Source of the DNA: Mobula hypostoma
Lineage: Eukaryota
Direction of reading: 5' to 3'
Length of the DNA: 64,000 nucleotides
Assembly (NCBI RefSeq): GCF_963921235.1
Contig: NC_086107.1
Location: 93,064,001 to 93,128,000, forward strand
Shown here: piece by piece, positions 1 to 64,000 of the stretch
How the letters are laid out: every line of letters begins with the position of its first letter
Position numbering within the stretch: position 1 is the first letter of the stretch
Notes under the pieces: generated by a model
Seen by the model: only the letters and a program-made list of their open reading frames with translations
The model's database searches: none
Told to the model about the DNA's origin: nothing
Position numbers and translations under genes: made by a program

Positions 1-137
1 ACCTAAAAGCAAGAGAATTTGGAATTCATAGAGAAGAATTAAGCCAGATAAACTCAGTCGATGGAAGAACTACAATGGCTGTGGAAAATAGGAAGGAAAG
101 CATGGAAAATCAGCCTAACTGGTCTCATAATTCGCTC

Positions 138-575
138 CCATAGTAGTGCGATCACTCGAGTCTAGTATGATAGTCTCCAAAAGGGGTTGTGTATTGGTGG
201 CTGTAGAGGCTGAACTGAGATCCAAGTAACCAGGATATTAGGGTGAGTTCTCTTAATGGAGAAGGCCTATGCATGACTCTGTTTAACGTGGGGAGGCTGA
301 AGCACGGGCAGCCACCACATGGTCCTTGACAGATCAGGGTCAGGGTTTAGAGGCATGGAGTGCAAGGTGACTGGGGAACCTTCACCACTGCAGCCTTCCT
401 CCGCCTTCACTGCCATAGTGATGTGTCATCATCTTCCACGATTTCCACTGCTGAGGTCTTGGTTGGATCGCTCTTTGTCTGGACCGACCCCCTTGACCTT
501 GCAGGGCCAGGAGCTAGGCACCAGATGGCTAAACTCCAGACAGCATTGCTCACAGGGTAAGCTGACAATCCTCAT
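138..575 (-). mobile_element. Non-autonomous bipartite RTE-clade derivative (5' UTR joined to 3' end), degenerate
   Basis: Co-linear with 58732-59300. Its left part is the reverse complement of the RTE 3' end at 45640-45726, and its right part resembles Expander/Rex3-type 5' UTR sequence. Confidence 0.6.
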
Positions 576-620
576 TTAAAGGATTTATTTAAAGTATTTA
601 AAGGATTCATTTCACATATA

Positions 621-1136
621 CAGTGAGTGGTCACTTTATTAGGTACACCTGTACACCTATTCATTAATGCAAATATCTAATCAGCCAATCATATGGCAGC
701 AACTCAATGCATAAAAGCATGCAGACATGGTCAAGAAGTTCAGTTGTTGTTCAGACCCAACATCAGAATGAGGAAGAAATGTGATCTGAATGGCTTTGAC
801 CTTGGAATGGTTGTTGGTGCCAGATGGGGTGGTTTGAGTATATTTGAAACTGCTGATCTCCTAGAATTTTCATGCACAACAGTCTCTGGAGTTTTCAAAG
901 AATGGTGCAAAAAACAAAGAAATGACAGTTCTGTGGATGAAAACACCTTGGTAATGAGAGGTCAGCCAGAATGGTTCAAGCTAACAGTAACTCAGATTAC
1001 CAGACATTGCAACAGTGGCATGCAGAACAGCATATCTGTATGCGCAACACATTGAACCTTGAAGTGGTTGAGCTGCAGTAGCAGAAGACCACAAACATAT
1101 ACTCAGTGGTCACTTTATTAAGCATAGAAGGTACCT
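621..1136 (+). mobile_element. Tc1-derived non-autonomous DNA transposon, copy 1 (right end truncated)
   Basis: TA then TIR cagtgagtggtcactttattaggtacacc. Degenerate transposase N-terminal HTH (MRKKCDLNGFDLGMVVGARWGGLSIFETADLLEFS). Homologous to 38263, 44423 and 46695. Confidence 0.85.
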
Positions 1137-1702
1137 CTTTTGTATTTAATTGATGCCTCTTTAGAGAGGGCAGGGTTGACAGGTATATCCTCACCAGGAA
1201 TGTACTGCAATGATAAAAAACTACAAGTCTATTTCTTATGTGGCATGTTTGTCCCCAGCAATGATGTTGCTTCTACTTGTAGCTTCATGGAAATATTCTT
1301 CAATGTTAGACAGTGAGCATTGGGAACAGTACTGTAACATTAACACAAAGCCAGTCTCATGATAAATCTTGCATCGACAAACCTTATATTTATTTTTATT
1401 CTCTCTCACTCCTGGTTCATTAAAGAAGAACTATCCTAGTAAACAGAATTTCCGTCTAGCCTTGGATGTATTCATTAATTCTCTTTGCTACAGATGTTGT
1501 ATTATGTTATAGCTCAGAGAGAGCCCATTCAATCCAATGTATCTGTTCCAGCTTACTCAAAGAGCACTCTAGTTAGACTTGCATTGTGTTTTCATTCCAG
1601 CACACACAATTCTCCTTTGAAAACCATCATTTTATCTATTTCCAGCATCAAGGGCCAGGGCTTTCTAAGCTCTAACAACTGGCTGGTGAAATAGTGAACA
1701 GC

Positions 1703-2350
1703 TAGAGACTTTTCCCAGGGTGCAAATGGCTGATACCACGGGACATAATTTTAAGGTGACTGGAGGAAAGTATAGGGGAATGTTTGAGGGCAGTTTTTTT
1801 ACACAGAGTCAGGGGTGCTTTGAACTCCCTGCCATTAGTGGTGGTACAGGGAGATACATCTAAGAAGCTGTTATGCAGACATATGGATAAAAGAAAAATG
1901 GAGGGCTATCTGGGACGGAAGGGTTAAAGCATAGAACATACAGTAGAATACTACAGCACAGTACAGGTCCTTTGGCCCACAATATTGTGCCGATCTTTTA
2001 GCCTAATCTATGATGAATCTAATACTTTCCACCTACACAACCCTCCATTTTTCTCTCATGACCTTAGAGTAGGGCCTGCACTGTGCTGTAGTTTTCTATG
2101 TTCTATCACCCAAATCATTACGTTCTCATCCAAATCAATGTAATAACGATGTACAAAATCATGAGGGGCATAAATGGGGGGGGGGGGTGCACTCAGTCTT
2201 TTTTCTACGGTTGGGGATTCAAAAACTAAAGAACAAAGTTTCAAGTGAAAAGGGAGAGATTTAACTGGAACCTGCCAGGCAACTTTTTCCACCCCCGAGG
2301 GTGGTCAGTGTATAGAGAGAGCTGCCAGAGGAAGTGGCTGAGGCAGGTAT
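1703..2350. mobile_element. Cluster of short CR1 3'-end fragments in both orientations
   Basis: CR1 ORF2 C-terminal motif (RGHNFKV..GGKYRG..FFTQ) and CR1 3' tails (ctatgttctat; catagaacata on the other strand). Confidence 0.75.
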
Positions 2351-2427
2351 TCAGAATCAGGGCTATCATCATTGCCTTATTTCAAAGTGAGGTTTGTTAC
2401 CTTGTGATAAAAGTACAGTCCAAACAC

Positions 2428-2922
2428 AAAACTTCTATAGATTTACTGTGGAGAGCATTCTGACACTGTCTGGTATTGGGGGTGGGGGGTGCTATTGCAC
2501 AGGCTGGAAAGAAGCTGCAGAGGGTTGTAAATGTAGTCGGCTCCATCTTGGGTACTAGCCTACAAAGTACCCAGGACATCTTCAAGGAGCGGAGTCTCAG
2601 AAAGGCAGCACCCAGGGCATGCCCTTTTCTCATGGTTACCATCAGGTAGGAGGTACAGAAGCCTGAAGCACTCAGCAATTCAGGAACAGCTTCTTCCCCT
2701 CTGCCATTCGATTCCTAAATGGACATTGAACCCCTGAACACGACCTCACTTCTTTAATATATATTATTCCTGTTTTTTGCACAATTTTAATCTATTCAAT
2801 ATATGTATACTGTAATTTATTTATTTATTTATTCTTCTATATTGTGTATTGCATTGATTGAACTGCTGCTGCTAAGTTAACGAATTTCATGACACATGCT
2901 GGTGATAGTAAACCTGATTCAG
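2428..2922 (+). mobile_element. Rex1/Babar-type LINE 3' fragment
   Basis: Degenerate FYRxTVESILT...LQRVV...PSGRRYRS...NSFFPSAIRFLN, followed by an AT-rich 3' UTR ending aaacctgattc. Confidence 0.75.
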
Positions 2923-3129
2923 ACAAAATGACTACGAATTGCAAAACAATTAAATAGAATGTAAAAAGGAATGCCAAGGTAGTGTTCATAAAATTCATGA
3001 CTGCTAAAAGAAATTGGACAGGCTTATGGATTAGAAAGGTTTAGAAGGTTATGGGCCAAATGAGACAGACATGAATGAGACATGTTGGTCAGCATAGACT
3101 GAAGCTGAAGGATCTGTTTATATGCTGTA

Positions 3130-3932
3130 TAAATGGTTAGTAGGTTAATTGGTCATTGTAAGTTGTCCTGTGATTAGGCCAGGGTTAAATAGATGGGTTG
3201 CTAGGCAACACAGCTCATTGGGGCAGAAGGGCCTGTTCCACGCTGTATCACTCATTAAAAATAAAAATAAATGAAATAACTCTGCAACTCTCTATTACCC
3301 TATCAACCCTGGTTCTGTAGGAATTCTGAGTACCCATATTAAAACTCTGACGAACATTTTCTCACCTCAGAGAACAATCACAGCATCTCCAGCTCCTCCC
3401 ACATGAGCAAACCCAGCTGGTCACGGAGACACAACGACTGCCTCACAGTTCCAGTTACCTGAGTTCAATCCACACCTCGGGTGCTGTCTACACACATTCT
3501 CCCTGGGACCATGTGTGTTTCTACCAGGTGCCCCCGTCTTCTCCTGCGTTAGAGGGGTAAATTGACTACTGTAATTTTGCCAGTCTCTACACACGGACAA
3601 TGCCGGAGGAGCTCAGAAAGTCAGGCAGTATCTATGGAGGTCAATAAGCAGTCAATGTTTGGGGCCCAGATCCTTCATTAAGAGTCCAAAGTAAGGTGTG
3701 GGGGGTTGTGGAGGGGGCAAAAAGCCGAAATTGTCAACTGTTCATAAGGAGTAAGGAGTCTGTATGTTCCCTCTGTGACCGCATGGGTTTCCTTTCGGTG
3801 CTCCGGTTTCCTTCCACATTCCAAAGATGAGCGGGTTAGTCGGTTAAATTATCACATGGGTGTAATCAGGGGGCTCAGTCTCCTTGGGCCAGAGGGCCTG
3901 TTACTGTGCTAAATCTCTACTACTAATAATAA
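3130..3932 (+). mobile_element. Cluster of tRNA-derived SINE fragments (V-SINE/HE1-like)
   Basis: Body motif gtgaccgcatgggtttcc...gctccggtttccttccacattccaaaga and tail gggcctgtt...ctgtatc...aaataaa. The same family recurs at 15365, 25890, 37700 and 58300. Confidence 0.65.
3590..3687 (-). mobile_element. Penelope-derived hammerhead-type mini-element, degenerate (a further copy lies at ~3934-4050)
   Basis: Matches the family motif tgctggaggaactcagcaggtcaggcagcatctatgga...tttcgggcc...ccttcatcagg. Confidence 0.6.
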
Positions 3933-4074
3933 AGAATGCTGGAAGAACTCAGCAAGTTGAGTGGAGAGATCGCTTCTGGCGCAGACCCTTGATTAGGACA
4001 TGAAAGGAAGGGTGGCTGAAGCCAAAATTGCCGATTGCTTTTTCTCCCTTGAAAGTTTGCACCACATCCTATTC

Positions 4075-4310
4075 ACCCATCATCCACCATCAAAGACCCC
4101 CACCATCCAGGCCAGGTTCACTTCTCACTAATACCATCGGGCAGGAGGTACAGGAGCCACACCAATAGGTTCAGCAACAGTTATTACACTACAACCATCA
4201 GATTCCTGAACCAGCGTGGATAATTTCACTCACCTCAACACTGATACAATTCCACAACCTACAGACTCTCCCTCAAGGACCCTACAACCTACAGACCGCT
4301 CTCAAGCACT
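4075..4310 (+). mobile_element. Rex1-type LINE 3' fragment that hosts later CR1 insertions (continues ~7937-8050 and ~10560-10640)
   Basis: IKDPHHPG..FSLIPSGRRYRS..RFSNSYYTTTIRFLN. The 3' UTR resumes after each CR1, as in the intact relatives at 29452-29760 and 62300-62590. Confidence 0.65.
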
Positions 4311-4312
4311 CT

Positions 4313-4542
4313 CCAGGTGCCAGGGTCTGGGATGTCCAGGAGCCAGGGTCCGGGATGTCCAGGTGCCAGGGTCCGGGATGTCCAGGTCCCAGGGTCTGGG
4401 ATGTCCAGGAGCCAGGGTCCGGGACGTCCAGGTGCCAGGGTCCGGGACGTCCAGGTGCCAGGGTCCGGGACGTCCAGGAGCCAGGGTCCGGGACGTCCAG
4501 GTGCCAGGGTCCGGGATGGCCAGGTGCCAGGGTCCGGGATGT
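4313..4542 (+). repeat. 23-bp minisatellite, 10 copies of ccaggtgccagggtccgggatgt
   Basis: Directly visible. The unit is CR1 ORF1 esterase-coding sequence (PGARVRDV). Confidence 0.95.
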
Positions 4543-7500
4543 TTCTGATCACATCCATGACATCCTGAAATGGGAAGGTGAACAGCCAGAGGTCGTGGTA
4601 CATATTGGTCCAATGACATAGGTAGGAAAAGGGAGGAGGTCCTGAAAGCAGACTACAGGGAGTTAGGAAGGAAGTTGAGAAGCAGGACCACAAAGGTAGT
4701 AATCTTGGAATTACTGCCTGTTGCACGCAACAGTGTGTATAGGAATAGAGTGAGGTGGAGGATAAATGCGTGGCTGAGGGATTGGAACAGGGGGCAGGGA
4801 TTCAGATTTCTGCATCACTGGGACCTCTTTTGGGGCAGGAGTGACCTGTACACAAAGAACGGGTTGCACGAATCCATGGGGGACAATATCCTGGCAAGGA
4901 GGATTGCTAAAGCTATTGGGGAGAGTTTAAACAAGTTTGCTGGGGGTGTGGGAACTGAACTGAAGAGATGGAGGAAGTGGTGGTTGGCTCACAAATCGAG
5001 AAAGCTTGTAGACAGTGTGAGAGGGAGGATAGGCAGGTGATAGAGAAGGGATATGCTCAGTCTGATGGTTTGAGATGTGTCTATTTTAATGCAAGAAGTA
5101 TCATGAACAAAGCAGATGAGTTTAGAGAGTGGATCAGTACTTGGATCTATAATGTTGTGGCCATTACAGAGACTTGGATGGCTCAGGAATGGCTACATAG
5201 AGTGCCAGGCTTTAGATGATTTGGAAAGGACAGGGAGGGAGGCAAAAGAGATGGGGGCATGGCAGTGCTGATCAGAGATAGTGTCACTGCTGAAGAAAAC
5301 AAGGAAGTCATGGAGGGATTGTCTACTGAGTCTCTGTGGCTGGAAGTTAGGAATAGGAAGGGGTCAATAAATCTACTGAGTGTTTTTTATAGACCACCCA
5401 ATAATAACAGGGACATTGAGGAGCAGATAGGGAGACAGATTCTGGAAAGGTATAATAACAACAGTTTTGTCGTGGTGGGAGATTTTAATTTCCTCAATTT
5501 TGATTGGCATCTCCCTGGAGCAAGGGGTTTAGATGGGGTGGAATTAATTATGTGTGTTCAGGAAGGTTTCCTGGTACAATATGTACATAAGCCCACAAGA
5601 GGAGAGGCTGTACTTGATCTGATTTGGGGAAATTAACCTGGTCAGGTGTCAGACCTCTCATTGGGAGAGCATTTTGGAGATAGTGATCATAATTCTATCT
5701 CCTTTACCATAGCATTGGAGAGGGATAGGAACAGACAAGTTAGGAAAGTGTTTAATTGGAGTAAGGGGAAATATGAAGCTATCAGGCAGGAACTTGGAAG
5801 CATAAATTGGGAACAGATGTTCTCAGGGAAATGTATGGAAGAAATGTGGCAAATATTCAGGGGATATTTGCGTGGAGTTCTGCATAGGTACATTCCAATG
5901 AGACAGGGAAAGGATGATAGGGTACAGGAACAAAGGTATACAAAGGCTGTTGAAAATCTAGTCAAGAAGAAAAGAAAAGCTTATGAAAGGTTCAAAAAAC
6001 TAGGCAATGATAGAGATCTAGAAAATTATAAGGCTACAGGAAGGAGCTTAAGAATGAAATTAGGAGATCCAGAAGGGGCCATGAGAAGGCCTTGGCGAGC
6101 AGGATTAAGGAAAACCCCAAGGGATTCTACAAGTATGTGAAGAGCAAGAGGGTAAGATGTGAGAGAATAGGACCAATCAAGTGTGACAGTGGAAAAATGT
6201 GTATGGAACCGGAGGAGATAGCTGAGGTACTTAATGAATACTTTGCTTCAGTATTCACTAGGGAAGAGGACTTTGGCAATTGTAGGGATGACTTACAGTG
6301 GACTGAAAAACTTGAACATATAGACATTAAAAAAGAGGATATGCTGGAAATTTTGGAAAGCATCAAATTGGATAAGTCACCGGGACCGGATGAGATATAC
6401 CCCAGGCTACTGTGGGAGGCGAGGGAGGAGATTGCTGAGCCTCTGGCAATGATCTTTACATCATCAATGGGAACAGGAGAGGTTCCGGAGCATTGGAAGA
6501 TTTCAGGTGTTGTTCTGTTATTCAAGAAAGGGAGTAGAGATAGCCTAGGAAATTATAGACCAGTGAGTCTTACTTCAGTGGTTGGTAAGTTGATGGAGAA
6601 GATCCTAAGAGGCAGGATTTATGAACATTTGGAGAGGCATAATATGATTAGGAATAGTCAGCATGCCCCTGTCAAAGGCAGGTCGTGCCTTACGAGCCTG
6701 ATTAAATTTTCTGAGGATGCGACTAAACATCCTCAAATGGTAGGACACTCCCACCTCAGAAGGTAGAGCAGTAGATGTAGTGTTTATGGATTTCAGCAAG
6801 GCATTTGATAAGGTACCCCATGCAAGGCTTATTGAGAAAGTAAGGAGGCATGGGATCCAAGGGGACATTGCTTTATGGATCCAGAACTGGCTTGCCCACA
6901 GAAGGCAAAGAGTAGTTGTAGATGACTCATATTCCTCATGGAGGTCGGTCACCAGTGGTTGTGCCTCAGGGATCTGTTCTGGGACCCCTTCTCTTTGTGA
7001 TTTTTATAAATCACCTGGATGAGGAAATGGGATGGGTTAGTAAATTTGCTGATGACACAAAGGTTGGGGGTGTTGTGGATGGTGCGGAGGGCTATCAGAG
7101 GTTACAGCAGGACATTGATAGGAGGCATAACTGGGCTGAGAAGTGACAGATGGAGTTCAACCCAGATAAATGAGAGGTGGTTCATTTTGGTAGGTCAAAT
7201 ATGATGACAGAATATAGTATTGATTGTAAGACTCTTGGCAGTGTGGAGGATCAGAGGGATCTTGGGGCCTGTGTCCATAGGACACTCTAAGCTGCAGCAT
7301 TGGTTGACTCTGTGCTTAAGAAGGCATACAGTGTATTGGCCTTCATCCACCGTGGGACTGAGTTCAAGAGCTGAGAGGTAATGTTACAGCTCTATAGGAC
7401 CCTGGTCAGTCCCCACTTGGAGTACTGTGCTTATTTCTGGTCACCTCGCTATAAGAAGGATGTGGAAACTATAGAAAGGGTGCGCAGGAGACTTACAAGG

Positions 7501-7936
7501 ATGTTGCCTAGATTGGGGATCATGCCTGATGAGAATAGGTTGAGTGAACTTGGCCTTTTCTCCTTGGAGCGACGGAGGATGAGAGGTGACCTGATAGAGG
7601 TGTATAAGGTGTGTAGTGTGCATAGTCAAAGGCTTTTTTCAAGGGCTTAAATGGCTAGCATGAGAGGGCACAGTTTTAAGGTGCTTGGAAGTAGGTACAG
7701 AGGGGATGTCAGGGGTAGGTTTTTTATGCAGAGAGTGGTGATTGCGTGGAATGGGCTGCCTGCGACTGTGATGGAGGTGGATACAATAGGGTGTTTTAAG
7801 AGGCTCCTGGATAGGTGAATGGAGCTTAGAAAAATAGAGGGCTATGGTAACCCAAGGTAATTTCTAAAGTAATACATGTTTGGCACAGCATTGTGGACTG
7901 AAGGCCCTGCATTGTGTTGTAGGTTTGCTATGTTTT
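4313..7936 (+). mobile_element. CR1 LINE, 5'-truncated inside ORF1; degenerate ORF1 esterase plus ORF2 (APE endonuclease and RT)
   Basis: ORF1 [88 protein letters not shown]1 3' UTR. Many stops and frameshifts. Confidence 0.95.
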
Positions 7937-8050
7937 CCAGAACTGATGTACTCAGTATTATTTATTAATTTACTTTTTTTTTGTATTTGCAGAGTTTCTC
8001 TTGTTTTTCATATTGGTTGTTTGTCAGTCTTTGTTTGTGTGTAGCTTTTC

Positions 8051-10560
8051 ATAAGAACATAAGAAATAGGAGCAGGAGTCGGCCATCCGGCCCATCGAGC
8101 CTACTCCGCCATTCAATAAGATCATGGCTGATCTGACCATGGACTCATATCCACCTACTTGCCTTTTCTCCATAACCCTAAATTCCCTAAGTATGCAAAA
8201 ATCTATCCAACCTTGTCTTAATTATATTTACTGAGGTAGACTCCACTGCTTCCTTGGGCACAGTATCCCACAGGTTCACCACTCTCTGGGAAAAGCAGTT
8301 CCTCCTCATCTTGTCCTAAATCTACTCCCCCAAATCTTGAGGCTATGTCCCCTAGTCCTAGTCTCACCCACCAGTCGAAACAACTTTCCTGCCTCTATCT
8401 TATCTAACCCTTTCATAATTTTATATGTTTCTGTAAGATTTTCTCTCATTCTTCTGGAATTCTAGCAAGTACAGTCCCAGGCAACACAATCTCTCCTCAT
8501 AGTCTAACCCCCTGATCTCTGGAATCAACCTGGTGAACCTCCTCTGCACCGCCTCCAAAGCCAGAATATCCTTCCTCAAGTTAGGAGACTAGAACTGCAC
8601 ACAATACTCCAGGTGCAGCCTCACCAGTACCCTGTACAGTTTCAGCATAACCTCCCTGCCCTTAAATTCAATCCCTCTAGCAATGAAGGCCAACATTCCA
8701 TTTGCCTTCTTGATAGCCTGCTGCACCTGCAAATTAACCTTTTGTGATTCATGCACAGGCACTCCCAAGTCCCTCTGCACAACAGCATGCTGCAATTTTT
8801 TACAATTGAAATAATAATCTGCTTTTCCATTTTATTCTTCCAAAGTGGATGGCCTCGCATTTACCAATATTGTACTCCATCTGTCAGACCCTTGCCCACT
8901 CACTTAACCTATCTATATCTCTCTGCAGACTCTCCATGTCTTCTGCGCAATTTGCTTTTCCACTCAATTTAGTTGATCCCTGCGGCACACCATTCACCAC
9001 TGATTGACAAGCAGAGTAACACCCATGTATCCCAACTGTCTGCTTTCTATTTTATTTGTTAACCAATCCTCTATCTATGCTAATACATTACCCCCAGCTC
9101 TGTGCACCCTTAGCTATGGATAAGTCTTTTATGCAGCACCTTATTGAAAGCCTTCTGGAAATCCAAGTAAATAACATCCATCTGTTCCCTCTATCCACTG
9201 TGCTCATTATAGCCTTAAAGAACTCCAGTACGTTTGTCAAACAGGATCTGCCTTTATTGAATCTACGCTGCATCTTCAAGCATTTTCCCAACTACAGATG
9301 TTAAACTAATTGGCCTATAGTTACCTGCCTTTTGCCTACATCCTTTTTTTAAACAGTGGGCATGACATTTGCCATCTTCCAATCCACCGGGATCTGCCCA
9401 GAGTGCAGAGAATTGTGGTAAATTATCACCAAAGCCTCTACTATAACTTCTACCAATTCCTTCGGTACCCTGGGACCTTATCTGTCTTCAAGGCCCACAA
9501 GTTTGCTCAGCACTAGCTCTGTAGTGATAGCTATTGTATTGAGGTCCTCACCTCCCATCGCATCCATAACATCTCTCTTTGGCATGTTAGGTGCGTTCTC
9601 CACCATGAAGGCCGACTCAAAATAGCCTGTCAAAACTTTGGCCGTTTCCTCATTACCCAATACGAACTTCCCCTTCCTGTCCTCCAAGGGACCCACATTC
9701 ACTTTAGCCATCCCTTTCCGCTTTATATAGTTACAAAAACTTTTACTATTCTTTTTTATATTTTGTGCTAGTTATGTTCATAATCTAGCTTCCCTTTTTT
9801 ATTGCTCACTTATTGATTGTTTGCTGCTTTTTAAAGTTTTCCCAATCTTCCAGTTTCCCACTACTCTTGGCAACTTGGTATGCATGATCTTTTAATGTGA
9901 TGTCTTCTTTTATTTCCTTAGTTATCCAAGGCTGGCTCTCCCCACCCTTACTGCCCTTACTTTTAGCTGGAATATACTTTTGTTGAGCACCGTGGAAAAT
10001 CTCTTTGAAAGTCTTCCACTGTTTCTCAACTTTGCCACGTATAGCCTGTGTTTCAAGTCTACACTAAATCCTCCCTCATCCCATTGTAGTCTTCATTGTT
10101 TAGGCATAATATGCCGGTTTTAGATTAAACTATTGCACCCTCCATTTGTATAAGAAACTCAGTCATGCTGTGATCACTCTTTCCAAGAGGATTCCTAACT
10201 ATAAGTTCGGTAATTTTACCTGTCTCATTGCACAAGACCAGATCTAAGATAACATGTTCCCTTGTAAGTTCAGTAACACGCTGTTCAAGAAAGCCATCGC
10301 GGATGCATTCTATGAAGTCCGCCTCAAGACTACCTTGACCAACTTGATTCACACAATCTATGTGCAAGTTAAAGTCCCCCATGAAAACTGTTCTGTTCTT
10401 CCATGTCTCAGAAATTTCTCTGTTCATTTCCTGTGCCACTGTAATGTTATTACAGTGATTTTTTTTCCCTTTACTATTCCTAATCTCCACCCAGATGGAT
10501 TCAACATTCTGCTCCTTAGATCTTACATCCTCTCTCACTATTGCCCTGATCTCATCTTTA
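8051..10560 (-). mobile_element. CR1 LINE (second family), degenerate ORF2 with internal deletions
   Basis: 3' tail cataagaacataagaa. Minus-strand ORFs FMGDFNLHID, GKSDHS, KGRSCLTNVLEFF, RDLGV..HLEYCVQF. Confidence 0.92.
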
Positions 10561-10640
10561 AAGATTTTACTGTAATTTCTTTGTTTTACTGTGAATGCCT
10601 GCAAGAAAATGAATCTCTGTGTAGTATATGGTGACATATA

Positions 10641-10713
10641 CAGTACTGTGCAAAAGTCTTAGGCACACTTATAGACATATAGCTTGGGTGCCTGAGACAT
10701 TTGCTCAGAACTG
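10641..10713. mobile_element. 73-bp Tc1/mariner-type MITE
   Basis: TA on both sides. 26-bp TIRs cagtactgtgcaaaagtcttaggcac and gtgcctgagacatttgctcagaactg (4 mismatches). Confidence 0.85.
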
Positions 10714-11154
10714 TAGTAATTTTATATATTGCACTGGACTGCTGCCACAAAAACTGCGAGAAAATGAATCTCAGGGTTATATATGGTAACATATACAGTA
10801 CGTACTTGGGCAATAAATTTCCTTTGACTTTGAGATCTGAAGGGCAATTTCTTCATATGTGTTTATGGTATGAGATGACAGAGAAAGTGGTTGAGGCATG
10901 TACAATACCAACATTTACAAACTGGACGTTTGCATGGATTAGAAATGTTTAGAGGGATATGAGCTATACTTGGGCAAATGGGACTTGTTCGGGTGGGCAC
11001 CATGGATGAGATGGGCCAAAAGGCCTGCTTCCTTGTTGTATTACTCCATGAGTCCAGGACTCTATTTTTAAAGTGATAGTTTAAAATATCGAAGATGGAG
11101 GAAGAAGAGAAAAATAAAAAAAAACAATTTGAAGCAGGAACATGTTCCAACATT

Positions 11155-11395
11155 AACACACACACAATGCTGGTGGAACTCAGCAGGTCAGGCAGCATCT
11201 ATGGAGAGAAATGAGCAGTCATTGTTTCGGGCCAAAAGCACTTCATCAGGATCCTGCAGAGAATAAGATGTAGTTTATTAGGATGAAGGGTCGCAGCCCG
11301 AAATGTCGACTGTTTATTTCCCTTCATCGATACTGAGTTCCTCCAGCATTTTGTTTGAGTTACTCTGGATTTCCAGTACCTGAACCATTTCTGTG
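11155..11395. mobile_element. Penelope-derived hammerhead mini-element, inverted pair
   Basis: Left arm ...tttcgggccaaaagcacttcatcagg; right arm gatgaagggtcgcagcccgaaatgtcgactg...gagttcctccagcattttg. Confidence 0.75.
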
Positions 11396-11454
11396 TTTAC
11401 TCGTTCCATCAAAGTAGAACAGAGGACGTTAGGGTGAGGAGGAGCATTACTGTG

Positions 11455-13048
11455 ACATCAGAGATAGGAAGTGCATGTGGTACGGCACGCAGATCATAAC
11501 AGACTACAAGTCCACCTTGTATGTCAACAAGAGAGATGCTGCTCTTCCTGATAGGCTAAGTGTCCTTTATGCACAGTTTGATGTACGGAGGAAGCCACCC
11601 CCATCCCCCGAGGAGCAATCACTCTCTCTGGCCACAGCTGATGTGAGGAAGACCCAAACCAGAGTCAATCCACATAGAGCTGCTGGACCTGATAACATAA
11701 TAACATACCTGGTTGGGTGCTGTGTGACTGTGCAGCCCAACTAACAGAGGTTCTAACAGACATCTTCAATATCTCTCTGGAATGGTCCATTATCCCCACA
11801 GACCTCAAGGTGGTCACCATCACCCCAGTGCCCAAGTGGACGACCATAACCTGCCTCCACAACTACCGCCCGGTGGCACTAACTTCAATAATAATGATTT
11901 GAGCGGCTGGTTAAGATTCGCATTGAGTTGCATCTTCCTGCTACATTGGGCCCTTTCCAGTTTGCTTATTGCTCAAATCAGTCCACTGATGATACCATAG
12001 CCTCTGTACAACACTCCATCCTGTCCCACCTGGAAAATGATGCCTCATACGCTAGGATGCTGTTTATTGACTTCAGCTCAGCGGTTAATATGATCATCTC
12101 TCAGAAGCTTGTGCGTAAACACTTCTCTCTGCAACTGGATATTGGACTATTGGCGGAAAGGCCACAGCCAGTCTGCGCTGGCGGAAACATCGCTAGCGCC
12201 ATCATGTTGAGCACCTATACACCCTAGGGCTGCGTGCCCAGTCCACTGCTGTTCGCACTCCTGACGCATAACTGCACTGATAGAGACAGTTCAAACTGAA
12301 TCAGGTTCAACGATGCACAGTGGTTGGCCTCATCACAGCAACTTGAGTCACAACGCGGACAAAGCCAGGAAGATGATTGTGGACATCGGAAAGGTGCAGG
12401 CTGACCACTCATCATTGTACATAAATGGTTCCTCCACAGAGAGTGCTAGGAGCACCAAGGAGCACATCGCAGACAATTTCACCTGGTTCCTCAGCATCAA
12501 CACTTTTAGTCAAGAAAGCACATCTGCATCTCCACTTCCTGAGCGGACTGAGGCGAGCAAGGATTCCCTTCCCCCATCTTAACCAATTTTTACAGAAGAA
12601 CCACTGAGCGTGTCCGTCTGGTTCGCATTTGACCGCTAGTCTCTTCAAAGGATTGCGGGGGAATCATTGAGATCTCTGTTCCACCCATTCGAAATATTTG
12701 TCAGGAGCAATGTATATGCGGGGCCCTTAACATTGTCAATGATCCCTCCCATCTGTCTAACACTCTATTTGACCCCCTAACATTAGGCGGCAAGTACCAT
12801 AGCATTAGGACAAGAACTGTTAGGGTGGAAAACAGCTTCTTCTCCCAGGATGTAAGACTACTGAACTCCCTGCCACCACCCAGCTCTCAGTAGCATAATA
12901 CTATTTACTTAAGTTGTGTTGCAAATGCACCTTATAATTTGTTAATTTATTAATTTGTGCTAATATTACTTTATGTGTTGTGTGTGTGAGTTATATGCAC
13001 TGTATTGAACACCTTAGTTGAATGATAATAGACTGAACTTGAACTTGA
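11455..13048 (+). mobile_element. Rex1/Babar LINE, 5'-truncated, degenerate RT
   Basis: [41 protein letters not shown]; tail gaacttgaacttgaa. Confidence 0.9.
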
Positions 13049-13382
13049 AGAAATTAATTCAGGAGGGAGGAGGAGACAGGCAAAAGTGTTTTTTGGGTGG
13101 GTCTACAAGAATCAGAGTCAGATTCAGGTGTATTATTCAAGAGAATATATTTAAAAGTTCTGGAGTAAATTAGGAAACACTTCAATTTGGTATGGTGCAA
13201 AATCTGACAAACAGTAATTACTTTGGACTTCATTATTAATTGTAATTTGAAGATTGATCAGATTTAACCTGAGTATTTAAGAGATCTGCAAAAAAGACAG
13301 GAATATGGAGTTGGGACGGATCAGCTGTGATTTCACTAAATAATGGAACAAGTTCAAAAAACTCTTTTGGTAATCATCACAC

Positions 13383-14365
13383 ACCAAAATCATATTTGCT
13401 TTCATCACCACTGACTCAACCCGTAAATTAACCTTCAGGGAATCTTGCAAAAGGACTCCCAAGTCTCGTTGCACCTCAGATTTTTGAGTTTTCTCTCTAT
13501 TTAGAAAATAGTCTATGCTTTTATTTCTTCTACCAAAATGCATGACCATACACTTCCTGACACTGTGTTTCATCTGCCACTTCTTTTTCCATTCTCCTAA
13601 TCTGTCTAAGTCCTTTGGTAGCCTTTCTACTTCCGCAAAACTATCTGCCCATCCACCTACCTTCGTATCGTCTACAAACTTGGCCACAAAGCAATCAATT
13701 CCATCATCCAAATCATTGACATATAATGTAAAGAGAAGTTGTCCCAACACAGACCCGTGGAACACCTCTAGTCGCCAACAGCCAACCAGAAAAGGCTCCC
13801 TTTAATCGCACCCATTGCCTCCTGCCAATCAGTGAATGTTCTTTCCATGCTAGTATATTTCCTGTAATAGCATGGGCTCTTATCTTGTTAAGTAGCCTCA
13901 CGTGTGGCACCTTGACAAAGGCCTTCTGAAAATCCAAGTACACAACGTCTACCGATTCTCCTCTGTCTATCCTGCTTGTTATTTCTTCAAAGAATTCCAA
14001 CAGATTTGTCAGTCAAGAACCATTGCAGAATCAACTGATTCTTGAAAGATCATTACTAATGCCTCCACAATCTCTTTAGCCACTTCTTTCAGAACCCTGG
14101 GGTGGACTAGGTGACTTATCTATCTTCAGACCTTTCAGTTTCCCAAGTATCTTTTCCCTAGTAATGGCAGCTTCACACACTTTTGCCGCCGACACTCTCA
14201 ACTTCTGGCATACTGCCAGTGTCTCCACAGTGAAGACTGATGCAGAACACTTATATGGTTCATCTGCCATTTCCATGTCCCTTATTACTACCTCTCCAGC
14301 ATCATTTTCCAGCGGTCCAAAATCTAATTCGCTTCTCTTTTACACTTATATTTTTGAAGAAGCTT
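13383..14365 (-). mobile_element. CR1 LINE RT fragment
   Basis: Minus-strand ORFs with DVVYLDFQKAF, GSVLG, AKFVDDTKVGG, QRDLGV. Confidence 0.9.
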
Positions 14366-14534
14366 CTGGTATCCAGTAAAATGCTGGAAATCTCTCCATG
14401 TTATTATCCCTGGACATCCTTCATGAGAGTGACTGCAGCAATTCAAGAAGGTAGCTCTCCACCTCCCTTGTGGAGGGTAATAAGGGACACACAATAAATA
14501 TTGCCCTTGTCTGTGATGCCCAGATCCAGAGTCT

Positions 14535-15103
14535 TTTTCAAGATGGTGCCAAGCTGCAGTCTCTGTCAGGGTCACACCTACAGCGTAGTTGTTTTAATTT
14601 TTTTTTTCATTTGTAGGGATGATCTTGGGGACAGAGTGGGGGGTTAGGGGTCAGGTTAGGGTTTAGGGACAAAGGTGCGGGGGAATTAGAGGCCAGGCTG
14701 GAGTCTAAGCCTCCACTTAACGTTTGGAGGCCAGCAACGTGGATGTGGTCAGTTGCTGGGTGGACAGACCAGCAAGGACGGAGGGCCTCTAGGTACACAA
14801 GTTAACGAGACTGGAGTTTGAAGCCTGGTGTACGGGGTCCCATCATTGGCGAGCGTGGAGCTCAGGGCTTGGAATTCAGAACCTCTTCCATCATCATTGG
14901 TGAGTCCTGGGTTGATACTAAAGATCGTAGCCCGAAGGTCAATTGGAAGTCCAGAACAAAGCCCAAAGATCGATTGAAAGTCCAGAAGTTCTTAAAGAAC
15001 TTGTGAACTGAGGCAGCACATCTGTGTTGGTTGTTAACATAAATGATGACTTTCACTGTATGTTTTGATGTACACATGATAAATAAATCTAAATCAGAAT
15101 CAG
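14535..15103 (+). mobile_element. Rex1-associated non-autonomous element
   Basis: Starts caagatggtgcc (Rex1-like 5' motif) and ends tgatgtacacatgataaataaatctaaatcagaatcagaat. The same 3' end occurs at ~43680-43862 and ~63820-64000. Confidence 0.5.
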
Positions 15104-15364
15104 AATAATTTCATAAACTGTGAGGCATATAGCTTTTAGCGTGGACCACACATAGAGGTAACATTCTCCTCAGGGTGTAGTGTTTGTTATGGGTGAAGTC
15201 ATACAGTCAGAGTAATACTGTACAGAAACAGGCCCTTTGGCCCATCTAATTCATGCTGAACCAGTCTCATCAACCCGCACCCAGACCGTAAGCCCTCCAT
15301 ACCTTCCCATCCATGTAGCTATCCAGATTTCACTTAAATACTGAAATTGTTATGAGCACCACAA

Positions 15365-15635
15365 AGCATAGCAGTAATGCGACACCATTACAGATCGGGG
15401 CGTCCCGGAGTTCAGAGTTCATTTCTAGCGCCATTCTGTAAGGAGCCTGTATGTTCTTCCTATGGAATGCATAGGTTTAATCGGGGTCCTCCTGCAGTCT
15501 AAAGATGGGTAGGTTAATTGTCATTGTAAATTGTCCTGTGAATAGGTTAAGGTTAGTTGGGTTTGTCAGGGTTTACTGGGCTGATGTGGCTTGTAGGACT
15601 GGAAGGGCTGCTCCACACTGCAACGCTAAATAAAT
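15365..15635 (+). mobile_element. tRNA-derived SINE (V-SINE/HE1-like)
   Basis: B-box-like gagttcattt, body ggttaattgtcattgtaaattgtcc, tail taaataaata. Confidence 0.6.
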
Positions 15636-15829
15636 ACAGACATTGAACCCGCATCCATCACTTCCTCCAGCAGCTTTATCCTAACTCTCACCACCCTCTG
15701 AGTGAAAAACTTCCCATCAAATGTTTCACCCTTAACCCATGACTTCTAATTCTAGTCTCGCCCAACCTCAGAGGAAAAAGCCAACTTGCATTTACCCTAT
15801 CTATACCTGTCAAAGGATATGATGACAAT

Positions 15830-16340
15830 GATGACATTGGAGAAGGTTCAAAGCAGGTTCCTGAACATTATTCCGGGATTGAAAGGCTTATCATATGAGG
15901 AGTGTTTGATGGCTCTGGGCCTGTACTCGAGGAGTTCAGAAGAATGAGGGGATCTTATTGAAAGCTACCAAATTTTGAAAAGCCTAGATAGAGCGAATAT
16001 GGAGAGGACGTTTGCTACGTTGGGAGAGTCTAGGACCAGAGGGCATAGCTTCAAAATAGAGGGATGTCCATTTAAAATGGAGATGAGGAGGCATTTCTTT
16101 AGCCAGAATGCGGTGAATCTGCGGAATTTGTTGTTACAGATGGCGACGAAGGACAAGTCATTGTGTATATTTAAGGTGGAGGTTTAGATTGTTGGTAAGT
16201 CAGGGCATGAAAAGTCATGGGGAGAATGCAGGAGAATGAAGTTGAGAGGGAAATAGATCAGGCATGATCAAATGGCAGAAAAGATTCAATGGGCTGAATG
16301 GCCTAATTCTCCTCCTATGTCTAATGGTCATAAGGTCTTA
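15830..16340 (+). mobile_element. CR1 3' fragment
   Basis: ORF 15975-16187 (ESRTRGHSFKIEG..FFSQ) plus CR1 3' UTR gaatggcctaattctcctcctatgtct. Confidence 0.85.
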
Positions 16341-17079
16341 TGATCATAATTTTGCATACCCCTATCAATTCTCTCCTTATTCTCCTATGCTCCATGGAAA
16401 AAAGTCCTAACTTATTCAATCAGGTCCTCCAGATCCAGCAACATCCTTGTGAATTTTCTTGGCACTCTTTCAATCTTATTGATATCTTTTCTTTAGGTAG
16501 GTGACCAAAACTTGACACAATACTCCAAATTCAGCCTCACCAATGTCTTCTACAATTATAATAACATCTCAACTCCCGTACTCAATACTTTGATATGTGA
16601 AGGTCAATGTGCCAAAAGCTCTCTTTATGGCTCTATCTACCTGTGATACCACTTTCAAGGAATTATGTATCTGTATTCCCAGAACCTTCTGTTCTACCGT
16701 ACTCCTCAGAAGTCACCATAGAAGTCCTACCCTAGTTTGTCCTCCCAAAGTACAACATTTCAAATTTCTCTGCATTAAATTCTACCTGCCATTTCTCAAC
16801 CCATTTTCCAGCTGCTCCAGATCCCAATGCAAGCTGTGATAGCCTTCCTCGCTGTCCAATGCACACCCAGTCTTGGTGTGTCATCCGCAAATTTGCTGAT
16901 CCAGTTAACCGCAATGCCATCCAGATTGCTGATAAAGATGACAAACAGCAATGGACCCAGCACCGATCCCTGCGGCATTCCACCAGTCACAGGCCTCCAG
17001 TTAGATAGGTAACCATCTACTGCCACTCTCTGGTTTCTCCAACAAAACCAATTTCTAATACAACTTACTGCCTCATCTT

Positions 17080-19089
17080 AATTACAATTGATCCAGATAT
17101 TATGGGTTTTAGAGTTAATCAGGAGGAATATAAAATTAATCTTTTTGCCGATGATGTTTTGATCTATTTAACAAATCCACAACATTCGTTACATAAATTA
17201 TCTTCTAGATTGGATGAATATGGGAAGGTATCAGGTTACAAAATAAATTGGGATAAAAGTGAAATTTTACCTCTTACTAAAGGAGACTATAGTCAATATC
17301 GATTAGTAACCCAATTTAGATGGCCGGTAAATGGTATAAAGTATTTAGGTATAAGACTTGATAATGATCTAAAGAATTTATATAAATTTAACTATTTACC
17401 ACTATTAAAAAAAATTCAAGAAGATCTTGACAAATGGATGATATTACCAATAACATTAGTAGGTAGAGTCAATGTTGTAAAAATGAATATATTTCCTAGA
17501 TTACAGTATTTGTTTCAAACATTACCAATACAATTGCCACAGAAATTTTTTCAAGAGTTAAATAATTGTGTGAGAAAATTTCTTTGGAAAGGTAAAATGT
17601 CAAGAATATCATTGGAAAAATTGACATGTAAATTTGGGTTAGGAGGGTTACAACTTCCAAACTTTAAAAACTATTATAAAGCAAATCAACTTAGATTTAT
17701 TGCATCTTTCTTCGATGATCGAAAACCAGCATGGATTAAAATAGAACTAGACAAGATAGGAGAAAATAGACCTGAAGATTTTATATATAAATGGGAATTT
17801 AAATCGATACGGGAAAAGAAAGAATCTCCTATATTAACACATTTGATTGATCTATGGAATAAGATAAATGTTGATAATGAAACACAGAAATCTCTATTAG
17901 CAAGGAGACCTTCGTTCCAAAACAGACTTATTCCTTTTACAATGGACAATCAACTTTTATATAATTGGTACCAAAAAGGGATTAAATTTATAGGAGATTG
18001 TTTTGAACGAGGTATATTGATGTCATTTGAACAATTAAAGGATAAATATAAAATATCTAATAATACTTTCTTTTGTTACTTTCAATTAAGGGCTTACTTA
18101 AAAGGTAAGCTGGGTCAAACAATGTTTTTGCCAAAACCTAATGAAATTGAAATTTTAATTCAAAAAGGGAAAATTAAAAAATTTATTTCTTGTATGTATA
18201 ATTTGATTCAAGAACAGACAATTAAACAAGGAACCCATAAGTCAAAGCAAAAATGGGAAACAGATCTGAATATTATTATTGATGAAACAAATTGGTCAAG
18301 ACTTTGTCTTGACAGTATGACAAATACAATAAATGTTCGACTTAGATTAGTACAATATAATTTTTACACTAATTATATATTACACCGCAAAAAATAAATA
18401 GATTAAATTTAAATCTATCTGATAAATGTTTTCGGTGTAATCAAGAAATTGGTACTTTTTTACATTCTTCTTGGTCTTTTTTTAAAATTCAACCCTTCTG
18501 GATAAATTTAAGAATCTTATTGGAACAAATTACTGCAACTCAACTTCCACATAACCCTGTATTATTTTTATTAGGTGATATTGAAGGGATAAAACCGAAA
18601 CTTAAATTGAATAAATATCAGAAAGAATTTATAAAAATTGCATTGGCAGTAGCTAAGAAGACTATAGCAGTTACTTGGAAATCTGATTCGTATTTAAGTA
18701 TGGATCATTGGAATAATGAAATGGCTAGTTCTATTCCACTCGAAAAAATTACTTATAATTTAAGAGATAGATTGTAACATTTTTGAATATTTGGCACCCT
18801 TATTTACAAAAGATAGGATGGCATATTTAAGTGCTCTGATAAAGACTTTGGTCACTTGGGAAAAGTAACGAATAATTATACCAAATTTATTTTGAATCCC
18901 ATGGAGCATGTGGAAACCTTCCAATACCCAGGCGGTTCTTTTCTTTTTTTTTCTTTTTTTTCTTTTTCTTTCTTTTTAGGTAGGACTATATATGGGGGGG
19001 GGAGGGTTAAGGGGAGAGGGGAGGGTAGATTCTTTTTTTTCATGTATTCTTTTTGAAAATTCAATAAAAATTATATTACAAAAAAAAAA
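17080..19089 (+). mobile_element. 5'-truncated L1-clade LINE with polyA tail and 19-bp TSD
   Basis: TSD caacttactgcctcatctt at 17061-17079 and 19090-19108. AATAAA at 19063 followed by an A tail. T-rich then G-rich 3' UTR. Markedly AT-rich. Confidence 0.95.
17102..18397 (+). pseudogene. L1 ORF2 remnant (RT C-terminal half to zinc knuckle)
   Basis: LFADD, GYKINWDKS, IKYLGI, GGLQLPN. A frameshift near 18360 precedes the CFRCxxxxGTFLHSSWS knuckle. Confidence 0.92.
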
Positions 19090-19524
19090 CAACTTACTGC
19101 CTCATCTTCAATGCTAAGCAACGGAATCTTCTTGACCAACCTCCAATGCGGGAGCTTGTCAAAGACCTTGCTAAAGTCCATGTAGCCAACATCCACTGCC
19201 TTGCCTTCATCAGCTTACCTGATAACTTCCTTGAAAATTTCTATAATATTGGTTGGACGTAACCTGCCATGCACAAACCCAAGATGACTATCTGTAATTA
19301 GTCCCTGTCTATCCAAATACTTATATATCCGGTTCCTTGGATTACCTTCCAATTACTTTCCCCTCACTGATGTCAGGCTTACCAGCCTATAACTTCCTGA
19401 CTTATTCTGAGAGCCTTTCTTAAACAATGGGAACAACATTAGCTATCATCCAATCCTCCAGCAACTCACCCATGGCTAAGGACACTTTAAATATCTCTAA
19501 TTATGCATTGGGAACTTTTGTAAA

Positions 19525-21630
19525 CTAGGAACAGATGTTCTCAGGGAAATGTACGGAAGAAATGTGGTAAATGTTCAGGGGATATTTGTGTGGAGTTCTG
19601 CATAGTATGTTCCAATGAGACAGGGAAAGGATGGTAGGGTACAGGAACCGTGGTGTACAAAGGCTGTTGTACATCTAGTCAAGAACAAAAGAAGAGCTAA
19701 TGAAAGGTTCAAAAAACTAGGTAATGATAGAGATTGAGAAGATTATAAGGCTTGCAGGAAGGAGCTTAAGAAAGAAATTAGGAGAGCCAGAAGGGGCCAT
19801 GAGTAGGTCTTGGCAGACAGGATTAAGGAAAACCCCAAGGCGTTCTACAAGTATTTGAAGAGCAAGAGGATAAGATGTGAGAGAACAGGACCAATCAAGT
19901 GTGACAGTGGAAAAGTGTGTATGGAACTGGAGGAGATAGTAGAGGTATTTATTGAGTACTTTGCTTCAGTATTCACTACGGAAAAGGATCTTAGCAATTG
20001 TGGAGATGACTTACAGTAGACTGAAAAGCTTGAGCATGTAGATAATAAGAAAGAGGAGCTTTTGGAAAGCATCAAGTTGGATAAGTCACCGGGACTGGAC
20101 AAGATGTACCCCGGGCTACTGTGGGAGGCGAGGGAGGAGATTGCTGAGCCTCTGACGATGATCTTTGCATTATCACTGGGGACAGGAGAGGATTGGAGGG
20201 TTGCGGATGTTGTTCTATTATTCAAGAAAGGAAGTAGAGATAGCCCAGGAAATTATAGACCAGTGAGTCTTAATTCAGTGGTTGGTAAGTTGATGGAGAA
20301 GATCCTGAGAGGCAGGATTTATGAACATTTGGACAGGCGTAATATGATTAGGAATAGTCATCATGGCTTTGTCAAAGGCAGGTCATGCCTTATAAGCCTG
20401 ATTGAATTTTTTGAGGATGTGACTAAACACATTGATGAAGGTAGAGTAGTAGATGTAGTATATATGGATTTCAGCAAGGCATTTGGCAAGGTACCCCATG
20501 CAAGGCTTATTGAGAAGGTAAGGAGGCATGGGATCCAAGGGGATTTTGCTTTCTGGATCCAGAACTGGCTTGCCCACAGAAGGCAAAGACTGGTTGTAGA
20601 CAGGTCATATTCTGTATGGAGGTTGGTTACTAGTGGTGTACCTCAGGGATCTGGGACCCCCACTCTTCGTGATTTTTATAAATGACCTTGATGAGGAAGT
20701 GGAGGGATGGGTTAGTAAGTTTGCTGATGACACAAAGGTTGGTGGTGTTGTGGATTGTGTGAAGGGCTGTCAGAGGTTACAGCGGGACATTGATAGGATG
20801 CAAGACTGGGCTAAGAAGTGGCAGATGGAGTTCAACCCAAATAAGTGTGAGGTGGTTCATTTTGGTAGGTCAAATATGATGACAGGATATAGTATTAATG
20901 GTAAGACTCTTTGCAGTGTGGCGGATCAAAGGGATCTTGGGGTCTGAGTCCATAGGACACTCAAAGCTGTTGCGCAGGTTGACTCTGCGTATAAGAAAGC
21001 ATACGGTGCATTGGCCTTCATCAATCGTAGGATTCAGCTTAGGAGCTGAGAGGTAATGTTGCTGCTAAAAAGGACCCTAGTCAGACCCCACTTGGAGTAC
21101 TGTGCTCAGTTCTGGTTGTCTCACTGTAGGAATGATGTGGAAACCATAGAAAGGGTGCCAAGGAGATTTATAAGGATGTTGCCTGGATTGGGGAGCATGC
21201 CTTATGAGAATAGATTGAATGAAGTTGGCCTTTTTTCCTTGGAGCGATGGAGGATGGGAGGTGACCTGATAGAGGTGTATAAGATGATGAGAGGCGTTGA
21301 TCATGTGGAAAGTCAGTGGCTTTCTCCCAGGGCTGAAATGGCTGCCACAAGAGGGCACAGTTTTAAGGTGCTGGAGAGTAGGTACAGAGGAGATGTCAGG
21401 GGTAGGTTTTTTACTCAGAGAGTGGTGACTGGGTGGAATGGGCTGCCGGCCACTGTGGTGGAGGTGGATACGACAGGGTCTCTTAAGAGACTCCTGGACA
21501 GGTAAATGAAGCGCAGAAAAATAGAGGGCTATGGGTAACCCTAGGTAATTTCTAAAGTAAGGACATGTTAGGCAGAGCTTTGTGGGCTGAAGGGCCTGTA
21601 TTGTGCTGTAGGTTTTCTATGTCTCTATGT
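19525..21630 (+). mobile_element. CR1 LINE, 5'-truncated, same family as 4313-7936
   Basis: Closely similar to 5805-7936. RT motifs in ORFs 20062-20685 and 20633-20947; tail ctatgtctctatgtt. Confidence 0.95.
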
Positions 21631-22166
21631 TATATCTGCTGTGCACCTCCTTCTTCTTCCTAACCAGAGCCTCAATATCTCTCAAATACCAAGGTTCTCT
21701 AAATCTATCATCCTTGCCTTATTCTGACAGGAACGTACAAGCACTGTACTCAATACTTCACTTTTGAAGGCCTTCCACTTACCAAGTACTGTACATCTTT
21801 GCCAGAAAGCAACTGTCCCAATCCACACTTGCCAGATCCTTTCTGGTACCATCAAAAATTTGTCTTTCTCCAATTTAGAACCTTAACCCAAGGACCAGAC
21901 CTTTTCCCTTTCCATAATTACCTTGTAACTAGGGGCATTATGATCACTCGATGCAAAGGGTTTCCTTACTCAAACTTCTGTTACCTGCCCAGACTCATTC
22001 CCTAATAGGAGATCCAGTATCACACTTTTTCTAGTTGGGACTTCTAGTTGAAACTTTCCTGAACACCTTTGACAAACTCAATTCCATCCATCCTTTTTAC
22101 AGTTTGGAAGTACCAGTCAATATGTGGAAAGTTAAAATCATCTACTAACACAAACTTATGTTTCTT

Positions 22167-22341
22167 CCAACACACATAAAAGTTGCTGGTGGGCGCAGCA
22201 GGCCAGGCAGCATCTCTAGGAAGAGGTACAGTCAACGTTTCGGGCAGAGTCTCTTCCTAGAGACGCTGCCTGGCCTGCTGCATTCACCAGCAACTTTTAT
22301 GTGTGTTGCTTGAAATTCCAGCATCTGCAGATTTCCTTGTG
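22167..22341. mobile_element. Penelope-derived palindromic mini-element with 12-bp TSD
   Basis: Inverted arms caacacacataaaagttgctggtg... and ...caccagcaacttttatgtgtgttg. TSD cttatgtttctt at 22155 and 22342. Confidence 0.8.
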
Positions 22342-23421
22342 CTTATGTTTCTTGCAACTGCCTGCGATCGCTCTACAAATTTGCATCTCTAAATCCCTCA
22401 CTGTTGGGTGGTCTGAAGTATAATTTAATTAATATGATTATCCCTTTCTTATTCTTCATTTCTACCCATAAAAGCACAATAGATGAGCTCACCCGTCTAT
22501 TCTGGCTGAACACTGCCTTGATATGTTCCCTGACCAATAGTGCCACCCCTCTCCCTTTAATCCCCTCCCTCCACCACTCTATCACATCTAAAACAACAGA
22601 ACTCTGGAATATTGAGCTGCCAGTCCTGCCCCTCCTGCAACCAAGTCTCACTAATCACTACAGTATCATAATTCCAGGTGCTGATCCATGCACCAAGCTC
22701 ATCCACCTTTCCTACAATACTCCTTGCATTGAAATATACACAACTCAGAACACTAGTTCCACCATGTCCAATCTTTCAGTTCCTGACTTGGTATGCAGGC
22801 TTAACAACATCTTTCCCCAGAATCGCTCCTCTATCTGCTCTGGTACTTCGTAATCTATCCTCTGCAACCCCAACCCCAACCCCCATGCAGTACTAGCAAA
22901 CCTTCCCACAAGGATATTTGTCCCCCTCCAGTTCGGGTGGAAACTGTCCCATCTATACAGTTTCTACCTTCCCTGGAAGAGAGCCCAATGATCCAAAAAC
23001 CTGAAGACTTCCCTTTTGCACCAGCTCCTAAGCCACATGTTAAACAGCATGATCTTCCGATTTATGCTGTCACTAGCACGTGGTATGAGTAGCAATCCTG
23101 AGATCACAACCCTGGAGGTCCTGTCCTTTAACTTAGCCCCTAACTCCCTGAACTCACTCAGCAGAACCTCATCAGCCATCATACCCATGTAACTGGTACC
23201 AACATGGACCAGACCTCTGGCTGCTCACCCTTCCACTAAATAATACAATGAATTTGATCCAAGGTGTCCCTGACCCTGGCATCCAGGAAGGAACATGCCA
23301 TCCAGGAATCTGGTTTTTGTTCTCCTGTCTGTTCCCCTAAACATTGAATCCTCTATTACTACAGCTCTCATCTTCTCCCTCCTTCCTTTTGAAAGCACAG
23401 AGCCAGGCCCAGTGCCAGAGA

Positions 23422-25124
23422 ATTAACTGAATTGAGTTGACTTTATTTCTTACATCCTTCACATACGTATGGAGTAAAAATCTTTACATTACATCTCTGT
23501 CTGAATGTGCAATGTGCAAATTATAGAAATTGGTAATAAATAGTATGTACAGTCAGATATACAATAGGACAGTCAATATCACTTAGAAATAAAATTGTGT
23601 CAGCGTCAATTAATCAGTCTGATGGCCTGGTGGAAGAAGCTGTCCCGGAGCCTGTTGGTCCTGGCTTTTATGCTGCGGTACCATTTCCCGGATGGTAGCA
23701 GATGGAACAGTTTGTGGTTGGGGTGACTCAGGTCCCCAGTGATCCTTCGGGCCTTTTTTACACATCTGTCTTTGTAAATGTCCTGAATAGTGGGAGTTTC
23801 ACATCCACAGATGCGCTGGGCTGTCCGCACCACTCTCTGCAGAGTCCTGTGATTGAGGGAAATACAGTTCCCATACCAGGCAGTGATGCAGCCAGTCAGG
23901 ATGCTCTCAACTGTGCCCCTGTAGAAAGTCCTCAGGATCTGGGGACTCATGCCAAACTTCTTCAACTGTCTGAGGTGAAAGAGACGCTGTTGTGCTTTAT
24001 TCACCACACAGCCGGTACGTACAGACCACATGAGGGTCCTTGGTGATGTGTATACCGAAGAACCTAAAGCTGTTCAAACTCTCAAACCCCAAATCCATTG
24101 ATGTCAATAGGGGTTAGCCTGTCTCCATTCCTCCTGTAGTCCACAACCAGCTCCTTAGTTTTTGCAACATTGAGGGAGAGGTTGTTTTCTTGACACCACT
24201 GTGTCAGGGTGATGACTTCTCTGTAGGCTGCCTCATTATTATTTGAGGTAAGGCCAATCAATAAGCATCATCTGCAAATTTAATTAGCTGATTGGAGCTG
24301 TGGGTGGTGACACAGTCATGAGTGTACAGAGAGTAAAAGAGGGGGCTTGGTACACAGCCCTGGGAGGGGTGGGCTCCTGTGTTGTGGGTCAGAGGGGCAG
24401 ATGTGAGGGAGCCCACTCTTGCCACCTGCCGGTGATCTGACAGGGAGTCCAGGATCCAGCTGCACAAGGCAGGGTGAAGGCCGATGTCTCTGAGCTTCTT
24501 GTCGAGCCTGGAGGGAACTATGGTGTTGAATGCTGAACTGTAGTCCAAGAACAGCATTCTCACATAAGCGTCCTTCTTCTCCAGATGTATAGGGACGGTG
24601 TGTACAGCTGTGGCTATTGTGTCATCTGTTGTTTGGTTATGTCGGTAGGTGAATTGTAGAGTCCAGTGTGGGTGGTAGCAAGCTGCAGATGTAGTCCTTG
24701 TCCAGCCTCTCAAAGCATTTGTTTATTATTGAGGTGAGTGCGACAGGACGCCAGTCATTCAGACATGTTACCTTGGTCTTTTCAGGTACAGGGACAATGG
24801 TGGACGTTTTGAAACAGGAGAACACTCTACACAGGGAGAGGGAGAGACTAAAAATGTCTGTAAACACACCTGCCAGTTGGGCCGCGCACTCTGAGTACCC
24901 GCCCTGGGATGCCGCCCGGTCCCGCAGCCTTGTGACTGTCCATTCGTCGGAAACACTTGCGTACTTCAGCCTCAGAGATGACTAAGGGGCATATTACTTC
25001 GGGGGTTCACTGTAGGCGATATCGAACCGAACGTAAAAAAAAATTTAGCTCATCTGGGAGAGAGGCAGCGATGTCGGCAGCACCACTGCATTTAGCTTTG
25101 AGGTCTGCAATGGTGTGCAGACCT
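23422..25124 (-). mobile_element. Rex1/Babar LINE, 5'-truncated, inserted in CR1 ORF1
   Basis: Minus-strand ORFs with [43 protein letters not shown]. Flanking duplication tgccagaga at 23413 and 25125. Confidence 0.92.
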
Positions 25125-25133
25125 TGCCAGAGA

Positions 25134-25501
25134 CCTGACTGCTGTGACTTTTCTCTGTTAAATCTACCCCACAAACAGTATCCAAAGCGATATGTTGTTG
25201 AGGGGGATGGCCACAGGGGTACTGGCTGCCTATCCCCTTTGCCCCTCCTGATGGTCACCCAGTTATCTGTGTCCGGCACCTTCAGTGTGACTATCTCCCT
25301 GTACGTCCTATTGATCAAACTTTCAACTTCCTGAATGATCCGCAGTTCATCCAGTTCCAGCTCCAGCTCCTTAACACAGTCAGAAAGAAGCTGCAGCTCG
25401 ATGCACTTCTTGCAGTTGTATTTGTCAGGGACACTGGAGGGCTCCCTGCCTTCCCACATCCTACAAGTGGAGCATTCCACTATCCTGCCTGCCATCCCCA
25501 C
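25134..25501 (-). pseudogene. CR1 ORF1 N-terminus (zinc finger and leucine zipper)
   Basis: VECSTCRMWE...YNCKKCIELQLLSDCVKELELELDELRII. Confidence 0.85.
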
Positions 25502-25889
25502 TGCTCCAACTGTGCAATGAGAAAGAAGGAAAAAAATCTACCAACTACCTCAGCCTCTCATCACTGAAACCTCTATGAACCAAAGCCTGAACTCACCATT
25601 CTAATACCGGCCCACTCACACAATAGCCACTCTGCTTAAACCTAACTTCCTTTTATTGGTCCTTGCCAAGTGCCTAATTATGCATAATCCAACATCTCCA
25701 AGGGAACTGCGGCACACAAAATGTCCCTACTGCCCCCACTCACTTCTTTTGAATTCTCTCTCCCGATCCACAATCCAACATCTCTTTGGGAACTGTGTTG
25801 TGCAAAATTCCATCGAGCAAACATTGCAGAGTGCCTACAGCCATTTTGAGTGACCACAGTGATGAGGAAACTACATCTGGAGACGACTG

Positions 25890-26135
25890 GAAGAAAAGCC
25901 CTCAACCCATGTATTATATTTAACACTAGTCTAATCACAGGACGATTCACAATGACTAATTATCCTACTAACCAGTACATCTTTGGACTGTGGGAGGAAA
26001 CTGGAGCACCCAGAGGAAACCCATGCGGTCACGTAGAGAACTTACAAATTCTTTATGGAGGATACCGGAAGTGAACTCCGAATTCCAGAATGTCCTAAGC
26101 TTTAATTTTGTCGTGCTAACCCGTACACTACTGTA
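25890..26135 (-). mobile_element. tRNA-derived SINE (V-SINE/HE1-like)
   Basis: tctttggactgtgggaggaaactggagcacccagaggaaacccatgcggtcac is the reverse complement of the SINE body. Confidence 0.7.
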
Positions 26136-26705
26136 GCATTCTCATGGGCTATGATATAATGAGACTATTTCGGTGCTGCACAATGTGCAGGTATATCAGG
26201 TAGGAGCAGAAGCCTGCAGTTGTGTGTATGTCTGCATGCCTGTGTCTGTATGTTTCTATGTGTACGTGTTTGTGTTTGTGTCTGTATGCCTGTATGTGTG
26301 TATGAATCAGAAATGGGTTTACTATCACTGACTTATATGACATGAACATTGTTATTTTGAGGCAGCAGTACGATACAAGGACATAAAAATTATTGTAAAT
26401 TACAAAAATGAATAAATAATGCAAAACAAAAGGAATAACAAGGTAGTGTTCATGGTCTTATGGGTACTCTGTGTGTGTGTAAATCAGTGTCTATGTGCAT
26501 ACATGTGTATTTGTGTGTGTCTGTATATGTGTGTTTATATATCTGTATACAAGCACAAGACCATAAAATTCAAGAATTTTCCTGATCTACTTGATCTGAC
26601 CTCATGTCTAAATGAATTCTGATTCTTCACCTATTTAGATCCTTCAAGGAATCTCTTTTCTTTTTCTCACATTGTTCTCTCTGTCTGTCTGTCTGTCTCT
26701 CTCTC

Positions 26706-26925
26706 AAACACAAAATACCCTGCAGATGCTGGGATCAAAGCAACACTCACAACACGCTGGAGGAACTCAGCAGGTCGGGCAGCATCCGTGGAAACGATCA
26801 GTCAACGTTTCGGGCCGGAACGCTTCGTCAGGACTCTGATGAAGGGTTCCGGCCCGAAATGTTGACTCATCGTTTCCATGGATGCTGCCTGACCTGCTGA
26901 GTTCCTCCAGCATGTTGTGATTGTT
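26706..26925. mobile_element. Penelope-derived inverted-repeat element with hammerhead cores on both strands
   Basis: Plus strand CTGATGA(26836)-agggttccggccc-GAAA(26856)-tgtt. Minus strand CTGACGA(26831-26825)-agcgttccggccc-GAAA-cgtt. Arms are near-perfect inverted repeats. Confidence 0.85.
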
Positions 26926-26985
26926 GCTCTGTCTCTCTCTCTTTCTATCTATCTCTGTCTCTCCCCCCCTCTCTCTCTCTCTCTC

Positions 26986-27025
<40 letters not shown>
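26926..27025. repeat. (CT)n microsatellite
   Basis: Directly visible. Confidence 0.95.
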
Positions 27026-27028
<3 letters not shown>

Positions 27029-27034
27029 CTCGCA

Positions 27035-27548
27035 GTGGTTGTAAACCCAGCCGGCTCCATCATGGACACTAGCCTCACCACAATCGAAGGATCTTCAAAA
27101 GGTGCTGCTCTTCATTAGGGATCCCCACGACCCAGGACGTACTCTCTTCTCATTATTGCCATCAGAGAGGAGGTAAGGGAACTCGAAGACACACATTTAG
27201 TGTTTTAGAGACAACTTCTTCCACTCTGCCATGAGATTTATGAATAGACAATGAACCGGTAAACAGTCCATCACTATTTATGCTCTCTTTTTGCCCTACT
27301 TACTTTTTTTAAAGCAACACACACAAAATGCTGGAAGAACTCAGCAGGTCAGGCAGCATCTATGGAGGAGAATAAACAGCTGATGTTTTGGGCCGAGACC
27401 CTTTATCAGGACTGGCGTGTTGCTATTTTTTAATATATTTCTTATTGTAACTTAGAGTATTCTTAATGCGTTGCACTGTACATCTGCTGCAAAACAATAA
27501 ATTTCATGACATACAGTATGTCAGCAATCACAAACTTGATTCTGATTT
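27035..27548 (+). mobile_element. Rex1-type 3' fragment interrupted by a hammerhead-type mini-element (27312-27415)
   Basis: Degenerate LLPSxRR..FRDNFFHSAMR and tail gattctgatt. The internal copy reads tgctggaagaactcagcagg...ccctttatcaggac. Confidence 0.65.
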
Positions 27549-27952
27549 TCTGTCTCTCTATCTTGTTGCCAAAATTTCCCTCACTCAATAGTTAGTTTTG
27601 GTCTGTTACTATCTATTTGCTGGTCCTGGTGAGTGAGCTCCTAGTCAGACGCATTTAAAAAGCATTATGACCCTGTCTGTGTATGTCCCTTCAGTGTCGT
27701 CGAATTCTTCAGTATTATATTTGATACGGCTGACCTTTGATGCGGCAAATCTTTGAGATGTTAACTAACGATTTCCAAACAGCTAAATCTGTGCCACAAC
27801 TTAATCTGTACCTTCAGGCTGACTTGAACCCATTGCAGGTTGCTTAAGAAGGCGGGTATACCCTGGGACTTTTTTCTTAGAGATACAGTGCAGAACACGG
27901 CCTTTGACCCCAACAAGCCACACCACTCAGCATCCCACCAATTAACGCCAGC

Positions 27953-28383
27953 CTTTATACTTTATACTTTATAGTCGCCAGACAATTGATGCTGGAGCGT
28001 ACAATCATCACAGCGATATTTGATTCTGCTCTTCGTGCTCCCTGGAGTACATATCGATAGTAAATATTAAAAATTTTAATTATAAATCATAAATAGAAAA
28101 TAGAAAAGGGAAAGTAAGGTAGTGCAAAAAAAACTGAGAGGCAGGTCTGGATATTTGGAGGGTATAGCCCAGATCCGGGTCAGGATCTGTTCAGCAGTCT
28201 TATCACATTTGGAAAGAAGCTGTTCCCAAATCCAGCCATACGAGTCTTTAAGCTCCTGAGCCTTCTCCTGGAGGGAAGAGGGATGAAAAGTGTGTTAGCT
28301 GGGTGGGTCGTGTCCTTGATTATCCTGGCAGCGCTGCTCCAACAGCGTGTGGTGTAAAGTGAGTCCAAGGATGATAGATTGGT
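27953..28383 (-). mobile_element. Rex1/Babar 3' fragment inserted in a SINE (27870-27950 and 28385-28560)
   Basis: ORF 28180-28386 (RIIKDTTHP..LPSRRRLRS..FGNSFFPNVIRLLN); tail (tttatac)n on the plus strand. Confidence 0.8.
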
Positions 28384-28689
28384 CACTGGACAATTTACAA
28401 CTAACCTGTTGTAACCTGTATGTCTTTGGACTGTGGGAAGAAACCTACACGGTCACGGGGAGAGCGTGCAGTCTCCGTTCAGCCGGCACCAGAATTGAAC
28501 TCGGAACTGCAGAACATGCCGAGCTACGTACGTTAGCATCACACTAACTGCTGCACTACCTTGGCTCTCATGGTATCCCTTGGATGAGTTAGGAAGGAGG
28601 ACTTTGAGAGGCAAGGAGATGATTCTGGCTACTACCCTTGTTTCACTAGGACAAGCAAGCAATGTTTGCTTATAATACTTTTGATTGCA

Positions 28690-29375
28690 CCCTCAACTAG
28701 GGGACATAGCCTCAAGATTCGGGGGAGTAGACTTAGGATGGTGATGAAGAGGAACTGCTTTTCCCAAAGAGTGGAGAATCTGTGTAATTCTCTGCCAAAT
28801 GAAGCAATGGAGGCTACCTCAGTAAATATATTTAAGACAAGGTTGGACAGATTTTTGCATAATAGGGGAATTAACATAGAAACATAGAAAACATACAGCG
28901 CAATACATGCCCTTTGGCCCACAAAGCTGTGCAGAACATGTCCCTACCTTAGAACTACCTAGGCTTTATCCATAGTCCTCTATTTTCCTAAGCTCCATGT
29001 AGCCATCTAGGAGTCTCTTAAAAGACCCCATTGTTTCTGCCACCACCACCACCACCGGCAGCCCATTCCATGTACTTACCACTCTCTGCATAAAAAACTT
29101 ATCCCTGACATCTCCTCTGTACCTACATCCATGCACCTTAAAACTATGCCCTCTCATGCTAGCCATTTCAGCCCTGGGGAAAAGCCTCTGACTATCCACA
29201 CGATCAATGCCTCTCGTTATCTTGTTATGGATTACGGGGATAAGACAAGTAGGTTTTGACAGCTTTGAGGTGAGTACATGGCCAGATCAGCGATGAACTT
29301 ATTGAGCGGCGGAGCAGGCTCAATGGGCCAGATGGCCGACTCCTGCTTCTATGTCTTATGTTGTTATGTTCTTAC
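28690..29375. mobile_element. Plus-strand CR1 3' end interrupted by a minus-strand CR1 3' end (28875-29225)
   Basis: ORFs TRGHSLKIRG..FSQRVENL (+) and RGHSFKV..FFMQRVV (-); both 3' tails present. Confidence 0.85.
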
Positions 29376-29451
29376 ATTCACCTGCAAACCCTCAACAGCC
29401 TGAATCACCTGTAGCTCATTTGATAGTGGGCTTGATGTTGAGTTAAGTGGT

Positions 29452-30115
29452 CAAAATCAAAGTCAAAGTAAAATTTATCAAAGTACATATATGTTACCAT
29501 ATACTACCTTGAGATTTATTTCCTTGCAGGAATTTAAGGGAAAATAAAGAAATACAAGAGAATTTATGAAAAACTAAACATATAAAACGATTGACTAACA
29601 ACCAATCTGCAAAAGGAGGCAAATTGTGCAAACAAAAAAAGAATACTGAGAACATGAATTGTTAGAAGACATTGAACGTGAGACTGTAGGTTAGGTTGTT
29701 TTGAGCTGGGGTATGTGAAGTTCTGCAGCCTGATGGTTGTAGGGTAATAATTGTTCCTGAACCTGGTGGTGTGGGGCCCAAGGCTACTGTACCTCCAGCC
29801 CGATGGCAGCAGTGAGAAGAGAGCCTGGGTGATGGGGATTGTTGATAAGGCCTGCTGCTTTCTTGTGACAGTGGACCTTGTAAATGTGCTCAGTGGTGGT
29901 GAGGACTTTGCCTGTGATGGACTGGGCTGCAACCATCAATTGCTATAGCCTTTTCCATTTCTGGGTATTGGCGCTTCCATACCAGACCATGATGCAACCA
30001 GTCAGGGTACTCTCCACTGTGCATCTATAGAAGCTACTCAAAGTTTTTGGTGACATGGCAAATCTATGCAAACTTCTAAGAAAGTAAAGGTGCATTCTTT
30101 GTGATGACACTTAAG
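29452..30115 (-). mobile_element. Rex1-type 3' fragment
   Basis: ORF 29564-29932 (LFSLLPSGWRYSSL..TTRFRNNYYPTTIRL); tail caaagtcaaagt on the plus strand. Confidence 0.75.
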
Positions 30116-30397
30116 TTCTTCATGCAAAACCTTTCCAAAGACTAGGACCCAAAATTAAGATGACTGCCCATTAATAAGGGAGCAGCTCACTCATGAAGAC
30201 TCTGCCTTCTCAGAAGTCAAACCAGGCTCTCTTGGGTGTCTATAAAATACTCAGGGAAAAAAGACACTACAAGCTGTTTCTAACACCTTGCCCAATATTT
30301 ATTTTAGAAGAGTGAAAACTGCTTCTCATTTTCTCATTGCTGCTTGTGGGACTTTGCTGAATGTTTTGAGTATTATTTATCTATCTGTCTACCTATC

Positions 30398-31238
30398 TTA
30401 TTATTATTACTATTAACAAAATCTCAGCTCAAGCTGGTAAAACCTGAGGTACGGGCATAGCCAAGCACACTCATGTCTCAATTACTAGCAACTTTCAGAC
30501 TATTCTAGGGGCGTTTAGTATTGTGGCTTTCTGAAGATTTACATAGAAATTACTGTGTATCCCTAATTGTTTAATGCTATTGTGTAGTGTCTTTAGGATG
30601 ACACCAGTTTAGATATAACTATTGGGACAATGTATACCCTGTTCATGTTCCAAAGTCTTTCAATTTCCTCTTTTAATTTAGCATATTTCTGGTGCTTTTC
30701 ACTTATTGATTTCTGTAAGTTATGTGTGTTTGGAATGGCTATATCTATTAAGTAAGTTGTTCATGCTTGTTTATCCTGTATTATTATATCCAGGCAGTTA
30801 TTATGGATTGTCCTATCTGTAATAATGGATCAGTCGTAATATAATTTGCAGTATTCTGACTCTAAAACTGAATCAGGTTGTACTCATAGTAAGGTATGGT
30901 TTCTTTTTATAAATTTGTATTTTAAAGCAAGCTTTTGGCGAATGCTGTTTACCTCTTGATTGTGCCTGTGTGAGTAAGCAGATTGAGTTAAACTGCTACA
31001 GGATTCTGTAATGTTTTGGATTGTTTCTAGTTTTCCTTGACATTTTCTGCATTTATCATCTTGAATTTGTTGGTCCTTTATTAAGTTTTTTTTTGATAAT
31101 TTTTTTTTTCTGTTAACCACTTGGACCTGTATTGCCACAAGAAACCCTTCTGTTTCTGGGAAGATGTCTCCAACTCTGAGTCAAGTGTTTGCTGCTTCCT
31201 TGTCGACATCTAGTCTGTTCTGATCACAGTGATGTCTT
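30398..31238 (-). mobile_element. R4/Dong-clade non-LTR retrotransposon 3' part (CCHC finger and restriction-like endonuclease)
   Basis: DDKCRKC..ETIQNIT..C..HRHNQ, then YYD*SIITDRTIHNNCLDIII..YLIDIAIP..EKHQKY..LKEEIERLW..IVPIVIS; (TAA)n-like tail at 30398-30415. Confidence 0.85.
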
Positions 31239-31304
31239 CTATATAATAATAATGTTACTATAAATCATTTTTACTCAGCTCAAGCTGGTGAAACCTGAGG
31301 TACA

Positions 31305-33569
31305 ATCATAACACCATTAGTTTCAATTTGATCATGGACAAGGATAGATCTGGTCCTAGGGTTGAGGTTCTGAACTGGAAGAAGGCCAAATTTGAAGAAA
31401 TGAGAAAGGATCTAAAAAGCGTGGATTGGGACAGGTTGTTCTCTGGCAAAGATGTGATTGGTAGGTGGGAAGCCTTCAAAGGGGAAATTTTGAGAGTGCA
31501 GAGTTTGTATGTTCCTGTCAGGATTAAAGGCAAATTGAATAGGAATAAGGAACCTTGGTTCTCAAGGGATATTGCAACTCTGATAAAGAAGAAGAGGGAG
31601 TTGTATGAAATGTATAGGAGACAGGGGGTAAATCAGGTGCTTGAGGAGTATAAGAAGTGCAAGAAAATACCCAAGAAAGAAATCAGGAGGGCTAAAAGAA
31701 GACATGAGGTTGCCTTGGCAGTCAAAGTGAAGGATAACCCAAAGAACTTTTACAAGTATATTAAGAGCAGAAGGATTGTAAGGGATAAAATTGGTCCTCT
31801 TGAAGATCAGAGTGGTCGGCTTTGTGCGGAACCAAAGGAAATGGGGGAGATGTTAAATAGGTTTTTTGCATCTGTATTTACTAAGGAAGCTGGCATGAAA
31901 TCTATGGAATTGAGGGAATCAAGTAATGAGACCATGGAAACTGTACAGATTGAAAAGGAAGAGTTGCTTGCTGTCTTGAGGAAAATTAAAGTGGATAAAC
32001 CCCGGGACCTGACAGGGTGTTCCCTCGGACCTTGAAGGAGACTAGTGTTGAAATTGCCGGGGCCCTGGCAGAAATATTTAAAATGTCGCTGTCTACGGGT
32101 GAAGTGCCGGAGGATTGGAGAGTGGCTCATGTTGTTCCGTTGTTTAAAAAAGGATCGAAAAGTAATCCGGGAAATTATAGGCCGGTGAGTTTAACGTCAG
32201 TAGTAGGTAAGTTATTGGAGGGAGTACTAAGAGACAGAATCTACAAGCATTTGGATAGACAGGGGCTTATTAGGGAGAGTCAACATGGCTTTGTGCGTGG
32301 TAGGTCATGTTTGACCAATCTGTTGGAGTTTTTTGAGGAGGTTACCAGGAAAGTGGATGAAGGGAAGGCAGTGGATATTGTCTACATGGACTTCAGTAAG
32401 GCCTTTGACAAGGTCCTGCATGGGAGGTTAGTTAGGAAAATTCAGTCACTAGGTATACATGGAGAGGTGGTGAATTGGATTAGACATTGGCTCGATGGAA
32501 GAAGCCAGAGAGTGGTGGTAGAGAATTGCTTCTCTGAATGGAGGCCTGTGACTAGTGATGTGCCACAGGGATCAGTGCTGGGTCCATTGTTATTTGTCAT
32601 CTATATCAATGATCTGGATGATAATGTGGTAAATTGGATCAGCAAGTTTGCTGATGATACAAAGATTGGAGGTGTAGTAGACAGTGAGGAAGGTTTTCAG
32701 AGCCTGCAGAGGGACTTGGACCATCTGGAAAAATGGGCTGAAAAATGGCAGATGGAGTTTAATACTGACAAGTGTGAGGTATTGCACGTTGGAAGGACAA
32801 ACCAAGGTAGAACATACAGGGTTAATGGTAAGGCACTGAGGAGTGCAGTGGAACAGAGGGATCTGGGAATACAGATACAAAATTCCCTAAAAGTGTTGTC
32901 ACAGGTAGATAGGGTCGTAAAGAGAGCTTTTGGTACATTGGCCTTTATTAATCGAAGTATTGAGTATAAGAGCTGGAATGTTATGATGAGGTTGTATAAG
33001 GCATTGATGAGGCTGAATCTGGAGTATTGTGTTCAGTTTTGGTCACCAAATTACAGGAAGGATATAAATAAGGTTGAAAGAGTGCAGAGAAGGTTTACAA
33101 GGATGTTGCTGGGACTTGAGAAACTCAGTTACAGAGAAAGGTTGAATAGGTTAGGACTTTATTCCCTGGAGCGTAGAAGAATGAGGGGAGATTTGATAGA
33201 GGTATATAAAATGATGATGGGTCTAGATAGAGTGAATGCAAGCAGGCTTTTTCCACTGAGGCAAGGGGAGAAAAAAACCAGAGGACATGGGTTAAGGGTG
33301 AGGGGGGAAAAGTTTAAAGGGAACATTAGGGGGGGCTTCTTCACACAGAGAGTGGTGGGAGTATGGAATGAGCTGCCAGACGAGGTGGTAAATGCAGGTT
33401 CTTTTTTAACATTTAAGAATAAATTAGACAGATACATGGATGGGAGGTGTATGGAGGGATATGGTCCGTGTGCAGGTCAGTGGGACTAGGCAGAAAATGG
33501 TTCGGCACAGCCAAGAAGGGCCAAAGGGCCTGTTTCTGTGCTGTAGTTTCTATGGTTCTATGGTTCTAT
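31305..33569 (+). mobile_element. Young 5'-truncated CR1 LINE with 6-bp TSD
   Basis: TSD ggtaca at 31299 and 33570; tail (ctatggtt)n. ORF2 is open over 31328-32035 and 32017-33489 with a single frameshift. Confidence 0.95.
32017..33489 (+). CDS. CR1 ORF2 reverse transcriptase domain and C-terminus (490 aa open stretch, not a full ORF2)
   Basis: [59 protein letters not shown]. Confidence 0.85.
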   Translation: MFPRTLKETSVEIAGALAEIFKMSLSTGEVPEDWRVAHVVPLFKKGSKSNPGNYRPVSLTSVVGKLLEGVLRDRIYKHLDRQGLIRESQHGFVRGRSCLTNLLEFFEEVTRKVDEGKAVDIVYMDFSKAFDKVLHGRLVRKIQSLGIHGEVVNWIRHWLDGRSQRVVVENCFSEWRPVTSDVPQGSVLGPLLFVIYINDLDDNVVNWISKFADDTKIGGVVDSEEGFQSLQRDLDHLEKWAEKWQMEFNTDKCEVLHVGRTNQGRTYRVNGKALRSAVEQRDLGIQIQNSLKVLSQVDRVVKRAFGTLAFINRSIEYKSWNVMMRLYKALMRLNLEYCVQFWSPNYRKDINKVERVQRRFTRMLLGLEKLSYRERLNRLGLYSLERRRMRGDLIEVYKMMMGLDRVNASRLFPLRQGEKKTRGHGLRVRGEKFKGNIRGGFFTQRVVGVWNELPDEVVNAGSFLTFKNKLDRYMDGRCMEGYGPCAGQWD

Positions 33570-33911
33570 GGTACAGGCATAGCCAAGCTCACTCATTTCT
33601 CAATTGCTAGGAACTTTCGGACTATTCTAATGGTGTTTAGTATTGTGGCTTTTTGGAGATTTACATAAATATTGCTGTGTAGGCCTAATTGTTTATTTGC
33701 ACAGTTTATCTTGTTTTGTACATTGGTTGTTCATCAGTCTTTGCTTGTTTTTCATTAATTCTGTTGTATTTCTTTATTCTACTGTGAATGCGTACAAGAA
33801 AATGAATCCCAAGGTAGCATACGGTGACATATACATATTTTGATAATAAATTTACTTTGAATTTTACCAGCCTCTCACACCCTCCTCTACATTATGATAG
33901 ACACTTCATTT

Positions 33912-34006
33912 CAAAGCAACACACACAAAATGCAGGAGGAAATCAGCAGGCCAGGCAGCATCGATGGAAAAGACTAAACAGTCGAGGTTTCAGGCCGGGA
34001 CCCTCT
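33912..34006 (-). mobile_element. Penelope-derived mini-element fragment
   Basis: Family motif cacaaaatgcaggaggaaatcagcaggccaggcagcatc...cagtcgaggtttcaggcc. Confidence 0.65.
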
Positions 34007-34939
34007 CTCACTACACTTCAAAAGCATCTTAGGTCATCTTGAAAATTGTTATAAAGGTGCAAGTTTGATTTTTGCTTTCTTTTCTAAAATTGGTGCTGTT
34101 TGTGCCAATTTCCTTACTGTAGATCGTCAAATGTTGATCTGTAAATGTTAGTAAGGCAGGATAAAGAAATTGGATATATAATATGAAGACTTGTTCATAC
34201 GATACAGAGATCCCCAGATGATGGTTTCAGTAGAGGTCCATCTTCCTCACATACGTAGATTGTCTGGCCAAATGGCACACAGGTTATCAGAAAACAATCT
34301 GAGACTACTGGAGGCCAATGAAGGAAAATGGCAGTCAACAAATTTTGACTCAAAGATGCTAAATCAAACTATTTTCTGAATCATTAAGGAAAATGTGCGA
34401 TTTAGTGGTCATGTCCTCTAATCTCTAGAAGTTATGGGTTAGGACAGCTGTAAAAATAATTAAAAAGACTAACAAGTTGGTGGTCGTCATCTGAAGCAGG
34501 CTTTAGTATAAGGAATTAAGAGGTGTGTCACTGCCAGCTTAGAATAGCTGTGTTCATTTCTAGGAATTGCTAACAGCAGGGGTAAATTGTTCAATGAAGG
34601 GGCACCGCGCAGCATTATACCAGGACTGACAGGGTTAAAGATATCTTAGCTGGAAATGAAAGAATATCAAACTGCTTGAAGATCCCGTATTTGTGTAGCC
34701 AATGCAAACAGAATTGCCAGGGAAAGTGAAGTCACATCTGCTCTGCTTTAGATAGTCCTTTATTAAGTGATACAATTTAATTGTTGCTAATGTGAGACAG
34801 AAAATTAACCATCGTAACTGTGGAGGCTTGTTGACAATTTCAAACTATATTCTTTTCAGTATGTCCTTTCCTCCTCTTAATAGATCCCTTTTGTCTCTGA
34901 CCTGACAATGGATTCTCGTTCTCTAATTGATGATTAGAC

Positions 34940-35530
34940 CATAAGATCATCAAGTACAGAAGGACCAGGCAATTCGGCTCATCGACTCTACTCTGCCATT
35001 CAATCATGGCTGATTTTTTCATCCCCATTCTGCTGTCTTCTCCCTGGAACCCTTAACCCCATTACCAAACAGGAATCTCTGCTTTAAATGCATCCATTGC
35101 CCTTCGTGGCAATGAATTCCAAAGATTCACCACCCTTCAGGAGTCTGAGGATCCAGACTCAATGTTTTAGGAACAGCACCTTCCCCTCTGCCATCGAATT
35201 TCTGAACGGTCCATGAACCCGTGAACACTACCTCACTATTCTACTCTCTTTTTGCACTGTTTATTTATTTTATATACTTCTAATTGTAACTTACTGTATT
35301 TTTTATGCATGGCACTGCACTGCTGCTACAAAACAACAAATCTCACTCTCACGACCTATGTCAGCGATGATAAACCCCATTTTGATTCTGCTTCTGATCC
35401 TCTGGTTGAGGAGAATTCCTCCTCCTCTCAGTTTTAAAAGGACATCCCTTTATTCTGAAGCTGTGCCCTCTGGTCCTAGAATCTTAGCAATGGCAATATC
35501 ATGATCATGTCGACTCTGTACAGGTCATTC
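34940..35530. mobile_element. Minus-strand CR1 3' end interrupted by a plus-strand Rex1 3' end (~35140-35395)
   Basis: CR1 tail cataagatcat and tattctgaagctgtgccctctggtcctaga; Rex1 tail gattctgcttctga. Confidence 0.7.
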
Positions 35531-35794
35531 GGATCCTCCTCAGTCCTCTTTCTTTTATTTCCCTGTGTTTGAATGGTTAAGGAGACACTGTGGTGCTTCC
35601 TGCTCCTTTGCTCCTGAGGTACCCGATTCCCTCTCACTGCACCCCGACCAACTTCAGCCTCCAGCACCCTGCAAACAGTTTACTCCCAGGATGTGAACAT
35701 TGCCGGTAATGCCATTTCTGTTGACCCAGGAATTGACTTTAGGGAGCTCAGGCCACAGGTCAACCAGACTGAGTAAGAATAACCAATGCACCTT

Positions 35795-35938
35795 GAACCC
35801 TGACGAAGGGTTTCGGCCCGAAACGTCGACTGTATCTATTCTTATAGAAGCTACCTGGCCTGCTGCACTCACCAGCAACCTTGATGTGTGTTGCTTGAAT
35901 TTCCAGCATCTGCAGAATTCCTCATGTTTGCGTTTTTA
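35795..35938 (+). mobile_element. Penelope-derived mini-element with intact hammerhead core and 10-bp TSD
   Basis: CTGACGA(35800)-agggtttcggccc-GAAA-cGTC-gactg; TSD aatgcacctt at 35785 and 35939. Confidence 0.85.
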
Positions 35939-35952
35939 AATGCACCTTCCTA

Positions 35953-36258
35953 GTTGTGGGCACGTGGCCAAGTGGTTAAGGCATTGGACTAGCGACCTGA
36001 AGGTCATGAGTTTGAGCCCCAGCCGAGGGAACGTGTTGTGTCCTTGAGCAAGGCACTTAATCACACATTGCTCTGCGATGACACCGGTGCCAAGCTGTAT
36101 GGGTCCTAATGCCCTTCCCTTGGACAACATCGGTGTCGTGGAGAGGGGAGACTTGCAGCACGGGCAACTGCTGGTCTTCCATACAACCTTGCGCAGGCCT
36201 GTGCCCTGGAGAGTGAAGGCTTTCCAGGCGCAGATCCATGGTCTCGCAAGAGTAACGG
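35953..36258 (+). mobile_element. Full-length tRNA-derived SINE with 13-bp TSD
   Basis: A box tggccaagtgg and B-box-like gagtttgagcc; TSD atgcaccttccta at 35940 and 36259. Confidence 0.9.
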
Positions 36259-36929
36259 ATGCACCTTCCTAAAGGATATGAGTGAACTGGGCACATTTTT
36301 ATACCTAACTAGTAGTTTAGTTTAATCCAACAAATTTTTAGATTAACTTTTCTCAACTTTCAAATTTTTTTGTTATTATGTACTTTTTTGGCAATGTGTG
36401 TGTTAACGCCCAGCACCTCTGAGGATGTGTTGGGGGCAGTCAGCAAGCAAAGCCGAATATTCTGATGCCATCACAGCATGGCGACATATTTTTTAAAACT
36501 ATATTTCCTTTTCAAGTTTCCTGGCCACCATGGTTGGGACTTGAACTCATGTTTCCAGATTGAAGTCCAAGCTGTTGGCTCGCAGGACAGGAGCTTAACT
36601 GGCATGCTACCATAACTAGTAAATCTAGTTCATGACAGATCCCATTGGATGTTACATCATTTTAGCCAATGTTGTCTTTAAGGAAGTCATCAACAATCAT
36701 AGTTCTTTCATTTCGGAACCCTGAAAGAACTTCAAGTTAGGAACCTCTTTATCTTGAATCTTAAAATGCCTACAGCTGGAATTTGTGGTGATCATATGGT
36801 TCCTTTGCATAACAGGATAGCTGACTAAAGAAGCTAATCTATATACATATGAAATAGCAGGCATAATAATCCTTGTTTCACTCTTTCAAGTATTAGATAA
36901 TTTTAAATTTTGGAACAATACAAAATGGT

Positions 36930-37120
36930 CTCACCTATCACTTGCCAGCTTCTTCTCCTTCCTCACCCACCACCTTATTATTTTGGCTTCTTCCCTCTTG
37001 CCTTCCAGAACGGTCTTGGCTCAAAATATTGACTGTTTACCCCCGCCCATAGATGCTGCCTGACCTGCTGAGCTCCACCAGAATTTTGTGTGTGTGTGTT
37101 GCTCTGGATTTCCAGCATTG
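36930..37120 (+). mobile_element. Penelope-derived mini-element, degenerate
   Basis: gactgttt..catagatgctgcctgacctgctgagctccaccagaattttgtgtg..ctggatttccagca. Confidence 0.65.
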
Positions 37121-37179
37121 TATTTGTGGAAGTCGATGCTTAATTCCAATGTTAAAGTTCCCCGATGGGTTTTTAACTC

Positions 37180-37556
37180 CTCATAAGACAAGAAGACAAA
37201 AGAACAGAATTAGGCTATTTGGCCCATTGAGTCTGCTCTGCCATTTCATCATGGCTGATTTATTATTCCTCTCAACCCCATTCATCATCCTTCCCCTTTC
37301 TAACCAAGAACCTATCAACCTCTGATTTAAATATAGCCATTAACTTGGCCTCCACAGCTATCTGTGGCAATGAATTTCATAGATTCCTGGCCCCTGGCTA
37401 AAGAAATAACTCTTCCTCTCAGTTCTAAAGGATGACCTTGTATTCTGAGGCTGTGCCCTCTGGTCCTAGACTCCCCTACTATAGGAAACATCCTCTCCAT
37501 GTCCACTCTATCTAGGGGTTTCAATATTCGACAGGTTTCAATGAGATCAACCTGCA
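37180..37556 (-). mobile_element. CR1 3' fragment
   Basis: ORF DLIETCRIL..ESRTRGHSLRI plus 3' UTR. Related plus-strand copies at 39385-39825, 43060-43450 and 48320-48735. Confidence 0.85.
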
Positions 37557-38262
37557 CGTGGTCTATATGACGTTACCTGTCATTGTTGTGCTCGCTGCAA
37601 TAAGTTCGCTCCCAGCCTACAGGCATTTTAATTGCAGATCTTTTAATCAGGTTTTAAATACTCACCCCACCATACTCCACATGGTCTGGACCTTTATATA
37701 TGGCCTGGTCACCACGGTAGCAGAGCAATGCTATTACAGTTCAGAGTTGAGAGTTCAATCCCGGCATCGTCTGTAAGGCACTTATACATCTTCCCTGTGG
37801 AATCTATGGGTTTTCTCCAGATGCCCTGGTTTCGTCCTACAGTCCAAAGATGTACCAGTTAGCAGGTTAGTTGGTCACTGTAAGTTGTCCTGAGATTAAG
37901 TTAGGCTGTCGGGGGTTGCTGGGCAGCACAGCTCAAAGAATTTGAAGAACCTATTCCACGTTGTACCTCTAAGCAAATAAATATGTAGAGATTATGTAGC
38001 CTTGAAACATATCTCTGCCCATATCCAATTCTTCATTTGCCACTGTATCGCCAACTGTTTAGGCCTCAACTTCAAGAATTTTGATCAATCTTTATACTCA
38101 CCTTATAATCTTGCTTGGTAATGCTCCATGGAGTATCTTTAGGATGTCTTATGATGCTTAGGGTAATCTATTAGTTAAGTTGTTGTTATGTTATGTTTTG
38201 CAGACCTCTACATGTTTTCTGTTTAGCTTCTGTCTTTGCTGTATCAGTAAAACATCTTTATA

Positions 38263-39365
38263 CACTCAGTGGCTACTTTATTAGATACATCCGATGCTCA
38301 CAAACTCTTCTCGGGCTTCCAGCCGAGTCCGGGTGTCGATTTTACCCGAGGTTTTGCTGACAAACTCCGTCATCTTCGTCAGGGATGATGCCTAGGCATG
38401 TCTAGTCCAGTGGTATACATACTGAATTCCCATCATCTGTCCCTCCTGATCGGTTAGTCCTGACCACAGGATTGACTTCGATGGCACAAAACTGATGTGC
38501 CACACCAATGGCTTTTCGGACCGCCTGGTGAAGGAACCGATTGGTATAAGACTAGCAAATAGGAATTTCAACAATGACAAAAGTTTCACTCTGAGTAAGA
38601 GCTGGAATATGATTTCAAACAAGATGGGGCAGTGGAAACCTGATTGGTTGAGGATGAGCCAATCAGGAGGGCCAGACGACAGGAGTTGAGTATATATATC
38701 ACCAGGCTAGACATGCTTAGGCATTGTCCCTGATGAAGATGGTGGAGATTGTCACTGAAGCCTCAGGTAAAATCGACACCTGGATCCGACTAGAAGCCCG
38801 GGAAGAGTTTATGCGTAACATGTGCCCAGAAAGTACTAGATCCTTTTTCTCAAATGATGGCTATTGCAAATATCTAATCGGCCACTAATGGCAGCAACTC
38901 AATGCATAAAAGCATGCAGATATAGTCAAGGGGTTCAGTTGTTGTTCAGACCAAACATTTGAATGGGGAAAAAATGTGATCTAAGTGACTAACCATGAAA
39001 TGATTGTTGGTGCCAGATGGGGTGGGCTGAGTATCTCAGAAACTGCTGACCTCCTGAGTTTTTCACACACAACAGTCTCTAGAGCTTACAGAGAAGGATG
39101 CAAGAAACAGAAAAAAAAATCAAGTAAGCGACCAAAAATACCTTGTTAATGAGAGAAGTCAGAGGAGAATGGTTAGTCTGGTTCAAGCTAACTCAAATAA
39201 CTGTGCATTACAACAGTGGGGTACAGAAGAGCATCTCTGAATGCACAACACATTGAACTTTGAAGTGGATGGGCTACAGCAGCAGAAGACCATGAACATA
39301 CAGAAATATACTGAGTGGCCACTTTACTACATATCTCCTGTCCCGGATAAAATGTCTACTGAGTG
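38263..39365 (+). mobile_element. Tc1-derived element, copy 2, interrupted by a Penelope element
   Basis: TA plus left TIR 38263-38291; body resumes ~38862; terminal TIR-TIR hairpin 39309-39365 followed by TA. Confidence 0.85.
38293..38848 (+). mobile_element. Penelope-like element 3' end with inverted pLTR and GIY-YIG C-terminal remnant
   Basis: Arms 38296-38461 and 38651-38814 are inverted. The centre encodes IDFDGTKL..DRLVKEPIGI..NFNNDKSFTLSKSW. Degenerate hammerhead cores (ctgatgaag/ctgacgaag) lie in both arms. Confidence 0.85.
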
Positions 39366-40799
39366 TATACTCTTGTTTTATGGGCGAGAGAAGAATGACG
39401 GTGTATCTGGTTGAAACCTATTGAATATTGAAAGGCCCAGAAAGTGTGGACATGGAGAGGATGTTTCCTATAGTGGGGGAATCTAGGACAAGAGAGCACA
39501 GTCTCAGAATACAAGGACGCCCCTTTAGATAGATAGATGGATAGATATGTTATTGATCCCAAAGGAAATTGCAGTCTCACAGTAGTATTACAAGTGCCCA
39601 GATATACACATATACAAATACTAGAAGAGAAGTAAGTAAGAAGGCAGTTGTGGAGGCCAAGTCATTGGGTATGTGTAAAGAGGTTGATAGCTTCCTGATT
39701 AGTAAGGACATCAAAGGTTGCGGGGAGAAGGCAGGAGAATGGGATTGAGAGGCATAATAAATGCTGGAATGGTGGAGCAGACACGATGGGCCAAAAGCCT
39801 AATTCTGCTCCTATCCTTATGGTCTTTATAGGTAGCTTATCTACATATCATTGTTGGCTAATGTGGCTTCAATACCCTATGTTTCAAAGCCCTCTGTATT
39901 TGTCCAATGCTTCTCTCCACCTTGTGTCTGTATTTTCCTATTCTCCTATGTTCTTTCGCTCTAATTACTAACATATATTATTATATCCCTCTGTTGCCCA
40001 TTGGATTGTCTGGCTATCTCTTGCTGTCCTCATCTTTTCATCTTGTTGCTCTTACACCTACAGGCTTACTTCAAAGACTCATGTTCTCAATATTATCATT
40101 TATTGCACAGTTTGTCTTCTTTGTACGTTGGTTGGTAGTCAATCTTTGTTTATGTATGGATTTACATAAATTCTATTGTATTGCTGTAATTTCCTGCAGG
40201 AAAATGAATCTCAAGGTAGTCTATGGAAACATATATGCATTTTGATGATAACTTTGACTTTGACTTTGAGTGTGACCACATGACCCAACATCAAGTCCTC
40301 TGTCAGTGGAGCTACATGTGATTTAGGTTGTTGAGGGTGAATGGGTGAGGGTGCTGTCAACAATGTTAAGAGCATTCATTACTTTGCTGTCCCAGTTAAA
40401 CAACTCTTCTCCAAGGCTGCTAGCCAGAATCACCTCCTTGTCTGCCAAAGTTCTCCTTCCTAACTCATCCTAGAGATATCCCAGGGCTATTCCAGTCTTC
40501 CAGGGCTGCCTGAAACTGATCCAATATGTAGAATGGATCTCTTTGGGGTGATGAGCATACCTTTGACATTGAAGCCTTTTTTTAAGTCTCTGCAACTCAC
40601 TGACTCATCTTTTCTAATATTCTCCTGGACATTTGTCGTGCATTTTGAACATCTTCCACTGTCATTTCTCTTTATCATGTCTCTATCCCCATAATGTGCT
40701 TTCCCCAGACCTTACACACACCCCAGAACTCATCTTCTAGATCTTTACTTTGGCTTTGTCTTTACTTTTTTCCAAAAGGGTGGTCGCAGTCTGAGCTAA

Positions 40800-41155
40800 C
40801 ACACACACACACACACACAAAGAGCTGAACTCAGCTGGTCTGGCAACATCCGTTGAGAAGAATAGAGAGCTAATGTTTCATGTCGAGACCCTTCTTCAGG
40901 ACTGGAAAGGAAGGGGAAGAAGCCAGAATAAGAAGCTGAGGGAGGGAGGAGTACGAGGTAGGTATTTAGTGAGCCCACCCCTCACCGCTCTCCCTCTGTG
41001 ATCTCTACTGCTTTCAGATTCTTCAACCATGTGAATCACCCATCATCTTCTAGCCCAAACACTGACTCCTTATTCCTTTCCATAGATGCTGCTTGACCTG
41101 TGGAATTCCTTCAGCATTTTGTGTGTATTACTCTGGATTTCCAGAACCTTTTGTG
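40800..41155. mobile_element. Penelope-derived mini-element, inverted pair, degenerate
   Basis: Left arm ...tttcatgtcgagacccttcttcaggactgg; right arm ccatagatgctgcttgacctg..cagcattttgtgtg. Confidence 0.7.
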
Positions 41156-41219
41156 CTTTTGGTCCTCTGGAATATCTGAGGATTCTGGAAAAGGTTATGC
41201 AAAACATATTTGGATATGT

Positions 41220-41596
41220 TGGGTGGAGGGGTGGAGGTATGTCTCTACCAAAGGAGGTGTAAGCTCTCCTTCCCTCCGCTAGCCTGCGGGTCACCTTTGG
41301 GCAAGGTGTAGCACCTGTTTAGCCCCTCTTATCAAGGTCACGTGAAGCCATTGGAGGTGGATGGCATATGAGCAGCTAGTGCATCTCACAAGTCCTGGTT
41401 ATGCGACCACTGACAGCAGGCAGACGATTCTCTGAAGAGTATCGATAATGGCTGGGGTCACCTGTTTTGTAAGGACACTGCCCAGAAGAAGGCAATGGCA
41501 AACCACTTCAGTAGAAACATCTGTCAAGAACAATCATGGACATGGAAAGCCCACGATCGCCCATGTCATAAGACGTGGCACATAATAAAGATGATA
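41220..41596 (+). mobile_element. RTE-associated SINE-like element
   Basis: Contains the RTE/Bov-A-like motif gaaggcaatggcaaaccact and ends ggcacataat..gatgat. A second copy is inverted at 62598-62988. Confidence 0.65.
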
Positions 41597-42405
41597 AAAA
41601 TTGGTTATGTATCTGATGTACCATAATCTTAATCAAGAATGTTTACGATTCCATATGAATACTGTACTTAGAACTTAAAATTGTGATCACTTACTCTCAT
41701 GTTAATTTTGTAATAACCCTTTAACCCACTGTTTATCTCACCTCATTGGGATGCCCACGTAACCCTGCCGGTTCATACAATTAACCATTCTTTATGGGAC
41801 AACAGGATAATCAAACCAAGGAAGACATCACAGACAAACCTGATCCAATTTTTCCCAGAAAGGCAATTTCTTGATGATAAGTTCAAGTCTATTATCTCAA
41901 AATATGCGGGGCTCTGTTTTGTCTTTATATCGACTCAAAATCTATCTTACATCTGACATTAATTGTGATACTGTAGCTGCACCCACAGAGTAAGAATAGG
42001 AAAGTGTGCCCCAAGCAGGTAATTAAAGTTGGTCATACTGGACATTGGAATCCAAATATCTTTATCCAAGAACTGCTTAATCTGAGGATTTGGCTATGCA
42101 TCTAGGACATGGATTCATGTCAACACTGAACTTCCAAAGTTCAAAATTTCAAAGTCAATTTATTATCAAAGTACATTTATGTCACCATATACTATCTTAC
42201 TACATTTTCCTACAGGCTCATTTGCAGCAAAATAAAGAAATGCAAAAGAATTTATGAAAAATTATACATAAAGAAATGTGCAAAGGAAGAGAAATTGTGC
42301 ACGTAATATATTTGTAAATAATGATATGAATAATATTAAATAAAATAATTGTAATATATATAATGGTTGATTTATATTTGTATATACAGTGTGTATATAT
42401 GTATA

Positions 42406-42409
<4 letters not shown>

Positions 42410-42460
<51 letters not shown>
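42410..42460. repeat. (TG)n microsatellite inside a minus-strand Rex1-type 3' UTR (~42135-42555)
   Basis: Directly visible. Confidence 0.95.
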
Positions 42461-42464
<4 letters not shown>

Positions 42465-44422
42465 AATACTAGAATATGGGTTGTAGAGTCCTTGAAAATG
42501 AGTTCATAGGCTATGGAATCAGTTCAGAGTTGAGGTGAGTGAAGTTATCCACGTTAGCTCAGATGGTTTTCCTTAACACTCCACGAATGTGTCTACCAAT
42601 TACGTCAAAAAATACTCTATGCTTATTAACCCTTCTGCTCAAAGGAAGTTTCTCTAGGCACAGAATAATTTTATATGCAGCAATTAAATCTCAAGGCCTT
42701 CACTATTTCAGATCCATATTTATTCTTTATTCAGAATGAAATCCTCCAAAGGCTGAAAATAAAGCTGCATTAATGGGTGCCCATTGCAAATACAGTATTT
42801 AATGGTTAAATATTGCTGAAAATTAAAGGATTTCACCATATATATTTGATTTGTTTTGATAAAGAAATAAGCATGTTAAAAATTTGCTGGCATTTTCTAT
42901 TTTGTGCTGTATTTTCTGGTCATCACATTTCAACGAGTTAAGGCAATTAGACTCTATGTAGAATAATACCTTAAGTCTCATCTTGTGGTCAATATGGCAT
43001 CATTTGAGTAGAACAAGGGTACTTGGATCTCACAATACTGTGGAAGTTCAGCACGTCCCCAATGTATTCGCTGGAGTTCAGGGGTTGGTGTCTCATTGAA
43101 ACCTATCGAATATTGAAAGACCTACAAAGAATGGATGTGGAGAGGATGTTTTTTATAGTTGGAAAGTCCAGAACAGAAGACGCAGCCTCAGAATCAAAAC
43201 ACATGCCTTTAGAACAGAGATGAGGAGGAATTTCTTTAGACAGAGGGTAGTGAATCAGGCGACTGCGGAGGCCGAATTATTGTGCATATTTAAAGCGGAG
43301 GTTGACAGGTTCTTGATTAATAAGGACGTCAAAGGAGTCAGGGAGAAGGCAGGAGAATGGGGTTGAGAGCAAAAATAAATCAGCCACAATGGAATGGCAA
43401 AGCAGACTTGATGGGACAAATAACCTAATTCTGCTCCTATGTCTTATGGAATACGGACCCTCATCAGCATTTACCAGTCCACCATAGAAAGCATCTTGTC
43501 CTGATGTATCCCAGCTTGGTAAGGCAACTGCTCTGCCAAGCATTTTATTAGCATCACCCAAGTGCAATAATATAAAAAGGCATGTAATTTCAACAATTTG
43601 TTATTGACCCAGGAAATGCACGTTTATTTGTGTGGATAGGGAAGAGTGGAGATTGTCTTGAAGTTGTCATTTTGTTGCTTATTGTGTTGTGTGTTCTGTT
43701 GAGCAATGTCAGCATGTTATGTTGGTGGCAGGATGTGTGGTGACACTTGCCGGCTGCCCCCAGCACGTCCTCGGGTGTGCTGGTTGTCAACACAAGCGGC
43801 CGCATTTCACCGCACGTTTCGGTGTGCGTGTGATACAATAAGTAAGCAGGTCTGAATCTGAAAATGGTAAGAATTTGCGGAGAACAACAGGAATTCTGCA
43901 GATGCTGGAAATTCATGCAACACACATCAAAGTTGCTGGTGAATGCAGCAGTATCAGAATTTATTATCATATTATCAGAATTTATTCTGATAATCTATTA
44001 TCACAATTTGTGGAGAGTTGTGAGCACAGCCCAGTCCGTCACACAGAGTGGCCTCCCCTCCATTCACTCCCCCTCTAGACTTCCTGCTGCTTGGAGAGAG
44101 CAGCTATCATAATCAAAGACCCGCCCCCACCCTAGCCTTTCTCTCTTCTCCCTCCCTCCCATTGGTTAGAAGATACAAAATCCTGAGAGCACGCACCTCC
44201 AGGCTCGAGGACAGCTTCTGTTGTCAAACTCCGCACCTCCTCTACGCTAAGTAGATCTCTTGATAGAAGAGGTGCAAGAGTTGTATCCTCTTGCGCTCCA
44301 TTCATCAACCTGTTCTGTAGCATTATATTCTGCATTCTTGTTTCCTTCCTCAATGTTTCTATGAGTGGCATGATTTGTCTGGATGGCACACAAACAAAAG
44401 ATTTACACTGATTATCTGCGTA

Positions 44423-44983
44423 CTCTCAGTGGCCACTTTATTAGAAATGTCCTGCACCAAATAAAGTGTTCCCTGAGTGTATGCTTGTGCTCTCCTGCTT
44501 CTCTGGCCCATCCACTTCAAGGTTTAACGAGTTCTGTTATTCAGAGGTGCTCTACTGCACATCACTGTTTCTAACATGTGGTTACTTGAGACACTGTGAC
44601 CTTGCTCTCAGCCTGAAGCAGTCTGGCTATTCTCCTCTGACCTCCCTCATTAACAAGGTGTTATCACCCCGAGAATTCCTGTTCACCGGATGTTGTTTTT
44701 CTTTTTGCACCATTCTCTGTAAACATGAGATGGTTGTGCATGAAAACCCCAGGAGATCAGCAGTTTTCTGAGGTACTCAAACCACCCCATCTGGCACCAT
44801 GAATCATTCCATAGTCAAAGTCACTTGATCGCATTCATTCTGATGTTTGGTCTGAACAACAACTGAACCTCTTGACCATGCCTGCATGCTTTTATGCATT
44901 GTTGCTGCCACATGATTGGTCGATTAGATGTTTGCGTTAATGAGCAGGTATACTAGTGCAGCTAATGAAGTGGCCACTGAGTG
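44423..44983 (-). mobile_element. Tc1-derived element, copy 3 (complete)
   Basis: TA-flanked; mini TIR-TIR hairpin at 44423-44479; far TIR ..taatgaagtggccactgagtg then TA. Confidence 0.88.
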
Positions 44984-45389
44984 TATGTGAGAATAACCAT
45001 CCATCTCCGACTTCGCACGTAGTGGGGTTTCTCTCCTCCCTCTTGGGTCTGCGACTGATTCTATGCCGCTGATTGACATGGTCATGCAGGGCCGAACAGC
45101 CAGTTTCCATACTGGCTTAACACCATCCTTGCCATTGCACCATACCTATCCTAGGATACTAAATATTTCTTCTGCGACCACCGATTTCTTTTGCAGAGTA
45201 ATGCACACAGTATGTTGGAGAGGAATAAACGGCTTACGTTCCATGCAGAGACCCAATTGAACTCACTGGTTCACCTGGGGGTCTTCAGACTGCAATTAGA
45301 TTGGAGACCATTCTCCAATGATGAATCTTGTTATCCAGAAAAAAACACAAATTTAAGAAAGCTTTGATTCCCTTTTTTTTTTGTGGTTA

Positions 45390-45726
45390 GCCAACCTCAG
45401 AATTAGCTTGAAGAAATTCAACATTTCATCTAAAAGCTGGGAAGACGTTGCAGTCAATACATGCACCTGGAGGAAATCCCTTCAAGGAGCAGTGCTACAT
45501 GAGAGCGACCTCCACCGCGTCGCGAAGAACAGCCGGCAGCCGTGAGAGGGGAGACGGAACGACCAAAACACTCAGCCGCTAACCACACCCACCACTTACT
45601 CGTATCCACATTGTACTAGAAGATGTGGATCCCAGATTGGCCTCTACAGCTATCTGGGGGCCCACCAATAGACGACCCCCTTTTGGAGACCATTGTACTC
45701 GACTTCAGTGATTGCACTGGCACTAT
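45390..45726 (+). mobile_element. RTE-clade LINE 3' end
   Basis: NLRISLKKFNISSKSWEDVA..WRKSLQ..YPHCTRRCGSQIGLYSYL matches the typical RTE C-terminus. Confidence 0.75.
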
Positions 45727-46694
45727 ACGTCGCAAGTTGTCAGGAGTGCAACTGTTGTGCTGTGCCACCATGCTGCAGAGGGGTGAGGAGGAGAGAGTGA
45801 TCAGAAAGACGTTCTGCTCCCGATGGCTTCACGGTGACTGTAGCAAGGATGCGCACTTCTGACAAGACGACTTTGGGAAGTCTAACCCGCTCCAATAATT
45901 TTATTGAACTCATGATCAAGTTCTATTTTATTGAACTCGTGATCAAGGCTTGAGAAATTGCATTGAAGGTCACTAACACCTGATCCCAACCTTTAGAGAA
46001 TGGGTGAGGCCACCTACCAACAGTAATAACTAAAATATATATAATCCTCGAGATTGATATGCTTAGCCACACAATATAAGGTTTAAACAGTGATTGTCAC
46101 CATATCGTTTTTGAAAGGGAGCTAGAAGTAGATCCGCTTAGAACTTCCAACGGAACTTGAATAAATATTTGAAATGGGGACGTGCAGGGATAGGATAAGG
46201 GGCCGGGATTAATTGGACAGTTCCTTGACGAAAAGTTGAATAGCCTCCTTCCGTATCTGATTCCATACACTGCAGGGCGGAACGGTGCAATGCCGCGCAA
46301 CTGTCCAAATTTCGGAATCAAACTGCCAGTCCAAGTGGTGCATGCGAGCTCCATTTCAACGTTTGTGAGAAGTTTGGATAGGTACATGGATGGGAGGGAG
46401 CATGGAGGACTATGGCCCGGGTGCAGGTCGATGGGACTAGGCCGTTTAAATTGTTCGGTACCGACTAGATGGGCCGAAGTGCACGTTTCGGTGCTGTAGT
46501 TTCCTATGACGCTATGACTCTTAAAACAATCCGGAAAGTGACGGCTTTATCTCTCAGGATGTAGAATTCGTTACGGCTCTGTAATTAATATGCGGAGAAA
46601 GTGGGGTAGGGTGGAAAAGTTCAAGGGAAGCGCATGGGGAGATGCTGGAAATGACATACTGGCACTGCTTGTGCGGTTAGTTGCCCCCATTCTG

Positions 46695-47256
46695 CACACA
46701 GTAGCCACTTTATGAGGGTCCCTCCTTTGCCTAATAAACTGATAACTGAGTTCTGCTGCTGCAGCCCATCCGCTACCAGCCTCCCGAAGTATTATGCATT
46801 CAGAGACGCTCTTCTCCACACCATTGTGGTAACGCGTGGTTACTTGAGTTAATGCCGCCTTCCTGTTAGCTTGAACCAGTCTGGCCATTCTCATCTGACC
46901 TCGCTCATTAACAAGGCGGTTTCGCCCACAGAACTGCCGCACTCTAGATGGTTTTTTTATTTGTTTGTTTGATTGATTTTCTCAGCACCCTGTAAACTCC
47001 AGAGTCCGAAGCGCATGAAAATCCCACGAGATCAGGAGTTTCTAAGATACTCAAACCAGCCCGTCTGGCACCCACAACCATTCCACTGTCAAAGTCACTT
47101 AGACCATATTTCTTCCCCATTCTGATGTTTGGTCTGAACCTCTTGACCATGTCAACATGCTTTTATGCATTGAGTTGCTGCCACATGATTGGCTAATTAG
47201 ATATCTGTATTAACGAGCAGGTGTACTGGTGTACCTAACCAAGTGGTCACTGAGTG
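46695..47256 (-). mobile_element. Tc1-derived element, copy 4 (CpG-rich)
   Basis: ORFs 46944-47150 and 46571-46942 (MGKKYGLSDFDSGMVVGARRAGLSI; LVNERGQMRMARLVQANRKA); TIR ggtgtacctaaccaagtggtcactgagtg then TA. Confidence 0.88.
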
Positions 47257-50200
47257 TATGTGTTAAAGAAGCAGAAATATTCGTACAAAGACGATCCCTC
47301 CCTGAAACACTCCTCCATGTGTCAGACAGTAAAATTCGAGTTTAGTGACGGCTGGATACCAGCTCGTATGCTTAGCACTCGGGCTTCCCTGAAAAGTAAG
47401 GTTTCAGTGAAAATGTATTTCCGAGGATCGGTGGTTAAGGGAATGCCGATAGATGGCTAGGTACGGCTTAAATGCAGAAAAACACACAGTTTTGTGAGGC
47501 CATTTTAGGTTGTGAACGGGTTACGGTGGCTCGTCCCATTGCGAGACTGAAATGTGTGCTAAAATATGGTGATATAATCTGGCAAGTTATTGCGCTTGGC
47601 GCCGTGCGTATTTACGACCCTGGACACAATCTCCACTTGACACGATAGCCGGGAACTTGTTTTCCATTCCTAAGATTCTCACTAAGTTGCGGGATTTTTG
47701 CTAAAATATTTTCCACCATGTCTCCATTTCTTCACCTTTTGTGTTCGCAGCGAGGAGAGTGGGGAGGGGGCTCGTAGAGCCCGCTGCGTACTCTCCCTCC
47801 GGGGGTAAACCCACCGTCATCCAATACTAACTCTGGAGTCGCGCCGCTGAACGAAATTCGTTGCTCTCCGCCAAGGCAAGCAAGGCTAAAACCCAGACCA
47901 CTCCACGCGGCAAAACGTTACGCAAATACCAGACACACAACCGCTATCCTGTCCGTGCACTCACGGTGATTCTTGCGTCCAACCCTGTCGCGCTCTACAA
48001 CCATCCGAGTTACCCCTCGATCACTAACCCCTAACTATTCTTCCAGATCTTCCCTTCTTCTGCTCCTCCTTCTCTGTTTAGCTCTTTTCCATCGCAAACG
48101 GAAAGTTTCGATCCTAACCCATTTGATTTTCATCTCAACTTCAATAAACTCACTGACCTGGTCCCAAAAGTTCCGTGAGAATAAGTCCTTTAAGCACCAT
48201 TTTGCGTCAAAGCTAAAATTGTATGTTTTAAGTCAACCTGACAACCCTCTACAAATATAATCATTCTGGGTGGTTTTAAATATTATGTAAATGTTAGATC
48301 TATCGAATGATTTTTTAATTTAATGAGGGAGGGACGGAATCTCATTGAAACCTATCGAATGTTGAAAGGTCTAGATGGAGTGGCCGTGGAGAGAGAGGAT
48401 GTCCCCTAGAGTGGGGGGGGGGGGTCTAGGATCAGAGTGCACGTCCCTCAGAATAGAGAGGCGCCCCTTTAGGATAAAGAGAGGGAGGAACTTTTTTTTT
48501 AGCCTGAAGGTGGTGAATCTGTGGAATTCATTGCCACAGACGGCCGTGAAGGCCAAGTCATTGGGTATATTTAAGACGGAGGTTGATAGTTCTTGATTAG
48601 TAAAGGCGTCAAAGGTTACGGGGAGAAGGCAGGAGAATGGGATTGAGAGGGATAATAAATCAGCCATGATGGAATGGTGGAGCAGACTCGATTAGCCGAA
48701 TGGCCTAATTCTGTTTCTACGTACTCTGGTCTTAATTGTTCTTTATATTTCTAATTGTTATTTTTGGGTTGCCGAGGCAGAGGCAAAAATTGTGTTTTAG
48801 ATTTCAACAGTTTGCATTAGTCCGTTCGGTGGTTAAATGCTGGTGTAACAAAAATGCAATGTGAGTGGCGGCAGAAATAGGTTTCAGACCCCTTTTATCT
48901 GCTCCATCCGAGCCAGTCACAGTACGCGGACCCCAAACACAGCTTTTTAACAGGGGGTTGGGAGTGGGGTGTGTGAACAACTTTCTTCAGTCTGGTGGCT
49001 GAGGGTGTTTCCCCCGTAGTTTAGGATCTGAGATTGTGGCGCAGAGCGGCGCAGCCTCTGAAATATTCCTAAAACTTTCTGACTTTCTGAAACTCGATGT
49101 TTCCCAAAAAATTAAAAGGATGCAGATAAATAGCTTTTTTTTTGTTGTTATTTGACCCTGCGTGCACTATGAGAAATACAAGTTAACACAGTTTCTGACA
49201 CAACTAGCACAGTGACACACCCATAAATGCTCACAACTGGAGACATGTGTCATTAATGCATCAAACCATCCACCCAAGGATATTTTACACAGCCACGTAC
49301 CAGTACGAGCATCATGTCACATCAACACACTGATTCACAGTAGCTCACATGCGTAAAGACATGATCCCACACAAGGTGGCAAATATGAACAACTACTAAA
49401 AGAGTGACAAACACTCAAACATAAACACGCTAGGACAGTGATTCACAAATGTCAATTCACTAACATGCGCTCGTGCGCGCACGCACACTTAAACTTTGTT
49501 CATGTCACACATATACACGCGCGCGCGCGTTGCTGTGCACAACTCAACTAAGTTTAACTCATTAAGCAGTGCGACAAACGCGGAAAAACACAACTAATAT
49601 TAGTGCAAACGTATGATTTGTTCAGAAGCACACACAACTGTGCAAAGTTCCAGGCATACAAACACACGAGTAGACAGTGCAAGACACAGACGCCAGTTGG
49701 AAACGCGAGATCGACCAAGTACACAAACCCTCTGACGTTCACAACCTGTGCACTGTTGTGCACACAAACACACACACACACACACACACACTCGTGCACA
49801 CGAATGCACATGCTGAGTGGCGCGCACAATGACACGCGTGAATACAGAAGGACTGACACGCGCGTTTGTATACACGGAGGAAAGAAGCGTCCAGACTGAC
49901 ATCTCAGAAATGTACATCCAGTAGTGAGTACTACAAAGGGTTAAATTCACACTTGCAACGCACAAACATACCAATGCAAAGAAGAAACCACTAACGCACT
50001 AATACCGCGCACAGTATCTCTCCTACACTTGCCTGGTGTAGAGGTAACTCGTTATCTGTCGAAAACAAGTTGCCTCATATGATCTCGCTCCTGCACACCG
50101 TTCCCTAGATGGTGAGTGGGGAAACTAACCCCGCCATTTTATAGTCTTCCCAAAAAACATCAATCTTCCTCTGTAATCTGAAAGCAGTAAGTAAAAACAA

Positions 50201-50341
50201 GGGGGTGAGAGAGAAGAGTGAACTGGACGGGGGAGAGATAGAAGGCGTGAGTCTTAACACAGACATTAGGATAAATTGAAGTCAGGTTACAGAGTGATGT
50301 GTAAGGGAGAAAGAAAGACAACGACTGCCAGGCATAGATAT

Positions 50342-50353
50342 GGGGGGGGGGGG

Positions 50354-50422
<69 letters not shown>
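50342..50422. repeat. Poly-G followed by (GA)n microsatellite
   Basis: Directly visible. Confidence 0.95.
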
Positions 50423-50427
<5 letters not shown>

Positions 50428-52343
50428 AAAATTAGCAGAGGGAGAGAGGTAGAGCGCAAAACATATAGAGATAGTAAGAGCCGAGTGAGATGAACATAGA
50501 CCTTTCTCTGTTATATTAAATCAATGTAAATATAGCCTCAAAGTTGGAGAACTAAAAAGTATGTCTATGTTTGCACCTGACCCAGAAATAAATAACACTG
50601 TTATTAATTTCTGAGGAATCTATTGCAAATTTGATTTTAAGTTAACAGAGATGTTGGCGCGGCCTGTACTATTGGAGACATATTTTGTACATTCTGCATA
50701 AAGTCCTCTATATTATAAGGGGTACTGCAACTAACCTGGAACCCACAGGATAGGGGGTAAATGGTTGTGCATTGCGCTTACTGTACTAGTCAACGCTGCG
50801 CAGATATGATCTTAAAAAGCTCGAAGAAACTATTTGTACTTTCAAGATAAAACATTCCAAACATAGGCTGATTTAGGAAAATATGTTGAAGATTCGTGCA
50901 GTTTCACCTCGCTTTTTCATTGTATAATCAATGCAATTTACTAAAAAATAAAACAACCATGAGCATGTGAAGAAAATGTGCTGGGGTATCTTTAGGGTTG
51001 GTTCTGCGTCCTGGCGCGGACGGAGACTGTCTGGTTATTTTCACGCACTGTTGCTGAATTAAAATGCAACAAGCTCCAGTCTGTCGGAGAATGCACAGGT
51101 CTTTGAAACAAAATGTATAATGGTTTAAATATCAGGATGTTTAATTAGTTCCTTGAATTAATGAAAAAAAAAACTGCAATAAAATTAGTCAAAGATCCAG
51201 CTTGCTATGCCGTGTTCAGACAGTAAACATAAAGGTGTTTCCCTCTTGGCCCCAGCAGTTTATACCTGCCAGTGAAAGTACACACTGCATATGTATCATT
51301 GTGTGCGCGATATTATGCATCAGAGTAAGTTATATAAAGAAAATGAATACATGTTAGAATATATGTGAGAACGGACGTATTAAGTCGTGCGTTAGAATGT
51401 GTGCGTGTTAAATAACTTGTGCGCGCCAGTGTGTTATATCTGTTGACTTTGTGTATATATGTTTTGAGTGACTATGTGTGTGTGTGTTTGTTAAATTGTG
51501 TTGAACTTTGTAAATTTAACAGTGTACATGTTTGTGAGACTGTGTGTAATGTGGTGTATATGTGTGTGTGTATGTGTGCGCGCGCGCTTGAAAGCTAAGA
51601 TTCAAGTTTTGCTCTGTCAAGTCACCATACAGTTTATTTTTTTTGGGGGGGGGGTCCTCTTTGTACAGTCAATTAACTTGGAGTGAATTACTTTCCTAAT
51701 GATTATTACGCTATAAGTCTTTTCGCCCTGTTGACTATTCAGTGAGTTATTTTGCAGGCTTGGCTGCTGTTTGTTGTTGTTGTTTGGTGGCCCGCCGTTG
51801 AATGAAGGCGAGCAGAAGCCAACACACCGACGGGCACCTGCAATCCAGAAGCTTGGCCGGTATGGGCTGCAGCTCGGGTGTGCACTGATGGGACGCTGAA
51901 GGGCTGAATTAAAAAGGAAGGGGTTTAATGACGAAGAGCGCGGGTTGATGGTATCACTGACTGATAAATGATTTTTGTTTAACGAGGCGAGTTTCTTCTT
52001 CTGTGGGGTTTACTGGTGAGGTGCCGTGTCTTTCCAGCTGTTCAACACCTTTCGCCATCACCAACCTATTCCCACAGTTTAATCTCTGCCAGTATAAAGT
52101 TGGCCTTAACTAAAATGCGTCGTCTTCTTTGGGGGGCGGGGGGGGGGGTGATTTACAAAGGGATGCATAAAGGCCAGGGACTAACGCGCGCCCAGTTTCT
52201 CTCTGACCTCATCTCCAACCCTCGCCCCTCAAATCTACACCCAAAATCTAACGAACAGATCAATTGAAGGACCGGGGTTGGCTTCTCGGGAAGTTCAGTG
52301 ATAGGCAAATGGAGGCTCATTTGGTTTCTCCAACGATGTCAGT

Positions 52344-52435
52344 GTCCTCCCTCAAACGCTTTTTGTGGTAAGGGCTTTCCGACCAGATATAGGAAGCAAC
52401 AGAAAGCCCAGACCGCAAAAAGATCCGAGGGGGAC
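52344..52435 (-). ncRNA. mir-129: microRNA precursor, mir-129 family
   Basis: Minus-strand 5p arm CUUUUUGCGGUCUGGGCUUUC (52422-52402) and 3p arm AAGCCCUUACCACAAAAAGCGU (52377-52356) match miR-129-5p/3p. The basal stem extends as gtccccctcggat / gtttgagggaggac. Confidence 0.96.
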
Positions 52436-52788
52436 TTGGATCTCCTTTCATGGCCTTGCAGGATAGCAGCGATTCCTGGATCCATCCACAGCCTTCTCCG
52501 GTCTTGCCTTCAAGGGACCTTTCTCCCATCACCGAGCACTTCCCTCGTTTTTTTTTGCTCAGATATTCATTTTTGGAAGAGGGGTCCCTACATCCCTCTA
52601 ATCACAACCCCTCCCGCTGCTCGTTTTTGTTTTAAAGCGAGTGAGGCTATTTAACCAGCTCTCCCTTGCAAGGCGCAACGTTCGTGTTCGCCTTCATTCC
52701 CTTTTCTCGTCGGCTCCCTCCCTCTCGCTGCTCCTCTCACTCTCGCAGTCTGGTGAATCTGCGTAAAAAAAGAATCTAACCTCCAACC

Positions 52789-52973
52789 TGAGTCAGTTAT
52801 TAAATAGCAATGCGTGCGCATGTGCAAACCCGGCCCGGCGTCAAAGCACGTCCCTCTCAGCCTATCGCGTTCGCGCTTTGCACGGCTCTGCCTCTCGAAA
52901 CCACCCTTTGCAGACCAGTCTCCTGAAACTCTCGCCAGCCTCTCTACTTCACCGTTGGCAAGCAGTCTATTGG
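52789..52973. promoter_or_regulatory. Motif cluster upstream of mir-129: AP-1, NRF1-like, CCAAT
   Basis: TGAGTCA 52789-52795; TGCGCATGTGCA 52815-52826; ATTGG 52969-52973. Motif matches only. Confidence 0.4.
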
Positions 52974-53535
52974 CTCCGTTGCCCGCCATTCGCAAAACTT
53001 TAACCCTCCAGTTCAACACTTTCCAGACAAGCATTCCAGGCTCCGAAGCCCCACGCCTTTCTCCCAATTTTTTTCTCTACCATCCCTTTACCACAGCCGC
53101 GTTCCAAAGCCTCAATCATTGTCATCTGTCACCGCGGTCACCCCTGCAGCCCATTTCTTCCCCCCGACCCTTCCCACCGCAGCATTGAGTACGTTTATCT
53201 TCCCAAAGACCTTCCTAAATCGCCCAAGCCCACGCAATCTAAATCTGAGGCGATCTCGTCTTCCACCACTCCGCCGAGAACATTTTGCTAGCCTTTTTTT
53301 CTCACTCACCCCACAATCATTTCTTTCAAGACTTAATCTTGCTATACTCTTCATAGGCTTACACCTCCCCGCTCCGCACCCCAAGCCCCATGTATTCAAT
53401 TCTGAGCATCACATTCTATGGGAATAATGCTCGTGGCTCCGGGAAAATGCCGAAGAGATTTTCTAAACTGGTTTCAGGGACGGAAGGGTTCTGTTATATG
53501 GAGAGGCTAAATAAAATAAAATATTCTTTCTTGTT

Positions 53536-53645
53536 AACACACACACACACACACACGCACAGTGCTGGAGGAACTCAGCACGTCACACGGCATCTATAGA
53601 AAAGAATAAACAGTCGAAGTTTCGGGCCTAGACACCATCAGAACT
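53536..53645 (-). mobile_element. Penelope-derived mini-element (another degenerate pair at ~54675-54852)
   Basis: tgctggaggaactcagca..aataaacagtcgaagtttcgggcc..catcag. Confidence 0.65.
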
Positions 53646-54140
53646 GCAATCTTTCTTAGGGCAGGTTAAGGGGAGATTTAATGGAGGGGTTCAGCATTGT
53701 GAACGTGGGAGTATTGTCAGACTGTTTCCGCTGGTAGATATTGGAAACTCATTCAATATAATTGACAAGACAGCCAAATGGGCGTCGACAATTCTTTTGT
53801 CGCCGCCAATTGTGCTCTGGAATATTCATCCTGGAATGGCGGTGGAAACAGATATAACGGGAACATTCAAAATAGAATTGGGAAATTGTTTAATCCAAAA
53901 AAGAAAATATTTTCAGAACTGCGGGAAAGTGAGCAGAGCTTTTGGACTAATTGTATAGACCAGTGACAGCAAGTTTGAGGGCAAGTGGTCTCTTTGTAGA
54001 TGTGCTACCATGGCTCACCTTCTCTGTGATGGTCTTTTTCTCTTCACTGAACCAATCTCATTCAAAGCAAGCTTCAGTCAGGCTACCTTCTTTAAATGTT
54101 TCCCCGTGTCTTTAACTTGTTGACACCCTACTGTACACAG

Positions 54141-54181
<41 letters not shown>

Positions 54182-54329
54182 CACACACAACTGTACACAA
54201 ATACTTTCTCACACACACACCTATAGGCTGTAGGTGCTTCGCAGAATAAATTATTACAAATTGCACCGTGTTATACTGCATGTTATATTGCATGTGTTTG
54301 TTTTAAACAGGCGTTGGACTTGATTGTAC

Positions 54330-54555
54330 GTCTTTTTTTTAAAACAGAGTCGTGGGTGCTTGGAGAGTGCTGCCAGGGGTGGTGGTAGAGGCAGATACAC
54401 TAAGGGCATTTAAAAGGCTCTTAGGCGTATGGATGGAAGAATAATAGAGTGCTATGTGGGAGAGAAGGGTTAGATTGATCTTAGAGTGGCCCAAAAGATT
54501 GGCATAACTTTGTGGGCCGAAGGGCATGCACTGTTCAATGTCCTATGTTCTAATC
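54330..54555 (+). mobile_element. CR1 3' fragment
   Basis: cagagtcgtgggtgcttgg..gtgggccgaagggc..ctatgttcta. Confidence 0.75.
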
Positions 54556-57055
54556 ATGGCAGATAAATCTCTTCCCAACGTCCATTTGCTGTAAAAATCT
54601 ATATCTTAATCTTTATATACATATATATAGCCTCTAAGTTAAATATAAGAAGATGGTGGCTGATATACGTGTAAAGGAGACACAAGAGGCTATAAATGCT
54701 GAAAACTGTAGCAATGTTCTGAGGGAGGAACTCAGTCGTTCAGAGAGAATCTATCTGTGTACTTAGCCTATCATTCACTCTATCTTTCAAATGAAGGGTC
54801 TTGACCAGAAAGGCCAACTGTCCAATTCTATCCACAGATGCTGCCTGACCTTCTAGATAATATTTAATTTACCTCTATCGACAGGAACCGGGACAAACAG
54901 ATTTGTGCCTGCACTCTATGTGTATTTCTGCAGGAAACAGTTTTACAATTGGGATGAAGACTCCTTCAAAGAGAGACTACCGTCCCCAAATAGAGATGGG
55001 ATCTTGGGAGTCAGACTCTGGGCATGCACAGTATGAGAGCCTGGCATATCTCCAAACACGGGGTGGGAAGGGAGGTATCCACTGACCAGCAAATCCAAAT
55101 TCACTGAAGCTGCTGTCCCGAGAAACCTACTATTGTGCTCATTTAAATACCCATATTTAAGAATGTGTGCACTGAAGAACTTACCAGTTGTTGGTACCTT
55201 GATGCTTCGACTAGTGGATACGTCAAAGGGTAAAGATTAGCTCCTAAGGCATTGCTATTGCTTCTGACGTAGAGTATTTTATTACACTTTGTATTTACCA
55301 CTCACAATATTTTACAATGTTTTCTCTGGTCCGCCGGCTCGCGCCAGAGAATTCTGTTACCTCTTCATTATCTCGCCAGAAAGTACTTTCAGACGTGAAG
55401 CGGCCCACAGTGAAGGTCCGAGTACAGAGCGCTTTGTTTCTTAGCTGAGTTCTCTGCGGACGGACTAGAGATAGTCCCAACAAAAGTTTTACCTCGCCAA
55501 CTCTTCTCAGTCCCCCCTCCTCAGTCCACAGGCACTGAGGTGAATTGCACTGTTTTCTATTAGATCTCAGCACAAGACAATTCAACACTTTCCTATCGCT
55601 TCACCGGGAAAGTGTACACAGGGGAATCATTTCTGAGTTAGTGTCTAAACATAGATTGGACATTACAGTGCGTGAAGAGAGAATAGTGGCAAACAACTGT
55701 GACAAGCCTTCGCACCACCCCCCCCCCCGCCCCAACACACACACACACACACACACACACACATCAAGAATGTCTAGCTTATTTACTGCTGTCCATTGGT
55801 TGGAAAACCAACACGCCTCGTCCCCAACCTCGTAACCATGGGTTAGATTAGTAGGAAAGAGGACCCATAAAGTGAAAGGCATATCCCGCCCACACTCTGC
55901 TACCCAGACTCTGCTGTGTTATTTATGAGCCCCCCACATTATTTGCTTGCCAGATAGGGGCGGTGGTAGGTTCACGATAGCCGACGTAAAAGTTGGCTAA
56001 CGAGGCGGGGTTGGGTCTTATTCTGGTCCACTGCCCCGCCCCCTCTAAAATAAGGAAGTAAACAATAAGTTATTGCGTTATTGGAGACTGCGTTTGACTG
56101 CGCCGAGGTACTCAAATAAATCATTGCGGTACCCTGAAGAATCAGCCATACAACCCTCAGTTCCTCCCTCCAAAGTCCACACTAGTTTCTTGTAGGCAAA
56201 ATGTATATTTCAATACGATCAATATAAACACTTCCCGTCCGCTCTCTCTCTCTCTGTCTCTCTTTGCCTCTCTTTCTTTCTGTTTCTCTCTTTCTGTTCG
56301 TCTCTTTCTCAGTTCTCTGTCTCTGCCTCTCTCTCTTACACAAACTCTTTCTCTGTCTTACACAAACACACACACACACACACACACAACCGTCCCTTAT
56401 TAAACGTGCAGGAAGAATCCCCAAATTAACCTAAACCCGATTCCAGGATCTCTCCTGTCAGACTGGGTGCAGCCGGCACAGAGCAGCGCGTAGCAAGTAA
56501 AGCTTAGAATAACTGACCTCTACATCCCGCTCTGGCCGCCCGCTCTCTTTCAACTGCACATTTCCTCTGCTGCTCAAGCTGAACAAGCAAACATCTGTAC
56601 CTGAGATTTAGAGAGAGGCAGGAGTCATGCCGACATATCGCGCTGTTCTAATTGACGCGGCATCCTCGCTGTTTTCGCGGGGAAGTATTGGCTTCAGAAG
56701 CCACGTCTTCACACACTGCGGAGCCGAACTGCCTCGTTATTTATACCACAAACCATCGCCTGTATCTCTCCGTTGAACTCACAGCTTTATCCCGGCTTTT
56801 AACTTTCGCAGTGCCTGTTGCCTCATGGTCTCGCGCAACTCGCTCTCACAAGCATCCCGGATTTGGAGAAATATATAAATAAACAGTATTGCTAAAAATA
56901 ACGCGCGTACCTGCTTGTTGCCATCCCTCCGCGCTGGATTCCCTCTCGGATAGAAGTGATATTTCAATGTTAGACGGCACACTGTCAAGATGTACACAGA
57001 ACAGAATAGCCCTGTGTCTGAGAGACTGATTGAAAACATCTCTCTCGCTCTCTTT

Positions 57056-57088
<33 letters not shown>

Positions 57089-57304
57089 ATACACACACAT
57101 ACACAGCATAACAACCTCCTCGCTATACCATTTCACAGTCACGATTTCTGGGAACCTCCATCTCTCTGTACATGACGCATCCCTGGGGCAGTCACGACTA
57201 GGACTCGCTGCTTTACACCAATCACATTTTTTTTATTATACCTTAAAAAAACAAGTACTGGCACATAAAGTACTTGAAGTTACCCCGTCTGCAGAGCTGC
57301 AGAT

Positions 57305-57325
57305 TTCAGCACCACGGACAGCCTC
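57305..57325 (+). promoter_or_regulatory. RE1/NRSE (REST-binding silencer)
   Basis: TTCAGCACCACGGACAGCCTC matches consensus TTCAGCACCACGGACAGCGCC at the first 18 positions with canonical 2-bp spacing. Confidence 0.9.
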
Positions 57326-57369
57326 CTGGTTAGGCGATGTGCTCGCTGCACCCCCCCCCCCACTCTTCT

Positions 57370-57456
57370 CTCATTTTCTTTCCTCTCTCTTTATCTCTTT
57401 TCTGTCTTTCTCTTTCTTTTTCTCTTCTCTCTCTCCCCCTCTCTCTCTTTCTCTCT

Positions 57457-57499
<43 letters not shown>

Positions 57500-57500
57500 C

Positions 57501-57542
<42 letters not shown>
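57370..57542. repeat. Polypyrimidine tract followed by (CA)n microsatellite
   Basis: Directly visible. Other (CA)n tracts occur at ~49765, 54143, 55735, 56365 and 57090. Confidence 0.95.
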
Positions 57543-57544
<2 letters not shown>

Positions 57545-58289
57545 TTCCATTAAGGGCTTGTAGGGGAATCCCACTTTCAACTCTGCTGTTTGTTATTTAT
57601 GGTTCTTCATCGATTAGAAAGGTCGGCATTATTCCTGGCCATTCCATGAATTGGTGAAATTAGAATTCTTATATAGCCCTGGCTCAGGAGTCCCTTCAAC
57701 ATCCACTTCTAAACCCTGGACTTTGAGCAGTTGACTCTCAGCACCCCGACATCGTCCCTCAATTGGTGCAACTTGTTAAATTAACAATTTTTGTTATATA
57801 CTGCATACTGTATACCTAAAGCTATCTGAAGCACTGAATGGGAAGAGGGCCCTACTCCAGAAATGTTCCTTTGGCGAACTAATCACCCCAAGGTTACATT
57901 CAATGGAAAGATGAAGTTATCAAGGCATATTATTGATGCAAACCCATCATCTATCACCCCATTCTCAGTGAAGTACCTTTGGACGCTATACTGATGAACT
58001 GGTCACTGCACCTGTAGTTATTTTATGATAAGATAATGGATTGATTAGAGCTAACAAAGGAATGTGCACCATTTTAGACTGTAGTTTTATGGAGTTTGCC
58101 AATCTGAATCGTTAATTAATCAGATTATAAGGATACAGGTGAATTAAACTTTTTCTTCTTCCTGTCTACTCTGAACATCCATGCTTATATATCATCCATG
58201 AATGAGTACAATCATTTACCCCTGGACGACCCATCCAGAACTATTACTAAGTGCAACAGATCGGAATGGGTTACTTATTGTTCATAGAG

Positions 58290-58620
58290 TTCATTGGAGA
58301 CATATAGCATGGAAAATAACCCTTTGGCCCCTGAGTTTGTGCCAACCATCAAGCACCCATTTACACTTTATACTTTAATCCCACTATATTCCCATCTTCC
58401 CTTGAACCTCCTCCACAATCCTCGCCCCCAAGTTTCTAACACTTACTGACACAGTAGGGTTGGTTTACAGTGGCCAAATTGACCTACCAACTAGCACATC
58501 TCTGGGATATGAAAGGGAAAGTGGATCATCATTTCGAAACCTACATGGTCGCAGAGAGAAGATGCAAACCCCAGGATGAAACCCAGGGCACTGGTGCTGC
58601 GAGGCAGTGGCTCTACTGAC
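58290..58620 (-). mobile_element. Degenerate tRNA-derived SINE with CR1-like tail
   Basis: cacatctctgggatatgaaagggaaagtgga..gaaacctacatggtc..ctgcgaggcagtggctcta. Confidence 0.55.
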
Positions 58621-58731
58621 TATATTTGCTGTACTACTGCAATGTTATCTCTTCAGTAGTGGCTATTCCACAGGAAAACAGCTGGTGAAGTAGATGGACA
58701 TTTACTAGGGAGAGCTAATAAATGAGCAGAC

Positions 58732-59300
58732 CCCATAGTAATGGGATTACTTCAATGAAGTCTGATGTTCTCCTAAGGGGTTGCCTATTGGTGGATCTTC
58801 AGGTGGCTGTAGAGGCTGATCCAGGACCCACATATTCTGAGGAACTTGCAGACCGCGAAATCTTGCCATTTTCACCACTTGCTGATCACTATGAGACTTA
58901 ATATGGGATGTTAGAGTGGATTCTCTTAATGGAGAATCCCTGTGCATGACTTTATTTAACGCGAGGAGGCTGATGTATGGGCACCCACCACATGTTCCTT
59001 GACTGATCAGAGCCAGGGTCCAGTGGCATGGATTTCAAGATGACTGGGGACTCCTCACTGTTGCAGCCTTTCTCTGCCTTCACTGCCACTGTGACATATT
59101 ATTATCTTCTGCCAGCTCCACCATCGAGGTTTTAGTTGGACCATTCTTTGTCAGGAACATTCCCGAAGATCTTACTGCCATGGTTGACCATGGGTGTCAT
59201 GGCTAAGCACCAGGTGACTAAACTTCTGGCAGCATCACTCCCAGGATCTCAGGAACTCTCAAGCCTCTCCATCATCACAAAGTGACAATCAAGTTCGGAG
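58732..59300 (-). mobile_element. Non-autonomous bipartite RTE derivative, second copy
   Basis: Co-linear with 138-575. The minus strand begins gattgtcactttgtgatgatggagaggcttg (Expander/Rex3-like 5' UTR). Confidence 0.6.
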
Positions 59301-60136
59301 AAGACAGGCTGTCATATCTCTCAGTGACCAGCAATCACCAGTAAGTGGAGTGAATCGGAAGCTATGGATATTGTACTTGTCCGATGGGGAAGGCTGAGCA
59401 GGATTCCTGGAAGTACTTTAAGATGTTGAAAATTATTGCAGATTCCTATTCAACTGATTTATTGTATTCACTAAAGGGTGCAAGGACTGAAGGTCAAGCA
59501 ATATATTAGAGAGAAAAGACATTCAAATAAAACTCAAAAGGTAAATAACACAGAATCATTTAGAATAGAATTTTTCAGTGGTTGATATGGACTGGGTTGG
59601 GATGAGAGGGTTGACTGCAGAGAAAAGAGTTCGAAGAATTGGATGACAAGATGATCATATTGGATGAATTTTATGCAAAATCATCACTTCCTTTATTTCA
59701 AGAACCATTCATATATTAGACCTGTACATATACCTGCTGATGTAAATTAATTAAAGTTAAATGACAAGAAAAACATTGATAAATTCCATTGAGATTATAT
59801 CCGATTCAGGAAAACAAAAATGCAGCAAATCATGGCAAATAAATTAAACTGCAATTGTTGATATATGTTTTCTTTTATTTCACTATTTTCAGGATCAAGG
59901 TAATGATGTAAAATGCCATGTTCCTGAAAGAGTTAGCAGTTTTTATTCACTCCACTGCAGAGATTAAATGAGTTGACATATCACAAAATGCAAAGTGTAC
60001 TTTGTTTTTTTTTTGGGAGAAGCAGGTTAATTGGGCCAAGAAATAGTTTTGTGTTTCATACTTACTTTCACTTCTGATGGATATGTACAGAATGAGTGCC
60101 AGAGCCTACAGGTTCACTTACCTGTTCACTGTATTG

Positions 60137-60137
<1 letters not shown>

Positions 60138-60178
<41 letters not shown>

Positions 60179-60201
60179 GACAGAGAGAGAGTGAGAAAGA
60201 C

Positions 60202-60242
<41 letters not shown>

Positions 60243-60265
60243 GACAGAGACAGAGTGAGAAAGAC

Positions 60266-60312
<47 letters not shown>

Positions 60313-60343
60313 TGGAGACAGACAGAGACAGAGTGAGAAAGAC

Positions 60344-60388
<45 letters not shown>

Positions 60389-60426
60389 TGGAGACAGACA
60401 GAGACAGAGACAGAGACAGAGAGAGA
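60138..60426. repeat. Compound (GA)n/(GACA)n microsatellite with higher-order repetition
   Basis: The marker gagtgagaaagaca recurs three times between (GA)n and (GACA)n blocks. Confidence 0.95.
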
Positions 60427-61228
60427 TGAACAAACTAACTGATCTTTTCTCCTGTGGAATCTTGTCACTCCTGAATTTGGAAGGTATAGCATTCATCATA
60501 GTTCTTTGACATTATCCAGTGCCTCTGTTGGAAAAGCACAATTGGAAAGATTGGGTGACAGTAATTCAATCTCAGTATAATGTCTTTGCTGCTTGAACTG
60601 CAGGCCAACACTCCAATATTAACTTCACACTAATATCCAAACTGATATTGGGAACAACCATTGCTATTGTACTCAGGATGATCATGAAGAAGTAAACAAT
60701 GGTCAATCATACTACAATTCTAATACTTCACGTCAGTCAGACCTGTTCTTGCTGATATTTATTTTCCAAGCTCTTTGTTCAAGCAGAATTTATCCAAATC
60801 TCTGGCTTGGTTAAACCTAATTGGTACTGGCCATCACACGCGGCTGAGTGTTTATTCTCTCAATTTCCAAGTGTGGATGTACTCTAATGGATTGGAATGT
60901 ACAACAAGATGATCACCTGATAAAAATCCTGATGGGATTTTGCAGTCTTGGTTGGGAATATTTCTTGCTCCTTCAATTAAAGCATAAAAATTAGCATTAT
61001 TCTTAGAAGAAATTAAATGCTGGCAGGTTGACCTCCCGTCGAAGACATCAATGCAGAGGTTATTCCCATTCACTGAACCTCCACGTATACACATTTTTTG
61101 TTGAGTCACAGGACATCAGGTGTTCTGAATGTCAACATATGGTGTAGTATCAATCTCTAATTGTCTCATAACATTAGTGACTTCCTAGAACCAGTTATTT
61201 TTTTCCTTTAAGGACATTAGCAAGCCAT

Positions 61229-61680
61229 TGCAACACACAAAATGCAGAAGGAACTCAGCAGGTCGGGCAGCATTTATGAAGAGGAATAAAGAGTCGATAT
61301 TTTTAACTGAAAGATCTCAGCCCAAAATGTCATTTCCTTATTCCTCTCCATAGCTACTGGCTCACTTGCTGAGTTCCTCCAGCATTTTGTGTATGTTAAA
61401 CCATGCAATTGTTGGACAAGAATGCTGGTTATTGCCATGACATAATAAATGCCACAGTCTCATTGTACACAGCAAGGTATCACAAACAGCAGTTGTGCCA
61501 GAGAACTTGCGTTAGTGGAGATACCGGAAACTGCAGGTGCTGGAATCCGAAGTGACACACAAGATGCTGGAGGAACTCTGCAGGTCGGGCAGCAGCTATG
61601 GAGGGGAATAAACAGTTGACGTTTCAGGCTGAGACCCTTCATCAGGACCGGAAAGGAAGGGGGAAGAAGCCGGAATAGTG
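61229..61680. mobile_element. Two Penelope-derived mini-elements: inverted pair 61229-61397 and minus-strand copy 61520-61680 with intact core
   Basis: The second copy reads ggtc-CTGATGA-agggtctcagcct-GAAA-cGTC-aactg on the minus strand. Confidence 0.8.
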
Positions 61681-62174
61681 AATCATTGAGATCTTTACCA
61701 CAATCTAGTATCTTCATTGTTAATATATATAATTGTCATTATCCTTATATTGCCCAGAGCCAACAAATGCTGCTCATACATTAACCCCTTCATTACTGGA
61801 ATCATTCTTCTGAACATCCTTTGGACCCTCTCCAATGTTAGCACATCCTTTCTCAGATAAGGGGCCCAGAACTGCTCACAATACTCCAAGTGCTTACTGA
61901 TTCATTGGCAATATCATGCTTTCTTCTAACAATGTGGAAACTTTTGTGCAGGGAAAAGAGACAGCCAGTTTGCACATATCAAGGTACCAAAAATGCTGGA
62001 AAGAAATAAAGAAGTTGCATTTGCATTGAGCCATACACATTCTTTACATACTGCAATCAATTTTACGGACAATAATGCACTTAAGGGGACCTAGCTTCTT
62101 GCTTTATGGGAAGAAACATGTAAACCAGTTTGAACACTGCAGGACAGAGCATCTTCAAGACAGGGTTGAATCAC

Positions 62175-63390
62175 AGTCTGGTATGGAAACACCAATGCAC
62201 AAGAATGGAAACATCTACAGACAGTGGTGGACACAGCCCAGCCCGTCACAAGCAAAGCCTTCCCAACCACTGAGCACATTAACAAGGAGCACCTGCCACG
62301 TAAAAGCAACATCCAATATCAAGGGCCCCCAGAATTCAGGTCATTCTCTCTTCTCACTACTACCATCAAGCAGGAGGTACAGGAGACTTGGGCCCCACAC
62401 CAGCAAATTCAGGAACAGTTATTATCCTACAAACATCAGGCCATAAGTTCAGTCCCCTCAATGTTGAACTGACGCCACAACTTATAAACTTATTTTCAAG
62501 GACTCTACAACTCATATTCCCATCATTATTTAAGTTTTTATTGTTTGCATGATTTGTCTTCTTTTGCATATTGGTTCTTCGTCAGTCTTTATTTAAAGTT
62601 CGTTTGTTCGTTATGTATCATGTCATATGACATGGGCAATCATTGTCTTTCCACGACCGTGATTATTTCTGGCAAATTTTTCTGCAGAAGTGGTCTGCTA
62701 TTGCCTTCTTCTAGGCAGTGCAAGATGGTTGACACCAGCCATTATCAATACCCTTCAGAGATTGTCTGCCTGCGATCAGTGATCACATATTCGTGATGTG
62801 TGCCAGCTGCTCATATGGCCATCCACCACCTGCGCCCCGTGGCTTCATGTGACTCCGATCGGTGGTGGGGGGGGGGTGGTGGCCCTAAGCAGGTGCTACA
62901 CCTTGCCCGAAGGTGACCTGCAGACTAGTAGAGAGGAGGAGCACCTTACATCTCCTTTGGTAGAGATATATCTCCACGCCACCACCCCTTGTTTATAGTA
63001 ATGTACCACATGCTGGAGGAACTCAACAGGTCAGGCCGTACCTATGGAAAGGAATAAAGAGCCAATGTTTCTGGCCGACATTCTTCAAGTGAGCTGGAAG
63101 TGAAGGGGGACAGGCCTAGTCCTGATGAAGTTCCTCAGATTGAAAAAATCGACTCTTTATTCCTCCCTATAAATTCTGGCCTGACCTGCTGTGATTCCTC
63201 CAGCATTTTCTGTGTACTCTGGATTTCCAGCATCTGCAGAATCTCTTGAGTTTTATCTTTGTTTATATATATTTATGTTTCATAAATTCTATTACATTAC
63301 TTTATTTTCCTGTAAATGCCTGCAAGACTATGAATCTCAAGGTAGTATATGATGACATATACGTACTCTGATAGTACACTGACTTTGAGA
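62175..63390 (+). mobile_element. Rex1-type 3' fragment containing an RTE-SINE (62598-62988, minus) and a Penelope inverted pair (63005-63250)
   Basis: LFSLLPSSRRYRRL..FRNSYYPTNIR. The 3' UTR resumes at ~63257 and ends gactttga. Confidence 0.75.
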
Positions 63391-64000
63391 AATTAGTGCT
63401 GGTCAAGGTCCTTTTACTTGTTCTTTGAATAGGGCCATGGAATCTCTTATTCTCAACAAAAGCAATGATGAGAGAAGCATGCTCATATTACAATTGACGG
63501 AGTCTCGTTGCTATTTAATAAGGGACCACCATTTTTGGAGGAGTTTATTCCTTCCTGCACCCACTGCACATCCTTTGCAGAGGGTGAGGAGCCTCAAAGT
63601 AAGATCTTTAACTGGCAGGTACCTTGTTGCCTCCTTCTTTCCCTCAGGTCGCAGGAGGGGCAATAGGATTCTGATTCACCTTCGGCACAGAGCTCCAATA
63701 CCATCCCATTTTTCATCAGCTACCCCTGGGTTGGGTTCAGGTCTGGAAGTGGCCTGTCCTGGGATTAGAGGAGTGTCTGTCTGCCTGCGAGGGTGGGTGG
63801 GAGCGAGGCAAAGAAAAGGCTTTTTTGCTGTTGTTCTGTTCTTATTGGTGCTTGTGTTGTCCTGCTGAACATGGTAGCCATGTTATATTGGCAGCCGAAT
63901 TTGTGATGACACTTATGGTCTGCCCCCAGTGCAAGCTGGTATGTTGGTTGAGACACATGAATGTTTCGATGTATGTGTGATAAATAAATGGATCTGAATC

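Follow-up and report, generated by a model that had tools for sequence, protein, structure and literature searches.

Short hammerhead-bearing repeats at high density in the Mobula hypostoma genome: most probably ordinary insertions of a Penelope-like element

The genome of Mobula hypostoma carries, in the 64,000 nucleotides of contig NC_086107.1 analysed here (positions 93,064,001 to 93,128,000, hereafter the window), numerous short repeats with a minimal hammerhead ribozyme motif. The question that they raise is whether they form a non-coding ribozyme retroelement of their own, as an earlier note proposed, or are the ends of ordinary Penelope-like elements (PLEs). A copy is present at all 16 positions listed in that note. 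A search with one window copy as query (E<1e-3) retrieved 21 arms, seed included, across 15 of the 16 loci, while a profile built from 20 window arms retrieved 22 arms at E<1e-3, among them the one at 43880, which is also a member of the training set. The same profile found no arm in 10 block shuffles (top score 7.3 bits) and none in the reversed window. Loci measure 71–361 bp and sum to 2782 bp, or 4.3% of the window. The claimed high density holds, with one locus per 4 kb, as does the division into two subfamilies, the second of which (subfamily B) accounts for three of the 16 loci (22167, 35799 and 43881). Many inverted pairs had also been reported: seven loci (11152, 22167, 26705, 40796, 54675, 61222 and 63003) are head-to-head pairs with both arms of at least 80 nt. 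Four further loci (3587, 3928, 27313 and 36913) have inverted stubs of 8–25 nt, which were called by eye. The family is ordinary in kind and high in density. Searches of an open-access library found no paper describing it in cartilaginous fishes; repeat databases may hold it.

The loci are listed below, with 5' ends numbered from the cleavage site and TSD standing for target-site duplication.

Locus 1, 3587..3745, minus strand: arm 3589-3696 with a short 3' end and a 5' end at about -43; inverted stub of ~20 nt at 3724-3745, with a SINE-like repeat after it
Locus 2, 3928..4050, minus strand: arm 3935-4028, decayed and internally deleted; inverted stub of ~25 nt, the turn falling at the word that locus 1 also uses
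Locus 3, 11152..11401: inverted pair of 11155-11261 (minus, short end) and 11282-11401 (plus, long end with tail); TSD-like repeat of 9 bp with one mismatch
Locus 4, 22167..22344: subfamily B inverted pair of 22168-22256 (minus, short) and 22249-22344 (plus, long); TSD of 17 bp with one mismatch, at 22155 and 22342
Locus 5, 26705..26931: near-perfect palindrome of 26705-26835 (minus, long) and 26836-26931 (plus, short), the arms 92% alike with 12 non-majority letters in common; TSD-like repeat of 14 bp within a microsatellite
Locus 6, 27313..27425, minus strand: arm 27313-27415 with a short end and a 5' end at -34; inverted stub of 8 nt; TSD of 8 bp
Locus 7, 33912..34004, minus strand: solo arm whose 5' truncation lies in stem II (-21), with a short end; TSD-like repeat, imperfect
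Locus 8, 35799..35931, plus strand: subfamily B solo arm with a long end; TSD of 10 bp (35785 and 35939); best-kept hammerhead (core, stem II and ACGU-C at 35800-35827), the stem I 5' strand being gone through truncation
Locus 9, 36913..37117, plus strand: arm 36926-37117 with a 5' end at -112 and ~80 nt of pyrimidine-rich sequence upstream; possible inverted stub of ~15 nt
Locus 10, 40796..41156: longest inverted pair, 40811-40985 (minus, short end, 5' end at least -120) and 41053-41149 (plus, tail partly kept)
Locus 11, 43881..43951, minus strand: subfamily B solo arm with a long end, truncated at +30 and so without hammerhead; TSD-like repeat of 7 bp
Locus 12, 53537..53649, minus strand: solo arm with a short end bearing a CA/TG expansion, 5' end at -36; TSD of 8 bp
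Locus 13, 54675..54854: old inverted pair of 54675-54754 (minus, long end, weak match) and 54775-54854 (plus, 3' part lost)
Locus 14, 61222..61397: inverted pair with a short end on both arms, 61222-61302 (minus) and 61308-61397 (plus)
Locus 15, 61524..61677, minus strand: solo arm with tail, 5' end at -59; hammerhead at 61645-61618 with stem II closed by G-U and the first pair of stem I mismatched
Locus 16, 63003..63253: inverted pair of 63005-63116 (minus, short) and 63118-63253 (plus, long), folding as a single long hairpin; TSD of 9 bp
45208..45254, minus strand: probable 17th copy, internally deleted (borderline match, E 0.02–0.07)
38288..38845: second, unrelated hammerhead family, inverted pair of 38299-38461 (minus) and 38651-38843 (plus)

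Each arm consists of the hammerhead and about 70 nt after it, to which some arms add another ~35 nt. The 3' ends face outward and, among 24 arms, 12 lie at +55 to +76, seven at +100 to +107 and three between, two being broken. Contigs of two related organisms show both end classes again, in the form of loose ends (41126 in three of four runs as shown, 41144 in four of four). The tail is found on one arm only in five of the six pairs with both ends readable, a count that alone is not significant (P=0.24). TSDs of 7–17 bp surround solos and pairs alike. A TSD score of at least 8 is reached by seven of the 16 loci, compared with 5/240 mismatched pairings and 6/320 local controls, and the observed score sum by 0/20000 permutations; the locus limits in this test were drawn by eye, with some TSDs already known at that point, and the other nine loci score below 8. 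The TSDs enclose the whole locus, hence each pair represents one insertion event. Locus flanks are richer in AT (66.6% versus 57.0%; 0/5000 random draws match), the control taking in GC-richer LINE DNA.

Variable 5' truncation, a head-to-head inverted copy, an optional tail and a short TSD are, together with the minimal type I hammerhead, features of PLEs. The loci are very probably dead-on-arrival pLTR insertions from an abundant endonuclease-bearing PLE. By analogy with published work on other PLEs, the RT-GIY-YIG protein of the element would cut both strands of AT-rich DNA, and reverse transcription would begin inside an uncleaved RNA, downstream of the hammerhead, at one or other of two sites that generate the short and the long ends. 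Synthesis would mostly stop after 70–200 nt. Priming by both cut strands, or fold-back of the cDNA, could then give the head-to-head pair, joined mid-way directly or via a few shared letters, and the inserted copies would decay neutrally. The hammerhead would belong to the parent pLTR, where it would cleave only with a tandem partner or with the protein of the element, and it is presumably not working in the stumps.

The 5' ends are scattered from -120 to +30 relative to the cleavage site and occupy 23 positions in 24 arms. Twelve of them crowd at -20 to -38, within the 5' half of the hammerhead. This crowding is tighter than plain random truncation suggests and tells against the PLE reading. 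A doubtful though conceivable proposal is that the hammerhead fold, or element protein bound to it, is a roadblock that stops the reverse transcriptase, or that a short source RNA begins there. If this were so, one Penelope family would mass-produce hammerhead stumps of 90–135 nt and palindromes, amounting to about 4% of the window; the ribozyme motif would have a non-catalytic role, setting insertion length, and the genome would be seeded with very many hairpin-forming repeats. The crowding would also suit a short, SINE-like non-autonomous PLE derivative, with an RNA starting near the hammerhead 5' edge as template of most copies and Penelope protein acting in trans. Non-autonomous PLEs are known, as reported for Chlamys MRC1 (PMC8557442), no ORF-bearing copy is present in the 64 kb, and summed contig depth in the related organisms drops steeply upstream of the hammerhead in four of four runs, although this drop is gradual and confounded by divergence of the reference copy, and the depth of contigs does not measure copy number. 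Such a derivative is nevertheless unlikely: the 12 clustered ends fall at 11 different positions, so that the 5' end is not fixed, no tRNA or tRNA-like head was found, and six arms continue to -43 to -120 in upstream sequence common to the copies. This shared sequence goes on past the hammerhead both in window copies and in the related-organism contigs; no window copy reaches beyond ~120 nt upstream. Spliced templates, suggested by a run of pyrimidines followed by CAG at stem I, were rejected because copies ending at -32 to -38 share no upstream exon.

The motif itself bears on the proposal of the earlier note, namely a non-LTR retrozyme whose self-cleaving circular RNA would provide monomers for reverse transcription by a PLE enzyme. 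The note was right about the consensus, which is the majority sequence of the family (stem I CAGUC/GACUG, stem II GGG/CCC, stem III ACGU); it is a minimal type I hammerhead of the Penelope type, and its stem III is palindromic. The same letters occur in loose-end consensuses from the contigs of both related organisms. A type I hammerhead whose ACGU is compatible with dimers is what a retrozyme would have, and animal retrozymes are described as arising from PLE pLTRs and as present in the only chondrichthyan sampled. The individual copies, however, argue against it. Both core boxes are kept in only seven arms, none of these with all stems intact, and three arms (22249, 43881 and 54675) start downstream of the motif and lack it. 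Core cells of the alignment are changed in 20 of 148 cases and tail cells in 176 of 1017 (p=0.29), that is, the core has no excess conservation and decays as fast as the remainder of the arm; stem II cells are changed in 24 of 87. Two-sided compensatory changes were sought in the stems of the window copies and none was seen. Rfam hammerhead families gave no match with the whole window or with the best copy alone; Rfam miRNA matches at 22195-22281 and 61255-61372 were discarded, being below gathering scores and arising from the palindromes. Single hammerhead copies and tails fold no better than shuffles in seven of eight cases. The majority motif favours an alternative fold (-13.7 versus -10.1 kcal/mol), which says neither yes nor no on dimer cleavage. 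Two inverted pairs fold as long duplexes that bury the hammerhead (z -22.5 and -5.3), and since the hammerheads of a pair lie on opposite strands and pair mutually, a cis dimer cannot form.

The arrangement of the copies likewise opposes a retrozyme. The window holds no head-to-tail unit (the element appears in 0/29 TRF rows), and no fixed monomer between cleavage sites; no arm is preceded by tail sequence, and none of the 24 arms has its 5' end at the cleavage site, the nearest being at -7 and +5. One contig, in one of four runs, comes back to a point no more than 2 nt from the cleavage site, but its 35 joining letters lack the hammerhead 5' half. A retrozyme is thus very unlikely. Two 3' ends, inverted pairs and TSDs are what has been published as the mark of ordinary PLE insertions, and the truncation points, the sequence observation by which the earlier note wished its proposal to be judged, fit ordinary Penelope ends. 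Least probable of all, and largely refuted here, is a MITE or foldback DNA transposon with terminal inverted repeats captured from a Penelope end, which would agree with the seven palindromic, TSD-flanked loci and with arms 91–92% alike in two pairs, but not with a junction that differs in every pair, asymmetric arm ends with the tail on one side, TSDs that vary in length and also flank solos, or a partner arm that is no closer than other copies in four of six pairs. One template for both arms was rejected as a rule, as it fits at most two of the six pairs.

For the preferred reading of PLE insertions, the parent element was sought in the window and beyond. As claimed, no coding sequence is attached to the repeats: none of 279 frames of at least 65 amino acids matches Pfam GIY-YIG. 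A motif scan of the window for Penelope RT/endonuclease words gave nothing convincing, the window contains no pLTR-ORF-pLTR partial tandem source copies, and no protein joining the repeat to an ORF was found. The sole HMMER match, protein P0003, was dismissed as an unrelated sequence of repetitive character to which Pfam assigns no family, and exact-pattern scans gave no match in metagenome contigs, prokaryote genomes or viral contigs. In the alignment, most copies have a stop about 21 codons into the frame that opens with the hammerhead ATG, and subfamily B is without this ATG, so the tail looks non-coding.

The second hammerhead family (38288..38845), which was absent from the earlier note, has the same layout as the first, which agrees with the PLE reading. 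Its minimal hammerhead-like motifs at 38382 (minus) and 38730 (plus) have a longer stem II, and its right arm has an extra tail. The spacer has no sequence homologue and no Pfam match; its resemblance to the end of a GIY-YIG endonuclease (Atlas scores 0.83–0.87) is a lead only, and might indicate a coding remnant.

The window loci can be compared with several known systems. PLE insertions are described as 5'-truncated, with a head-to-head inverted copy, a 30–40 bp tail usually at one end only and TSDs of about 8–10 bp that enclose the unit as a whole (Arkhipova et al. 2013, PMC3846280; Craig et al. 2021, PMC8557442). Truncation, inverted copy, tail and TSD are shared with these endonuclease-bearing PLEs, whereas the window copies are all of 70–200 nt per arm, without ORF, and reach 16 loci in 64 kb. 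In the Anolis Poseidon element PAc, reverse transcription is reported to start at either of two neighbouring sites beyond the hammerhead, which gives an optional tail; the template is uncleaved RNA, targets are AT-rich, and each of the two strands is cut and then extended (Frangieh et al. 2024, PMC11167929). The optional tail and AT-rich targets are alike here, while the PAc ORF starts in the hammerhead, unlike the interrupted or missing ATG frame of the window copies. Non-LTR retrozymes, defined by head-to-tail tandem units, complete hammerheads and circular RNA (Cervera and De la Pena 2020, PMC7229834; Li et al. 2026, 10.64898/2026.07.22.740005), have in common with the loci their non-coding nature, type I hammerhead and PLE pLTR origin, and differ from them in that the window has neither tandems nor a fixed monomer and its minimal motifs are decayed.

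The closest likeness in motif is to the metazoan PLE hammerheads, described as mostly single motifs from truncated PLEs with opposite-strand pairs 100–700 bp apart (Cervera and De la Pena 2014, PMC4209133). The CUGANGA / GAAA core, G10.1-C11.1, one bulged base before stem II, the palindromic stem III remnant, the 5-bp stem I and the predominance of single motifs with opposite-strand pairs are all shared; stem II is shorter here (3–4 bp versus 7–8 bp in Schistosoma). The D. virilis Penelope intron is reported to end at helix I, and the pyrimidine tract with its terminal CAG at stem I is reminiscent of that end. The kind is therefore already known, and the loci do not look like a new self-copying ribozyme element. 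The useful point is one of scale. The hosts named in that survey's account are bony fishes, coelacanth, Xenopus and reptiles, cartilaginous fishes not being among them, and the richest vertebrates, coelacanth and Xenopus, have 4,000–9,000 minimal hammerheads per genome (PMC4209133), to be set against one locus per 4 kb here. The palindromes could, when read through, yield double-stranded RNA. Should the window be representative, the genome would be a very large natural sample for the formation of PLE inverted pairs and tails, and one that also bears on whether the hammerhead ever cleaves in vivo.

The short hammerhead-bearing repeats of this family behave like, and very probably are, debris of an ordinary Penelope-like element (PLE). 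All 16 loci listed in the earlier note were recovered in the window by seed and profile searches, and a borderline further copy lies near 45208. With one window copy as seed, 21 single-orientation copies, or arms, were found at E<1e-3, the seed itself included; a profile trained on 20 window arms found 22 at the same threshold and had no match in 10 shuffles or in the reversed window. The family covers 2782 bp (4.3% of the window) and its locus density there is unusual. The earlier observation of the repeats is right, also in that inverted pairs are present (seven loci, with short inverted stubs at four others), that there are two subfamilies (B at 3 of the 16 loci) and that coding sequence is absent: none of 279 frames of at least 65 aa, low-complexity frames being excluded from the scan, matches GIY-YIG.

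The following other features were found in the window:
52353-52428, minus strand: mir-129 precursor (Rfam, 75.5 bits; gathering score 48.6)
4169-7850, 19755-21630 and 31292-33489: CR1-like LINE copies
4312-4542: 23-bp minisatellite in the first CR1-like copy, before the endonuclease
4582-5037: SGNH esterase-like frame in the same copy, before the endonuclease
17009-18777 and 23609-25537: LINE remnants of other type with reverse transcriptase matches, the second also with an ALKBH8_N match
610-1055 and 46574-47267: repeat with copies in inverted orientation

The window is vertebrate DNA, because mir-129 exceeds the Rfam threshold and LINE remnants (reverse transcriptase and endonuclease) are common; its repeat families would point to a cartilaginous fish as host. 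The LINE remnants at 17009-18777 and 23609-25537 are presumably L1-like and Rex1/L2-like, and we take the frames of the repeat at 610-1055 and 46574-47267, which have no Pfam match, to resemble Tc1 transposase.

The majority sequence of the family bears out the proposed hammerhead consensus, with core boxes, a 5-bp stem I and ACGU replacing stem III; its stem II has 3-4 bp after one bulged A. Both core boxes are matched at nine places in the window, seven of them family arms, and none of the nine combines an intact core with intact stem I, stem II and ACGU. In the best-kept copy (35800) truncation has removed the 5' stem I strand. The copies show neutral decay: in arms of subfamily A the share of altered cells is 20/148 for core letters versus 176/1017 for tail letters (p=0.29), 26/123 for stem I, 24/87 for stem II and 25/48 for CpG-prone positions, with no two-sided compensatory change in the stems. 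Dimer cleavage has reportedly been described by Lunse et al. (cited in PMC6765202). The hammerheads of inverted pairs would be unable to act as a cis dimer since the pairs are predicted to fold into long duplexes. At 40899-40930 and 61645-61677 (minus strand in both cases) the 5' stem I strand coincides with a pyrimidine tract that has CAG at its end, resembling in sequence the intron terminus at helix I in Penelope of D. virilis.

On the hammerhead strand an arm consists of a variable pyrimidine-rich upstream region, the hammerhead, ~70 nt and sometimes a tail of ~35 nt more. The 3' ends of the 24 measured arms fall into two main classes relative to the predicted cleavage site (12 at +55 to +76, 7 at +100 to +107, 3 intermediate, 2 broken). 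Their 5' ends range from -120, the limit of the ruler used, to +30, with one position used twice and the rest unique; 12 of 24 are crowded at -20 to -38, in the 5' half of the hammerhead, and no arm begins at the cleavage site. The inference that the family is a retrozyme, a self-cleaving non-coding element, is not supported.

Arms of inverted pairs lie head to head with their 3' ends outward. The tail is on one arm in five of six readable pairs and on both in none, a pattern that does not reach significance by itself (P=0.24). Judged by eye, some junctions are on 2-6 shared letters and others are direct or have filler. The arms at 26705-26931 share 12 non-majority letters, against at most five in 115 non-partner comparisons. 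Possible causes are a single template for both arms, membership in a third subfamily, or gene conversion between the arms of this spacer-less palindrome. The neighbouring loci at 3720-3745 and 4018-4050 reverse at one common word, where upstream sequence and hammerhead are alike at ~6/8 letters; the junction may have recurred through microhomology, or the stretch may have been duplicated locally long ago.

Flanking direct repeats score at least 8 at 7/16 loci, versus 5/240 mismatched pairings and 6/320 local controls, and the observed score sum was reached by 0/20000 permutations, with locus boundaries placed by eye and one repeat inside a microsatellite. AT content of the flanking DNA is 66.6% versus 57.0%. 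By eye, the element's first letters seem to be shared with the target-site duplication (TSD) at the short ends at 22155-22171, 33902-33918 and 61215-61230, which would suggest that target and template pair over a few bases at initiation.

An unrelated family is present as a single inverted pair (38288-38845); it has a minimal hammerhead-like motif of its own, in which stem II is longer, and one of its arms carries a tail. This pair suggests that PLE insertions in this genome generally produce the tail-plus-inverted-pair layout. The spacer is occupied by an open frame that continues into the right arm and is treated as a real protein by a protein language model (recognition 2700; first hits 0.95, unnamed), whose nearest named neighbours are GIY-YIG clusters (0.83-0.87; family in 11-17% of cluster members). 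We assume that this frame fits PLE endonuclease C-termini; its putative identity as a GIY-YIG C-terminus is only a lead, because Pfam and sequence searches of the spacer gave no match.

Six sequencing runs from related organisms, none recorded as RNA, have a small share of matching words, and four were compared with the inverted pair at 40796..41156. In these four, 1294-2953 contigs per run match 461 bases of it; such contigs carry no information on copy number, expression or cleavage. Loose contig ends have the same hammerhead letters as the window family and include both 3' end classes; common sequence extends upstream of the hammerhead, and several joints are inverted pairs with other junctions. 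In one run (X1; 41062-41144) a single contig leaves the tail, passes through 35 other letters and re-enters the element within 2 nt of the predicted cleavage site.

Geometry, ends, TSDs and decay of the family are seen directly in the window. Internal reverse transcription starts, double-strand cutting and AT preference would apply by analogy with other PLEs, synthesis may have terminated early, the pairs may arise from priming on both strands or from fold-back, and an ORF-bearing parent element probably exists.

In the literature compared, which also included PMC6155905, PMC8969392 and PMC6765202, tandem units and circles define retrozymes (PMC7229834; 10.64898/2026.07.22.740005), and minimal hammerheads are reported both singly, from truncated PLEs, and in opposite-strand pairs (Cervera and De la Pena, PMC4209133). 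According to the portions used of Frangieh et al. (PMC11167929), the hammerhead of the PLE examined there cleaves with protein only, the template is uncleaved RNA, both strands of AT-rich DNA are cut and two reverse transcription start sites explain the tail. As far as the excerpts compared go, PLE insertions are truncated at the 5' end, adjoin a likewise 5'-truncated copy in inverted orientation and have a tail of 30-40 bp, often at one end (Craig et al., PMC8557442); TSDs of 8-10 bp and palindromic junctions in head-to-head arrangement are further features (Arkhipova et al., PMC3846280).

Follow-up and report, generated by a model that had tools for sequence, protein, structure and literature searches.

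A very probable mir-129 gene of a ray-like fish, lying in a CpG-rich domain with a predicted REST site upstream

Introduction

Does the window, i.e. the whole stretch of 64,000 nucleotides of ray DNA analysed here, contain a genuine mir-129 gene, and if so, which of the vertebrate paralogues is it and what could control its expression? An initial annotation, made from the letters of the sequence alone, had placed a mir-129 hairpin with variant mature arms at 52344–52435 and read it as a functional, possibly unannotated paralogue, perhaps one lost in mammals. Our analysis indicates that the window very probably carries a functional mir-129 gene of a ray-like fish.

Identity and fold of the hairpin

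The Rfam model of mir-129 (RF00486) matches positions 52428–52353 of the minus strand, a strand that the initial annotation had left unstated, with a score of 75.5 bits (E = 2.8e-14). This score is above the gathering cut-off of 48.6 bits and the match covers the whole model (positions 1–75 of 75), as befits a member of the MIR-129 family; both the call and its coordinates were right. No other Rfam match in the 64-kb window reaches gathering level, the other four (found in 44–64 kb at E values up to 1) lying far below their cut-offs. A single sense copy of mir-129 was found in the window, together with a match to the opposite arm of the hairpin itself. The parts of the locus are as follows:

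52344–52435, minus strand: mir-129 pri-miRNA hairpin including its 13-pair lower stem (Rfam score, fold and pair table)
52402–52422, minus strand: predicted 5p arm of 21 nt with a canonical seed and U20 (ends set by homology to the medaka matures)
52378–52401, minus strand: the 24 nt that separate the arms, forming the upper stem and the apical loop, with UGU at 52401–52399 (pair table)
52356–52377, minus strand: predicted 3p arm of 22 nt with a canonical seed, A12 and G21 (ends set by homology)
52335–52338, minus strand: CNNC motif (CAUC) at +18

The 92-nt hairpin (52435–52344) folds at −49.1 kcal/mol (z −6.97), a value equalled by none of 200 shuffled sequences. Among 2780 tiled 92-nt windows, five fold better, all of them in repeats; the identity of the hairpin therefore rests on homology, because folding energy alone is not unique in the window. 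Canonical miRNA hairpins have at least 16 pairs between the arms, a lower stem of about 13 nt and a loop of 8–40 nt. Here, 16 inter-arm pairs are followed by a 4-pair upper stem, the arms are 24 nt apart, and the long basal stem claimed initially amounts to 13 pairs interrupted by one bulge. With the predicted arm ends, the precursor measures 67 nt. Two processing motifs are present, namely the apical UGU and the CNNC, which lies at +18, in agreement with the distance of about 18 nt beyond the 3p end given in the initial annotation; a check for the basal UG at −14 of the hairpin was negative. All three motifs (UG, UGU/G and CNNC) are described as optional features of miRNA processing (PMC6943042).

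Comparison loci were taken from a pattern scan of metagenome contigs, which returned four matches, two of them (L001 and L004) true mir-129 hairpins resembling medaka 129-1a and 129-1b. The contigs with these fish-type mir-129 genes (L001, 700–773; L004, 1457–1527), although filed as metagenome, are host animal DNA. The two remaining metagenome matches (L002 and L003) and one viral match (L005) are without a hairpin partner and were discarded as chance matches; the same scan of prokaryote genomes gave no match. Contigs of four sequencing runs, compared with 50450–53500, yielded short low-identity pieces, none on the hairpin, and are uninformative either way.

Changes in the mature arms

Relative to the two fish loci and to the medaka mature rows (PMC8321539 supplement), which served as the reference for arm ends and differences, the ray arms carry the three substitutions reported initially: G20U in the 5p arm, and C12A and A21G in the 3p arm. 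L001 additionally differs at 3p position 20. Positions 2–8 are unchanged in both arms, so that the seeds are intact, as had been claimed. The three changes spare the structure: (i) G20U in the 5p arm is accompanied by a G-to-A change of the facing base, A52378, which turns the G.G mismatch of the fish copies into a U-A pair; (ii) C12A falls at a position that is unpaired in the ray locus, L001 and L004 alike; (iii) A21G replaces a U-A pair by a U-G wobble and keeps the pairing. Duplex energies are alike in the three loci (−21.7, −21.6 and −21.4), and 94.9% of the 99 cells formed by 33 pairs in three loci are paired, versus 41–61% in slid controls. Covariation does not reach significance on these three rows: 42 of 500 shuffles score as high as the 3 double changes observed. 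The position of the CAUC is nearly constant (+18 in the ray copy, +17 in both L001 and L004). The three substitutions are probably the product of near-neutral drift constrained by the structure of the hairpin. As to the initial claim of a functional paralogue, the Rfam match, the structure-sparing changes, the CNNC and the REST site described below support its family membership and bear signs of selection.

Genomic surroundings

The window consists mostly of LINE-type repeats, and the hairpin lies in a domain of another composition. Self-repeat cover, counted in 4-kb bins, is 10%, 2% and 6% between 48 and 60 kb and 11–68% elsewhere. The following elements were delineated:

45500–57500, no strand: CpG-enriched, repeat-poor domain of 12 kb (CpG observed/expected 0.69, versus 0.29 and 0.24 in the flanks)
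55700–56150, no strand: candidate promoter with a cluster of GC boxes (4 observed versus 0.29 expected; one box lies inside a C run and the region was chosen after viewing)
56738–56910, minus strand: speculative candidate promoter or first-exon zone with TATA-like boxes (exceeding shuffles; region chosen after viewing)
57305–57325, plus strand: predicted REST site (RE1/NRSE), both core blocks perfect (motif scan)

The zone at 56738–56910 also contains a splice-donor-like site (56910) and a MEF2-type site (56892–56901), which, like the TATA-like boxes and the GC-box cluster, exceeds shuffles. Counts of CRE half-sites and CCAAT boxes were not above chance expectation. Downstream of the hairpin, the CpG-rich domain extends over about 7 kb (45500–51500), with observed/expected peaks above 1.0 at 47.5–48.0 and 49.5–50.0 kb; this part may mark the body of the gene or a further non-coding promoter. 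Plus-strand donor-like sites occur within the domain at 50112 and 52016.

That the hairpin is the only recognisable host gene in the 64 kb, as stated initially, holds as far as Pfam can tell. No convincing host protein exon was found in the 20 long ORFs and in 361 of the 679 stop-free frames of at least 45 aa, a set from which repeat-covered and low-complexity frames were excluded. Since exons below 45 codons could escape such a scan, the hairpin may lie within a very large intron. The reverse transcriptase, endonuclease and GDSL-like domains matched by Pfam fall in repeat ORFs. An ALKBH8_N match at 29946–30110 belongs to a LINE-adjacent ORF and was rejected as an ALKBH gene; a second one is below the cut-off and gave no alignment; two DUF matches were likewise sub-cutoff, and the window holds no tRNA.

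LINE remnants with these reverse transcriptase, endonuclease and GDSL-like domains occupy 4100–6770, 17009–18777, 19845–21632, 23500–24722 and 31292–33870. Two near-perfect fold-back repeats were noted; the one at 26730–26930 reaches −183.6 kcal/mol over 241 nt, and the one at 22168–22310 reaches −121.9 kcal/mol over 201 nt. Repeat-covered stretches of about 500 bp lie at 610–1120, 44460–44993 and 46751–47267; frames in the first and last of them resemble the N-termini of Tc1/mariner transposases by impression, with no Pfam match.

A predicted REST site upstream of the hairpin

The CpG-rich, repeat-poor domain and the perfect-core RE1 upstream are what our analysis adds to the initial annotation. 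The RE1 (TTCAGCACCACGGACAGCCTC, 57305–57325) precedes the 5p start of the minus-strand hairpin by 4883 bp and sits at the upstream edge of the CpG domain. The search pattern, which we take to represent the RE1, matches once in the window versus 0.01 expected (one of 100 shuffles had a match), and no other site in the window has both RE1 halves. Core positions 2–9 and 12–17, which are intact in this site near the gene, are also the core positions given in PMC1794552, in agreement with the pattern used. In mammals, miR-129-2 is listed among known or predicted REST-regulated miRNAs, the family being marked 'Known', and REST ChIP signal is reported near the mir-129 family in 15 samples (PMC4027192). 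The ray RE1 suggests that REST control of mir-129 is older than the split between cartilaginous and bony fishes; the site could also serve another, unseen transcript. No RE1 was found at up to four mismatches in L001 and L004, where the flanks span at most 1.5 kb.

We propose that the locus is a stand-alone gene, from which Pol II would transcribe a minus-strand primary RNA starting in the CpG-rich domain, and that REST, by analogy with mammalian miR-129-2, would bind the RE1 and repress the gene outside neurons. As in established miRNA biogenesis, Drosha/DGCR8 would crop the 13-pair lower stem, helped by the conserved CNNC and the loop UGU, and after cleavage by Dicer, either arm could load Argonaute. 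The literature describes miR-129 as neuron-specific and as a repressor of Kv1.1 translation (PMC3916726), and both of its arms are of importance, the dominant one being 3p in gar and human and 5p in teleosts (PMC8321539). With both seeds unchanged, the ray copy would repress the same targets as the other miR-129 copies and would provide an extra dose; it probably has no new targets.

Which paralogue

According to the tabulation in PMC8789304, the jawed-vertebrate ancestor had three Mir-129 copies: P1 (1-alpha), P2 (2-alpha) and P4 (2-beta). P1 and P2 are kept in human and gar, all three copies are found in coelacanth, and zebrafish has four duplicates of P1/P2; P4 is absent from human, gar and zebrafish (PMC8789304). 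Callorhinchus milii is scored there with 2-alpha plus 1-beta and without 1-alpha, and the 1-beta copy is scored absent from the jawed-vertebrate ancestor. In the alignment index of the same source, the blocks of P1, P2 and the third copy (named P3 in SuppFile2) measure 65, 66 and 69 columns, respectively. The 67-nt ray precursor fits only the third, a comparison with P4 that bears on block width and not on sequence. Furthermore, 2-beta copies are described as evolving much faster than 2-alpha, and beta copies as lower expressed with unchanged seeds (PMC8789304), while the four medaka copies have one common 5p arm and a single differing 3p site (PMC8321539). Because the ray precursor exceeds the P1 and P2 blocks and its arms are fast-evolving, we favour, with some reserve, the view that the locus is the third, beta-subgenome copy issued from the vertebrate genome duplications (Mir-129-P4 in MirGeneDB). 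The length argument fails if the ray lineage gained one or two loop bases. The reptile 'miR-129b' entries of miRBase are presumably counterparts of the ray copy; the names oha-miR-129a/b and aca-miR-129a occur in passing in the literature.

The lower stem, compared by eye, is closer to that of medaka mir-129-2a/2b than to that of 1b; together with the REST link of miR-129-2, it fits P1 or its sister better than 2-beta. The main rival, which we hold to be unlikely, is accordingly a ray orthologue of mir-129-2 with lineage-specific substitutions, operating by the same mechanism. We take mir-129-2 to be P1 (1-alpha), a mapping drawn from a linkage-group table and the human gene positions. The 2a/2b-like lower stem and the REST control reported for miR-129-2 (PMC4027192) speak for this orthology, but the ray arms carry three changes when none separates the medaka 129-2 copies, the 67-nt precursor is longer than the 65-column P1 block, and C. 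milii is scored without 1-alpha, possibly owing to an assembly gap. The same lower stem and RE1, along with the 1-beta score of C. milii, hint at a 1-beta copy, i.e. a sister of mir-129-2 surviving as a fourth duplicate in cartilaginous fishes, whose inherited REST control would predate the second duplication; we consider this rather doubtful, and evidence from synteny for a 1-beta position would call for a correction of the published inventory of Mir-129 paralogues. It is improbable that the locus is an orthologue of mir-129-1 (P2) or a recent lineage-specific duplicate: the identical CAUC and a lower stem that can be aligned with the two mir-129-1-like fish loci, as well as the retention of 2-alpha in C. 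milii (PMC8789304), are in line with P2, whereas only 7 of 13 and 8 of 13 bases of the 5′ flank equal those of the two loci, similarity does not extend beyond the hairpin, 67 nt is more than the 66-column P2 block and the window holds one copy only.

Two further explanations concern the product rather than the paralogue. An antisense miRNA could also, or mainly, be made from the plus strand, which folds at −43.8 kcal/mol (z −7.88) when the fish antisense strands reach −32.5 and −34.4; two of the three arm changes would add antisense pairs, and a 'miR-129b-3p' primer in PMC3900680 runs antisense to the 5p arm. The plus strand, however, scores 39.9 bits, under the 48.6-bit cut-off, and has a 5x4 internal loop in its lower stem, while the sense strand gained equal stability and the CNNC lies on the minus strand, making this explanation very improbable. 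Finally, three arm substitutions, and the repeated loss and lower expression of beta copies (PMC8789304), are what a decaying, silent copy might display, but with no pair or seed broken and with the CNNC, the CpG domain and the RE1 intact, decay is hardly credible.

Novelty and meaning

Returning to the third, 2-beta copy as the preferred reading, the suggestion of a paralogue lost in mammals is plausible and agrees with it, but such a copy is not new, being already tabulated in PMC8789304. The novelty suspected initially does not hold for chondrichthyans either: in C. milii, the mir-129 loci JX994443 and JX994454, both intergenic and supported by miRDeep, were annotated from small-RNA reads, and the family is reported as enriched in heart, rectal gland, eye and brain of this species (PMC3964593). 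A search of open-access main texts did not find the variant arms, and the main text of MirGeneDB 3.0 does not mention shark, skate or Mir-129; databases and paper supplements may well already contain these exact arms. Altogether, the locus is a correct but fairly ordinary find and a gain in annotation, being probably the ray representative of a microRNA paralogue that is already catalogued. Owing to the variant arms, reads from the ray locus can be mapped uniquely, which makes the expression of a beta copy directly measurable.

Comparison with known systems

With mir-9, mir-124 and mir-132 (PMC1794552) and miR-129-2 (PMC4027192), the ray locus shares the arrangement of an intergenic miRNA with an RE1 within a few kb. 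The mammalian REST–miRNA loci have conservation or ChIP support, whereas REST control of ray mir-129 is predicted from the motif, and mir-129 does not figure in the table of REST-controlled miRNAs of PMC1794552. The C. milii loci JX994443 and JX994454 are likewise chondrichthyan and intergenic; the corresponding supplement gives their coordinates, without sequences. Mir-129-P4 (PMC8789304) is comparable as the third gnathostome copy, with a 69-column block that can hold the 67 nt of the ray precursor, although the table of that source assigns the second copy of C. milii to 1-beta rather than to 2-beta. Compared to the MIR-129 family as a whole (RF00486; medaka mir-129-1a/1b/2a/2b and mammalian mir-129-1/-2), the ray copy differs by G20U with its closed mismatch, by C12A and A21G, and by a precursor of 67 nt versus 62–65 nt. 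It shares with the family the full-length match to the model, the seeds, the register of the duplex and the CAUC, as well as an apparently intergenic setting, the gar and teleost copies being listed as intergenic.
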